Source: Eledone cirrhosa (Eukaryota). Taken from it: a stretch of 64,000 nt of DNA. Of this stretch, positions 1-64,000 are shown piece after piece. The stretch spans positions 188,418,001-188,482,000 of the forward strand of contig OZ024743.1 in the NCBI GenBank assembly GCA_964016885.1, in the 5' to 3' direction. The first letter of the stretch is position 1, and the number at the start of each line of letters is the position of its first letter. The translations under genes were made by a program, and so were the position numbers. The notes below the pieces were generated by a model. The model saw only the letters and a list, made by a program, of their open reading frames with translations. It had not been told where the DNA came from and did not search any database.

Positions 1-231
1 TATATATATATATGTATATGCATATGTGCGAGGGTATGAATATATATCTAGATGGGGGTTACAAATATAAACTTTATCAGCTGCTGTAGGTTAGAAATGT
101 ACTTATATAATGTAAATTTATGTTCCATAAATAGTTCAACTTAGACGTCTATAGAATATTAAGAAACAAAATTATAATGATTGATAATGATTGATAATGC
201 TGTTGGATATGTAGGAATGAGTAATGTAAAG

Positions 232-251
232 TTATATATATATATATATAA

Positions 252-317
<66 letters not shown>
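232..317. repeat. (TA)n microsatellite, one of many in the window
   Basis: Directly visible dinucleotide run. Confidence 0.95.
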
Positions 318-320
<3 letters not shown>

Positions 321-541
321 GAGGCTACCACTGTCAAAAAAGTATTCAATTCGTTAGTAGAATATAGGTGTATTCATTTTATTATAGAAATGACTTCTAT
401 GGGACAAAACCTGTTTCATTCATAAGAAATCATCAGTAGTGAAGTCAGATAATTTTTGTCAGCTTCAGTATTTATACTACCCTAAGTATTGAGTACTCTG
501 GTGTGTTGTGGTCCACCTGGTATCTTATCACACCCTCTTTG

Positions 542-543
<2 letters not shown>
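318..543. mobile_element. Short PLE-like element between (TA)n tracts, with a degenerate hammerhead on minus and the shared terminal motif at both ends in inverted orientation
   Basis: Minus strand reads CTGATGA-tttc-ttat-gaat-GAAAC-agg...ATA-gaagt, then AATAAAA. ACCAC-N10-GTATTCAAT on plus at 327-350 and GTATTGAGTAC-N11-GTGGT at 486-512. Left part is homologous to 10340-10445; right part to 50885-50962 and 54894-54970. Confidence 0.65.
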
Positions 544-575
<32 letters not shown>

Positions 576-1407
576 GTATGTATAGTATATTTGGCAATAT
601 ACTGTATGTTTAATTAAAACCTAATATATATATATATAAGATATACCAGTGTGTGTGTGAAAGAAAGAGAGAGAAAGAGAAAAGATAATGGAAACATGTA
701 AACACATATGTATATATACATGTGGATATTTCTGGAGCAAAAATTTCCTTTTTGATTCTGACTTATTTTCTTATTAAAAATACGAATAAATATTTTATCT
801 CTTTTTCCAAGAAATTAATAACTCTATTTCAATTCTGCTTTTGTAAAAGACATATGTACACATCAGTGTAGTATCTTTAAGACAAATTTCTATTTTAGCA
901 GGAAGATTAAAAAAAAAAAAACTATGTTGAATATTGCTACAGGATATATATTCTATTTTTATGCAGATAACCTGTTGTTCATGTCATTGTTATTAAATTG
1001 TAGTCCTTGTTGATGTTGTTTATGTATATGACAAACTTGGTTGAGTATACTTAAGATTAAAAACACTCCAGGTTTAACAACCTGGTCTAATTTTAGGCAT
1101 AATATTTCTATGACTGCATAACACCATGTGTCCTTCTTTTATGATGGTAAGCTATTTAGTTGTTATTTCTAGTGACTGCGTAGAGTCTCTATTGTTCTTT
1201 ATGTTGCTGGTATCAATATTGTTGTTGTTTATCTGTTTAAACTTGATCATGAAAAGCAGTCCAAGCAGGATCATTCTTATATGTTTTCTTCATACAATGG
1301 ATTATATTATCCAATGTGCTGTTTCATTTATATATTGGTAGAGTATGATATTAAAGAGATTTACCTGTGAGTTTGTCTGGTCATATCATATTTCTCCTGG
1401 TTATTGC

Positions 1408-1580
1408 AGTTGTTGTTTGGCTCTAAGTCATCTCTGATTGAACAAACCTATTATAAAAGGCATTCCAGCCATGTTTTGTGTATCTATGCCCAATGACCTT
1501 TCTTATCAAAGATGGTAGGGGGAGATTTGGGAGCTCTTATAGGAGATTAAATGACTTCATAAAGGCTTTCCCACTTTTTT
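1408..1580 (-). mobile_element. Degenerate dispersed repeat with an (AAC)n-type tail, probably a SINE/LINE 3' end; other copies near 6830-7010 and 60700-60880 (opposite strand), 9210-9360, 9400-9600, 43760-43930, 49150-49330, 56665-56760, 57320-57400
   Basis: Recurring degenerate motif gttgttgtttag...ctgat(t/c)(g/a)a.ca.accta...aaag.cattc...ccatgac...gatttg.ctgctat. Confidence 0.55.
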
Positions 1581-1609
1581 CTTGATGTTAGTATTTGGTT
1601 TGAACAAGG

Positions 1610-1790
1610 AAATTAAAGGAGTGCCAGGAGAATTAGCAGGCCAAAATAATTTGTGGCATTATTTTAGCACTTTACAATTTGAGTCCAAATCCTGCCAATG
1701 TCAACAATGCATTTCATTCTTCAAAGTTTGATAAAATAAAATACCCACACTCTGCCCAAATTTCTCACTATATGATTATATAAGAAATTA
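1610..1790 (+). mobile_element. Old degenerate tRNA-derived SINE of the 48813 family; similar relics at about 2600-2720(-), 3080-3200(+), 9810-9965(+), 60200-60380(+), 60540-60660(-), 61185-61300(-), 63510-63630(-)
   Basis: B-box-like gagtccaaatcc followed by gcatttcattcttc...gataaaataaaatacc, resembling 48887-48952. Confidence 0.6.
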
Positions 1791-1879
1791 TTTTATTTTA
1801 GTTAGAAAATTTTAAATATTTTTCTCTCAGTGGAAACCATTCTATATATATATATAGATAAATCTACCAAAATGTACAT

Positions 1880-2314
1880 TTTTCATACTCCTTCCATTCA
1901 AAACTGAAATCTGCCTTCTTCTACCCCTAAATTAAAGTTCCATTACTACTATTTTACCATTTAGCCAGTTATTACCTTTCTATTGGTCAATTCAAAACCT
2001 GTTCCCAAACAGACCTATTATATTAAATCTTTGTTGGTTTTATTCAATGAACAAATATAATTATTTCTGAAGACAGCATATGACCTATTTTCATCCCTAA
2101 GATAATCTTTCATTCATAATATTCTTTCCATCCAAAACTGAAATCTACCTTCCTCTACCCATAAATTAAGGTTCTTTTACTACTATTTTACCATCTTGAC
2201 CTTCACTATCTTTCTATTGGTCAATTCAAAACCTGTTCTCAAACAGACCTATTGTATTAAATCTTTGTTGGTTTTTTTCAATAAACAAATATCATTATTT
2301 CTGAAGACAGCATA
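1880..2314 (+). repeat. Local tandem duplication, two copies with a period of about 234 bp
   Basis: ccat(t/c)caaaactgaaatct.cctt...tattggtcaattcaaaacctgttc.caaacagacctatt.tattaaatctttgttggttt...ctgaagacagcatat occurs twice. Confidence 0.9.
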
Positions 2315-3379
2315 TATATGTGTAGGTATGTATATTCCTTCTGATAGTTTGTAAAAATTTTACATAGATCTATAGGATATGCATACTAACACTAACATAT
2401 ATATCCTAGAAACGATCGTAAAATGATGAATTTTTTAATATAAGGAACTGTTTCTTTGTTTATTCATTATTTTTATTAATTTATATATATATATATATAT
2501 ATATAAATATATATATATATATCAATACAAAATTGTGATTTACAAAACACCTAAATCCTATGAAGCCTTTAATAATTTGTCCAATCTACTGCTCTGAAGT
2601 AGTACTTTATTTATCGGCGCTGAAAGGATAAAATGTGAATTTACCTCAGCCTGATTTGAACTCTGTGCAGAGAGTCAGTCAATACTGCAAGACATTTAAA
2701 CTGATGACTCTGCTAGTTCACTACTAAATGTAATCTACATGGTTGCAAAGTATGCAATCTCTATGAATGACCAAGTGTTCACAACAATGTGAAAGAAACT
2801 TTAATAAAAAATAAGAGGTAAAGAGTGTCATCAATATTATGTTTACTCAGCTATTTATGTAGACCTTAGTATGAACACAATAATTTAGTGTTAAGTTTTA
2901 AAAAAGTATTTGAACATGGAGTAAGTATTTGATTATCAGGTGTGTCCTTTATTTTGCTTGCTACTTTTGCATTTGACAAACTGTCATAAGGAAAATCTCT
3001 GGAAAGTAATGATTTTATTCAAGCTTATACTACATGGGAATGAAGTCTTTTAAATTATTTTATAAGTAGTAACAAATGGTAGTTGATTGACAGGGTTAAT
3101 GAAGTCATCTTGCCCTCTGTGCTCTGAGTTCAAACCTTGTCAAAATCAACTTTGTCTTTCATTATGTTAAGTACCAGCTCAGTACTTATGCAGCCCTCAC
3201 ACCCTCAATATTCTCATTCTCCGACTTAATCGAGAATGGGATGGTCAAAAGGCTGTCTGGTATTCTCCTGACTACAGGGTCATGGGAGTGACAGCCATAA
3301 TTTGTTCTTCATATCACCTTTCTTAGAAAAGAGTAACAGTAATGAGAATATCTGTTATTGTTTTATTCCTGATTACATA

Positions 3380-5310
3380 CATCATCATCATCATGGTTTA
3401 ATGTCTATCTTCCACGCTAGCATGGGTTTAGATGGGAATTGTCCCACGTGAGGCAAGATTGCTTGTTTTGCTTGTATAGGACTGTCTGGCAGGTTTTCTA
3501 TGGCTGGATGCCCTTCCTATCACCAACCTGTTCAGTGTGGACTGGGAGGTTTTTACTGTGTTACCTACATGGCGTGGACTGTGTGTTTTTTTTTGTTGTG
3601 ACACCTGCACAACCTCATTTATGTAGGATGGGATGTTGTGGCACCAACATAACTTTACAGAGAAAGGGGTGGTGTAGATGGGGGTGGGGGGGTAGTGATA
3701 GTGGGATGGGGGTATATTTTTGGTTAGGAGGTGCCTACTGACTGTAGGTTTCACTTTGTACATAGGCAAAGCGGGTCTTCTGTATTACTGCGTAGCGCCA
3801 AAGATCTCGGTCCAGTGACATTGTCTTGGAGAGGTGTAAGTGTATAAGGTCGGAATTTATCAAATCGTCCCAGGTTTTTCTGGGTCTGCCTACTCCGTGG
3901 CTACCGTCTCTTTTGATCGCCCTGCACTGTTTTTATACAGCTGTCGTCTTTCATACACATCATGTGACCATACCAACATAGTCTTCTCTCGAGTAAACAG
4001 CATCTGATCCCTCTTATTCCTAATTTCTCACTTAGTTCATTTATGCTTTGCCGTTCACGTATATTACTATTACACATCCAACGGATCCTCTGCACACAAT
4101 GCCCATGTCTCACTGCCATGTAACATTGCTGTTCGTATGCAGGCATCATACAGTCTGCCTTTCAGTTTTAGGGAGAAACCTTTAGCAGCCAATAGTGGTA
4201 CAAGCTCTCTGAACTTTTTCCATCCCGTTCTGACTCTAGCTACTGTACTTTCAGAGTACGCTCAACCACTGCTGATTTTGTCACCCAGGTAACGGAAGGT
4301 TTCTATAGAACCATCTGGGCAATGGAAGGAGCTAGTATCCTGTGGGCACTTGCTACTACTTATTGCACCTGAGCACCGGTCACATATAAAATCTGTTCTT
4401 AGTTTGTTTAGCTGTGATCCCACTACATATTTTATGTACCCATACTTTGCATTTGGGACATAAAATGGAGTTTCTGCCTACTCCTTTCCTACACACTGAG
4501 CATGGCCATTTCCCAGAGGGGACCAGTGCCCTATTTTCCTTCCTACATACTAGAACTTTAGACATAGACAAGTTAATTTTAAGGCCTTGTGATTCTAGGC
4601 CATGCTTCCATGTTTGGAATTTCTTCTCTAGTTCAGCCATTGATTCAGCTATGAGTGTTAGATCATCTGCGTATAGAAGTTCCCATGGGCAGCCGGTCTT
4701 GAACTCCTCTGTTATAGCCTGAAGGGCAATAATAAATAGGAGGGGGCTAAGGACAGAGCCCTGATGAACACCAACTTTTACGCTAAATTCTTCACTATAT
4801 TCATTGTTAATTCTAACCTTGCTGACTGTTTCTTTATACATGGCTTGTATAGCTCTCATGAGCCATTCATCAGCACCTAGTTTTCTAAGAGCCTACCAGA
4901 TAATGGAGTGGGAACCCTGTCAAAGGCTTTCTCCAAGTCAACAAAAGCTAAGTATAGGGGTTTACTTTTAGCTAGGTACTTCTCCTGTAGTTGTCATTCA
5001 AGGAAAAGAGCGTCTGTGGTACTTTTACCTGACACAAACCCAAACTGCATTTCCTCTAGATCAATTCGCTCTCTGATTAGTTGTGCTATAGCTTTTTCTG
5101 TGACCTTCATGATCTGGTCAATTAATTTAAGGCCTCTAGAGTTTCCCCTATCTAGGGCATCTCCTTTACTCTTGTAGCAGTTAATGATGATGCTGCTATG
5201 CCAGTCATTTGGTATGACCCCATTCTGTATGACTTGGTTTACTATCCAGATGCTTTCAGCATTTCAGCAACTATCTACAAAGTCCCAGCTGCTTTGCCTG
5301 TCTTCATATT
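3380..5310 (-). mobile_element. 5'-truncated, decayed RTE LINE (subfamily A), RT to 3' UTR with (GAT)n tail
   Basis: ORF 4380..4859 has QGSVLSPLLF and LYADD and is nearly identical to the matching part of 15030..18146. Contains small internal deletions and frameshifts; 3' end is cccatgctagcgtggaagatagacattaaacc-atgatg. Confidence 0.93.
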
Positions 5311-6998
5311 TACTATTGGAAAACTTGAATTCATTACTCATATATTATCAGTTACACAGTGTTATTTCTATCAGATTTATTTGCACAAACTAATAGAAAC
5401 TCAAATATTTCAAAGCTTTGATCTTCTATTTATGTTTTCCTTTATGTATTCAGCACCACAAAACTGCAGCAGCAAATACTCAGAACACAATGTTGGCCAC
5501 CATCATTGTAGAAATATTTTACATATTATCTAATATCAATTTTCTTTCTTGACATTAAATCTCATTTCATCACAGCAGTAAACTACAATTGTTCAGGGTA
5601 GCCCATTTGCCCCTAAACGATGGTGGGAAGGATTGGATCATAAAATATTTAGATTACTTTCAAACTATTAAAAGCAGCACTGAGGTCCTTTAGATAATAG
5701 GATTAATTTGAAAAGCTTTTTCTATAAATGATATTTTCCTACTGACTGAGTAAATCAAGCTTCTTAAAATAATTCTTATCTCACTTGTTCCAGCTATGCA
5801 GTCATGCAATAGTTTTCATTTCATTGCTCTAATACCACAAAAAAAAAAGAAAGAAAAACATTGCATTGCATTACTCAAGTGTAAATAACATCTTAAATCT
5901 GAGCTTTACTTTGTCATGTTTCCATTTTTTGAAAAGATAAAGTGAACCCTCTTACATCCATAAGCTGTTTGTCAGTAGTTGTATCAGAGTTGATCTTAGA
6001 TCAACATAATGATTTTCAATGTTTAGAGGGTTTCATCGTTTTGGGGGTGGTGATGGTGATGGGGTAGTGATCATGATCCAGCCAAAAGATTAATTGGATT
6101 GGGTTTGCTCTCTAGCTAGTGAGACAGTTCATTGGAGCATGGGTTCATAATTTGAATCCTTTCCCAGTATTCTTGATTATCTAATTTCCAATGGAACTCT
6201 GAAACATATAGTACATGTTGCTGCTGGACACAACATGTAAGGTTTCAACTAGTAAGGTTTCAATGTATGAGCTGTGCACCAACAGCCCATGCATCCTAAC
6301 CCATCAGGCATAACAGAAAGTCTTCATCAATTTAATGCAGCTCAGATTGAAAGAAAATTTTGAATTATGAATCAAACTTTCTATAGTCTCATTTATGCAG
6401 AATTGTAATTTCTTCTGAAGCCTTTGACGCTGGTTAGATGACAGTTAATAAATCAATTTACTTGCCTTAATACACATATAACCACACAGGTGCATTCACA
6501 CACACGCATCTACACACATATATAAACACTCATGAATATACTACCATATATATCTTATGTATTATATTTATGCTTATAAAATATTTCAAGCTCGTAACAC
6601 ATCAATTCAGATATTCATAGTGGATGTAATATTTATGATCATACAATATTCATTTCCGATATATGAAATAATTCTTATGAACATTCTCATATTAGTCAGT
6701 ATCCATAAGCTTTACAAATGTATATATTTCTTTCAAGTATTCTCACAGTTCTGAGAATAAAATTTTCATACCAATTCTCTTTTCCTTCATTAAATGATGC
6801 TGCATATCAAAGCAATGTGTTCCTTCTCTGGTGACTGTGTGAGCAAGACTCTACAAAATTGTTCATCCACTAAAAATAACAGCCAAATAAGTCGCAAATC
6901 ACATTATATCCTCTTTAAAAAGAAAGCATATATGATATTGCTCTCAGAAATAAGCCAGTAAGCTTTTCATCATAAATCCCCTTGATCAGACCTAACAT

Positions 6999-7097
6999 TA
7001 ACAACATAACCTACAAGAGTTAAGATGGTAACTTTTGCTAGAATTAACAGTAACAACATAACCTACAAGCATTAAGATGGTAACTTTTCCTAGAATT
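6999..7097 (+). repeat. Two-copy tandem repeat, unit about 53 bp
   Basis: taacaacataacctacaag..ttaagatggtaactttt.ctagaatt occurs twice. Confidence 0.85.
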
Positions 7098-7569
7098 GGT
7101 GAATGGAAGAGATGAATGGATATTCAGAATAGAGATTTGTCTTGAATGGTTGCAACAAGGAGTACTCCGCTAAAGGCACCCTAGGGTTAGATACAGGTTT
7201 TAAATCAGTTGATGGATTAAGTCTACAGAAATTAAGTCTATAAGACATGGTATGGGACATACTAATAGGTGTGATGTTAATGTTGAATAAATGGAATGTT
7301 TGACTTACAATTTCAGGTTATTCTTAGCAGATCTGTTCTGCTAGAGAACAGGTCACAGGTAGTGGATAGTATTATAGTCACTAGATATAATTGTTTCTAC
7401 TTTTGGCACAAGGCCAGCAATTACCCAGTGCATTACTGCTAGATATAATGGTTAATTGCAATACAAGTAGCCTCTTGACAGATGAATCAGCAACCCTGAA
7501 CATACAACAGTAGACTACTAGGGGGGAGATGTAACAATGGGTAACATTGTTATCACCTAATAAATTTCT

Positions 7570-8415
7570 CACAACCCAGTGATGTAGCTATGATAAGGTG
7601 AGTAAAGGCTGCCTCTAAAATGGCCTAGTCTTCACAGGACTGAGACAAGTACCAGATTGGTAACTGGCATGAATGAGACAACAAAAACACTGCAATATGG
7701 CTGGAAACAGTAAAGATGTCCATACTACATCCTCCTTCATGAAGGAAAACAAGGGACACATTCAGAACCTAGGAAAAAAGGCCTGTTCAAAGAATTTATT
7801 GCAGTCTCCATTCAACGCTCCAAGAAGTGGCAATAGGCCAGCAACCTGTCCAAGGAGGCATGGGATGGAAGCACAAATGTTATGTATCCTGAGACCCCAG
7901 TAAAGATCTAGAAAGGAGTAAAGCCTAACAATTGGAAACTGGAATGTTACAATACTTACCAGCAAGGAGCATGAACCAGTGGAGGAGGCTCAATGCAACT
8001 GGCTAGTCAGAGTTTCCTCAACAAAGATCCATGACATTTGTATTGTAGGAAACTCTCATATTTAGGTGTGGTACCAGAAGAAAAAGAACAAGAGGGAGAG
8101 GGAATACTCACATGCCCTTGGCTGTCAGAATGTGGGATAGACTGGATTCCAAAGGGAGGGGGAATTTGCCTCTTTAAGCTTTGGCTGAAAAAATGGTCTC
8201 TGTGTGTGGTGCAAATTTATGTGCCAAACAGAGAGTCCAAATACAAATTCTTCTTTGATGTAGTCACTGCATCATTAGATTTAGTTAAGACTGTGTCATA
8301 TATCCTGATGGGAGACATCAATGTACATTCAATGTGGGTGTCAGTCTCCATGAAGGGTGTGTAATGTCACCTCTCCTGTTCATAATCTTCTAGGACAGAA
8401 TCGACATGTGCAGAT
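7570..8415 (+). pseudogene. Decayed older RTE (Expander/Rex3-like): 5' UTR and APE start fused by internal deletion to an RT fragment
   Basis: Encodes LTIGNWNVTILTSKEHEPVEEA, VVQIYVPN and ILMGDINVH, then LHEGCVMSPLLFIIF*DRIDMC. 5' UTR is the reverse complement of about 25340-25530. Confidence 0.75.
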
Positions 8416-10273
8416 TTTTAATGTTTGAGTGAAAAAACAATGTTGAGGGGAAAATGCCCATGAAATGTTGATTATTCCAATACCAACATCATCATTATCA
8501 TTGTCTATCATCTATTTTCCATGCTTGCATGACTTAGCTGGGCTATCCCTTTATGATGTCAAACAGGTATGGTGACCACATCTTGCTCATATGCTCCATT
8601 TTGACTTGGTTTTCTATGGCTGGATGTCCTTCCTAATGCCAAACACCTTACAGGGTGGACTGGGTACTTTTTGTTGTGACACCAATATAACAACCTTCCA
8701 ATGTGGACTGGGTGTGAAAATTATAATTGCCTAAGTGTGGCAATGGGTGGTGATGTGAGGCTAATGATGAAATAACTTGAAATAAGTATAAGCTATAAGA
8801 AGTAAATGACATCCTAGAAAATGTGAAACAAATGAAGCAGCAAAGAGCATACAGGAACTGATAAAAAGTTTCTTGATAATCCATACATCTTGCTTTTGGG
8901 ATATTTTGAATTTGTAGATTTGAAAAAAATCATTTATTCTACATATTTATTGGTATAACCCCAATCTATTTTTATAAGCTCTAAGTTTACTACTACCGTA
9001 TTTAAGGAGGAACGTTTTAGAATATATACCTAGGAATTGTTCTACATACCTTTGCCTCTTCATCTATATAATGAACATTAATACACAAGCGTTCCTCTGA
9101 TAAATTCACCGCTTTTAATTCATGAATGAATTCTGGAAAAGTATAAATGTTAAAAAACATATATTTGTTTTCAATTAATGTAAAAAAACATTGTTTTTTG
9201 TTATTTTAGTTGTTGTTTAGTCACAAATCTACACTGATCAAGCAAATTTACAATTAAAGACATTCTATCCATGACCACGCCATATTATTTTTTATTTAAT
9301 TTGTTAAGATGTGTTTCATTGGGGATTTTACTGCTATATCTAACCTGTCAAATGACTACATAATAATTGAATTGATTGGCCTTATCATTGCCATTACTGT
9401 TGTTATCTAGTTCTAAACAAACCTTGCATGAGTAGACCTACATGATCAAATACTTTCTAATAGTGACTATCTCATCATCCCATCTTTTTGTATAACCTGT
9501 ACGTATTTCACAATGGATTAGTCATTCTGACTCCTTTTTAAAATGGCTTTGATGTAATTTGAAAGAGATTTGACTGCTATTTCCTGAAATTGATTACTAG
9601 CTGCTGTTGTTTATGCTGTTCCTGTTATTGCTTATATTGTTGGTTATGTTGGTATTCTCATTGCTGCTATTATTATTGTTATTGCTGAGTAAATAAACAA
9701 ATACTGATCATATATTTGTATGAATTAACATTCTTCTGCAAAGAATAATCAGAAAGTTGTTATAGATAAATAAATAATTAGGAAGCTATTATAAATAAAC
9801 ATTTAGGGTGATGCATTTGCCGAATCAGTAGAGAATCAGTAACAAATATATTTCATATCCCTAGGGACAATATAAATAAAATACTAGTAAAGTATTAGGT
9901 TTGATATTATCGATCATTCTCCCACCCATAGAAAATTTCTGGTTTTGTTTCTGTGAAAAAAATTATTGTTCTTGTTGTTTCAACTGTTGAATCATTTATA
10001 ACTAATCCTATTTTTATTTATTGTTTTTATTTAGATATTGTTTCGTTATTTTTTGTATAGATACCTTTGCTGTTGCTTTAGTTATAACATACATTTTCTT
10101 GCATTCAGCTCAAACCCCATTTAAGACACACTTCCTCACCCACTACACAAACATAACCCTTACCAATCATCTCATATTCTTATTATATACAAAATTGCTT
10201 AGCTCGGTTTTACTTTTTCCTCTTTTATTGTTTCTTTTTATGCACAGAGACACACACATGTATGTACCTATAT

Positions 10274-10310
<37 letters not shown>

Positions 10311-10312
<2 letters not shown>

Positions 10313-10516
10313 CGTAGGTCCCGGGTTGAGTCGGGGATAACCACAGTAAGTAAGGTACTCAATACATGGCAGAGTAAAATTTTTTAATTTTATAGAAGGA
10401 GCTTCTACAGGACTAGTACTGTTTCATTCAGATGAAATCTTCAGGAAGCTTCCTGAAGATTTCATCTGAATGAAACAGTACTAGTCCTGTAGAAGCTCCT
10501 TCTATAAAATAAAATA

Positions 10517-10520
<4 letters not shown>
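10311..10520. mobile_element. Palindromic hammerhead-bearing PLE-like element in (TA)n; perfect 124-bp palindrome at 10387-10510
   Basis: Zero-spacer palindrome centred on AAG|CTT (10448/10449). Terminal motif ACCAC-N10-GTACTCAATAC..AGAGT at 10340-10375. (TA)n on both sides. Confidence 0.8.
10447..10497 (+). ncRNA. Type I hammerhead ribozyme candidate, mirror copy on minus at 10400-10450
   Basis: Stem I AGCTTC/GAAGCT; core CTGAAGA; short stem II t-TTCA-tc-TGAA-t; GAAA; stem III ACAG/CTGT with loop tactagtc; cleavage triplet GUA. The 10.1-11.1 pair is U-U, which is non-canonical. Confidence 0.7.
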
Positions 10521-10572
<52 letters not shown>

Positions 10573-10581
10573 CATGTATGT

Positions 10582-10828
10582 GCCTTTGCTCACCATAAAA
10601 GCTTCATGGCACAGGCATTGCTTTATATCTGGAGATCTCTCTGCACTTGTCATCACATGGTACCATGGGCCCAGCACTATGGGTCGATAATTGTCACAAG
10701 TGTAGTGTTTGTACCAGAGTTTTCAAGTTGCTGGCTGGACTAAAAAGTCACACTCGTTCAGCGCATCGGTAGTTCTCCTACATGGATATAAAGTAGTGGC
10801 CGTACTCGAAAACGAGTTGGCAGCCACC
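10582..10828 (+). mobile_element. Short 3' fragment of a different LINE (RTE/BovB-like) ending in a C2H2 zinc finger, with a 12-bp target-site duplication
   Basis: Encodes HKCSVCTRVFKLLAGLKSHTRSAHR*. Terminal hairpin gtggc..ctcg-aaaa-cgag..gccac. Direct repeat ATGCATGTATGT at 10570-10581 and 10829-10840. Confidence 0.7.
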
Positions 10829-11587
10829 ATGCATGTATGTATGCGTGTATGTATGAATGTAGGAATATATGTATGTATTTAGGTATATATGAATATATGT
10901 ATGTATGTATGATGTATGAATGTACATATATGTAAGTGTATACTTCTTTATATATATATATTTATAGTTTTAGTTTTCAATTTCCTGACAATATTATTGG
11001 TTTGAGATGGGAAATGGAATTCCCTTGTCAGATATTTTCTTCTTCTGTCAGTAGTTAGGTATATATTCATGAGGAAAAAATTAGAATTATGGTTAGGCAA
11101 CATCATCAACAACACTAAAATAACATGTACAATACAATCAACAACAGCAGCAACTAAAAAAAAAACAAGAACAAGCAAAATGACAAAAATATTATAAATA
11201 TAAACAACAGCAATGACAGGAATTACAAGAGCAACAAGGAAAAGAAGGGAAAGTAAAGTAAAATTTAACTAACAAACAATAACAGCAACAAGGACAGCAA
11301 GAATTATACCAACCACACTATTACAAGAAAAAAGCCCTCATAAATGAAGCAGAGTAGAATTGATGGAGATAAGGATAATAATAAAAGAATAAAAATAAAG
11401 GGAAAAAAATAACTATAACAGACTAGAGGTATGTTAAGCTAATGGGGATATATACAGTTAAGAATTATTGTATATATGTATATATGTAAAAACTGATGAA
11501 AAAATAATTGGTGGGTGATGGGACTGAGAAAGTAACTGAATAGGAAAGAAGCCTTGTATTTGTATGTGTATGTTATGTGTTTATGTG

Positions 11588-11588
<1 letters not shown>

Positions 11589-11623
<35 letters not shown>

Positions 11624-14277
11624 CCGTTTTACGTCCGTTCTTCCACGCTAGCATGGGTTAGACGGGTTGTCCTGTTGTGGGCAGTGTCTGGTCGGCTGAC
11701 CATGCATTGCTCATACAGGAACTGATTTGGCTTGATTTCTATAGCTGGATGCCCTTCCTAACACCAACCTCATTTACAGTGAGTGCTGGGTGCATTTTCG
11801 TGGCGCCTACACGTCCCACTTTACAGTGTGGGCTGGGTGCATTTTTGCCGTGGCACCTCCACGACCACCTTGCAGTGGGAGGGTGTGGGGGAATATTGTC
11901 TATATGCTTCAGCTTGTACCCATGGGAGGTTGGGTTCTCTGTATTACTGCATGACGCCAGAGGTCACAGTCATGTGTCATCGCCTTTGGGTAAGGTCGGC
12001 TTTTATCACCTCATCCCAGGTCATCTTGGGTGTCCCCACTTCGCGGTTTCCATCAACTCGCTAGTGCTCTGCACCTTTTTCTGCAGCTGTCATCCTTCAT
12101 ACGCATCACATGTCCATACCAACGCAACCGCCTCTCCTGCACACAGCATTTGATTCTTCTTATGCTCAGTCTCTCTCTCAATTCATTTATGCTTTGTCGT
12201 TCACATATATTACTATTACACATCCATCGGAGCATGCAGGCTTCGTTTCTCTCTAATCTACGTAAGTCTTCCGCCTTCAGCGCCCAGGTCTCACTATCAT
12301 GTAACATTGCTGTTCGGATACACGCATCATACAGTCTGCCTTTCATTTTGAGGGAGAAGCCTTTTGCAGCTAGCAGTATCAGTAGTTCCCTGAACTTCTT
12401 CCATCCCGTTCTTACCCTAGTTATTATACTTTCTGAACACCCACATCCGCTGCTAATTTGGTCACCTAGGTAGCAGAAGCTGTCTACTGTCTCTACAGAG
12501 CCCTCCCAGAGATTGGTGGTACTTGTTTCCTGTGGCTGTTTGCTGCTTGCTGCATGTGAAGCCTACATTCTTAATTAAGCTTCCTGAGATCCCGCTACAT
12601 CTCTTGTGTACCCATTGTTTGCATTTGGGGCAGAGAATGGAGTTCCTACCTACACCTTTTCTACATACTGAGCAAGGCCATTTCCCTGAGGGGATCTGGG
12701 TTCTGTTTTCTCGTCTACTTACAAGGACATTAGTCTTTGTCATGTTGACTTTGAGACCCTTTCTTTCTAGTCCCTGCTTCCAAGTTTGGAATTTCTTCTC
12801 TAGTTCTACCATAGATTCAGCTATAAGTGTGAGGTCATCAGCATACAGGAGTTCCCATGGGCATCATCATCATCATCATCATCATCACCGTTTTACGTCC
12901 GTTCTTCCACGCTAGCATGGGTTAGACGGGTTGTCCTGTTGTGCGCAGTGTCTGGTCGGCTGACCATGCCTTGCTCATACAGGAACTGATCTGGCTTGAT
13001 TTCCACAGCTGGATGCCCTTCCTAACACCAACCTCATTTACAGTGAGTGCTGGGTGCTTTTTCGTGGCGCCTACACGTTCACTTTACAGTGTGGGCTGGG
13101 TGCTTTTTTGCCGTGGCACCTCCACGACCACCTTGCGGTGGGGGGTGTGGGGGCATATTGTTTATATGCTTCAGCATGTACCCATGGGAGGTCGGGTACT
13201 CTGTATTACTGCGTGACGCCAGAAGTCACGGTCGTGTGTCATTGTCTTTGAGAGGTGTAATTGGGTAAGGTCGGCTTTTATCACCTCATCCCAGGTCATC
13301 TTGGGTCTCCCCACTCCGCGGTTTCCATCAACTTCTAGTGCTCTGCACCTTTTTATGCAGCTGTCATCCTTCATACGCATCACATGTCCATACCAGTGCA
13401 ACCGCCTCTCCTGCACACAACATTTCATTCCTCTTATGCTCAGTCTCTCTCTCAATTCATTTATGCTTTGTCGTTCACGTATATTACGGTCTTAAACTCC
13501 TCCGTTATTGCCTGCAGGATTATGATGAACAGGAGAGGGCTAAGGACAGAGCCCTGGTCGACCCCAACCTGTATGCTAAATTCCTCGCTATACTCATTGC
13601 TAATCCTAACTTTGCTGACTGTTCCCCTATACATGGCTTGAACAGCTTTCAGAAGCCATTCATCTACTCCTAGTTTTCTAAGAGCCCACCAGATTACAGC
13701 ACGTGGAACTCTGTCAAAGGCTTTCTCAAGATCGACGAATGCCAGGTAGAGTGGCTTACTTTTAGCTAGGTACTTTTCCTGTAACTGCCTCACAAGGAAG
13801 AGGGCATCAGTGGTGCCTCTTCCTGGTACAAACCCAAATTGCATCTCAACTAGTTTCACCCGGTCCCTAATCAACTGTGCTATAACTCTTTCTGTTACTT
13901 TCATGACCTGGACAATCAGCTTCTACCTCTATAGTTTCCTCTATCGAGTGCATCACCTTTACCTTTGTAGCAGTTGACAATGATGCTACTGCACCAATCT
14001 TTTGGTATGACACCTTCTTGTATTACCTGGTTAACAATACGTGTGGTTATAGTGTGACCTACAGACCCAGATGCCTTCAGCATCTCGGCAGCTATACCCG
14101 ATGGACCGGTTGCCTTCCCCATCTTCATATCTTTGATTGCCTTACTACGCTGCTGCTGACTTGTACTGCTGGCCCCTCTATAGGGTCTACTTGTGGTAGG
14201 GTCTCTTCTTCCCATGCATTCTCCTCATTTAGTAATCTCTCATAATGCATCTTTCCATGCATCTTTCTTCTCAGCAC

Positions 14278-14278
<1 letters not shown>
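11589..14278 (-). mobile_element. 5'-truncated RTE LINE (subfamily A') interrupted by a nested copy of the same subfamily
   Basis: ORF pieces 13916..14215, 13461..13904, 12462..12812 and 12053..12346 are collinear RT segments. (GAT)n tail at 11589-11622. EEFKT|(G)CPWELLYADD is split at 13487/12863. Confidence 0.9.
12862..13487 (-). mobile_element. Nested, heavily 5'-truncated RTE copy (C-terminus, 3' UTR and (GAT)n tail)
   Basis: Highly similar to 11598-12216 and has its own (CAT)n run at 12862-12886. Confidence 0.88.
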
Positions 14279-14322
<44 letters not shown>

Positions 14323-14324
14323 TA

Positions 14325-14632
14325 TTAATTCAAAATATTAACAAAAATAGACATTCGTGTGATCAAGTATATTTTATTATACATATTTCAGAGGTACTGA
14401 GCTATCTTCAACAGTACGTCCTCATCAGATAAAATAAGATGATGCATGACATACCCTGACTTAGTAGATGGTTAAGATTCAGTCATGGTGAACTTTAGTG
14501 AATTTAGTGAATTTTAGTTCATTCTACCATGACTGAATCTTAACCATCTACTAAGTCAGGGTATGTCATGCATCATCTTATTTTATCAGATGAGAACGTA
14601 CTGTTGAAGATAGCTCAGTACCTCTGAAATAT
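14325..14632. mobile_element. Fold-back PLE-like element with 107-bp inverted arms (14383-14489 and 14526-14632) carrying hammerhead motifs
   Basis: Arms differ at two positions and enclose a 36-bp spacer. (TA)n on the left; the right arm is abutted by the tail of the RTE at 14633. Confidence 0.8.
14371..14435 (-). ncRNA. Type I hammerhead ribozyme candidate with a canonical core
   Basis: Stem I ATTTTAT/ATAAAAT; core CTGATGA; stem II GGA(C)GTACTG...CAGTAC(C)TCT; GAAA-T-atgt-A-TA, giving an AUA cleavage triplet overlapping AATAAA. Confidence 0.75.
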
Positions 14633-17600
14633 CATCATCATCATCATCATCATTGTTTAACGTCCGTGTTCCACGCTTGCATGGGTTTGGACGGGGGTTT
14701 TCCCACTTGAGGCAAGAGTGATTGTCTTGCTCGCATAGGACTGTCTGGCAGGTTTTCTACAGTTGGATGCCCTTCCTAACACCAACCACATTTACAGTGT
14801 GGGTCTGGGAGGTTTTTACCGTGTTGCTTACACGGCCAAATTACAGCGTGGACTGTGTGTTTTTTTGTCGTGACACCTACACGATCTCATTTGTTTCGGC
14901 CTGGATGGTGTGGCACCAACATAACTTTACATAGAACGGGGTGGTGTGGATCGGGTGGGGGTGGTGGTGGTGGGACGGGGTGTATTTTGTTAGAGATGCC
15001 TACTGGCTGGAGTAGGTTTTACTATATATTTAGGTAAGGCGGGTCTTCTCTGTTACTGAGTACCGCCAAAGGTCTCGGTCCAGTGACATTGTCTTGGAGA
15101 GGTGTAAGTGTGTGATGTCGGAGTTTATCAGCTCGTCCCAGATTTTTCTAGGTCTGCCTATTCCGTGACTACCGTCTATCTTTATTGCCCTGCACTTTGT
15201 TATACAGCTATCGACTTTCATGCGCATCACGTGTCCATACCAACGTAGCCTTCTCTCGAGTAAACAACATTTGATCCCTCTTATCTCTAATTTTTTCCTT
15301 AGTTCGTTTATGCTTTGCCGTTCACGTATATTACTGTTACACATCCAGCGGAGCATGCAAGCTTCGTTCCTCTCTAGTCTGCGTATATCCTCTGCACACA
15401 ATGCCCAGGTCTCACTGCCATGCAGCATTGCTGTTCGTATGCAGGCATCGTACAACCTGCCTTTCATTTTTAGTGAGAACCCTTTAGCAGCTAATAGTGG
15501 TATAAGCTCTCTGAACTTTTTCCAACCAGTTATGACTCTAGCTACAGTACTTTCAGAGCACCCTCCCCCACTGCTGATTTTATCGCCCAGGTAACGGAAG
15601 CTGTCCACTATTTCTATAGAACCCTCTGCGCAATTGAAAGAGCTAGTAGTTTGTGGGCACTTGCTGCTACTTATTGCACCAGAGCACCGGCCACATGTAA
15701 AATCTATGTTCTTAGTTAGCTTACCTGTGATCCCACTACATCTTTTATGCACCCATACTTTGCATTTAGGACATAAAATGGAGTTTCTACCTACGCCTTT
15801 CCTAAACACCGAGCACGACCATTTCCCAGAAGGGACCGCCGCCTTGTTTTCTTTCCTACAAACTAGTACTTTGGTCTTAGCCAGGTTAATTTTAAGTCCT
15901 TTTGACTCTAGGCCGTGCTTCCATGTTTGGAATTTCTTCTCTAGCTCGGCCATTGATTCCGCTATGAGTGTCAGGTCGTCTGCGTATAGGAGTTCCCATG
16001 GGCAGCCTGTCTTGAACTCCTCTGTTATAGCCTGAAGGGCAATAATAAATAGTAGTGGGCTGAGAACAGAGCCCTGATGGACGCCAACTTTTACGCTAAA
16101 CTCTTCACTATATTCGTTGTTAATTCTAACCTTGCTGACTGTTTCTTTATACATGGCTTGTATAGCCCTCACAAGCCATTCGTCAACGCCTAGTTTTCTA
16201 AGAGCCCACCAGATAATGGAGCGGGGGACTCTGTCGAAGGCTTTCTCCAAGTCGACAAAAGCTAAGTAGAGGGGTTTACCTTTAGCTAGGTACTTCTCCT
16301 GTAGTTGTCGTACTATGAAAAGAGCGTCTGTGGTACTTTTGCCTGACACAAACCCGAACTGCATTTCATCTAGGTCAATTCTCTCTCTGATTAGTTGCGC
16401 TATTACTTTTTCCGTGACCTTCATGACCTGGTCGATTAATTTAATGCCTCTATAGTTACTCCTATCTAGGGCGTCTCCTTTACCCTTATAACAGTTAACG
16501 ATGATGCTGCTATGCCAGTCCTTCGGAACAACCCCATTCTGTACGACTTGGTTAACTATGCGGGTGACCATGGTGTGTCCCACCGTGCCAGATGCCTTCA
16601 GCATCTCAGCAACTATTTCCGAAGGCCCAGCCGCCTTACCCGTCTTCATATCCTTGATTGCCTTACTTATTATACTCCCCTCGACTAACACTGCTGGTCC
16701 CTCTATTGGGTCGATATGGGGGAGACTGCCTTTCTCCCAATTATTCTCCTCATTTAGTAGCCTTTCATAGTGACACTTCCAAGCTACCTTCTTATCAGCG
16801 TCGGTGATGGCAAGTGTGCCATCGTCGTTTAGTACACACTTCTCCCCGACAATATCACGGTTTTCCTTGACGCATTGCCTAGCAATCCTGAACACCTCAC
16901 GTTTTTGGTCATCGCGTTGTAGAACATGCTTGAACTTTCTTTCCTCAGCTTCCCTTCTTGCTAAGTACACTTGTCTCCTAGCTTCCCTCCTGGCCACTTG
17001 ATAGTCCTCTCTACTTCCCCCATCCCGCCATACTTTCCAAGCCTGCTTTTTGGCCTTAATTGACCCCTCCACCTTACTGTTCCACCACCATGTTACTCTC
17101 CTCCTGCCTACAGGCCTGCTCCAGCCACAGACTTCGTCTGTCGCCAACAGCAGGTTTGCTTTCAGAAATTCCCACTCTCCCTCTATATTGTCCGACTCTA
17201 AATGTTCTTCCTTACTGTCGAAAGCATCAAGTAGTATGCTTTGAAATTTATTCCTGGCTGTGGGGTCCTTTAGCTTCCATATTTTCCTCCTGAGGATAGT
17301 CCTCTTCTGTTGTCGAGTACGTCTCGTCCTGACTATGAGGTCGCTAATTATCAGTCTATGTTGGGAGGTGCATTCTTCATGGGGGAGGGATTTAGTGTTT
17401 ACAACAGACACTCTGTCACGTCTTCTGGTAAGGATATAATCTACCTGGCTTGTGTTTTCCCCGGATCTATAGGTGATCAGGTGATTGTCACGTTTTTTGA
17501 AGTTAGTGTTACAGATAGTTAGGTTATTTGCATCACAGAATTCCAGGATTCTGGAGCCTTCCTCATTTCTAGTACCAAACCCATAGCCTCCATGGATTTC

Positions 17601-18166
17601 GTCGTAGCCGTCACAATGTTGTCCAACGTGACCATTTAGGTCGCCTGCGATAATTATATAGTCACTGTCGGATATTTGGGAGGTAGTTAGCATCAGTGTC
17701 TCATAGAATCTGTCTTTTATAGTGCCGGGCAGTCCGGATTGGGGTGCGTACGCAGATATTACTGTCACCGTAGTTCTATTGAGGACAAGTCGTATTTTAA
17801 TTATTCTGTCGTTCACTCTATTTACGTCTATTATCTTATCTGCCCACTTTTCTGCTACCATGATTCCTACTCCACCCAGCCCATCGTCGTTTCCCACCCA
17901 GAAAAGCTTATAACATCTTTTTTTACCCTCAATGAACCTAGCAGACCCACCCCTCCACCTGGTCTCTTGAATACAACAAACATCGACCTCCTTACGTTCA
18001 ATCATTTCTACAACCTCGTTAGCGCGACCCTTTAGGGTGCCTACATTTATGGTACCAACTCTGAAGTTTTGGATTGCGTTTGAGGGTTGGGGGCGGTGGG
18101 GGGCGGGGGGCGATGGGGTTATGTTAGCCGTCCGCGGTCGAAACAATGAGGAGTGCTCGCATTCTC
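14633..18166 (-). mobile_element. Near full-length RTE LINE (subfamily A) with an uninterrupted ORF, about 390-nt 3' UTR and (GAT)n tail
   Basis: Single ORF plus 3' UTR nearly identical to 53138-53527; 5' end abuts a (TA)n/(TG)n tract. Confidence 0.95.
15030..18146 (-). CDS. RTE-clade LINE polyprotein: APE endonuclease, reverse transcriptase, internal PHD-like C4HC3 finger
   Basis: APE motifs (TINVGTL, CIQETRW, SAYAPQ, GDLNGH, DYIL, SQHR) and RT motifs (NYRGIKL, QFGF, FVDLEKAFD, QGSVLSPLLF, LYADD, FRYLG). Ends with the RTE-type RLRWYGHV..GRPRK.W. The annotated start codon is TTG. Confidence 0.95.
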   Translation of the reverse strand: MFRPRTANITPSPPAPHRPQPSNAIQNFRVGTINVGTLKGRANEVVEMIERKEVDVCCIQETRWRGGSARFIEGKKRCYKLFWVGNDDGLGGVGIMVAEKWADKIIDVNRVNDRIIKIRLVLNRTTVTVISAYAPQSGLPGTIKDRFYETLMLTTSQISDSDYIIIAGDLNGHVGQHCDGYDEIHGGYGFGTRNEEGSRILEFCDANNLTICNTNFKKRDNHLITYRSGENTSQVDYILTRRRDRVSVVNTKSLPHEECTSQHRLIISDLIVRTRRTRQQKRTILRRKIWKLKDPTARNKFQSILLDAFDSKEEHLESDNIEGEWEFLKANLLLATDEVCGWSRPVGRRRVTWWWNSKVEGSIKAKKQAWKVWRDGGSREDYQVARREARRQVYLARREAEERKFKHVLQRDDQKREVFRIARQCVKENRDIVGEKCVLNDDGTLAITDADKKVAWKCHYERLLNEENNWEKGSLPHIDPIEGPAVLVEGSIISKAIKDMKTGKAAGPSEIVAEMLKASGTVGHTMVTRIVNQVVQNGVVPKDWHSSIIVNCYKGKGDALDRSNYRGIKLIDQVMKVTEKVIAQLIRERIDLDEMQFGFVSGKSTTDALFIVRQLQEKYLAKGKPLYLAFVDLEKAFDRVPRSIIWWALRKLGVDEWLVRAIQAMYKETVSKVRINNEYSEEFSVKVGVHQGSVLSPLLFIIALQAITEEFKTGCPWELLYADDLTLIAESMAELEKKFQTWKHGLESKGLKINLAKTKVLVCRKENKAAVPSGKWSCSVFRKGVGRNSILCPKCKVWVHKRCSGITGKLTKNIDFTCGRCSGAISSSKCPQTTSSFNCAEGSIEIVDSFRYLGDKISSGGGCSESTVARVITGWKKFRELIPLLAAKGFSLKMKGRLYDACIRTAMLHGSETWALCAEDIRRLERNEACMLRWMCNSNIRERQSINELRKKLEIRGIKCCLLERRLRWYGHVMRMKVDSCITKCRAIKIDGSHGIGRPRKIWDELINSDITHLHLSKTMSLDRDLWRYSVTEKTRLT

Positions 18167-18204
<38 letters not shown>

Positions 18205-18479
18205 AGATAGATAGATGTTCATAGAGAGAGAGAGAGAGAAATATATATATTATATATATGCACACACCCACGCACACACACACACACATATATAGTGTAG
18301 TGTAGTTTGGTAATGAATATGCAAAGTTGGGAAAGCACTCAATCTGTGGAAAGAGTTTGTGATATATAGATATTTTTACACTAAATATATTCTCATTTAG
18401 GGACAATTGTTTTACTAGGCATCTGTTTCAGGTCATTCACTGATACCAGAATCCAGTTCACCAGCCTATGTTAACTCCA

Positions 18480-18623
18480 GTTTGTGATGGTTGTGATATT
18501 TTCCTTCAAATGTGAATGTTTGGTAGAATTAAGGAAGCAAAGGCTTATTAGAATTTGAAGCAAGAAGCAAATGCTGGAATCAAATGACCTTAAAATCAAT
18601 TTAGCTACGACTAATGTCCTAGT

Positions 18624-18660
<37 letters not shown>

Positions 18661-18790
18661 TCTGATTCCTTCAGATGGCTGCCTAGTGACAACTTCTGCA
18701 CCTTGGGTACCAAATTAGTAGTGAGGGTGGGCGTTCTGAAAATACAGTAGCCAGAGAGAATTACAATGGAAAAAGTTCAGGAAAGAAATG
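18480..18790 (+). pseudogene. Old decayed RTE RT fragment on plus
   Basis: Encodes LESNDLKINLATTNVLVS and a remnant of VAR...WKKFR. Confidence 0.6.
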
Positions 18791-18829
18791 AGGCAAGAAA
18801 GAAATGAGAAAACAAAGATAGAAACTGGG

Positions 18830-19240
18830 TCTACATCGACCTGCCACACCACATCAAACAAACAGAAATTCATTTGAGAAATTGTATCAAATGATGGTGT
18901 CTCCCAGTGTGAGTAATAAGGTGTTGGCAGACGTTGAATATACCTTTCACAGAGCAAAGATGAAGATGCCTGTCCCATTTAGCAATACCCTCTCTCTGAG
19001 AAAACTCTACTACAAGAGAAGTAGTAAACAACACAGAGTCGATACACCTGAGAAATCATGTAGAATATGAACAGAACTGTGCATGCAGAGCCAACTACAT
19101 CAGTTCCATGAAATGACAATTACACTAAAGAGTGTAAGAACACTTTAAAAATGCAACACCTTCCAAATGCAGTATTCCTGCACAGAGAAGAATGTGGGGG
19201 GAATTATTACAGTGCAGCCCATCTTTTAACATGACCGTCT
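18830..19240 (+). pseudogene. Decayed Penelope-like element C-terminus (linker and GIY-YIG endonuclease)
   Basis: From 19051: RNHVEYEQNCACRANYISSMK*QLH*RV*EHF, matching the PLE pattern VVY.F.C.C...YIG.T.R.L..R..EH. Downstream YSAAHLL; upstream VSNKV...VPFSNTLSLRKL. Confidence 0.6.
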
Positions 19241-19941
19241 AACACAGAATAGAATGTGTGTGTATGTATGTGTGTGAATGTGTGTGTATGCATGTGTGTA
19301 CTACCACACCTGTAGCCTGCTGCATTAGAAACCTCTGTGGTGCAGGTAAATATTTTTTTCAGGTTTTTGTTGTTGTCATCTGTATGATGTTCAAATATTA
19401 TCTATGCTTTCTGTTCATAACCCTTTCAAAATTGAACAATTAATTAGAAATGTTTCATTCACATGATATATAAACATATAAACCAGATTGGTTGACTTAC
19501 GAATATTAGGAAATATTAAATTATAAGGTAGTGTCACCACCAATAATAAAGAACAGCAAACAATATTTGAACAAATCAAATAAAGTACACATGGAGATGG
19601 AAGTATAAAGATATGTGTCATCACCATCAACATTATAATCTTTTTGTGCATGCTTTTCCATTCTGGCAGGGGTTGTCCAGATAATTATTATCTATGTCAG
19701 TACTTAACTGGCGCTACTGTCCTCTGAGAAATATTTAATTCTCTGCATGATTTCTACCACTGGATATCCTTGGTAACATCAATCACTTTACAGATTATGT
19801 TGGATGCATTTTATCATGGTACTAGAGAGACTCTCATATCTTTGACATGACTGTTCTCTCTACTACCCATTGACTAGTGTAGAAAGTGTACAGGGAGGAT
19901 TTCTATTGTAGGTTTAAAGTAGAGAAATTGTCATGTCTTAA

Positions 19942-20149
19942 CCCTTTAGCATTTACATTACTCTATATTTACTATTGTATTTTCATGGTAAAGGCTTTAT
20001 CTTACATAATATCGAGTCTATGGGATTTTGATATTATTTATTTTGAGAACAATACCTTCACATCAGTATGGATGGCTGGTTCCGGCCAGTTTGAACAGAA
20101 AAAGGTAAGAGAATTCTGGCTGGACATGGTCGGTTTAAATGCTAAAGGG
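19942..20149. mobile_element. piggyBac-type non-autonomous MITE
   Basis: TTAA|CCCTTTAGCATTTA...TAAATGCTAAAGGG|TTAA; second copy at 47412-47631. Confidence 0.9.
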
Positions 20150-20519
20150 TTAAACATGACTGAAGTGCCCTCTTCACTATGTAGTTTACCTCTTAAGTGG
20201 CAGCCACTTTATGCCTTTCATAATGGCATCAACCTTAGAGAGGCAGACCTGGCCAAGAGGTAATAAGATGCATAGTAGTGGTTAAGCGAGTATTTATAGA
20301 GTGATGAAGTGGTGATAGAGATAACATGGTGGCTGAGAAGGTGGTTTGATTATGCAAGCTAGACAGAATGGTGGTATATTGGTGATTATTGATAAGAAGA
20401 TGAATAGAAATAACAGGAGAGATACAGGGAAGAAGATGTGTGAGGAATGACAGGCGGCATGGATGATTGTGGCACTAGAAGTTAATGGGGTAGCAGTAAG
20501 TTACATAGCACAGAAAGAA

Positions 20520-20835
20520 CATTATCATCAACATCATCGTTTTACATCTATTTTCCACATTGGCATGAGCTGGACATGTGCACATGTTCTGAAGTCAGGC
20601 AGGTTGTGTAACTAAGCCCTGCTTAGATGTTCTACTTTGGCATGGTTTCTACAACTGGATGCCTTTTTAACACCAATCATTTTACAGCATACACTAGGTG
20701 CATTTTACCAAGGCACTAGCAATACCATTTCAGAGTGGGCTGGGTGGGTGCATTTTATCATGATACCAATGCTATCAATTTAGAGAATATCTTGGACCTG
20801 TTTTATCATGGCACCAGCACTTCTCATTTACAGAG
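20520..20835 (-). mobile_element. Old SINE/RTE 3'-end relic with multiplied GGATGCCCTTCC...ACAGTG..CTGGGTGC subrepeats; similar relics at about 8490-8720, 19620-19830, 33110-33540, 38525-38650, 59050-59240 (minus) and 42430-42700, 56860-57170 (plus)
   Basis: Degenerate (CAT)n tail, ttccatgct.gcatg, tttcta..gctggatgcccttcctaacacc and repeated cattt.cagagtgggctgggtg. Confidence 0.65.
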
Positions 20836-22591
20836 GAAACCATCTTTGTTAACATAACTTTTGCCTGAAGAAAGATTTGGTTTGGCTAATCTTGAAACAT
20901 CTGTAGCACTAATTTATAAACCTACTATACATAAACTCATTATAATATGTCTTTGCACAAGATTGTGTTCTTTATACACCTTTGGATATTCAAAGAGATA
21001 CACATGCACATATATATACACACATATATATATAGATATACTGAGAGAGATACTTAGATAGGAAAATATGTATAGAGAGAGAGCGAGAGAATTATAGAGA
21101 CAAAGAAAGAGAAACAGAGATCGTTATGTACGCATGCAAACATGATTGGTAATAACAAAATCTCCATATTGTACATGAATCTGAAACAAGTAAATAGTTT
21201 AGATGATACTCATAACGATGCAATATTTTACAGTAGTCTAATTTCCCTATACACACCATGCCTCACAGTGATAAATTTCAGTATTCATGCATCTATTCCT
21301 GCAGAAGTATAATATATATCACCTCACTAGTTTCTAGATATCGTTCAAAGATGATAGTGATATTATTGACGATAGAGTTTATAACGGTTGCAGTGGTAGT
21401 GTATTGGTATGTGCGTGTGAGGGTAATGTTGTGTGTGGTGATGGTGGTGAGAAATTTATCTTACAAAATGGTATATTTCTATATGACTGTCACTTCATAT
21501 TGAACAGATTCAGATAGTCCATTATTTTTATGATATTAACAGAGAATGGCTAGCAGAGATGAATATGTAAAATGTGTATATACGTAATAAGTGTTAGCTG
21601 GCACCAAAGTCCAAGGATAAGGTTAAGGTATTAAACAGGGCTTCATGAATAATTCACGAATTCATTACAAACATAGAAAAGAAGCAATTTCTTCACAATT
21701 ATGATAGTCTGAATGGATTTACGTTTTTTTACAGTGAACAATCCTACTGAATATTGATTCGAAATATAAAATTATATCTTTACACATAAGTGTGTATAAC
21801 TTTCTAAACTTTTGTGTATTTTGTTTTATAAGACTTTCACTAACGTAAGTTATTCCTTTACATTTAAATGTCCATCATATATGAGAGAAATATAAAATTA
21901 CGCTTTTTAGATATTATGGTGAAATTTGAGAAGCAATATAGAATTTGGAGAAAAAAAATTGCTGGGTTATTTTACACACTTTACACTTTATATTTAGCTG
22001 TTTCCAATAAATGGACTACTTAATGGTTTCGGACAATTAGTGGTATTGTTTTTAAATAGGCTTAGTTTCTCTACACAAACTGATCATGTCTAGATGTTTG
22101 CTAGTTATAATTTTCATCTTATAATAGATTATAATGAGTAGAGACTTTCAGTTAAACTTAAAACATCTGGCTGGTATTTTAAGCACAATGGGGTGTTATA
22201 ATGTTTATGATTGAGATGCTAAAAACTGTTACATAACATTCCTATGCATCTAAATCAACTGAGGAAGGCCTGAATGACACACTTTAATTTAATCTGCGTC
22301 AAATAAAAATGAAACTAATCCTTTATCATTGAAATGCAAATTAATAGGTATATTACAAAAAATATTACTGCATCAAGTATGCTACTTTATTCAGCATATT
22401 GCTAATGTCATATTTCAAATTTTTCCACTATGATAAATAAATTTCAGAAAAAGTACTGTAATAGCAGCATAACATTAACCAGGTTTAATTCTCCCTTAAA
22501 AAAAAAAAAAAATTGGATTAATATCTTCTCAAACAGAAACCCTTACTATCCATACACAAATCTTTAGGTGGCTTGTTCCATTACATTATTA

Positions 22592-22957
22592 GATTGGCAG
22601 TATTGGTAGAGGGTCGGACGCCATGCTTTCCAGCATAGTTACGTCCCTTTATGATCTGAGTTCAAATCCCGCCGAGGTTGACTTTGCCTTTCATCCTTAC
22701 GGGGTCGATAAAATAAAGTACCAGTAATGCACTGGGTTATTGCTGGCCTTGTGCCTAATGTAGAAACAATTATTATTCAGTATCGGTAGAGGGTCGGACG
22801 CCATGCTTTCCAGCATAGTTACGTCCCTTTATGATCTGAGTTCAAATCCCGCCGAGGTTGACTTTGCCTTTCATCCTTACGGGGTCGATAAAATAAAGTA
22901 CCAGTAATACACTGGGCAATTGCTGGCCTTGTGCAAAAAGTAGAAACAATTATTATT
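22592..22957 (+). mobile_element. Head-to-tail dimer of a young tRNA-derived SINE (22592-22777 and 22778-22957)
   Basis: Two nearly identical 180-bp units, both matching 48813-48997 and slightly 5'-truncated, joined through an (ATT)n tail. Confidence 0.9.
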
Positions 22958-22959
22958 GA

Positions 22960-25535
22960 TGCTTTTCTTACATACAAGCTGTACTATTTTGATACTCAGA
23001 GGACCCCCATTTCAGCCACTTATATTTGCGATTGTATTCTTTTGGTCATTACCCAAGATTAATAACTATAGATAAGAGTTTGCAGGAATATCGAAGTGAA
23101 GACAGTGTGTTTGGCTTTTCCACCTACATCTCTTCTTCTGATTTCTGAATGTTGAAGCAGGCACATTATCGCACTAGCTCCTGCCTGTCTTCCATCATTT
23201 GTGAGCACAGCTACAAGATAGTTGAAGTTCTTCACCTGTTTAGTGGAACTTCATTCACATGCAGAGCGCACTGTGCAGACTTTCTTGAGAGGATGAGTGT
23301 CTCAGTCTTTTCAGTATTGATTTTTATTCCAGCCATGCAGCATTTGGCAGCAAACCTATGAAGTGCATACTGGAGATCACATTCTGGTATGTAGTTCACA
23401 AATTCCAGCCATCTGATCCTACACCCAGCAGCCTTGATACCACTTCCAACCTGGCTGCACATGTCAATCCTGTCCATGTCGTTTATGAACAGGAGAGATG
23501 AAAGTACACTCCCTTGGTGGAGTCTGACATCCACATTGAATGGTTTTGTCTTACCCCCATTTATCTGAATACAAAAACTAGGGCATTCATGTAGACACAT
23601 CAGGGCAACAAGAAGCTGTCCATAACAGGTCCCTCAGAATGCAGTCATATACCTACTTGAGGTTTTCAAAACAAGCATGATTTCTCAAAGACCTACTGCA
23701 GTGTGAATATTTGATAGGTTGTGCATCTGGGGGCAAATCGACACTGTTTGTATGCTAGCTTGGACTCAACAATATCCCTATATCTCTTTGCCTGACAGAC
23801 CCTCCTGGGAAGTCTTAAAAAGAGGATCCATCTATAATTCGAGTAATCCCTTATCTCCCATTGCTTAGGTGCTTTTCCAGAGATCTAGGCCACCTGGCAG
23901 AGAATACCTTCTCTATTTAAGGTTAGTCATCACTTCTAGATGTACCTTGTGTACATCAGAAGATGCTTTTGTGACTGTATTTAGAAGATCAGCAAAGTAT
24001 TTTCTCCACCTCGTGAGGATGCACCTCTCTGAAGAGAGGAGAACCGCAGACTAATTCTTGAAAGCAGGTATGGAGGCCTTCTTATTACTGAGTCAGCAGG
24101 TGGTTGTCAGAACATTTTATTTCTTGATCTGAAGTTGGATTCCATGTTAATCCCAAAGTCTACCCATGTCTTAATTTTGAAAACATTTACTGACTATGTT
24201 GCAACTTTTCATACCTACTTCTGCCGCAAGTGCTAGAAATAGGACTTATTTCCAAGACAAGCTTTGTTAACCTCCCTTGTGGCATGGGTGGCATCATTGA
24301 CCAATTGATTGAATCAAATTGTACTCCTGCGACTCGGCACCATACCATGCTGCTTTTGCTCACATCTAACAACTGAAGATGAAACTGCTAGGTTGAACAA
24401 TTTCCACTCTGTTTCAACATACTCAGTTTTCTCAGAATTTGGATGGATTTGTATCTGCAAACCTGTTCCTGACTTTGTTATCCTTCAGTACTTCCCACTT
24501 TATCCTGTAGGTCAACTAGTTTGTGGGCTTCATTGCCTTTAGGTAGTTTAGGTGGTTTCAGGCTGCAGATAAATAGAGGGTGATCAATTGAGAACTCAGT
24601 ACATCTCTTATCATTGATCACAGAATCAAAGAGATCAGAGAAAGTAACACAATGAATTAGTGAACTGTGTTCTTGATTGCACTTTTGCCATGGGTAATTA
24701 TAGATATTCTTTGCTGGAAGAAGGTGTCCATAACAGAGATCCCATTACTAGCACAGAAGTTTAATAAGATCTCCATTCATGTTTATATCGGGATTGCCAT
24801 TCCTAGCAACCACTCCTTTCCATGTTATGTAGTCAGTGCCAACATACGCATTGATGTCTCCCATTAGAATGTGTGTCTCAGTCTTAAACACATCTAACAC
24901 TGCAATGACTTATTCAAGGAAGGATGTGTATTCTGGCTCTCCTTCTGGCACATAAACTTGCCGCACCCACATAGACCTGTCTTTCAGGTTAAATTCAAGA
25001 GGCAAATCTGATCTCTCAATGTGATCCAGATCATAACACTTTCTGTCAGCCAGAGGTGTGTGAGTATCATACTCCTGTATGTGCATTATTTTCTGGTGCC
25101 ACACCTGAATAGTGGAGTTTCCTTCCTCCATCCAGAGTCACAGTACTGTAGTCGGTAGCATCTGGCTTCCTCCACTAGTTCCTGTTCCATGCCTGTAAGG
25201 GTTGTAATATTCCAGTTACAAATTGTCAAGCTTTTCTCTCTTCTGGACCTTTACAAGGAGTAAAACTTGACATTTGCTAACTGGAAAATAGCTTGCGGGC
25301 CCATCGCCAGTTTTTACTATGTTCGATGTAATTGCAATATATTTTGCATCCCTTTTTATCCCACATGAAGAATACTGTGGTATGAATGCTTTACTATTTC
25401 CAGCCATATTGCAGTGTTTTGGTGGTCTCATTTGCACCAGTTCCCAATTTGGTACTTTTTCAAACCTATGAAAACTAGGCCTTTTTAAAGGTTACCTTTA
25501 TTCACTTCGCCATAGCTACATCACTGGGTTATGAG
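22960..25535 (-). pseudogene. Near full-length but heavily decayed older RTE (Expander/Rex3-like)
   Basis: ORF 23232..23600 (LHQGSVLSSLLF..MDRID...GIKINTEKTE) and ORF 24910..25131 (VRQVYVPEGEPEYTSFLE). 5' UTR shared with 7570-7760. Confidence 0.8.
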
Positions 25536-26101
25536 AGTTTTCTTGGCAGCTAACAGTATCACCCTTTGCTCCATCTCCCTTAGTAGCTTACCATTGTTGG
25601 TCCAGGGTTGTTTATTTATCCAACAAGAGCCCATTTACATTGCAACTAACCATCATATCTGGTGGTTGTATTACAATCGACCACCTGTAATACATTCTTT
25701 AGCAGAACAGCTTTGCCGAGAAACCCAATACCACATATTTAAAGAAAAAAAAAACATATAAGTTAAGTATCATAAGTATATGTAAGTATTCTAAAGTAGT
25801 AGAAAGCATAAAGGTTTGATTTTCTGTTAAGGCATTTCGTTTGTATTACTTTTCATACAAATATCAGCAGTAATCTTTTGATCCTTTACTGGCTTTAGTC
25901 AGCTGACTGTGGCCATGCTGGAACATTGATTTAGTTAATCATATTGATCTCCATGCATGTTATACTTAAGACTATTTGTTATTTTATCAATCTACTTTTA
26001 TCAAACCACTAAGTTACTTGAAATAAACACAGATAAAAATGTAAACACACACATGCTCACATTTTGTAAAGTATATTTTACACATACATATATATATATA
26101 T

Positions 26102-29100
26102 ATCACCATCATCATCATCATCATCATCATTTTACGTCCGCTTTTCCCTGCTTGCAAGGGTGGGACGGGTCTTATTCAGCACAGCATCTCTCCACTCGTC
26201 ACGGTCTTTTGTCATCTCCACTGTGAGCTTCAATGATCTGAGGTCTGTTCTCACCACCTCCGCCCATGTTTTTCGTGGTCTACCTCTACCACGTCTTCCT
26301 TCAACTGACATTTCCTGGCACTTCTTCACCCATCGGTCATCCTCCATGCGCATCACATGTCCATACCACCTCAGTCTCCTCTCCCGTACACTACTCTCAG
26401 ACACAGTTTCTCTCTCAACACATTTATGCTGGGTCGTTCACGGACATTTACACTGCACATCCAACGGAGTATGCTTGCCTCATTTCTCTCCAGCCGTCGC
26501 ATATCCTCTGCAGTTGCTGCCCATGACTCACTACCATGCAGCATCGCGCTCCTCCCACAGGCATCATACAACCGGCCTTTCGTACGCAGTGAGAAACCCT
26601 TCTTCGTCAACAGAAGAAGCAGCTCCCTAAACTTCTTCCAACCCGTCCTTATTCTAGATACTATGGCCTCGGAACACCCTCCTCCCATGCTAATCTGATC
26701 TCCTAGGTACCGGAAGCTATCCACCACTTCTATAGCACCCTCCTGCATCTGAAAAATGTGTCTATCAATGCGATTTCTACTGTCTAATTTCCCTGTACAT
26801 CTACTGCATACATATTTCTCCCTACCTGTTAGTTTTCCTGCTATCCCGCTACATCTCTTGTGTACCCAGGATCTGCATTGTGTGCATTTTATAGAATTTA
26901 TGCCAGTTCCTTTTCTGCTTATCGAACATGGCCATTTCCCCGACGGAATCAGGGTTTTGTCCTCTTTTCTACTCAACAACACTTTTGTCTTAGCTAGAAT
27001 CACTCTCATTCCTCTTGCTTCCAACTGCTTTTTCCATAGTCAGAATTTATTCTCTAGCTCCTCTACTGATTCTGCTGTAAGAACCAGATCGTCAGCATAG
27101 AGAAGTTCCTATGGACAACCAGTCTTAAACTCCTCTGTTATGGCTTGGAGGATTATAATGAACAAGAGCGGGCTGAGGACCGAACCCTGATGTACTCCTA
27201 CTTGTATCTGGAATTCCTCACTAAACTCCATTCCTACCCTGACTTTACTGAGAGTACCTCTGTACAAAGTTTGCACTGTCCTCACAAGCCATTCCTCAAC
27301 ACCTAGCTTCCTTAGGGACCACCAGATGACAGATCGGGGTACCCTATCAAAGGCCTTCTCTAGGTCAACAAAGGCTAAGTATAGTGGCTTATTCTTCTCT
27401 AAGAACCTCTCTTGCAATTGTCTCACCAAGAAGAGGGCATCTGTTGTACTCTTCCCAGGCACAAAACCAAACTGCATCTCATCTAGTTTGACCCTTTCTC
27501 TAATTAGTTGTGCTAAAATCCTTTCTGCCACTTTCATAACCTGATCTATCAGTTTTATACCCCTATAATTGCTCCTCTCCAGAGCATCCCCTTTACCTTT
27601 GTAGAAATTTATGAGAATACAGCTGCACCAGTCTTTGGGTATGACACCACCATATATAGCCTGATTGATGATGCGTGCAACCAGTTTAGTGCCTACGTCC
27701 CCTGATGCCTTCAGCATCTCAGCAACTATTCCCGATGGTCCGGCAGCCTTACCATTTTTCATTTCCCTAATCGCCTCTTGGACCTTATATTCGTCAATCT
27801 CAATAGCTGGTCCCTCTGTCGGATCTACCAGGGGTAATTTCTCTCTCTCCCATTTGTTCTCCACATTCATCAGTCTCTCATAATGACAATCCAGGCCTCC
27901 TTTTTCTGATCATTCATGACACTAAGTACACCGGCATCATCCCGGACACATTTATCTCCAACAACATCCTGATTTGCATTGACACACTGCCTTGAAATGT
28001 GGAACACCGCACGCCTCTGATCTTCCCGTCGCAGAACATTGGCAAACCTCCTACTCTCTGCCTCCCTACGTGCTAAGTACACCTGACGTCTAGCTTCTCT
28101 CTTAGTGGCTGTATATTCTTCCCTACTCCCACCCTCTTTCCAAGCCTTCCATGCTAGTCTTTTGTATCTAATAGCTTTATCTACTGTGCTGTTCCACCAC
28201 CAGGTCACTCTCTGTCTGGTTGCAGCTCCGCTCCAGCCACAAGTTTCATCAGTAGCCTGCAGCAAGTTGTCACGTAAGAAATCGTCTTCTTTTTCGTCAT
28301 ATACATCTTGAAGGGCTTTCCTAAATTTGTATTTTAGTGAAAGGTCTTTTAGCTTCCAGACCTTTCTTCTCCACATCTTCCTATATGTCTCATTCCATCT
28401 CTTGCTTACTGAGATATCACTAACAACTAACCTATGCTGTGGGGTACATTCTTCCCCAGGGTATACCTTGGTATTAGACACTATCTGCCTGTGCCGCTGC
28501 CTAACCAGTAAGAAGTCAATCTGGCTTATCTGCTCACCAGATTTGTAGGTTATTAGGTGATTGGCAGGTTTCTGGAAGTTTGTTTTGTACATAGTCAATG
28601 TACCTGCATCACAAAATTCAAGAAGTCTCACTCCTTCTCCATTTCTTGAACCGTAACCATGCCTACCATGTACCCCAGTGTAACCATCCTGGAGCTGTCC
28701 AACATGACCATTGAAGTCTCCTGCTAGCATGACGATGTCTCCGTCCTCTGTCATTGCGGTTGTTTGCAAAAGTTGTTCATAAAAGCAGTCTTTCTCATCT
28801 TTGCCTACGCCTGCTTGGGGAGCATAGGCCGAGATGATTGTCAGTAGTCTCCTACCTACAACTAATCTAAGCTTAATTATTCGATTACTAACTCGAACTA
28901 CCTCTATTGTCTTATTGATCCATTTCTTAGCCAGGAAAATGCCTACTCCCCCTAACCCATCATCCTTACCTACCCAGAATAGCTTATAGCTACGACGTTT
29001 GCCTACGACTAGTCTCGCAGAAGCACCTCTCCATCTCACCTCTTGCACGCAGCACACATCCACCTGCCTTCTCTCCAGCATCTCTGCTATTTCAGCAGAT

Positions 29101-29300
29101 CTACCTCTGAGAGTGCCAACATTAAGTGTTGCAACTCTGAAATGCGACGTCTTCATATTTTGTTGTTGTTCCTATTTGTTGCTGTGCTGATAAGCGTTTT
29201 GGCATTGATACACTGGTTGGATGCCCTTCCTAACACCAGCGCCACTTTACAGCATGGACTGGGTGCTTTTATTTGTGCCACCAGCACTAGAGAGGATGTC
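26102..29300 (-). mobile_element. Full-length but inactivated RTE LINE, subfamily B (divergent from A), ORF running into the (GAT)n tail
   Basis: ORF pieces 27870..29156 (APE, ATG start), 27109..27870, 26371..27024 and 26132..26404. Frameshifts near 27870 and 26400; TGG>TAG at CP*ELLYADD. Stop codon lies inside the terminal cggacgTAAaatgatg. Confidence 0.92.
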
Positions 29301-29354
29301 TTACTCGACTCAAGGGCCCTCTCTACCCCTCCATTTTACAGCATGGTCATAAAA

Positions 29355-29720
29355 AATAAAAAAAATAAAAACTTATTGACACGACGCACACACACACACT
29401 CACACACCAACACTCATGCATACAAACTACAACCACACACACGCCACTCACATACCAACACTCATTCATGCATACAAACACACACACCACTCACAAACAT
29501 ATGTATATATATATATTACCGGCAGTACTGATACAAAAAAAAAACTTATTGACACAACGCACACACACACACACTCACACAGCAACACTATTGCATACAA
29601 ACCACAACCACACACATGGCACTCACATACCAACACTCGTTCATGCATACAAACACACACACCACTCACAAACACACACATATATATATATATATATATA
29701 TTACCGGCAGTACTGATACA
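29355..29720 (+). repeat. Two-copy tandem duplication of about 175 bp, CA-rich
   Basis: aaaaacttattgacac..cgcacacac...tattaccggcagtactgataca occurs twice. Confidence 0.88.
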
Positions 29721-32674
29721 AATACAAAATCAAAATCAATATCATGTCAACTGTTGTCCTTTCCCAGTCCAGTTCAGCTTGTATATAATAATAATAATAA
29801 TATATATATATATATATACAGTTTCTGTCTGCTAATTAGTCAATGTAAAACTATAATAGAAGACATTTGCTCAAGGTGCTGTGCAGTGGAACTAAACCCA
29901 GAAATACTTTGTTGTGACACAACTTCCTTAATCACAAAGCCCTACTTGAGCCTAGTAATTGATAATCTAAAAAGGTATGTTATTTGATATGTTAGCTTCC
30001 TCTCAGTACACCTTGCATGAAGACAGAATTCATTATATTGACTAAATAGGTAATTAAATTTGTAATATCATTTGCAGTGAAATATACTTAATGTCTCCAA
30101 AATTTGTGAAAAGTCATCTGCGGTAACTTATTCAACTTAATATTGAAAATACCTTCCCTGTTGGTTAAATTTTAGAATGAATAAAGATGCTCAAGTTAGC
30201 TTCAAGTCATAGCTCCAAACTGAATCACTCTATTTAATATCTAAATTTGCAACATGCAAATTTCTTTACAACCAATTCTGAATTCTAAAGCCAGCTGTGT
30301 TCCCAAATCACAAATATACTTTACAAAATAAAATAAAATTGTCTCATTACTTAACTTCTTTCATTCCTCTAAAATCATCTCTTAATTTTATTTCAGATGA
30401 AGTGCCTTTCAAACATTTTAACACTTGAAACAGAATAACACAAAATATAAAATATAAGAAATATTTGAATCCATCAGAAGATGTCTATAATGTAAAGTGA
30501 AAGTAAGTAAAATTTATAATCTAACTTCGTAATGTTATTAATTTCCACTTTCTTAAAAAATCTCTTTCAAAAAAAATAATTTCCGAGAATACTTTATATG
30601 TTGCTTTATAGGAATAATGAAATATTTAACAAATATATCAGTGGTGTTTGAAACTAAAACTTAATTTCAAACTTACAAAATTCTCATCAAATTTCTTATG
30701 ATGAATGTTAGTTTTGCTTCTTTCCTCTTTTCATTTTCATTGTTCAATTATAAATATAAAATAAATAAATAAACTTTTGAAATTAAAAAAAATATTTCTC
30801 TGCTTTATTAATAATGTTCATGAATAGAAGCAATATTCTAATTTAATTTTTTCTTACATCATTATTTACTATATTTGTCTTGAGGTAACTAAATTATTGA
30901 TCATCGAATATCATAAAAAATGTTTATATAACTTTCACATTGTTTGTTATTTGAAAATTTCGGCTATAAATGTTGGTGTACCTGCTTAATTTCAATATTT
31001 TTTAAAATCCAAATTATGTTATGAAATATTACTTAATATTTTATCAAAACATAGCTTATTTACTTTCAAATACTTCTCAAGTATATACAGAATGATACGT
31101 ATTTTCCAAAAGATGAGGCAAGGAGATCAAATGTTAAGTGTGAGGAAATAGAGAAATTGGTGTTGATGTATTTTTAAGGGGTACTAATAGTAGGAAAATT
31201 AAAAGAAAATTTACTTGCTTGAAATCTGATTATTATTTTATGAATAAATCATGGGGAGAGTTAAAATAAAATCCTGACTTACATAGGTGCTGTCTAGATT
31301 GGAATCAACAATGTGACTACAGGACATATGTATGTATGCCATCAGTAATTCCATTACTTCAATTTTGTATGAACAGTGCTTTACTGTTAAACTTGTGGTA
31401 GATTTGAGTAAGGGTAGGAGAAAAGGGCATAATTACTTCTCCCTAAAACTTATTGGTAAAATAAAGATCCAATTTTAAACTTGTTTAATCAGGTTGTAAA
31501 TATTTCAATTAGAAGTAATTAAAAAAATTTCTCTAAGCAGTTTGAACACCATTTCATTAAATATCCATTCTATCATGCCTAAGTATTCTTAGAACATGTT
31601 GTTGGCCTCTGCATTGTAACAACTTGGCAGATGATATGCAGTTATGTTTTTGTGAGCATCAATTTTAGATAGATATTACAATTTCTTTGTAATCTGCAGA
31701 CTGTCAATTGTTTTTTAATATAAAACAGAAGTAATATAGTCTAGTCAAAAAACATTTTAGAGCAAAAATCGAGTCTCCAAGTAATTAACTATATAGTTTT
31801 GTGCCTGAAATGCTTACTGTACAGTCAACTGCCTCCTAATGGGAGTGTGGAGATCAATTGCTCTACAACCAAAAACTGATAATCTTCAGTGAAATATATA
31901 TAACAGGGCTTTAAATATAACTAAATCAATGGATTATAGCCTCCGATCTGATGAACACATGAACAAAATGTCATTTTCTGATCTGTCTGGCTACATAACA
32001 TGACAGCCTGTCTAATCTATGCAAGCATGGAAAAAGGATGTTAAACTGTGATGATGATGATGATATATCATTCTAATATACATCATTATATATATCATTC
32101 CAACTTTTCTAGGAAACATTTATTTACATTATAAATGAATGAAGTATTATAGTTTCAATATAAAGTGTCATTAGATAGCTATAAGGAACAATTTGAAACA
32201 GAAAAGACAAACAGACCCATTGATGTGAATCAAACAATGTTATTTATTGCTTATGTGGTTCAGTTTCCCTCAGAAAGCACATTTCTCTCTTCTGTCTGAA
32301 ATTGGTATTTATAATGTTGAATAAAATTTTCTGCTGAAAAGTGTAATTTCTCTATCTTAAATATTAAATGAAAGAGAGACATCTAGTTATGTTTAAGATT
32401 AATGAATATAACATGTAATATGGGCTTTTTATCTTTTTAGTAACTAACAATTATTATCATGAAATATGACAATAGCAAAGTTTAAAGAAAAAAGTAACTG
32501 AAACTAATATATTAAAGTTCTAATGTAAAATACAGGGATTGACAGGATCTGTATTATGTAATTAGTAATGTGCTCCATCAGAAAGAGATAAGTTTCTTTT
32601 ATTTGCCACTAGATGTAGATGAGATTGGAGGGATTGTATATAAGTAGGATAAAAATACCTTTTTTATATGGGAG

Positions 32675-32920
32675 GATGTCAGAGGCAGTAGAAGGAGTCT
32701 AAATGCAAGCAATTGTCAAATAGTAGAGGAAGGGAAAGTGTCAGAGGGCAGTGGAAGGGAGAGTGTCAGAGGGCAGTGGGAGAGGGTATGTCATAGAGCA
32801 ATGAAGGAGTAGTGTCAAATGGCAGTGGAATGTGGTGTCAGATGGCAGTTGAAGGGGATAGGACAGTCGAATGGGACAGTGATAGAGCTGTTGGATGGGG
32901 TGTGTCAGAGGACAGTGGGA
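32675..32920 (+). repeat. Degenerate purine-rich minisatellite, unit about 22-24 bp
   Basis: Repeated gtgtcagagggcagtgg(a/g)aggg. Confidence 0.75.
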
Positions 32921-34199
32921 ATCTGATGGGTCCCAAGCTACCCCTAAATTGTTGGCAGTGTGGTACAAAGAATGTGGGAGAAGAACATGAATGGGAGCAA
33001 TTTAGATGAGTTGAGGGGGTGATATAGCAGATAAGGTTATGATGAAGGTAAGAAGATGTGTGAAGCAGAGCAGCAGACTAATTGAAGAACAGTGGAACAT
33101 AGCAGGGATCATCTTCATCAACATCTTCACTGTTTAACATCTATTTTTAATGTTTACATGGATTAGACAAGTTGTCATGTTATGGGGTTAAACTGGTCAG
33201 ATAACTACATCCTGCTTGTATGTTTCCTTTTTGGCTTGGTTTCTATGGTTGGTGTCCCCCAGCATTTACTGGCAGCAGGATTTCTATGATTGGATACCTG
33301 TCTTAACACCTAGCATTTTATAGCATATACTGGAATTATTTTATTGTGATTTCAGCACCTTTAGTTCATTGGTAGCTTTTAATCATTGCACCAGTGCTTC
33401 CTCGTTACTAAGTGGATTAGTTGCTTTTTTATTGTGACAGCTACACTACCACCTTACAGGGTTGGCTGGGTGTTTTATTGTGGTGCCAGCACTAACTCGG
33501 TACAGGGTGGGCTGGGTGAATTTTAGCATGGGACCAGCACAGGTTTATGTCAAAAATAATCTGCTTCTTTGAAACTATTGCACTACTTTTTCATGAAATT
33601 CATCTGGCAATTTTGCAGTAGTCATCAAAATGTTGTAACTATCTGTATAATTGACATTTCCTTCTGCTCTCATTTCATGTTTTCTTTGTTACAGGAAGAC
33701 ATATACACATTAACTTTAATAGTTTAAGATGTATATTATAGAAAGAAATTGTTTTTATAACATGGAATGTGTAATTTTTATGAATGGAAATGTGAATAAT
33801 AGATATTTCAATTATTAGTAAATGTCAGCATCAGATATTAAAATTAGGTTGATTGCAGTTAGAAGAGCTCTATCTAGCTCTGTCAGGAATCTGAATAGTC
33901 TTTATTGACATGCAGTAGATGGAAAACTAATTTGTTTTCCAATGTTGTTTCCCCTCAAAGCCTTTTACTGATTATATATTGCCTATATTTTACTATCAAT
34001 CAATTTTTAAAATGTTTATATACTTTATATGTATGACAGGGTTTTTAAATATATTTTCATATTTTGGAAATAAATACAAATAAATACAGATACATATATT
34101 TCTCTTACTTTTAATAATAAAATATTAGTGATTAAACGGTTAAACCTTTAACTTTTATCATGGGACTGAAAACATTTTCTTAAGGTTGTTTGTCTTCAA

Positions 34200-34640
34200 A
34201 GACCAAGGTGGTAAAAGTTTCCAGAATGTCTGAATCAGAAGATCATTTGAAAATGCTGGTAATGGATCACAAATGAATTGCAGAAAGTATGCAACTAATT
34301 CAAAAACAAAACAAAAAATCCTTTAGAATCAATGAGGACAACAGCATAAAGAATCCTGGACTATAAATCAAATAGCATGAATGGAAAAGTGACAAGTTAA
34401 AGAAAGGGAATCATTTGAACATAACAAAAATATAAATTATAAATCTGATACAGTTGTCTTCATTGGCAGAATGTTTCTAATATGTGTACATTGTGGAGCG
34501 AAGATGTAGAAAGAAGACATTCCAGGCATGTGCTGTTCAAATGAGATAATAAAATTACAACCCAAATCAATGCCTCCTGAGCCCCATAAACAATTGTTGA
34601 AAGGAATTGCAGTAGAATCAAATATTTTAAGGCAAGAAGA
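34200..34640 (+). pseudogene. Decayed Helitron Rep/helicase N-terminal fragment
   Basis: In frame from 34462: IGRMFLICVHCGAKM*KEDIPGMCCSNEIIKLQPKSMPPEPHKQLLKG. This matches the Helitron motif IG.M...C.HC.A....E..G.CC..G.V.L....PPEPL..LL.G. Confidence 0.75.
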
Positions 34641-34983
34641 TATATGTCTTGCTTCCAAACATCTTTTGAAGCTATTGAAGTTGATAAAGGAGAATGAAAT
34701 TCAAAATACAGATGCATATTTATCATCTTGGTGAGTCACATATTTCACTTCTAAAAGCTGATCATAAATACCTACAGATATACTTTGTGGTTGATGAATG
34801 AGAACAGACAAAGCAACATTGAAACAGCACTGCAGTTATTTCAGGGTACGTTTTTCTTGATAGTCAGGAAATGTTACATCAACACACTGATTATAGAAAG
34901 AGATATAAAGCTGCTTTTGAAAATATGAATGCATCTGACATGTAAATTATCATTGAAGCAGGCAGATAAAGGATCCTCTAGAG

Positions 34984-35148
34984 TAGGCATATCAAATATG
35001 CGGCCCTTTATATGCACACCTGCAGCCCGCACAAAGGTCTTTACAGTGCGAGCATGTTTTATCTTTGTAATATAAAATTTAAAAAAATTATTTCTATTTT
35101 AGTTGTCATGTGTGGCCCTCAGACAACACATCAATTTAAACACCTTTG
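34984..35148. mobile_element. Possible degenerate hAT-type MITE
   Basis: 5' taggcatatcaaatatgcggccc, internal gcagcccgc and tgtggccctc, 3' tttaaacacctttg; resembles CAGGGGTGTCAAAC..GCGGCCC ends. Confidence 0.4.
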
Positions 35149-36289
35149 CAGGCATGAATGTAATCATTTTATTCAGTTCAATAAAGTCACTTTTACAATT
35201 GTACATTTATTGCTGACTGTTAATTATTTGTGACTAATAATTTCATTCATATTTGTTAACTGTTGAAGGATTGGATGATATCATTTTACAGAATCCAAGA
35301 TATTGCACTTTCTGTATTTGTATATGAATGCAAAGGAAATATTTCCATTTATTACCTTTTCATTGTGAAATTTCCTTTTTAAATTAGGGATTTGTTTAGC
35401 CCTAGTTACAATATTATGCATCAGGTCTTGCTGATATTTTTGTTTTTGAAGAAATATTTTGAAATCTTCTTGCTATCTAGCTGAATCTGTTACAATTTCA
35501 TACATTAAATGAAGCATTTCTTTTAGTATGGGATGGAGGATAAGATCTAAAATCTAGGTACTGGTGTTTAGTAATTGCTTTGCAATATAGATCTGTTTTA
35601 ATAATATCATTTTCCTTAATTAATAAAATGTCAAAAATGTTTATGGAAATTTATAAAATATAAATTATTGTCTGTTATAAGATTTAGAGTTTAACAATAT
35701 TTTTTGCCATTATTGAATAATAATCTTTCTGAAAAATAACATATGTTAAAAGCATTGCTAAACTGAAGAGAAACTTAGAAGTGACTAACGTCACAGTGTA
35801 ATGATACAGACCAACAATTGATTTAAGATCTAATTATACAACTGAAACACTAACTGTTACAAGAGACTTGCAGAGACAATTATCCTTGATTGATAGATAC
35901 AAGTGTGACAGTACTTCTATATAATACAGTCTTGTAGATAATGGTTTCTATTTGGAAAGAATTACTTTAGGATTTGCTTCATAGCTTTCTATAAGACTCA
36001 GTTAATAAATGTATATTGGTGAACCCATTGAGATATACACTAATTATAAAAGATATTGCATTATAGTTATATTATGTTATAGCAGGAATCATAGCTAGCT
36101 ATTAGTATGATATATCTATCGTGATAAATCAATTCTAGATGTGAATTATGATAAATGAAATTTAATTCATTTTAGTGTCACTCTATAAATTGCTTCATCT
36201 GCAATAAATGAAGTGTCAGTTTCCTTTCTACCTTTATATATAACTTGTTTCAATGTTAATTCAAGACAGTATAAAAATAATTATAATAA

Positions 36290-36820
36290 TAATATGGTCG
36301 TGTCATGAGATAAGTCTGGTCAGATGACCACACCATACCTCGCACATATCAAGACTGTGCATTGGCTGAGATTTTACAGCTGCTGGATGCCCTTCTCTAC
36401 ACCAACTATGATTACAGTGTGGAACTGGATGGCACCATTATGAAGAGGGTCTGGCCAGCTGGCTTTTCATCCACTGCTCACAGCATAACCGTATTTTGGG
36501 AGCTGGATGATCCCATTATGAGGTGATCTGGCCAGTTGGCTGTGCCATGCCATGCTGATTGTGAGGCCATGTTTTGGCTGGGTTTTTACAGCTGCGGATG
36601 CCCTTCCTACAGCCAACCATATTTACAGTGTTGAACTGGGTGACAACATTATGAGGCACGTCTGCCTAATTGGATGCGCCATACCTTGCTCAAACGAAAC
36701 TGTATTTTAGCTAGGATTTTTAAAGTGGCATGCCCTTCCTAACACCAACACGCTTACAGTGTGGAACTGAGTTGTCCTGAGACAAATCTGTCCAGATTGC
36801 CACACTGTACCTTGCCAAAC
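36290..36820 (-). repeat. Tandem array of three to four degenerate GGATGCCCTTCC modules, period about 120 bp
   Basis: ggctg.g.ttttacagctgc.ggatgcccttc.ta..ccaac.at..ttacagtgt.gaactgg recurs at about 36363, 36576 and 36708. Confidence 0.7.
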
Positions 36821-37607
36821 CTTAAATATACATAACAATAGAAAACAATAGCAATAATAAATGTCAACAAGGACCAGTCACCCAATAGTGGGGAGAACTG
36901 CACTTTAGGGTAATTCCAGAGAGAAACCTACACAAAACCCTGGGATACTCTGTTGTTTCACGTGCATTGAAAGTACCCTCTCCCAGTTTCCTTCCTCCTG
37001 CTTAGAAAACCATAGTCAGTGTAGTCCTGTTCAGCCTTGTTAATCTCATCACTCACACCCATCTTTCATAAAACACACAAGAAGGCAGCCCCACTCTCTC
37101 CATCCTCACCGTTCCACGCAAGTGAAACTTAAAGAATTTGATGTGGGATTGGCTGGAGAGGAAAATTTCTATCCTCAATGCTTTTAGGCTAGTCTACCAT
37201 ACAGCTTACTTTGCCATAGCTACCAGGCAGAGGAAGACTTGTCACATCCCCTTTCTAAAAGAAAGTGGCAATTCAATTTTCCCTAAGGACCTGGTTGATA
37301 GCTGGATCTGTCCTACACGTGATAGCAATTACTCAACACCAGCCTACAACTCTGCAATACACAGTGGCGAACCTTTGAGCCAAGGACTATGGAAAACTTC
37401 CAGAAATCCCTGGCTTGGCAGTGCTACTGGGGGGCACTGCTTGTTTGAGATAAACTCTACAGATAGACCTCTCTGTGATGCACACTGAATGATGAAACTG
37501 TTCTATATGTAACCAAAACCCTATCAAAATAGCACTACTAAGTACTGCACATATATTATGAAGAGTAATATCAATGAAATAGACACACTACCAAAATCAG
37601 CACTACT

Positions 37608-37622
37608 ACTAGTAGTAGCAAC

Positions 37623-37677
<55 letters not shown>
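37608..37677. repeat. (TAG)n microsatellite
   Basis: Directly visible. Confidence 0.95.
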
Positions 37678-39438
37678 ATTAATCTCCCTCCAAGCATTGT
37701 TTTGTTTCTTAAACATTAATCTCTATTTGATATTAAATCTCTTTTTTCGTTTATTTATCGTAATATATAAATATATATTTTGTGATATATAGTGAATGAT
37801 ATTGAAAGTTTTAGTAAAAGAAAAAAATAGTATTTCTGAGGTGCAACCTGTTTCTAAGTAATTTATAAGCTAGTTTGGTTGGGAAAAACTATAATTTTAC
37901 CTTGCAAAACCTAACTTATATTAAAGAAAATCTTGAGGCTATGAACTGATAATATTTCAAAAAAATTACATAAGTTAAATCTGTCATCTAAAACATTCTA
38001 GGGTAATAACAAATAATAATTTGTATCTAGAGTCAACTTATGTCTATGTGTGGTATGTATATTATGATTACAATCCATACAAGATATATCATAGTGCCAA
38101 CTTTGTTTTTAGAAATATTTACACACCAAGAAATAAAATCTAAGCACTTTTAAAATGTTTGATGATTATATCCTTCCCAAATCTTATCTGGCAGTTGTAT
38201 GGTTTTATAATACTTCTTACCAAACACAACTAAATCCACTGTTCTATTTAATAACATTCATATATCACTAATTTTCATTAGTCTGAGGTGTTTTTTTAGT
38301 GATCTTTACTTGGCTTGATTTAAGAACCATTATTTACCTTATTTTTAATGATTTGCTCATAGGTTTAAGCAGGTCAGATTTGAATTTTCTCTTAGGTAGG
38401 ATGTAGAACTATTCCATGTAGCATTCTCAAATGGTCCAATATGAACTTCAGAATTATTTATGAATTAAAGTAATTAAGGTTATATATACTGTTCAAATAC
38501 ACAACACAATCCTCCTCCTCCTTTCCATCATCATCATTGTCATCACATTTTAAGTTGACTTTTCCATGTTGGCATTGGTTGAATGGGACATTTTGAAGCA
38601 ATGTTTTACAGCTGGATGTCCTACCTGACACTAAATCTTTCAGTTGTTTCTTATAACATGCAGGGATATAATGTATCTATTCTAAACTGGATATTCACAG
38701 ATTAATATCAGCAATAAATTTAAAATCAAAACATATTGATAATCCAATGCATAATTCACTCAACGATTTTGTTTGTACTCAGAGTTTCTTATTCAAGTGA
38801 AGGACAAAGATCACAACTCCTTGTTTCTCCATGATATTCATGAGTGACTCCATAATGAACGATAGATTGCATTGCTTCTAAGTGTGTATACACAAAATAT
38901 ATAGCTTGAGATTTTCAGTCTTGACTTGGTAAAAAATTCTTCATCACCAGGAAGCATTTCTCATCCAAATGTTAATGTAGTCAATATTCGGAGAAGATAT
39001 GATACAAGTTTTTGACAGATAAGTGAATGGATACATATAGAAATGGTTGTTTTTCTAAAATATAACAAAACACCTGCAATATGTTTAAACTAATAACCTG
39101 AAAAGAGTTAAGTCAACATTTTATTACCCTGATCATTTTCTTATCATGATAATGCTATTTAAAAGGGTCACAAATGAGTATGGCATGGAATTTCATAGAT
39201 GTCCATAGCATCATCATCATCACCATGATTGCATTAGCTGGATGTCTTTTTGTGGCAGTTCCTTTTACAGTTCAATTACCTTTTTGATGACAACCCATAT
39301 ATTTATTTTGAATATGGTTTACACTACTGATAGTTTTTCAAACTGCTACACTATGGGATGTATGTTTATGAGGGACATTAACAAACATAACTGCTTTCCT
39401 TTCCAAACATTAAAACACATGCACTCACACATGCACAC

Positions 39439-39475
<37 letters not shown>

Positions 39476-39923
39476 TATAGAGAAAAATACTGCAGGTAGC
39501 ACATGGATAACATGTAATAAAATAAGTCCCTCATCAGTGATTTGCCGAAGATCATAGATATTTCATTGCATTAAAAATCATATATCTCACTTCGGTGCAA
39601 TAATAACCAAAATAAGTTATTAGGACAATTAAAACGCGTAAAGCGAGTGAGACAGGAGAACAACAGAAAGTATAGCATACCGTAGGGGACAGAAACAAGC
39701 TTCAAAAATGATTCTGTTTAGCATAAGCTAGGTGAATATATGAGCGCTTAGAGAATAGAACCTACACGAACGAGGGCTATGAGCAGAGAGAGAAAAAAAT
39801 AGCGTTCGTGAGTGCAGGATGAAATGAAGAGAAGAGGGAGAAAAACAGTGAGTGAGTGAAAGTGTGAGGAAGAGTTAACGGACAAGACAGAGGGGGAGAA
39901 ACAGAGAGAGAGAAACAGAGAGG

Positions 39924-39959
<36 letters not shown>

Positions 39960-41159
39960 TCAACTCATGTAAACATGGAAAAGCTGATGTAAAAATGATG
40001 ATGATGACGATATATATATATATACATATATATGCATATATTAGATAAGCTTCCCTATAGGTTCTGTCTAGAATATTCACTCACAAGGCATAGTTTAACT
40101 CACTGCTATAGGAAAACATACATGCCTAAATTGTCCAATAATGGAACTGTACCCCAAAATATTTTGTTACTAAACAGCCGTGGATGCACCACATATAACA
40201 ATGATAAAAATTAATATAAATTTGAATATAAATGTATACTCTCTAACAAGGATATATATATATATATTTATACACACACATATATGTGTGTTTGAAAATT
40301 ATCCTAGATTTGAAGTAGAAACAATAATATAATTTCTTTGAAATCTACCACAAATAGGCCTGCATCGATAAACTGAAAAGTACATTATGGAACTGCATAC
40401 TAATTATAAATATGATCTAACATTTAGACTATACAAACAGTTGATAATTGTCTGAGAACTGAGATATTCATGCAATTAGTAAACAAAATATCCCTCTACA
40501 TGTGTTTAAGATATAAAATAAAAGCCAGTGAGATAACTCCAATAAAGTCAATTGCTAGCAATTTTGAAAAATATAGAATTGCAGTATAGATGTGGACTTG
40601 GTTTTTAAGCTGGAAAGATTAAGAAAGAATTTTATACACATAGAGAAAGAAAGGATATGTAATGATATTATTATAAACAACATGGAATATATGAAGTAGT
40701 ATCCTCCAGGGAAGTGTTCTGAATGATAAATGTAAATATGGTAGGGTCTCACATACGTAATATAGTGAGTTGAAAAACTTCATTGGATAGTGAATATCGA
40801 TGTAATTTGTGGGAAACATTTGCCTCTAGTGGAGATTTAAATCTAAAAACAACAAGCAGGGGAGATAACACCAATAAAATTAATTTCATCATCATCATTT
40901 AATACAAGTCAGTATTCATGCAGAGCTATAAACATCTTAGACAGGCTGGAATCCTTCATCTTGTTTACATGCTTTACCAAATGTTCCCATGCTTTACCAA
41001 ATGCTCATACAGGCTTGGTGCCTGTACTCTACCATGTATATTTTATTGTGGCACTGAAGTTGAAGAATTCTTTTGAACCTTTGTTTGCTAGTTTTTTTTT
41101 ATGAATGAACACATTGTATTTACATACATTGTTCACCCTTAGTCTTACCAACTATGTAG

Positions 41160-41215
41160 AATATGCTTTGCTGAGAAGGTCTAATGAGACTGAAACATAT
41201 TTTATTTTCACTTAA
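41160..41215 (+). ncRNA. Degenerate hammerhead-like relic
   Basis: CTGAGAA-GGTCT-aatg-AGACT-GAAAC-atat. Position 8 is A without a compensating U3, and there is no clear stem I or cleavage triplet. Confidence 0.35.
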
Positions 41216-41567
41216 CTTAAAAGCACAATCCACTCTCATTTCCTATATCATCAAAATTTCAGTAAATTCATTTTATTGCTATTTTATTCATTTTATTGCT
41301 GTTTTATTGCAATGTTGTTTTTAGGTTTTAAACGCACCTAGAATGATTTGTTTTTATTAATTGCATGGATATTCACAGTTAATGTTTTTTTTCAATCCAT
41401 AATGAAATATTTAGTGCAGTAATTTTATAATAATATATAGTAAAGCAACATGTAGCTGGAGGGTACTGAAATGATGTTATTTATAGATATTAATGTTTAC
41501 TTTTATCAAACAAAAGTTATATTATTCACATATCTCATGTTATAGAAACAAAGCGAAGTTGCTTATA

Positions 41568-41772
41568 ATCTATCTGTCAGTCTGTCATATCCATCTATCC
41601 AACCAGCCAGTCATCTATCTATCTTTTATCTATTTATCTATCTACCTACCTATTTATCTCTCTATCTGCCTGTCTGTATGTCTTCTGTCTATATATTTAT
41701 CTGTCAATCTATTTATCTGCCTCTCTATATTTCTGTCTAAACACCTGTCTAATTCTGTCAACCTATCTGTCT
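41568..41772. repeat. Degenerate (TCTA/TCTG)n microsatellite
   Basis: Directly visible. Confidence 0.9.
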
Positions 41773-42014
41773 AGCTGCTTAGGCATTAGAATCTAAACCA
41801 GCAACAAAACATCTAGTGTTTGTTAAACTATTTTGATATCATTTTGATAGTTTATCATTTTCTTATATTATTTTCTCATGTTGCTATAAATGACAAAGAA
41901 CCAAAGGACTTACAAATGTACTAATACCTAAAAAGAATTCATATTACCTTTCCCAAACATATTAAAGTTCATAAATATCCTATATATATTGTATACCCTA
42001 TAAAATGGTTGGGG

Positions 42015-42371
42015 ATTGAAAGAGTAAAAGGTACAGACCATCTACGGTCATGAATGACTATGGGATTTGAACCTAGAAAGTTCAAAGTTCCCCTCCGAGG
42101 CACAAGTCCGGGCAACGTTGTCTGTGGAGGACCAGCAGTTGCCCATGCATAACTGTCTCCCCTCTCCAAGCCATTGATGTTGTCCAAGGGAAACACAAAG
42201 ACCAATACAGCTTGGCACTAGTGACATCGCAACTCATTTCTACAGCTGAGTGAACTGGAGCAACATGATGTAAAGTGTTTTTGATCAAGAACACAACACA
42301 AGGCCTAGTCCTAGAATCGAACTCAAAACCTCAGAATTATATGCTCGACACTCAAACCACTAAGCTATGCC
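42015..42371 (-). mobile_element. tRNA-derived SINE with a CORE-like block and a distinct 3' half ending in tacctttt-actcttt
   Basis: Minus strand has A box tagcttagtgg and B box gagttcgattc. Block tgtgttcttgatcaaaaacactt..ttgctccagttcactcagctgtagaaatgag is shared with the SINE at 50341. Confidence 0.85.
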
Positions 42372-44100
42372 AAAACGTGTTGAGACAAATCTTCAGTGTT
42401 TCGAGGTCACAGCAATTCATCTAATGTTTTTGACACAATATAACATGCCTGGTACACTTTGTAATGTGGTTGGTGATAGGAAGGCCATCCAGCCATAGAA
42501 ACACAGATGACTCTTCATTTGTGCTAAAGAAATGACAATCTTCTTAATGCTGGAGTTGTGACTTCATAGCTTTCTCACTCTATACAGTGCACTTATGAAA
42601 AAGAGATAGGTCCCAGTGACTCCAATTAAGTACTGATTTGGTCTGTGATGACTCATCCAAGCCTTGCTAGCAGAGAAAACAGATGTTAAATGATAACGAT
42701 TATCAGAATAACATTTTTGTCTTTGACCAAAACACTTAATATCTAACTAGCCCAGTGCATTTTGTGGTGAATGGGTGCCACAAATTATCAATATCTCACC
42801 ATTATATGCTTTGTCAGCATTATAATTTCATAATTATTTCCTTAAGTTTCAGTGTAGATTTCAACTCCACTAGTGAATGTAGCTTGATATGTTAGAAGCT
42901 ACAAAATAGATTAAAACAAAGCTGTCTCCATTATCCCATGTAAAAAAAAATTAAAAAAAGGATTAGAGGACACATTTTATTACAAAATAGCAGTAATATA
43001 ATGTGGTTACTTCATTCACCTATATTTCTCATAAAATTTGATATTTTGAAATCAATATTTTGAAAGTGAAAAGGACATTTTTGTTGGTTGTTTCCATTTA
43101 GCATTTGTTTCTCAGGATGTATGATTGAAAGGTCAGGCGTAATAACCTTTCAAGTAAAGAAAATATTATACTATTAATATTGTTTTATTTAAATGTTATG
43201 TTATAGCTTCATTTCAATATCAATGCTGAAAGAGAATACTAGATACATACAAGTTATTAAACACCACTAATTACAGGGTGTTGATGATGAGTGTACACAA
43301 TGGTAATTGCAACATGAAGGAAGTCTGGTATTTTAAAAGTCTAAGCAGAAGAAAACTGACAAATTACATAATCAATGATGAGTCCAATCGATGAATCGTT
43401 TACTTGAGTTTGAGTAGAAATGTTTGGCAACTATCCAACCCAGATTATGAAAACCTCATAATAATCTATTTGATACACGATGGACATTTACTGATACTTG
43501 GTATCATTTCAAGTCAAAATAATACCTAGAATTAAAATAACTCATAAATAAAACTACATGGTACATTTACTGTAACATTAATTCATTTTGTTATTTTATG
43601 CTTCTGCAATATTATAAAAATTTAGTTGCTATGTCATAATAAAGAATATAATCTGCATTATTTGAAAACTTTGCTTTTTAAAATCCTCACATATGCTAAT
43701 TTTTTTTATTGAAAGACAGATTAAACAAGTCATAAAAATGATAGATGTGTTATTGAGATTAGCTTTGTGTCATCACTGATTGAGAAGACCTATGATAAAA
43801 TGCCTTATGGCTGTCTGTGACCATCATATATATTTAAAGGCATATTATATGTATGACAACATTAACCAATGTGATTTTCCTTATTTAGAATAGTGGCATG
43901 TTATTTGGCTGCTTTTTCTAACAAGGAACAGGTACGGCTGTTTATTCAAGAAGTCTTCTCTGGAACCACATGGTATTAGGTTCAGTCCTACTCTGTGGCA
44001 CATTTTGCAAGTGTTATCCATTATAGTTTCGGTTGACCAAGGGAAATTTAAGAGACAGAAAGTGTAAGTCCATCATATAATATCATCACCATCATTTATA

Positions 44101-44267
44101 TATAGTTTGCAGTACAATGCCTGGGAAGACCACAAAATAGTAGTACTCAATACATGATTTGCTGCAGAGTGGGTATATTAGTGAAGCAGAGATCAACCAC
44201 AAACTCAGGTTTTGAGCTAGAGTAACTAGCCAAAACTGCCTGAGCTTACAATAAATCCTCTACTTCA
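44101..44267. mobile_element. Short hairpin element with the shared terminal motif
   Basis: GACCAC-N9-GTACTCAATAC..AGAGTGGGTA at 44128-44175, then an imperfect hairpin tgaagcagag..ctcagg..gctag-agtaa-ctagc..cctgag..ctctacttca. Confidence 0.6.
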
Positions 44268-46973
44268 TCATCATCATCATCGTTTAACATCTATCTTCCA
44301 CGCTAGCATGGGTTTAGATGGGAATTGTCCCACGTCAGGCAAGACTGGTTGTCTTGCTCGTATAGGACTGTCTGGCAGGTTTTTTATGGCTGGATGCCCT
44401 TCCTAAAACCAACAACGTTTACAATGTGGACTGGGAGGTTTTTACCTTGCTACTTACAGGGCCATATTACAGCGTGGACTGTGTATTTTTTTGTCATGAC
44501 ACCTACATGACCTCATTTATGTAGGACTGGATGTTGTGACACCAACATAACTTTACAGAGAAAGGGGTGGTGTAGATGGGGGTGGGGGGTAGGGGTAGAA
44601 GATGGGGGTGTCTTTTTGGTTAGGAGGTGCCTACTGACTGTAGGTTTCGCTTTGTACTTAGGCAAAGCGGGTCTTCTGTATTACTGCATAGCGCCAAAGA
44701 TCTCGGTCCAGTGACATTGTCTTGGAGAGGTATAGGTCGGAATTTATCAAATCGTCCCAGATTTTTCTGGGTCTGCTTACTCCGTAGCTTCCATCTCTTT
44801 TGATCGCCCTGCACTTTTCTATACAGCTGTCGTCTTTCATGTGCATCACATGACCAAACCAACATAGTCTTCTCTCGAGTAAACAGCATCTGATCCCTCT
44901 TATTCCTAATTTCTCACGTAGTTCATTTATGCTTTGCCATTCACGTATATTACTATTACACATCCAATGGAGCATGCAAGCTTCATTCCTCTCCAGTCTG
45001 CGCAGATCCTCTGCACACAATGCCCATGTCTCACTGCCATGTAACATTGCTGTTTGTATGCAGACATCATACAGTCTGCCTTTCATTTTTAGGGAGAAAC
45101 CTTTAGCAGCCAATAGTGGTATAAGCTTTCTGAACTTTTTCCACCCCGTTCTGACTCTAGCTACTGTACTTTCAGAGCACCCTCCACCACTGTTGATTTT
45201 GTCACCCAGGTAACGGAAGGTGTCCACTATTTCTATAGAACTATCTGTGCACTGGAATGAGCTAGTATTCTGTGGGCACTTGCTGCTACTTATTGTACCT
45301 GAGCACCGGCCACATATAAAATCTATGTTCTTAGTTAGTTTACCTGTGATCCCACTACATCTTTTATGCACCCATACTTTGCATTTGGGACATAAAATGG
45401 AGTTTCTGCCTACTCCTTTCCTACACACTGAGCATGGCCATTTCCCAGAAGGGATCAGTGCCCTATTTTCCTTCCTACATACTAGAACTTTAGTCTTAGA
45501 CAAGTTCATTTTAAGGCCTTTTGATTCTAGGCGATGCTTCCAAGTTTGGAATTTCTTCTCTAGTTCAGCCGTTGACTCAGCTATGAGTGTTAGATCATCT
45601 GCGTATAGAAGTTCTCATGGTCAGCCAGTCTTGAACTCCTCTGTTATAGCCTGAAGGGCAATAATAAGTAGGAGGGGGCTAAGGACAGAGCCCTGATGAA
45701 CAGCGACTTTTACGCAAAAATTCTTCACTATATTCGTTGTTAATTCTAACCTTGCTGACTGTTTCTCACGAGCCATTCATCAACACCTAGTTTTCTAAGA
45801 GCCCCCCAGATAATGGAGTGTGGGACTCTCTCAAAGGCTTTTTCCAAATCAACAACAGCTAAGTATAGGGGTTTACTTTTAGCTAGGTACTTCTCCTGTA
45901 GTTACTTTTACCTGACACAAACCCAAACTGCATTTCATCCTGTTCAATTCGCTATCTGATTAGTTGCGCTATAACTTTTTCTGTGATATTCATGACCTGG
46001 GTAATTAATTTAATTCCTCTGTAGTTTCCCCTATCTCGGGGATCTCCTTTACCCTTGTAGCAGTTAATGATGATGCTGCTACGCCAGTCATTTGGTATGA
46101 CCCCATTCTGTATGTCTTGGTTTACTATCCGGGAGACCATAGTATGTCCCACCGATCCAGATGCTTTCAGCATTTCAGCAACTATCTCCGAAGGCCCAGC
46201 TGCTTTGCCTGTCTTCATATCTTTGATTGTCTTACTTATTATACTACCTTCAACTTGCACTGCTGATCCCTCCATTGGATCGATTTGGGGCAGACTATCT
46301 TTTTCCCATTTATTCTCCTCATTTAGTAGCCTCTTGTAGTGACACTTCCAAGCTACCTTCTTATCAGTATCAGTGATGGCAAGTATACCATCATCATTAC
46401 GGACACACTTCTCCCTGACAATATCAAAGTTTTCTTTGACACATTGTCTAGCAATCCTGAACACCTCACGTTGTAGAACATGCTTGAACTTTCTTTCCTC
46501 TGCTTCCTTTCTTGCAAGGTACACTTGTCTCCTAGATTCTCTCCTGGCCACTTGATAGTGTTTTCTATTTCCCACATCCCACCATACTTTCCAAGCTTGC
46601 TTTTTGGCCTTGATTGACTCCTCCACCTTACTTTTCCACCACTATGTTACTCTCCTCCTGCCTATAGGTCTTCTGCAGCCACAGATTTCATCTGTCGCCT
46701 TCAGCAGGTTAACTTTCAGGAAATCCCACTGTTCCTCTATACTGTACGTCTCTAATTGCTCTTCCTTACTGTCAAAAGCATCAAGTAGTATGCTTTTAAA
46801 TTTGTTACTGGCTTTGGGGTCCTTTATCTTTTATATTCTTCTTCTCAGGGTGGTCCTCCTCTGTTGTTGAGTACGTCTCGTCCTGACTATGAGGTCACTA
46901 ACTATGAGGCTATGTTGGGAGGTGCATTCTTCGTGGGGGAGTGATTTAGTGTTTACAACCGACACTTTGTCAC
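44265..46973 (-). mobile_element. 5'-truncated, frameshifted RTE LINE (subfamily A, close to the 3380 copy)
   Basis: ORFs 45952..46626 and 44658..45509; (GAT)n tail; several small deletions; truncated within APE. Confidence 0.93.
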
Positions 46974-47411
46974 ACACATATATATATATGTATATGTGTG
47001 TGTGTGTGTGTATCTCACTTTATATATATATATATATATAAAGTGAGAGAGAGACAGAGGGATGGTGTGATTGCTTGTTCACCTTTAAGTGATATTTATG
47101 TGAAATCTAATATCTATAATGCCATAAAAAATAGATTTGGCACTTTTAATGTGCATTCATTACTTACTGATATTGGCTTATATATGTATCTAACATCTTT
47201 TGATGAAAGGAATTTAACTAAAAAAACGGCAAAAGGATGAAGCAATACTCAATGTTAATGAACTTCTCCCTGCAAACATGTGAATATTGGAAATGATAGA
47301 CAACATTGTTAACTACCGTAGTATTCTGTATTTACTTTCAATCCATCAACTAAACTTAAAATCCTGATTGGGATAGCACTGCTGTTGATATTATTTTCTA
47401 TATTCCTTTAA

Positions 47412-47631
47412 CCCTTTAGCATTTACATTACTCTATATTTACTATCGTATTTTCACGGTAAAGCTTTACCTTACATAATTATCTCACAAAATATTGAATC
47501 TATGAGATTTTGATATTATTTATTTTGAGAACAATACCTTAACATCAGTATGAGCAGCCAGTTTTGGCTGGTTTGAACAGAAGGAAAAGAGAGAATTCTG
47601 GCCGAGTACAGCCGATTTATATGCTAAAGGG
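47412..47631. mobile_element. piggyBac-type MITE, second copy
   Basis: TTAA target duplication, CCCTTTAGCAT/ATGCTAAAGGG ends, interior homologous to 19942-20149. Confidence 0.9.
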
Positions 47632-47763
47632 TTAAAGTCAATAGATCAGGTGCAACAAACATACTAATGTTGATTCAGTTATAACTTTCTGTTAAAATTG
47701 CATGAGATTGTGTCAAATTACAGAATCTTTATGAAACCAATTTTTCCTTCAACCATTACAATA

Positions 47764-49095
47764 TACTAGCAGAAAAACCACCCTTCGGGTGGTTTTCTGC
47801 TAGCATGTGTAGTGTGTATATTGATATTATACGCAGGTATATATACATGTAAATATGATACATCAAATAAAATCGTAATTGACAATATATAATACATAGA
47901 AATTGAACGAAGACTGTGTTACACTGTCTTATGTAGTCAGTAATGTAGTCCATGATACATTAAAAAAGACGATATTATAAACTGCATTGGGAGAAAATTA
48001 GTGACAGAAAATGAGTATGTTTATTTAAGCGATGGCCAACCGGAAGTGTTAACATTTCAGAAATTTTAAAGAAGTGAATCTTTAAATAAACAAAATATAT
48101 TTAATCAACAGCCACGAAATTTAGTAGATAAATTATGTAATATTCATTCATTATTTATTCAAAGTTATCCAACTTATTTTACTAATGGGATAACAAATTA
48201 TAAAACGTACGCATTCCCGCACTCCTTACTTTATTATAGTTTAGATTATATTTGTTAGTGTTTCCTTCTGTAACCATTATATTAAATGAGTTTTAATAAA
48301 AAGAGTTAATAAATAAATAAAACGCTATACTTGTTTTACCCTCCCATTTCCAATTAAACCGAACGCTATCATGACTGTATTTGTGTAAATGTATATGTGT
48401 GAATGTATGTATGTTTGTGTGAAAGTATGTATATTTGTGTGAAAGTATGTATGTTTGTGTGAATGTATGTATATTTGTGTGAAAGTATGTGTATTTGTGT
48501 GAATTATGTCCATGAGAGTGTATTTTTATAAGTTTGTGTTTGCGCGATTATAGTTATATACTCATACATATAGATGTATATGTGTGCACAATCATACGCG
48601 CCAGATGTAGAAAATCATAATCTCTCTATCCCTCTCATCACAAACACTCTCTTTCTCTATATATATATGGTAGTTGAAGTGGTGACGATATATCGGAAGT
48701 GCAACTTTGAAAAGAAGTCAATTTGAAATTATTTATTTTTACGAAATTATTTTTGTTTACGAAATTTAGTAGATAAATTATGTAATATTCATTCATTATT
48801 TATTCAAAGTAAGGGCGGTGGATTGGCAGTATCGGTAGAGGGTCGGACGCCATGCTTTCCAGCATAGTTACGTCCCTTTACGATCTGAGTTCAAATCCCG
48901 CCGAGGTTGACTTTGCCTTTCATCCTTACGGGGTCGATAAAATAAAGTACCAGTAATGCACTGGATAATTGCTGGCCTTGTGCCTAAAGTAGAAACAATT
49001 ATTTATTCAAAGTAATAGAACTTATTTTACAAACGGGATAAAAAAATAATAAACTGTACGCAATCCCGCAGACCTTCCTTTATTATAGATTAGAT
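47764..49095 (+). mobile_element. Probable non-autonomous Helitron/Helentron-like element with a duplicated 3' block and internal minisatellite
   Basis: Starts TACTAGC with a hairpin at 47766-47803. Block acgaaatttagtagataaattatg...gtacgca.tcccgca..cctt.ctttattatag.ttagatt occurs at about 48114-48248 and 48759-49097. A 20-bp gtatgtatgtttgtgtgaaa array lies at 48375-48503. Confidence 0.5.
48813..48997 (+). mobile_element. Full-length young tRNA-derived SINE with an 18-bp target-site duplication
   Basis: A box tggcagtatcgg; B box gagttcaaatcc; central gcctttcatccttacggggtcgataaaataaagtaccag resembling Meta/MESC-type domains. TSD ATTATTTATTCAAAGTAA at 48795-48812 and 48998-49015. Confidence 0.92.
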
Positions 49096-50308
49096 TTATT
49101 CAATGTTCTGTTTTATCAGTTTGACTGTGATTTGAAATTTCTTGTCATTGTTATTGTTTAGCACCAGTTCAGGTGTGATTGAGAAAATCTATGACTATCC
49201 AGTAATGACTAACTCCTATTTTTCACAGACATCTAGTCATCCTTTTTCTTTTAGATGATCAGGCATGATTTAACAGAAATTTGGCTGCTATATATAGCAT
49301 GTAAAGCAACATGATAGAGTCCCTCTCGAGTGTTGGTAGTCGTGGTAGGTTTTCAGTAGTAGTATCTAGCATCTGTCTGTAACATTAGTAAATGTAATGC
49401 TGATTAAATCATCTTTCAGTTAGGAGTTATGATTTGTAATATTTTATCGACATCAAGTTCTTTGGCTCTAGACATAGTGCAAAGATAATGATGCCATAGG
49501 AACCATTGAAATCTAGATTCAGCTGCTTCACATCCTATTAATTTGGGCAGAAGCAGTTCTCATTTCAAATTGACATCACTTCAGGAAAAAAAAGGAGGGG
49601 GGGGGGGGCGAGTATAGAAATATATTAACCCACAATAACAATCATATAATATTTTCTATGCTTGTTAAGTGTACAGTATAACTCGTTCGTTTTCACTTTT
49701 TTTTGGTGCTGACCATACACGAATTGCCAATAAGTCTAATATGTTTTTCTTCTCTGCTGGAATCAATCCAATTGTATACTTGTTGACATTATAAGTCTTT
49801 TACACACATACACACACACGAAAAGGTATATACATATATACATACAAACATACATACAAACACACATACATACACACATACACATACTTCCATCATATGA
49901 AATATGTAAGTAATTCATTCACTCAACTTACAGTGCCAGATATAATGCTTAATGAACTAGAGGCTAGAAAGAGCATAGCCCCCCCCCCCCCCAATCTCAA
50001 ACTACATATTGTACACACTACATACTCATGATTGCTGTGAAGTCAGGTGCATCCCAAATGACCTATAGAGTAAAAGATGTTATTATATTTCTTCACACAT
50101 CAACTATTTCTTCCACTGTTCTCTTTGAAATTTTGCCAAAAATCATTCCTAAAATCAAAGAAATTAGTCAGAAGAAAATAATATTTTCATAAAGTAGTTG
50201 TATTCAGTGAGAATTTCACAGAATCTTCTTAAATACATACAGATACATATCCACACGCAGAGGCATGCATAATCACATATACACACATAGACACACACAT
50301 ATATATAT

Positions 50309-50340
<32 letters not shown>

Positions 50341-50344
<4 letters not shown>

Positions 50345-50691
50345 GGACATGGCTTAGTGGTTAGAGCATTGGCCTTGCAATCGAAAGGTTGTGAGTTCAA
50401 TTCTCAGACCGAGTGATGTGTTGTTTCCTTGAGCAAGACACTTTATTTCACATTGCTCCAGTTTACTCAGCTGTAGAAATGAGATGATAGGGACTGGTGT
50501 CCATATCATTCCACTACAAAGTGGTCGTGCAGGTGCCACGGCAAAAAAGCACCCAGCACTCACTGTAAATGAGGTTAGTGTTAGGAGTTAGGAAGGGCAT
50601 CCAGCTGTAGAAATCAAGCCAGAATCAGTTCCCGTCCCACCCTTGCAAGCAGGGAAAACGCGGACGTAAAATGAAATGATGATGATGATGA
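50341..50691 (+). mobile_element. Full-length tRNA-derived SINE: tRNA head, CORE-like block, Ceph-like module, RTE-B tail
   Basis: A box tggcttagtgg; B box gagttcaattc; tccttgagcaagacactt; gttaggaagggcatccagc; tail cccgtcccacccttgcaagcagggaaaacgcggacgtaaaatga matches 26128-26169 on minus. Confidence 0.92.
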
Positions 50692-50777
50692 TATGTATAT
50701 ATATGTATGTATATATATATCTATGTATGTATATATATATATGTATGTGTGTATGCATATATATATATATATATATA

Positions 50778-50962
50778 GGAAAAAGTATGACTCCGACGGC
50801 AGAGCTCAAGCCGTTTCGACGGCTATTTCTAGTCCTGAAATAGCCGTCTTGAGCTCTGCCGTCGGGGTCATACTTTTTTCCTATTACCCACTCTACTACC
50901 TTAAGTATTGAGTACTCTGGTGCGTTATGGTCCATCTGGTTCCTTACCACAATTCCTTTGTT
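50778..50962. mobile_element. Hairpin element (about 100-nt near-perfect fold-back) with the shared terminal motif, in (TA)n
   Basis: gaaaaagtatgactccgacggcagagctcaag pairs with cttgagctctgccgtcggggtcatactttttt; inner stem gacggctatttc/gaaatagccgtc; tail TACCCACTCT..GTATTGAGTAC-N11-ATGGTC. Confidence 0.75.
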
Positions 50963-50997
50963 ATATATATATATATATATATACACATATATGTATG

Positions 50998-51205
50998 AAG
51001 TGTGTGGTGCTGAGACTGAGGAGACCACAAATCATGGTAGTACTCAATATATGGAGAGATGCAGAGTGGGTATAGAGATGAGTAAAATACTGTGACAACA
51101 AGCAGCTTCAACTTATGTGTTAAACAAGCCTTTTCAAGCCTTGAAAAGGCCTGTTGAACATACAAGTCAAAGCCACTTAGCATTGTTGTCAGGATTTTAC
51201 CTTCA
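50998..51205. mobile_element. Hairpin element with the terminal motif and back-to-back degenerate UUGAAAA hammerhead-like arms
   Basis: GACCAC-N11-GTACTCAATA..AGAGTGGGTA at 51023-51072. Imperfect palindrome 51081-51200 centred on TTTTCAA-gcc-TTGAAAA. Confidence 0.65.
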
Positions 51206-51231
51206 TATATTTATACATGCACATATATGTA

Positions 51232-51271
<40 letters not shown>

Positions 51272-51275
<4 letters not shown>

Positions 51276-52204
51276 GATAGGGGGGGAAGAAAAAATGGCT
51301 TCACTCGTGCTTTCAACAAATTTATTTTCTTCGCAAAATCCAAAAATAATTTTTTTCCCTATTAGAAAAAATTTTGTTAAAGAAATTTTTTTTTTTTTTT
51401 TTAATAAATTAAGTTGTTGGTTGTTGGTTAGGTCTTAGGAGTTCTTGGTTAACGTAGGAGGTATTGTTTCGTTTTTAGAAAGACCTTTCAGGCTGAGGTG
51501 CGCTTGTCAAACTGATGTGTATGTGGTGTGTTGTTCTATATATAGGGATTTAACATGTCTGTGGTATGGTGGGTTTTTTTTCTCCCCCTTTAATAAGTGT
51601 AGGGGTGTAGGTGTGTTGAAAAAATGTTAATAGCAGTAATGAGTTGAGACAGTGAGTAGGGTTGGGTGGGGAGAAATGTAGCAAGTGCGGCCTGCCCCGG
51701 TCATTCTCGAAAAATTCCTTTATTCAGGGGAAAAAGCTTTTAGTATTCCTTTGTGACGAGAATGGTCATAGGCAAACCGCACCTGCCAAGCTTGTAAACA
51801 ATTATTTTTTTCTGAAAAATTTTTCTACGTCCATCCCAAAATTAGTCCTTTGTTCAACACACACATATGTGCGTATATACGTACATACACACACGGGCAT
51901 ATGTAGGAATATATAGGCACACACCACCAATCACACACCCATGTACATATACATCCACATACATACATAAAAACATATAAAAACACATATACACATATGT
52001 ACACACACGAATATGTACTCATACCTCCACATGGGTATATATATATATACATACATATACATACATATACACACATAAAGATACATAACTAAATATACAT
52101 ATATACACATACACGCACACACACACATACACACACACACATATATATACATATGTCCGTATATATACATCCGTTCACACATACATGCATACACACACAC
52201 ACAT

Positions 52205-52237
<33 letters not shown>

Positions 52238-52250
52238 GAGGCATACACAT

Positions 52251-52308
<58 letters not shown>

Positions 52309-52480
52309 GTACACATAAACACATACAGACACATACACACATATACATACATATACACATATATATATATATATCTATATATATGTACACACATATATAT
52401 ATATATATATATACATACATACACATACACATACAAATACATACACACATACACATATACACCTACATATACATACATAC

Positions 52481-52541
<61 letters not shown>

Positions 52542-52683
52542 CACACACATACATACACATATACATATATATGTGTACACACAAGCACATAAAGACACAT
52601 ATATACATATATGCACATACATACACACACACACACATATATAGATACATACATATACATACACACACATATAAACATATATC

Positions 52684-52715
<32 letters not shown>

Positions 52716-53087
52716 CAAACATACACATACATACATATACATATACATATATATACACACATACACACATATATATATATATATATATTACACACACATA
52801 CAAACATACACACATCCATACATATATATACACACACATACACACACCCACATACATATATACCCCCACGTACATACATCCATACATACCTACACACATA
52901 TATGTGTGTGTCTCACCGTTCACTCCGATATTCATGTGTACACATAAGAAGAGGGGCGGGGTAGTTTAAATGGAATTTTACCTCCGAGTGTTAATTCATT
53001 TTTTCGTGTTCAGTAGTGGATTTTGTGAAGAAAATAAATTTGTTGAAAGCACAAGTGAAGCAATTTTTTTCTTCCCCCCTATCCCAA
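51272..53087. mobile_element. Element bounded by about 70-bp inverted repeats and enclosing a 1-kb compound microsatellite (TIR element or PLE with an inverted 3' end)
   Basis: ttgggataggggggga.gaaaaaatggcttcactcgtgctttcaacaaatttattttcttcgcaaaatcca (51272-51342) and its reverse complement at 53017-53087, TA-flanked. Confidence 0.75.
51857..52910. repeat. About 1-kb compound (CA)/(TA)/(CATA) microsatellite
   Basis: Directly visible; explains all Y/I/H/T/V/C/M-rich ORFs here. Confidence 0.95.
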
Positions 53088-53136
53088 TATACCTAACTGT
53101 ACCAAGGATTACACACATTTTCCAATATATATATAT

Positions 53137-54380
53137 ATCATCATCATCATCATCATCAACGTTTAACGTTCGTGTTCCACGCTTGCATGGGTTTGGACGG
53201 GGATTTTCCCACTTGAGGCAAGAGTGATTGTCTTGCTCGCATTGGACTGTCTGGCAGGTTTTCTACAGTTGGATGCCCTTCCTAACACCAACCACGTTTA
53301 CAGTGTGGGTCTGGGAGGTTTTTACCGTGTTGCCTACACGGCCACATTACAGCGTGGACTGTGTGTTTTTTTTTGTCGTGACACCTACACGATCTCATTT
53401 GTTTCGGCCTGGATGGTGTGGCAACAACATAACTTTACATAGAAGGGGGCGGTGTGGATTGGGTGGGTGGGACGGGGGTGTATTTTGTTAGAGATGCCTA
53501 CTGACTGTAGTAGGTTTTACTTTGTATTTAGGTAAGGCGGGTCTTCTCTATTACTGAGTACCGCCAAAGGTCTCGGTCCAGTGACATTGTCTTGGTGAGG
53601 TGTAAGTGTGTGAGGTCGGAGTTTATCAGCTCGTCCCAAGTTTTTCTGGGTCTGCCTATTCCGTGGCTACCGTCTATCTTTATTGCCCTGCACTTTGTTA
53701 TACAGCTATCGTCCTTCATGCGCATCACGTGACCATACCAACGTAGCCTTCTCTCGAGTAAACAACATCTGATCCCTCTTATTTCTAATTTTTTCCTTAG
53801 TTCGTTTATGCTTTGCCGCTCACGTATATTACTATTACACATCCAGCGGAGCATGCAAGCTTCGTTTCTCTCTAGTCTGCGTATATCCTCTGCACACAAT
53901 GCCCAGGTCTCACTGCCATGCAACATTGCTGTTCGTATGCAGGCATCGTACAACCTGCCTTTCATTTTTAGGGAGAACCCTTTAGCAGCTAATAGTGGTA
54001 TAAGCTCTCTGAACTTTTTCCACTCAGTTCTGACTCTAGCTACTGTACTTTCAGAGCACCCTCCCCCACTACTGATTTTGTCACCCAGGTAACGGAAGCT
54101 GTCCACTATTTCTATAGAACCCTCTGCGCAGTTGAAAGAGCTAGTATTTTGTGGGCACTTGCTGCTACTTATTGCCCCAGAACACCGGCCACATGTAAAA
54201 TCTATGTTCTTAGTTAGCTTACCTGTGATCCCACTACATCTTTTATGCACCCAAACTTTGCATTTGGGACACAAAATGGAATTTCTACCTACGCCTTTCC
54301 TACACTCCGCGCATGGCCACTTCCCGGAGGGGACCGCCGCCTTATTTTCTTTCTTACAAACTAGAACTTTAGTCTTAGCC
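53137..54380 (-). mobile_element. 5'-truncated young RTE (subfamily A, very close to the 14633 copy)
   Basis: Open frame 53528..54380 with an intact PHD-like finger (WPCAECRK), 3' UTR and (GAT)n tail. Confidence 0.94.
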
Positions 54381-54396
54381 ATATATATATATATAT

Positions 54397-54971
54397 AAAA
54401 AGCCAGGATCCCGACGGCTGAGCTCCAACCATTTCGACAGCTAGATCCGAACTAAGCCACCAGTATTAAAATGGCGGGAATCTAGCTGAACTTATCAAGG
54501 AGTACAGTCCATATATGGGCATGCAGTCAAAACAAAAAAAAGAAAAAAAATCTAGGTAAGCAAAAAATCCTAAAAGTTTGTTGTTTTCTTGTCTGTCTCA
54601 GGGAGCTGTTTTTCAGGCCTGTTTAACCCCAGCTGCTATGAAGGTATTTAACTATTTACATTACATCCCAGATCATTGACCACTCCCCGTGACATACAAG
54701 AAAAAGAACAAAATTTTTGGATTTTTTGCTTAGAATTCTTTGCTTTTTCCGTTTTGACTGCATGTCCATATATGGACTGTACCCCTTGATAAGTTCAACT
54801 AGATTCCCACCGTTCTAATACTGGTGGCTTAGTTTGGATCTAGCTGTCGAAACACTTGGAGCTCAGCTGTCGGTGTCCTGACTCTTTTCCTATTACCCAC
54901 TCTACTACCCTACGTATTGAGTACTTTGGTGTGTTATGGTCCACCTGGTATCTTACCACACCCTCTTTGTG
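54397..54971. mobile_element. Large imperfect fold-back element (arms about 54397-54605 and 54683-54889) with UUGAUAA hammerhead-like motifs and the shared terminal motif, in (TA)n
   Basis: Arms are reverse complements with scattered mismatches. Right tail 54890-54970 is homologous to 475-543 and 50881-50962. Confidence 0.78.
54423..54502 (-). ncRNA. Hammerhead ribozyme candidate with a U3-A8 core and long stem II; more degenerate mirror on plus at 54782-54861
   Basis: CTCC-TTGATAA-G-tt-CAGCTAGATTC...GGATCTAGCTG-t-C-GAAA-tgg-TT-GGAG. Stem III is vestigial. Confidence 0.5.
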
Positions 54972-55139
54972 ATATATATATATATATATATATACACAAA
55001 TACACACATACACACACATATATATATTATTATACTTTGGGAGGTTCAGGCTGCCAATAAAAAATACATGCATCTTTTGTTTTTCACTTCAATTTATTCT
55101 GGTTGGTTGGTTTAATTTATTATCAAGGTCTCTTTACCA

Positions 55140-55505
55140 TATGGAATTGCTATTTGTATACACGCATAATACAATCTGCCCTTTATTTTGTGGGGAAATC
55201 TTTTGCACCTAGCAGCATTAGTAGCTCTCTAAACTTTCTCCAACACAACTGCTAATTTGCTTCTCCTGGTAACAGAAGCTGTCAACTGTTTCTAAAGAAC
55301 CCTCTTAGAATTTGATAGAGCATTTGCTGTTTACTGTGCATTGACCACATGTAGAAATTATATTCTTTGCTAGCTTATATAAGATCTTACCATATCCCTT
55401 GTGTACCCATAGTCTGATTTAGGACAAAGGATAACATTTCTATCCATCCTTTCCTAAACCCTGAGCAGGTTCACTTCCCTGGTTTTCTTTCTACTTGTTC
55501 AGACT
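55140..55505 (-). pseudogene. Old decayed RTE fragment (PHD region onward)
   Basis: Degenerate match to WPCS..RKG..RN.ILCPK...WVHK. Confidence 0.6.
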
Positions 55506-55666
55506 TAAGTCATTTCCAAATGAAGCCAAAATAGTTTCTGTATGAGCATGACGTGGTCAATCAGAACAGAACAATTCGTCTAAACCATGTTGCATTGAAA
55601 AATGGACGTTAAATGGTGTTGATTATGATGATTATGATGATGTTGATGATGATAATAATAATATAT

Positions 55667-55977
55667 ATCATCATCATCATTTCATTTTACGTCCACTTTT
55701 CCCTGCTTGCAAGGGTGGGACGGGAACTGATTCTGGCTTGATTTCTACAGCTGGATGCCCTTCCTAACACCAACCTCATTTACAGTGAGTGGTGGGTGCT
55801 TTTTTGCCGTGGCACCTCCACGACCACTTTGCAGTGGAATGATAGGGACCCCAGTCCCTATCATCTCATTTCTACAGCTGAGTAAACTGGAGCAATGTGA
55901 AATAAAGTGCCTTGCTCAAGGAAACAACAATTGAACTCACAACCTTTCGACTGCAAGGCCAATGCTCTAACCACTAA
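55667..55977 (-). mobile_element. Second copy of the 50341 SINE family with a small internal deletion
   Basis: Reverse complement of 50354-50690; its head abuts the 55978 palindromic element. Confidence 0.9.
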
Positions 55978-56566
55978 CCACAAAACGAAGGTTATAGAGA
56001 AAATTGAGGTTGGTAATGGCACATGGAATATATAAGAGACAGAATACTTTTTTGTGAAAAAACATAATTTTATAAGGTAAGGAAATAATAAAGGGTATAA
56101 AAAATGACCGGTTTCGATGGGTCTGCAAAAGCCTTCTTTTCAAATGTTGATTAATATAAAGAAAAATTAATAATACGAAGAGTTAAAATTTGAGATTTGA
56201 AAATTCAAGTATAAAATTCATTGTGGGATTTCATAGCAGTTTTCATCTAGGTAGCAACAACAGGTTGACTGCTGTGTCCCTTTCTGAAAGGGACACAGCA
56301 GTCAACCTGTTGTTGCTACCTAGATGAAAACTGCTATGAAATCCCACAATGAATTTTATACTTGAATTTTCAAATCTCAAATTTTAACTCTTCGTATTAT
56401 TAATTTTTCTTTATATTAATCAACATTTGAAAAGAAGGCTTTTGCAGACCCATCGAAACCGGTCATTTTTTATACCCTTTATTATTTCCTTACCTTATAA
56501 AATTATGTTTTTTCACAAAAAAGTATTCTGTCTCTTATATATTCCATGTGCCATTACCAACCTCAA

Positions 56567-56574
<8 letters not shown>
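55978..56574. mobile_element. 579-bp perfect palindrome (arms 55996-56284 and 56286-56574) with a hammerhead-like motif in each arm
   Basis: 1-nt spacer at 56285; no mismatch found by eye; followed by (CT)n(TA)n. Confidence 0.85.
56421..56470 (+). ncRNA. Minimal PLE-type hammerhead candidate with a U3-A8 core, mirror on minus at 56100-56149
   Basis: aacat-TTGAAAA-Gaaggcttttgcagacccat-C-GAAAC-CG-GTC-atttt. The palindromic ACCGGT stem III and GUC triplet are typical of PLE minimal hammerheads; stems I and II are imperfect. Confidence 0.55.
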
Positions 56575-56653
<79 letters not shown>

Positions 56654-59600
56654 TGTTTTTATTATTTAACTTCAACCAGGTCCTGATTGAACACTCATAA
56701 TCAAAGACATTATAGTCATGATTTTCTCCATGTTTTCAGACACAATTTATCTGAGACTAGTTAGTGTTCATGATATACAGAAACACTGTGAAAAGCCTGC
56801 AAAAAAAGGGTTGTAAGGACTCTTCAGTTGTGTCAAAATCATGACAACCTCCATTGAGTTGGTCATCTACTGATATATACTCTCAGTACACACTGTAAAG
56901 TGATTAGTGGTAGGAAAGTCATCCAGCCATAGAAAACCTGCCAAATACATGGCAGTGGGAACTCTTCAGCTGCATCAAAGATATAACAACCTCCATAGAG
57001 CAGGTGGCATTATGATATGTTCTCACAACAGTGCAGGAACATATGTAAGCAAGATGCAGACTCCCAGCTCATCTGCGAGGTTAGCAGCCCTACTCCAGTA
57101 CTAACCTTGTCTGTGAAAACCTACCCTAACACTTGCTAGAAAGGAAAACATGTTAAATGATGGTGATTATATATTAAATTTTATTTAGGAAAGTGGATGT
57201 TCAAATGATGATAATACCAATGATGATGATGAGGAAATAAGGCATATTGTGAAAGTGATATGGCTGTTGTTTATGGCAGGTACACTGCGTAGAGACTTCT
57301 CCATTAGTTCATATTTTGTTGTTATTGTTTAGCCCAGGTTTAGCTGTGTTTAAGTAGATATCAGATATAATCTAAAATATTTCAGATATGACTTTTCTGC
57401 ATATACATATATATATGTATACTAGCAGTTATATCATCCAGGTCATACAACTTTTTAGGGGCTACCTCATTTACTCATAGCTTGTATGTGTGTGTGTGTG
57501 TTGTGCATGTGCGTGTGTGGGCATATATCTACATACATGTGGATATGTGTGTCTGCATATGTGAAAGTACATGCATATGTGAGCATGTGTATTTAAAAGC
57601 ACATGTATTTATATGCAGAAAGATACAGGTGAATAGAAGAGGTACTTCAAAACTTTAATCATAATACTCAGATTTCTTGTTTGTAATCGTACACATTTGT
57701 TTTGTGGAAATATGGTTTCATAATAATGATACAGAACACTAAATATTGAAACATCTTTGCTCTTCTTTTTCTTCAACCACCTATTCCTAAGAGAGTTGTA
57801 GGAACACAGTATTCCATTATTAAGACATTACTTATCAAATTTGTTCCATAAGTTTTTATAGTGTTCCAGTATTCACTTATTAAAATATGATCAAGCATAC
57901 CTCTCTTTATTTCTTCCTTTGTTTAATGCAGCTTAAACTTGCAATGTGATATATTAGACTATTGACCAAAAATTCCAAGAAATGTTTATTTGACAGTTAC
58001 AAAGTACAGCTTTAAGATAGAATACCATGTTTAAAGGTGAAATCTATGGAATAATTTCAATTTAGGTTCAGAGTTTATTGGAATCAGTGCAAGCCAATTT
58101 TTCATTTTATTCTCAAGATGATAATTTGTTGCAAGTCAAGGAACAGGTCAGATTTAAACCACATTTATTGCCAATGATAGTGAACATAAAACTAGTAGAG
58201 CTTTCACCAAGGATTTTGCAAATAATTGTCATATTGTTTACCACCAGATCAATATTCAGCAAGTAGAATTGTGATCAAATGTTTTCCCATTGTTTCCAGC
58301 GTGTCTTTTGTAGGTTTTCTAGGACCAACTTATCTAATATATTCTTCCATTGTTCTTAAAATCATGATGTAGGACTTGAAGAAGATTTGGCTGTTATTTC
58401 TAATAGGTTGATATACTATAAAAAATATCCATAAGAGAATTTTAATTGGCAACATCACCATCATTTTATGTTTGCTCTTCCATGTTCTCAAGGATGGATT
58501 GGTCAGGTCTTCTTTAGCAAATCTTGTCTCCATGCATGGTGTTCCTTTGTCATATCCTCCGATGACAACTAAAAGATTTTCTCTCCAAAAAAAGGGTAGA
58601 TTTAATGATACTTGCATGACAAGTGTGTAAAATGCAGAGGATGGCCCATGTTATAGAGTAAGGTGGAACATATCATTCAGTGTTATCTGGAAAAAGATTA
58701 GTTTTGAGGTGAGAAAAAAGTGAGGCTTATGCATTATCAAGAGCAGTGGATTGAAGCAATTTAACCTCTGTACCAAGACATTGGTATAAGAGGAATTTTG
58801 AGATTTCAAATAACTTAAGATGTTGATGCTGTGATCAATGACATGAATGTGTATCGAGAGATAGTCAAACAAGTGCTGGTGGTTGCTGGCTGTTAAGCAA
58901 GTTAAAAGAGAGAGAGAGAGAGCAAGGGAATTTCAAGGCTTGGGGACAAGGGATCTTGAACAAGATAAACTTAAGCATTTTGTTACTGAAGTCAAGATGA
59001 TAGAGATGACCTCCTAATGTATTATGTCTATCTCATGAAGCATACAAACATCCTGACTAGTCTGTGCCAGGTCTGGCAACCACATCTTGCTCAAATGGAT
59101 CTATTTTTGACTTGGTTTCTACAGCTGGATACCCTTCCTAACATCAACTGTCTAACAGGGTGGACTGTGTATGTTTTCATCATGGTATCAACATGATCAC
59201 CTAACAGGGTGGACTGGGCACTTTTTTTTTGTCACAATGGAGATGAAAAAGGTGTACAGTGATTGTGGATGTGCAATGCTGGAGGAAATGCACACTCTCT
59301 CACACAAGCAAGATGAAACACATCTGGTGAAGGTATTAAGACTGAGAGAAAAATCTACATTCAGGTCTTTTCCCAGTAAGTTCCTCTCCCTTTTCGTCTT
59401 AACTTTCCTTCACCCTCATCTCCCCTCCTTAAGTCCCTTCCTTACTATCTGAGCCAATCACACTCAACCGCCCAGTCTTTTTCTTATCAGGTTTTCTATG
59501 GCTGGATATCTATACTATCATCAACCATTTTACAGAGTTTACTGGGTGCATTTATCATGTCATACTCTTTATACAACTGAAGAGTTGATAAATTAATGTT

Positions 59601-61439
59601 TCTGTGATCAACACATTAAATATGATAGCATTGTTCTAATGATTCTTTGATTGTTGCTGGAGCAATCACAATAGATCTTCATTTCACTTTATGCCTCTTG
59701 TAATATATGGTGACTGCTTATAGCAGAAGTACTCTAGATATGTTGAATCAACAACTGAGTTAAAAAAGTGTTAAAATATCATTGCCACTTGACAGGCATT
59801 TCTGAATGACTTGATGCAAATTGTTTTGGGTGATATTTATTTAACATACTGCCATACAAAGAGCAAATAGGGTGGAATAGACTTCCAACTTTAGTGATTG
59901 TTTACACCTATATACAGCTCACTATATACAATAGACTAAGATCTGCAAATATATTAAGATGAAAGAGGTATGCAATGATCAGCTTAAGTGTATCATTCTT
60001 TGTTTTATTATCAAAGACAACTTTCATGTACTTTAAAGGTAACAACCACGAAGATCATGTCTTATGAAACATAATCTTCAGATAGCAAGTTATAAGAAGT
60101 TTGAGGTTGATCAGAAGTGGCTGTCAATAAATGTGAGTGAGTGGGAGAGGATGTGGAGAGAGAAGATAAAATTGGACAGAAAGAACTTGTTTCTGTAGTT
60201 AATATGGCAAAAATCATTAGACCATTGGACAAAATGCCCTGAGGTGTTTAATTCTGGTCATTTACATTCCCAGTTCAAATTCAATAAAATAAAATATCAG
60301 TCAAGTACCAGGATCGATTTATCTGACTATACCTCTCCCTCTAAAATATCTTATCTTATGCCTAAGGCAGAAATCATTAAATATATTATATATATGCTAA
60401 GAATGAATTGCTCAAACATACTGAACATATTTTTTATGAAACCTGTGTATGAAGAGTGACATAGACTATAGAAAATTAGTTATTGGATGTAGGGTGTTAA
60501 AATAATTTCTAGAAAGCCCCAAACAAACCCCAATATTTGACTGGCACTTTATTTTATCGATCTTTGAAATAAGAAAGCCAAAGTTGACCATATCAATATT
60601 TGAATACAGAATGTACTGCATCATAAGTAAAATTTGTAACACTTTACCAATACCACCAATAAACTACCATGAAAGTAACTTGCAATAATAACTAGTCTGG
60701 ATGAATACACAGCTAAAAATAGCAGCCAAATCTACTTCAGATCATACCCTACCATCTTTAAAATGGCAAGACTAGTTAAATAATGGATGTCTGTAAAAAA
60801 GCAGGCTGGTCACAGATGAAGCTTCTTTGATTATAGATATACTCAGTTGATCATGATTGATCTAGCAATAAACAACAACAATACAACCAGGGTATTATTC
60901 TAATGAAAATGCAGTCTGAGCTAACTGCAGAACGTTGTTTGGGAAAGAATAATAAAGTACCATCTTCAAGGCCCTCAGTCTGATTTCTCATCTTCTAAAC
61001 CAGTTTGCCAATTTTACAATTTAAATTTACAATGTGATACTTCAGCAATTATTGTGATACCTAATGTTTGCTGAGGACTGAATCAAGAATGTGATGAAAG
61101 ACTCAAAATAATGGTTTTTAATTTAGGCAGCAGAATGCCAACAATAGGGAGAGGAAAGTCAATTAAATCAAACCTAGCACAATATTATTTTATCAACCCT
61201 ATAAGGATGAAAGGCAAAGCTAACCCTCATGGGATTTGAACTTAGAATGAACTATATGCCACAAAGCATATTGTCTGATGCTCTAATGATACTGCCAATC
61301 CAATGCCCTCAAAATAATGATAATCAATGTTTGTATTTTACAAAAAAAATAAATCATGTTATTTACTGCTATGTTGACTGAAATATTTTAATTTTGTACA
61401 GTATGAAGATTTATTACATATAACTTTAATTCAGCATTG

Positions 61440-61975
61440 ATGATAATTTGCGATGGCCTGGGTTTGGAGATGTGAAAAGAAAATCTAGGGTGCTTGGAAT
61501 ATCTGTATATCATTAAGAGGTATAAGCAGATTATAATGATGATATTTACCATTAAAAAAATTTCATAATGGAAATGAGTTGGCTTAAATTCTAGTAGCAA
61601 TGGTGTGAGAGGAGTGCAAGTGCCAAGATGAGCTGTGAACAATAAAATCGCTGAGAATAAAGAATTGACAGTAGAGGTGATGAAATAGATGTTCTTAATA
61701 CAATATGAGAGATAGTGAAGTTATTGCTGGTGATGAGAGGCACTGTTAGAGACAACAGATGAATCTAGGGGGAAAAGGAAAAAAATCTTTGTATCAAAGC
61801 AGCTGGAAAATTTTATTGCTGATATCCAGGTAAGAAAAGTGAGTGGCAGAAAATATGGATTCCCCATATTCACAAAGATATCACCATTTAGATGGAATAT
61901 AGAATGTATTCTAGACTGCAGTATTGGGTGAATGAGAAACAAGATGCTTGACTTGTGTGTTAGTAAGAAGCAATA
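61440..61975 (-). pseudogene. Decayed APE-endonuclease region of another LINE (CR1/L2/Jockey-like); possibly related relic at 58650-58900
   Basis: Minus-strand remnants FLTNTQV and ILSDFIVHSSSWHLHSSHT, similar to LFLTETQV and ILGDFNVHH..W. Confidence 0.5.
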
Positions 61976-64000
61976 GTGATATAATAGTAAGAAGTAATAG
62001 AAACAGAAATCAACAGAAAATACAGAAAGGAAAGTTGATAAACTGATTTATTTCATTGTTTGTGTTGTTCATATAGTAGAATCAGAAAAAGTAGGCTCAG
62101 TATAAAGAATTTAGCACATAGTGACACTAACACTGGAGAAATTATCAAAGTGTACTCCTCTGATGATATAGTATGTAATGCTGTAATACTCTTGCTATAA
62201 GCAATATATATATATATTCTTCTCTTTTATAATGTTAACTGGGAAAAATAATGTAATTCAACTGTGACAAACTTAAATTTCTGTTTCACAAATAAAAGCA
62301 ATATGTTGCTGTTTTAATGATCAGTATATATTTCTCTCTGCTTATTTCCATGTGATTCTAAAAACTAATAATTCTTGAAATGAAAATATTGCTTCACAGG
62401 AATTCTCTATTAACTAACACTACTAGTGGCCAGAAGGCCAAACTACAGAAATCCTGGTCATATCAATATTCGCTCTCATATTCCAAGGTGAAAATTGCAT
62501 CTTCTGATATTGATGCTATAATATAAAGAATAGTTTCAATGAAATTCAATATATGTAAGGGATTTTGGTATCTTTTGAGGTTAAATCAAATGACATGGAG
62601 ATCAAGTAATTAAGTAAAGAATATCTGACCTTTAAAAAGTTAGTAATTGAAAGGAGTGGTTAATAGCATTTTGGAAATTTCTTGCCTAAAGCCTGCAAGT
62701 ATAAAAGGAATGAATCAATACAGTTGGTGTTAATGATATATTTTGACCTGAGGATAATTATAACTTCTGTGGTTTCTTCCTTCCAGCTACTGTTATCATT
62801 CTGAAAATGTATTCCATTGCAAATATAGTATTTGGGAGGAAAATTTAACCAACATTGTTGTTCTATTTCTTTAGAGTAATATATGGAAGAAACGATCAGA
62901 GATCAACTATGGACAGAAATTATTTGATTGGTTTCCTCAGCCTTTCTTTGCTGTTTCCTTGGTCCTTGTTGATATATTTATTTTCTGCAGATTATTCTAA
63001 AGCTCATTCCTTCTGTGAACATCAATCAGTCAGTAAATCAATCAGGTGCCCCAATATGTAGCACATGATTTTAGAAATTCAACCTTGCTAAGAAAAAGGA
63101 GATCTATACATTAAGTGGTGGTCACATAAGATACATCAAAGTTAGTGATCAGAGGAAAGCACTTTCAATTTTCTCTTTTCTTGTTATATTAGATGTAATT
63201 ATTCCTGTTATGGATATTACAGGGTAGATGATATGCTTTCATTCAAACATACTCATCTTGTAGAGATTTTGAAGGGAAAATGAAGAATGGGTAGGAGAAT
63301 TTAATTCTTGAACTATTAAATGCATGTCATGAACCTTACATTTACTAGTATAGCCAGTATTTTGTGCTTATGCCCTAGTTACAGTTAACCTAGTTAAATG
63401 GTTAATGCTAAGAAAAATACCTAGCTTTATAAACAATAACTGCAATAATATGTTTTCTAATTTTGGAGCAAGGCCAGGAATCATCTTTTGGCAAGAATTG
63501 AGGCCAGAAATCGATTATATCAATCTCTCTATTTGATTGATAGTATATATATTATCAACCTGAGTAGAATTTGAACTCAGAATGCAAAGAGCTGAAAATT
63601 AACTGCAACTATTTTCAAGCATCTAACATTTCTGAGAAAACCATACTATCACACATTAGCAGACAAGAAGCATTGGATATAAATCAGTAAAAAGAAGATA
63701 ATGTAGTGAGAATAAGATAGAACTCCATTGTTTCTAATACTAATGTATGAACATAATTCTGAATGCAAAATGGATAATTTTCCTTTGAAAATTGAATTAC
63801 CTTCCAGAAATACTAAACTATTTATCGATTCCATTTAACTATATAAATGAAAAACAAGTTAACAACAAATATTAAAACTAATTTCATCTTCTTAACTGAA
63901 GGGTCTATTTGAATTATTTCTAATTATATTTACATATCAGATAATACAGACTCAGAATTTCATTTAACACAAAAATGAGTATATATATATGTTCAAACAG

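What the first reader, a model, noticed from the sequence alone, without database searches (positions are those of the whole stretch)
327..54942. Conserved terminal signature ACCA(C/T)-N9-11-GTA(C/T)TCAAT(A)...AGAGT attached to unrelated hairpins
Seen seven times: 327-350(+), 486-512(-), 10340-10375(+), 44129-44175(+), 50885-50931(-), 51024-51072(+), 54895-54940(-). It always lies between a TA-rich tract and a fold-back body, with ACCAC nearest the tract and near-constant spacing, while the spacer and the attached hairpin differ. Inference: a cis-recognition signal for the mobilising RT/endonuclease, analogous to a LINE 3' tail, that has been kept across diverged families.
Basis: partly seen in the sequence, partly recalled or inferred. 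Interest (0 to 1): 0.72.

Follow-up and report, generated by a model that had tools for sequence, protein, structure and literature searches.

The report
Paired hairpins mark Penelope insertion ends
The repeated motif is part of the first of two small, conserved bulged hairpins that Hydra-type Penelope jumping genes carry in front of their gene; inserted copies end a few bases before one hairpin or the other, so the hairpins likely tell the element's telomerase-related enzyme where to start copying, which would explain the one-sided 'tail' of these insertions.

Summary
All seven sites are real (0.01 expected; 77,488 genome-wide). Read on the opposite strand, the motif is the 3' side of a bulged hairpin (RCUC-stem-UH bulge-GAGY-AC) just downstream of the hammerhead ribozyme in Hydra-clade Penelope-like retroelements (PLEs). 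The 'unrelated hairpins' are mostly fold-back stubs of diverged PLE ends.

The hairpin occurs twice, 55-83 nt apart, before the start codon. It is kept in 34 of 38 metagenome families (both copies in 23), with compensatory changes. Insertion ends lie -1 to +4 nt 5' of one copy or the other in 17 of 19 metagenome ends. In this genome the modal gap is 3-7 nt. The short arm ends before hairpin 1 and the tailed arm before hairpin 2.

Likely mechanism (untested): each hairpin docks the reverse transcriptase and sets an internal start site, so the tail equals the hairpin spacing.

Not found in Rfam or in eight literature searches. This scan reported the same reading earlier on other DNA of this genome.

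The parts
233..317 (.). (TA)n target tract at the tail end of the site-1 element
318..445 (-). Family F (B-like) PLE 3' stub: degenerate hammerhead (core about 413-436), hairpin 1, shortened tail; no fold-back, head to head with site 2; 5' limit approximate
339..371 (-). Hairpin 1 of site 1 (AUUC/GAAU, compensated second pair)
   Evidence: 13 bits, E 0.31
471..542 (+). Family A' tail, 5'-truncated inside hairpin 1, ending in (TA)n 543-571
   Evidence: 15 bits
10313..10520 (.). Family B2 fold-back insertion: tailed arm on - strand, short arm on + strand, TA tracts both sides; family has a full RT-endonuclease ORF elsewhere (L094-L097)
10352..10383 (-). Hairpin 1 of site 3
   Evidence: 29.1 bits
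10421..10444 (-). Type I hammerhead core, tailed arm (cleavage untested)
10453..10476 (+). Type I hammerhead core, short arm (cleavage untested)
44105..44265 (-). Family E (A-like, old) stub with imperfect fold-back; no ORF linked; limits approximate
44140..44178 (-). Hairpin 1 of site 4
   Evidence: 24.1 bits
50778..50961 (+). Family A fold-back stub and tail; tail ends 3 nt before the place of hairpin 2 in full-length copies
50882..50918 (+). Hairpin 1 of site 5
   Evidence: 38.7 bits
50993..51204 (-). Family C (A-like, old) tail and imperfect fold-back, tail to tail with site 5 across one TA tract; limits approximate
51037..51075 (-). Hairpin 1 of site 6
   Evidence: 20.8 bits
54397..54970 (+). 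Family A' fold-back (arms 54397-54548 and 54736-54887), hammerhead with U3/A8-type core at 54786-54853, tail ending in (TA)n
54891..54927 (+). Hairpin 1 of site 7
   Evidence: 36.1 bits

Best explanation
The motif is part of the first of two tandem bulged hairpins that lie between the hammerhead and the start codon of Hydra-clade Penelope-like retroelements, and each hairpin likely docks the element's reverse transcriptase so that copying starts a few bases 5' of it. SHOWN: layout hammerhead - hairpin 1 - hairpin 2 - ATG - RT/endonuclease ORF; compensatory changes in the stem; insertion ends just 5' of either hairpin; fold-backs with one short and one tailed arm. INFERRED: the structure acts in the RNA. 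The endonuclease nicks a (TA)n tract, the nicked end pairs with a U/A-rich patch just 5' of a bound hairpin, and reverse transcription runs towards the hammerhead and 3' UTR without copying that hairpin. Priming at hairpin 1 gives the short arm and priming at hairpin 2 the long arm, whose extra 'tail' (55-83 nt in these families) therefore contains hairpin 1. Two primings on the two target strands would give the inverted stub. A template must carry both hairpins 3' of the ORF, which requires a tandem or circular transcript (inferred, untested).
For: Layout: full-length B1, B2 and A copies. Conservation: at least one hairpin in 34 of 38 metagenome families with 200 nt or more upstream of the ORF, both in 23; 65 hits in 48 such regions against 6 in 130 kb of ORF. 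By eye, a clear or variant copy in 5 of the 6 Hydra consensi of Craig 2021 (coral, sea cucumber, 'Crog'); the sixth stops about 10 nt after its hammerhead. Covariation: inner pair 43 of 44 families Watson-Crick (25 U-A, 18 C-G; shuffle 22), next pairs 36 and 31 of 44. The inner pair switches at least 7 times on a protein tree and the 5'-C and 3'-G sets are identical, 18 of 18. RNAalifold finds the same fold unaided; 93% of cells paired, 75 two-sided changes against 25 shuffled. Ends: 17 of 19 independent metagenome ends (15 families; 7 at hairpin 1, 10 at hairpin 2) lie -1 to +4 nt before a hairpin. Family A: 16 of 19 short arms end 5 nt before hairpin 1, and 14 of 24 tailed arms 3 nt before hairpin 2. 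Family B1, first 100 listed arms, counted by eye: 36 end 5-7 nt before hairpin 1, 10 at a TATAT patch 12 nt before it, 51 run on, 3 other. Of 100 tails, 97 end before hairpin 2, 3 run into the ORF, none ends at the TATA just after hairpin 2. Precedent: Poseidon_Ac RT starts internally at two sites, the tail is the sequence between them, and RNA well 3' of the start is required (PMC11167929).
Against: No biochemical test; everything about binding and priming is inferred from genomic footprints. 2 of 19 metagenome ends (L147, L155), 4 of 43 family A ends and 10 of 46 B1 short ends fall off the modal site. The four base pairs of the core are nearly invariant and my search demanded them, so they show little covariation (one pair, G-C to A-U, in 7 of 44 rows). 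Hairpin 2 has a weak upper stem (second pair 24 of 42, fourth pair no better than shuffled), and in family B it is a divergent GCAC/GTGC form without the AC. The strand evidence is modest: 15 G-U against 6 A-C in inner pairs 1-3. The Poseidon_Ac template has no such hairpin in its required region (by eye), so the motif is not PLE-wide. Families C and E were not linked to an ORF.
Confidence: 0.62

Rival explanations
1. The hairpins define RNA 3' ends (cleavage or termination a few nt 5' of each), and the RT then primes at the RNA end as in ordinary target-primed reverse transcription.
For: Predicts the same genomic ends as the best explanation. Frangieh 2024 report RNA-seq read ends at the Poseidon_Ac start sites.
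Against: In Poseidon_Ac the main product does not change with the RNA 3' end and RNA beyond the start is needed. No Rfam ribozyme matches the hairpin.
Confidence: 0.13
2. The hairpins serve another job (internal promoter, translation, packaging), and ends are set only by U/A-rich microhomology patches that happen to precede them.
For: Positions -3 to -8 are strongly A/U-rich before both hairpins. 10 of 46 B1 short arms end at a TATAT patch 12 nt upstream. The pair sits in the 5' UTR, where Penelope has its promoter and intron.
Against: 36 of 46 B1 short arms use a poorer match nearer the hairpin, and 0 of 100 tails use the TATA just 3' of hairpin 2. Ends follow the hairpins although their spacing varies from 55 to 83 nt.
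Confidence: 0.13
3. The element acts as DNA: a cruciform or palindromic site bound by the GIY-YIG endonuclease, which resolves the insertion intermediate next to it.
For: The D. virilis Penelope endonuclease needs the tail to recognise a plasmid (Pyatkov 2004, seen only as cited). Craig 2021 ascribe the tail to endonuclease resolution. The core GCTC/GAGC is an inverted repeat of nearly fixed sequence.
Against: The half-sites are 8-26 nt apart with a compensated stem and a one-sided bulge. The new junction lies in a TA tract that has no motif, and hairpin 2 is absent from the insertion whose end it marks.
Confidence: 0.1
4. The motif is the terminal inverted repeat or sub-terminal signal of MITEs or another DNA transposon.
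For: Small non-coding palindromes in TA tracts look like MITEs.
Against: The motif lies on one arm only in 18 of 18 fold-backs; it follows a hammerhead and precedes an RT ORF.
Confidence: 0.02

Closest known systems
Hydra clade of C-terminal-endonuclease PLEs (Craig et al. 2021, PMC8557442; passages, section 11, supplement parts 23, 52, 53 read)
   Same: Single ORF of about 710 aa with RW(K/R), DKT and CxCx5C motifs, hammerhead in the pLTR, insertion into (TA)n, inverted truncated copy, one-sided tail.
   Different: The passages and section read do not describe the hairpin pair or tie ends to it, although it is visible in the paper's own consensi. The tail here is 55-83 nt, not 30-40 bp.
Internal RT initiation in Poseidon_Ac (Frangieh et al. 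2024, PMC11167929; parts 1-3 of 4 and supplements 1 and 3 read)
   Same: Two internal start sites, tail equal to the sequence between them, AT-rich target, requirement for RNA 3' of the start.
   Different: Other clade. Starts lie inside the ORF in an AC-rich stem-loop, the binding motif was not defined, and the GCUC/GAGC hairpin is absent from the required region (by eye).
Minimal type I hammerheads of PLE repeats (Cervera and De la Pena 2014, PMC4209133; passages read)
   Same: The fold-back bodies hold such hammerheads; the paper proposes circular RNA templates for tandem PLEs.
   Different: The passages read do not mention a conserved element downstream of the ribozyme.
3' stem-loops recognised by 'stringent' LINE reverse transcriptases, and the telomerase template boundary element (both recalled, no call)
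   Same: An RNA structure that positions a reverse transcriptase at a fixed distance from the first copied base.
   Different: The LINE signal is single, terminal and copied into each insertion. Here there are two internal copies and the one used is left uncopied. The telomerase element stops copying rather than starting it.

Membership tests
Hydra-clade PLE | Single ORF, RT followed by C-terminal GIY-YIG endonuclease | tested here: met
   713-aa B1 ORF with YRDD and a C-terminal YIG motif (by eye); 1,406 homologs at E<=1e-30, one listed with PF01541. Pfam itself gave no RT or GIY-YIG hit on the two ORFs.
Hydra-clade PLE | RWK motif, DKT in place of DKG, CxCx5C linker | tested here: met
   B1 and B2: RWR, DKT, CxCx5C; family A fragments: RW[KR], DKT; metagenome proteins 44, 46 and 44 of 53.
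Hydra-clade PLE | Absence of the CCHH motif in the endonuclease | not tested
   No formal check made.
Hydra-clade PLE | Hammerhead in the pLTR | tested here: met
   Cores found by pattern in the window and loci. Rfam did not detect them. Cleavage untested.
Hydra-clade PLE | Insertion into (TA)n with inverted truncated copy and one-sided tail | tested here: met
   27 of 30 with TA tract, 18 of 30 fold-back, motif on one arm in 18 of 18.
Hydra-clade PLE | Phylogenetic placement with the named Hydra references | not testable with these tools
   The published sequences could only be read, not aligned; likeness to Hydra-1_Obim and others is by eye.
Hydra-clade PLE | ORF link for window families C, E, F and A' | tested here: inconclusive
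   F: one copy runs into a B-like 5' UTR and start (L275). C: one copy runs into hairpin 2 (L245). E: none among 25 loci. A': one copy with hairpin 2 (L221)..
DNA transposon / MITE | Same terminal motif on both arms and a transposase parent | tested here: not met
LINE-type 3' tail | Single signal at the RNA 3' terminus, copied into every insertion | tested here: not met
   Full-length copies run on through hairpin 2 into the ORF; about half of B1 arms lack the motif.
Known Rfam family | Match at gathering score | tested here: not met
   Window: only low-complexity or hairpin matches below gathering score; 18 of the 78 metagenome loci scanned, 0 matches at E<=1.

The most novel reading that the evidence does not exclude
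Hydra PLEs carry a clade-wide pair of RT-docking RNA hairpins. A dimeric RT-endonuclease binds both on one tandem or circular RNA and primes the two strands of a TA target, so the PLE tail and the inverted pLTR are direct prints of hairpin spacing: a telomerase-like, structure-measured template boundary that could be moved to program where a PLE enzyme starts copying any RNA.
Probability: 0.35. Interest if true: 0.8.

Novelty: new variant of a known kind. Interest (0 to 1): 0.62.

Why it matters
How PLE reverse transcriptases, the sister group of telomerase, pick their template and start site is open: the one in vitro study left the binding motif undefined, and the origin of the tail and of the inverted repeats has been conjecture. 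A 30-40-nt element conserved across many families, with fixed distances to both insertion ends, gives an exact target for mutagenesis and structure work. It also gives a marker for annotating Hydra ends and their non-coding dependants: over 90,000 exact matches to two patterns in this genome.

Tried and rejected
Rfam: nothing for the motif or the hammerheads. Viral contigs: no related locus. Pfam: no meaningful hit on two ORFs. No Hydra ORF in the window. Expression: no RNA holder listed; no reads laid. Homodimer prediction for the N-terminal 300 residues of a homolog: no answer, not evidence either way. My first hand-written structure was two columns out of register (model R1 not used); corrected.

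A conserved third helix between the hairpins was rejected: mean z -0.19 over 29 linkers. UGGU could equally pair with a downstream ACC in A-like families; undecided. Extension to Naiads: one look-alike in Naiad_Mmer, none seen in the neighbouring consensus; treated as unresolved. Splice-site and tRNA-box readings of the motif were considered from recall and dropped because they do not account for the compensated stem. The antisense count is not an independent control (the core is palindromic), and its ORF control was inflated by tandem copies; replaced. The label 'octopus' is my guess; no call of mine names the host.
Full report
OBSERVATION. The pattern ACCAYN{9,11}GTAYTCAAT matches seven times at the stated places, with 0.01 expected. 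With a final A it matches 77,488 times in the 3.0-Gb own genome against 37 for the reversed control. Of the first 30 genome hits, 27 have a TA tract within 60 nt (background 11%) and 18 an adjacent fold-back (background 6%); in none of the 18 does the partner arm carry the motif.

WHAT THE BODIES ARE. Some copies run on into an ORF. Family B1 gives a 713-aa protein with RWR, DKT, YRDD, CxCx5C and a C-terminal YIG motif. B2, the family of site 10340, and family A, the family of site 50885, are likewise linked. These are the marks of the Hydra clade of PLEs given by Craig 2021, section 11. Pfam gave no useful hit. Families C, E and A' resemble A, and F resembles B, in hammerhead and flanks; ORF links for them are single copies or missing. 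No Hydra ORF lies in the window.

THE ELEMENT. An alignment of 40 proteins (39 homologs and B1) fetched 78 metagenome loci (the best 80 of 272 confirmed stretches), 61 families at under 80% DNA identity. Between hammerhead and start codon they carry GCUC-Y...R-UH-GAGC-ACU, usually twice. Of 38 families with at least 200 nt upstream of the ORF, 34 have one or more copies and 23 have two; most of the rest are truncated. There are 65 hits in 48 regions of up to 240 nt against 6 in 130 kb of ORF. Spacing is 55-83 nt in 29 loci, 78 in family A and 70-71 in B. By eye, 5 of the 6 Hydra consensi in the Craig supplement show a clear or variant copy; the sixth ends before the place. A covariance model ranks the seven sites among the top eight hits of the window; it was trained partly on their families.

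STRUCTURE. In hairpin 1 the pair above the 2-nt bulge is Watson-Crick in 43 of 44 families (25 U-A, 18 C-G; shuffle 22); the next two are paired in 36 and 31 of 44 (shuffles 25 and 18); the bulge is UU in 33. On a protein tree of 41 of these families the pair switches at least 7 times, 6 forced by well-supported branches, and both sides always switch together. RNAalifold returns this fold on a MAFFT alignment of 44 hairpins picked from those in hand; 93% of cells pair and 75 change on both sides against 25 in shuffles. Limits: the core was required by my search and is nearly invariant; hairpin 2 has a weaker upper stem; no conserved fold was found between the hairpins.

ENDS. One search gave 39 hammerhead-bearing ends with a same-family reference. 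I set aside 10 cut by contig ends, 9 that run on in tandem and 1 duplicate. Of the 19 left, 17 (15 families) stop -1 to +4 nt before a hairpin, 7 at hairpin 1 and 10 at hairpin 2 (L123 re-read by eye); L147 and L155 do not. In family A, of 47 arms, 19 end before hairpin 1 (16 at exactly 5 nt), 24 before hairpin 2 (14 at exactly 3 nt, 4 at 17-20 nt) and 4 run on; most of these loci were chosen for carrying the motif. For B1, unselected listings counted by eye: of 100 arms 36 end 5-7 nt before hairpin 1, 10 at a TATAT patch 12 nt before it, 51 run on and 3 are other. Of 100 tails 97 end before hairpin 2, 3 enter the ORF and none ends at the TATA after it. Distances run from the last base that matches the template, so they include microhomology with the TA target.

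MECHANISM. Shown: layout, covariation, end positions, one tailed arm per fold-back. Inferred: the RNA hairpin docks the RT, a nicked (TA)n end pairs with the U/A-rich patch 5' of it, and copying runs away from the hairpin. Two primings give a short and a long arm, and the tail is the hairpin spacing. This fits Frangieh 2024, where Poseidon_Ac RT starts at two internal sites that bound the tail and needs RNA 3' of them, though that template lacks this motif. Rivals are RNA cleavage at the same points, microhomology alone, and a DNA-level endonuclease site; none is excluded without an experiment.

WHAT IS KNOWN. PLE stubs, hammerheads, TA targeting, inverted repeats and the tail are published (Craig 2021; Cervera 2014, passages; Li 2026 preprint, parts 1-2 of 5). 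I found no description of the hairpin pair in what I read, in eight library searches (listings only for papers not named here) or in Rfam. Subscription journals and Repbase were not searched. Earlier agents of this scan reached the same reading on other pieces of this genome. I had the pair and its link to ends before reading those. The Hydra lead and the both-strands idea came from a note. Their agreement is not counted as evidence.

VERDICT. A real feature, correctly suspected to be a PLE cis-signal but misread as a terminal linear motif. It is a new, sharply testable RNA element in a known clade. Interest 0.62.

Noticed in passing
window 18332-18364 (-): Candidate eighth hairpin 1 of another family (ACUC/GAGU, UU bulge, then GC instead of AC), with a hammerhead-like remnant upstream and a TA tract about 45 nt downstream; 14.5 bits, E 0.11.
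   Followed up: partly
window 55996-56574: Perfect 289-bp-arm palindrome beside a (TC)n(TA)n tract, without the motif; holds a GAAAC that may belong to a hammerhead of another PLE family.
   Followed up: no
window 14383-14632: Fold-back with 107-bp arms, 98% complementary, no motif, next to the 3' end of an RTE-like copy.
   Followed up: no
window 54786-54853; L002, L012, L095: Family A hammerhead has U at core position 3 and A at position 8 in place of C3-G8, and a long stem II; position numbering is recalled, activity untested.
   Followed up: partly
window 15030-18164 (-): Open 1,044-codon frame of an RTE-like LINE (family name from recall), with at least five broken relatives in the window; several PLE stubs sit beside (CAT)n-ended RTE 3' ends.
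   Followed up: no
PMC11167929 methods, template RNA: By eye, the Poseidon_Ac template has two similar GGC-N6/7-GCC hairpins 41 nt apart, each followed by an AC-rich run, the second holding the reported start at +111-118. The paired-unit logic may extend to another clade with another motif.
   Followed up: no
L112 about 120-200; L157 about 2300-2335: Variant cores (GCAC or GCCC 5' strand, GCGC 3' side) in two metagenome families that the strict pattern missed.
   Followed up: no
L098, L141, L152, L159, L166 contig starts: Several metagenome contigs begin within about 10 nt of a hairpin, as expected if many copies with different flanks break the assembly there.
   Followed up: no
L321/L322; window 50961-50993: Two tailed arms facing each other across one TA tract, of the same family (L321/L322) or of different families (window sites 5 and 6).
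   Followed up: no
L176, L180, L181, L182, L188, L198: Six of 30 family-B hammerhead hits share one identical downstream flank, so one short stub has itself been multiplied inside another repeat.
   Followed up: no

Follow-up and report, generated by a model that had tools for sequence, protein, structure and literature searches.

The three hammerhead-bearing loci described here lie within one 64,000-nucleotide stretch of Eledone cirrhosa contig OZ024743.1 (the window) and were identified from their sequences as inverted, 5'-truncated 3' ends of Penelope-like retrotransposons (PLEs) of two lineages. Both lineages had founders with type I hammerheads carrying a U3-A8 core pair, and we consider it probable that the U3-A8 form cuts the element RNA in the cell and that this cutting is optional for transposition. 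In vivo cutting by PLE hammerheads, and its purpose, is a question that bears on earlier results: PLE hammerheads showed low in vitro activity (PMC4209133); the hammerhead of Anolis Poseidon (PAc) cuts in vitro, but mutating it does not abolish insertion in vitro, for which uncut RNA serves as the main template (PMC11167929).

All heptamers were found exactly where a sequence-only reading of the window had placed them, mirrors included: TTGAAAA at 51141-51147 (plus strand) and 51137-51131 (minus), TTGATAA at 54498-54492 (minus) and 54786-54792 (plus), and TTGAAAA at 56427-56433 (plus) and 56143-56137 (minus). As that reading had described, each is followed by a G-opened stem II and GAAA(C) or a decayed version of it, in a type I frame with G10.1. 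It had also expected standard searches to miss these motifs, and an Rfam scan of the 64-kb window returned no hammerhead match at E<=5. A Watson-Crick 3-8 pair in the Y3-U4-G5-A6-N7-R8-A9 core is present in all six arms of the window and absent from the C3·A8 sister subfamilies described below. Elements 2 and 3 keep G12-A13-A14, A15.1-U16.1, H17 and G10.1-C11.1, as do their families; the window copy of element 1 does not.

Element 1 (51000..51204, left boundary approximate) is a two-armed, 5'-truncated 3' end from an old PLE family that is sister to element 2. Its long-tail arm lies on the minus strand and its short-end arm on the plus strand, with the junction at 51138-51140. The plus hammerhead (core UUGAAAA, 51141..51147) has G12A at 51169 and A15.1G at 51172 and has lost the 5' strand of stem I; the minus hammerhead (core 51131..51137) has C11.1U, A15.1G and a partly deleted helix III. 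Because of G12A and A15.1G in the plus arm, A15.1G in the minus arm and a stem I shortened to <=3 nt, this copy is dead as judged by sequence. Element 2 (54397..54972, with (TA)n flanks) is a two-armed insertion of a Hydra-type PLE and belongs to the oldest of the subfamilies sampled; its short-end arm is on the minus strand and an arm with an ~85-nt tail is on the plus strand. The full plus hammerhead frame spans 54786..54871 (core UUGAUAA, GAAAC at 54849, C17 at 54871), with a ~56-nt stem II domain and a self-complementary GAGCUC loop on helix III; its mirror spans 54413..54498 on the minus strand (C17 at 54413). Element 3 (55979..56574) is a perfect 289-nt inverted pair (arms 55996-56284 and 56286-56574) formed by the 3' end of a Neptune-type PLE that is young and autonomous, with the tail start on the left arm. 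Its minimal hammerhead (56427..56464, plus strand) comprises the UUGAAAA core, stem II, GAAAC, a palindromic CCGG helix III and C17 at 56464, and an identical copy occupies 56106..56143 on the minus strand. A private T>A in stem II at 56436 is present in both arms. A fourth two-armed insertion, from the wider family of element 2 (50778..50965), is truncated inside stem II and has no heptamer; its tail is of the type of an older U3-A8 subfamily. All three loci, and related loci, have a partner arm that is inverted and 5'-truncated, and a tail on one side alone. No tandem unit was found at the three loci and coding parent PLEs exist, which ruled out non-LTR retrozymes.

The three elements had been read as unrelated, a view that fails for the first two. 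The tails of elements 1 and 2 align at a score of 50, reached by none of 2,000 shuffles; only the tail of element 3 is unrelated, with 1,547 and 1,475 of 2,000 shuffles scoring as high in its comparisons with the other two tails. The hammerheads at 51141 and 54786 are thus assigned to sister Hydra-type families and that at 56427 to a Neptune-type family, giving two origins in the window, not three. The family of element 3 encodes a 777-aa RT+GIY-YIG frame (Pfam RVT_1, E 4.6e-7), with the hammerhead on the sense strand ~1.2-1.3 kb downstream, in the 3' pseudo-LTR as is characteristic of PLEs. It carries GLKF at 48, DKG at 155 and CGRTNCGTC at 644, and the label Neptune-type refers to motifs only (GxKF, DKG and a Cx2-5CxxC linker). 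The wider family of element 2 encodes a 710-aa frame that carries YRDD/YIG motifs and resembles other PLEs by tblastn; a Pfam search of this frame gave no match. Its motifs (RWR at 27, DKT at 109, CNCPDRSIC at 564, CNLC at 662 and CKH at 690) are those of the Hydra clade (RWK-type, DKT, CxCx5C, CxxC and CxH, no GxKF). This label follows motifs and the published clade description, which replaced a first reading of a Nematis-like parent, and the protein tree holds solely elements of this genome. The subfamily of element 2 is tied to an ORF through one locus (L277); ORFs upstream of old element-2 copies at two other loci (L266 and L276) belong to separate C3-G8 PLEs and were rejected as the parent. 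For element 1, the weak protein link consists only of short inverted remnants.

Pattern matches across the genome far exceeded those of controls (6,588 against 26 in the reversed control for a generic minimal-hammerhead pattern; 179, 94 and 3,926 against 0 for family patterns), so the motifs are not due to chance. In the family of element 3, TTGAAAA is the core of all 34 motif matches, which come from 27 of the 30 loci selected by ORF, and of all 31 of its rows among the first 100 of the 6,588 minimal-motif matches. The subfamily of element 2 had 92 U3-A8 and 0 C3-G8 cores among the first 100 of 179 matches, and the family of element 1 had U3-A8 in 74/94 and C3-G8 in none. U3-A8 is therefore the fixed founder state of each family and not AT-biased decay. 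The sequence-only reading had argued for selection on catalysis rather than random decay; the founder state speaks against decay in all families, with two contexts instead of three and, as shown below, at most a soft preference for the pair. A frequency of mismatched cores as high as that of U3-A8, which it had named as a sign of decay, was partly reached in the wider family of 54786, with 33 C3·A8 and 4 U3·G8 against 63 U3-A8 among the first 100 of 3,926 cores. N7 takes all four bases in this family, and U4, G5, A6, A8 and A9 are constant. Elements 1 and 2 have different sequences in helix III and in its palindromic loop, with complementarity kept. In 20 old copies, with CpG and polymorphic sites removed, the core was not significantly better conserved than the flanks (1/80 against 71/1,009, p=0.056); a first version of this comparison (2/100 vs 216/1,500) was discarded as inflated by CpG and subfamily sites. 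In the protein tree, a single clade of U3-A8/C3·A8 carriers was rejected (p-AU 2.7e-5) and C3-G8 relatives lie on both sides, so U3-A8 is placed as having arisen independently at least twice.

The wider family of element 2 has C3 in 1,507 of 3,926 cores (~38%), nearly all as C3·A8 (99 C3·A8 and 1 C3-G8 among the first 100 C3 rows). The ORF tree, built from 15 of 31 candidate rows with >70% cover, forms a ladder from U3-A8 to C3·A8 and back to U3-A8, in which the C3·A8 rows are paraphyletic (p-AU 1.8e-4). An earlier tree of 64/95 rows had the same nesting and was unrooted, hence the use of the ORF tree; a first tree had been set aside for including non-homologous flanks. Across the C3·A8 phase, fixed changes were 15 synonymous to 5 non-synonymous against 18 to 49 among private changes (p=1.7e-4), indicating a protein under purifying selection throughout the series. 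The C3·A8 mismatch is best described as an inherited subfamily state that continued to amplify, and selection on the pair would thus be at most a soft preference. As the mismatch lineage amplified with its ORF under purifying selection, the 3-8 pair is not essential for spreading. The main C3 tail is also found on 3/22 reverted copies. The C3 allele was also seen in two sequencing runs, X1 and X5 (~18% and ~22% of depth at L245:3709), of which X1 may be the source of the assembly.

Insertions starting at the predicted cut were counted in the young sister subfamilies of element 2, with the window's own three subfamilies outside the count. The cut-site junction pattern matched 299 loci; of the first 50, 43 have both arms beginning at that cut (G1.1). 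Microhomology does not explain these junctions, since 29/43 contain an untemplated spacer. Young U3-A8 tails had cut-site and loop-III junctions in a ratio of 16:7, against 4:11 in C3-type tails (p=0.019). Most footprints come from young U3-A8 subfamilies, but core state is confounded with age. Older U3-A8 tails made up 8/23 tails in an unbiased sample, yet gave 0/4 cut-site junctions in the junction-type comparison and 3/43 footprints. These insertions likely record RNA cutting in the cell.

The main alternative, which we regard as unlikely, holds that the motif is kept chiefly because its fold acts as a signal (in protein binding, in dimer contact or within a promoter), that the 3-8 pair drifts near neutrality under AT-biased mutation, and that the junctions mark where, at the base of helix III, reverse transcriptase stalls or transcription starts. 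It would accommodate the few footprints in older U3-A8 subfamilies, the ~1,500 core-bearing copies made by the C3·A8 lineage with its ORF under purifying selection, and the near absence of C3-G8 reached from C3·A8. It also fits 7 of the first 50 short junctions, which retain GTC on one arm, and the excess of helix-III matches (50,621) over core matches (3,926), most copies thus lacking half of the ribozyme. However, helix III is identical in subfamilies with very different footprint rates, and the 43 starts fall at G1.1, whereas the base of the helix lies another 1-2 nt on. Moreover, all other catalytic positions persist across the Hydra-type and Neptune-type families, and the lineage went back to a Watson-Crick pair.

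Somewhat less likely still, C3·A8 (mostly CUGAGAA) may itself be a working core: its C·A pair might be protonated, the register might shift with G7, or a dimer partner might cleave it in trans. G7 arises on the same branch as C3 (30/33 C3 rows within the first 100 of 3,926), the remaining core positions are intact in these copies, and one C3-type footprint tail is known only with C3 (4/4). Against this, C3-type tails account for 7/43 footprints, below their 38% family share (p=0.0025), and a PLE hammerhead is inactive when it carries C3G or G8C as its single change (PMC11167929). The CUGAG of the C3 core can also pair with CUCAG of helix III, and the predicted cost of adopting the hammerhead fold has a median of 3.9 kcal/mol among 27 CTGAGAA copies, compared with 0.8-2.0 kcal/mol for the U3-A8 groups. 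The strong form of the sequence-only reading, that three unrelated elements converged on U3-A8 with catalysis strictly required, is very improbable: the shared founder state, the at least two origins and the scarcity of mismatches (2 among the first 100 of 6,588 minimal-motif matches) agree with it, but elements 1 and 2 are homologous, the mismatched lineage stayed autonomous through several successive subfamilies, and the C3·A8 ladder already contradicts it unless C3·A8 RNA cleaves at near wild-type rate.

Under our preferred reading of U3-A8 hammerheads that cut optionally, the swap from C3-G8 would have had a U3·G8 wobble as its intermediate, with AT-biased mutation promoting the change and selection for pairing maintaining it. 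Cleavage would release the element RNA from an upstream read-through transcript. Because the two fixed 3' ends are both downstream of the cut, uncut RNA would be the template of most insertions; the smallest would be copied from the 3' cleavage product, with the enzyme running off its 5' end. Element 3's minimal form is predicted to fold solely as a dimer and may work as such in tandem pseudo-LTR transcripts; in elements 1 and 2, loop III is self-complementary and may serve dimer function there as well. As monomers, the window copies are predicted to lie 11-16 kcal/mol from the hammerhead fold (12.7 and 11.2 kcal/mol above the minimum-energy fold for the plus and mirror hammerheads of element 2), whereas a young U3-A8 sister comes within 0.8 kcal/mol of it. 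The window copies are probably dead or dimer-dependent, and are read as relics: element 1 dead, element 2 predicted to misfold and element 3 in need of a partner.

We would put at a little under even the chance that one autonomous lineage went from U3-A8 to C3·A8 and back with the share of insertions from cleaved 3' RNA falling and rising with the pair, in effect a dated, naturally occurring mutagenesis of the active site of a ribozyme. If true, hammerhead activity in vivo could be read from the genome, and there would be direct evidence that cleavage by PLEs does take place, can be dispensed with and is nonetheless selected. The genome offers matched natural alleles (U3-A8, C3·A8 and reverted U3-A8) on one protein lineage, and together with hundreds of cut-site insertions they make the in vivo question testable. 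Searches with CUGANGA alone overlook a large share of this genome's hammerheads (42 U3-A8 among the first 100 of 6,588).

The U3-A8 variant itself is already published for PLE hammerheads: the Cercyon PLEs of Schistosoma mansoni have U3-A8 minimal hammerheads with ~1,300 matches (Cervera and de la Pena 2014, PMC4209133). Cercyon shows the same core covariation in a pseudo-LTR hammerhead, a palindromic helix III, proposed dimer activity, and motifs mostly single or in opposite-strand pairs from truncated copies. In contrast, we describe two PLE lineages in another host, a full 5-bp helix III in elements 1 and 2 and a ~55-nt stem II domain in element 2, and the available text on Cercyon reports no mismatch subfamily, reversion or cut-site insertions. 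We found no literature report of these three features, on which subscription papers and the supplements of PMC4209133 may bear. Natural C3-G8 to U3-A8 covariation was also reported by Perreault et al. (2011, PMC3088659), who cite in vitro activity of swaps; in the text available, the variant is not tied to PLE subfamily history.

Hydra-clade PLEs, including Hydra-1_Obim, share with the family of element 2 the RWR, DKT, CxCx5C, CxxC and CxH motifs, a (TA)n target, a sense-strand hammerhead and bulged bases after G10.1 (Craig et al. 2021, PMC8557442). However, all 25 Hydra-clade families listed there (File S2) have CUGANGA, C3-G8 and short stems II, whereas cores in element 2's wider family are U3-A8 or C3·A8. 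The family of element 3 shares with Neptune-type C-terminal EN+ PLEs GxKF, DKG, a Cx4CxxC linker before GIY-YIG, an inverted 5'-truncated partner arm and a one-sided tail (PMC8557442), and differs from them, as does its sister L283, in the U3-A8 core; a GC-rich relative in the same genome has kept C3-G8. In PAc, two fixed reverse-transcription start sites would likewise explain short and tailed arms, but its core is C3-G8 and, in Anolis, none of the RNA reads was found to end at its cut site, whereas here genomic junctions accumulate there (PMC11167929). Animal non-LTR retrozymes also have type I hammerheads linked to PLEs (PMC7229834; bioRxiv 10.64898/2026.07.22.740005), but are tandem non-coding units, unlike the window elements, which are ends of coding PLE families. 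Retrozyme-like tandem arrays with either core are present elsewhere in this genome (L124 and L125).

Direct reading of the window placed the U3-A8 core heptamer (UUGANAA rather than the standard CUGANGA) exactly where a sequence-only reading had reported it, at 51141-51147, 54492-54498 (minus strand), 54786-54792 and 56427-56433. Each heptamer has a mirror copy because all three loci, 5'-truncated, two-armed 3' ends of Penelope-like elements (PLEs) termed element 1 (51000..51204), element 2 (54397..54972) and element 3 (55979-56574), are inverted pairs. An Rfam scan found no hammerhead match in the window. The repeat landscape may be octopus-like. Across the 3.0 Gb genome, the U3-A8 state is not a product of decay: it was present in all 34 motifs from 30 protein-selected loci of the element 3 family (TTGAAAA), in 92 among the 100 listed of 179 exact pattern matches of the element 2 subfamily (with four U3·G8 and four other cores; hand count), and in 74 of 94 element 1 family matches from a search allowing up to one mismatch (the rest being 7 A3, 5 G3, 4 C3·A8, 4 other and no C3-G8; hand count). 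The motif is of a known kind; its carriers here are new members, belonging to two lineages of PLEs. U3-A8 hammerheads are reported to occur naturally (PMC3088659) and are already known from PLEs, namely those of Schistosoma, where they form opposite-strand pairs with weak, dimer-dependent cleavage (PMC4209133).

The family of element 3 is young, since all 108 scored protein matches were 96-100% identical, many with an open 777-aa frame. Its protein carries GLKF, DKG and Cx4CxxC linker motifs, and the family is Neptune-type by the descriptions in PMC8557442. At a related locus (L061), the motif lies downstream of the RT+GIY-YIG frame on the sense strand, and the full motif was found in 27 of 30 loci chosen by protein. 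The hammerhead is minimal, with a palindromic helix III (CCGG); folding as a monomer is predicted to be unfavourable, and dimer self-pairing of the region to be possible. A private stem II change occupies both arms of the window copy. Family loci L064-L093 contain a ~0.6 kb mixed (TG/TA) microsatellite within the 3' UTR, which is therefore spread as the family jumps. An abundant Neptune-type sister (L283, L005, L246 and others) combines a U3-A8 core with a GUA cleavage triplet and a stem II of 4 bp. Only the contig set of sequencing run X5 shows a cluster of differences at 56290-56565, several of them T>C and one A>G; A-to-I editing of inverted-repeat RNA is not separable from alleles here because the kind of run was not recorded.

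The three contexts had been described as unrelated; instead, the tails of elements 1 and 2 are homologous (score reached by 0 of 2,000 shuffles), and that of element 3 is not. The parent of element 2's wider family has a 710-aa PLE frame with the Hydra-clade motifs RWR, DKT, CxCx5C, CxxC and CxH, and the protein link of element 1 consists only of short remnants in inverted orientation. The element 1 family is old, and its window copy lacks G12 and A15.1. In both families the loop III hexamer is self-complementary though its sequence differs (GGCGCC and GAGCTC, respectively), which suggests that two partners meet here as a dimer although helix III is full. Genome-wide, the wider family of element 2 gave 50,621 helix-III matches versus 3,926 core matches, so most copies are truncated within stem II. 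An abundant hammerhead family with a C3-G8 core is also present in the window, as two-armed copies at 10300-10520 (core 10453, plus strand) and 436 (minus strand); its tail resembles that of element 2 (1 of 2,000 shuffles), and the family is likely related to elements 1 and 2.

Fifteen PLE proteins, all from this genome, were placed in a tree in which a 100/100 branch separates the Neptune-type and Hydra-type groups. Because C3-G8 families fall within both groups (L063; L266 and, less surely, L173) and a single clade of U3-A8/C3·A8 carriers was rejected (p-AU 2.7e-5; bootstrap not fully settled, with one long branch), the elements of the window represent two origins of U3-A8, not three. The state recurs in the element 3 sister, in a 316-bp tandem repeat and in one motif of locus L046. 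The repeat forms a retrozyme-like array (L124, G000:C1:6519946-6521556, and L126), each unit of which has a U3-A8 core. Hammerheads with C3-G8 occupy 469-bp and 310-bp arrays (L125 and L011/L061), the 310-bp unit having U·U at 10.1-11.1.

Counting core states genome-wide gave a divided answer. Among 100 listed of 6,588 minimal-motif matches, counts inflated by tandem arrays, 56 were C3-G8, 42 U3-A8 and only 2 mismatched (hand count), whereas 100 listed of the 3,926 cores in element 2's wider family comprised 63 U3-A8, 33 C3·A8, 4 U3·G8 and no C3-G8. In contrast, CUGANGA is present in all 25 Hydra-clade families in File S2 of Craig et al. (PMC8557442). C3 occurs in 1,507 of the 3,926 cores, and 99 of 100 C3 cores listed are C3·A8. 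A tree of 15 long copies, based on 826 columns of the ORF rather than on the ribozyme and with a root dependent on one long outgroup row, formed a ladder from the window-type, oldest U3-A8 through TTGAAAA, TTGACAA and seven CTGAGAA rows on successive nodes to TTGAGAA and TTGATAA; C3·A8 monophyly was rejected (p-AU 1.8e-4). Between-group dN/dS was 0.15-0.40. From the earliest to the latest C3·A8 row, 15 synonymous and 5 non-synonymous changes were fixed, against 18 to 49 among private changes, so the protein that copied the mismatched founders was their own and under selection. In predicted folds, C3 with G7 makes pairing between core and helix III possible. The return to U3 may have been selected or may be a plain, common C-to-T change. 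The proposal of selection on catalysis holds insofar as U3-A8 is not decay, but strict catalytic selection is too strong a reading.

Insertion footprints were counted across sister subfamilies of element 2, which are the point of interest as they make in vivo hammerhead activity testable. Among 50 listed of 1,018 short two-armed loci, junctions at the predicted cut site were found for 16/26 young U3-A8, 4/19 C3-type and 0/4 older U3-A8 tails, with one mixed locus. A stricter pattern yielded 299 loci; in 50 listed, a sample overlapping the former, both arms started from G1.1, the first nucleotide after the predicted cut, in 43, and 7 retained upstream bases. These 43 loci (14 blunt, 29 with untemplated bases) carried 33 young tails, two of them intermediate and assigned by inference, 7 C3-type and 3 older U3-A8 tails (hand count). 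Flanks show complete tiny insertions in (TA)n, with one short and one tailed arm. Reverse transcriptases add untemplated bases on running off a template end; such additions make a cleaved RNA template the likely source. Young U3-A8 and C3·A8 footprints differed significantly (p=0.019 and 0.003), with core state and age not separated because older U3-A8 subfamilies are also footprint-poor. The literature searched, beyond which further relevant papers exist, held no report of the mismatch phase, the reversion or the cut-site insertions; PMC11167929 explains the two fixed ends and finds cleavage dispensable in vitro.

Elsewhere in the window, a 107-nt inverted pair (14383-14632) has a C3-G8 heptamer on the minus strand at 14428-14422, with a long stem II and GAAA, and U4A in the mirror arm. 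RT fragments of LINE type, presumably RTE-like and bearing (CAT)n tails, are repeated, at 53135-54380 and near 3.4-5.3, 12-16.6, 26.4-27.7 and 44.3-46.2 kb, and element 2 adjoins the 5' end of one of them.
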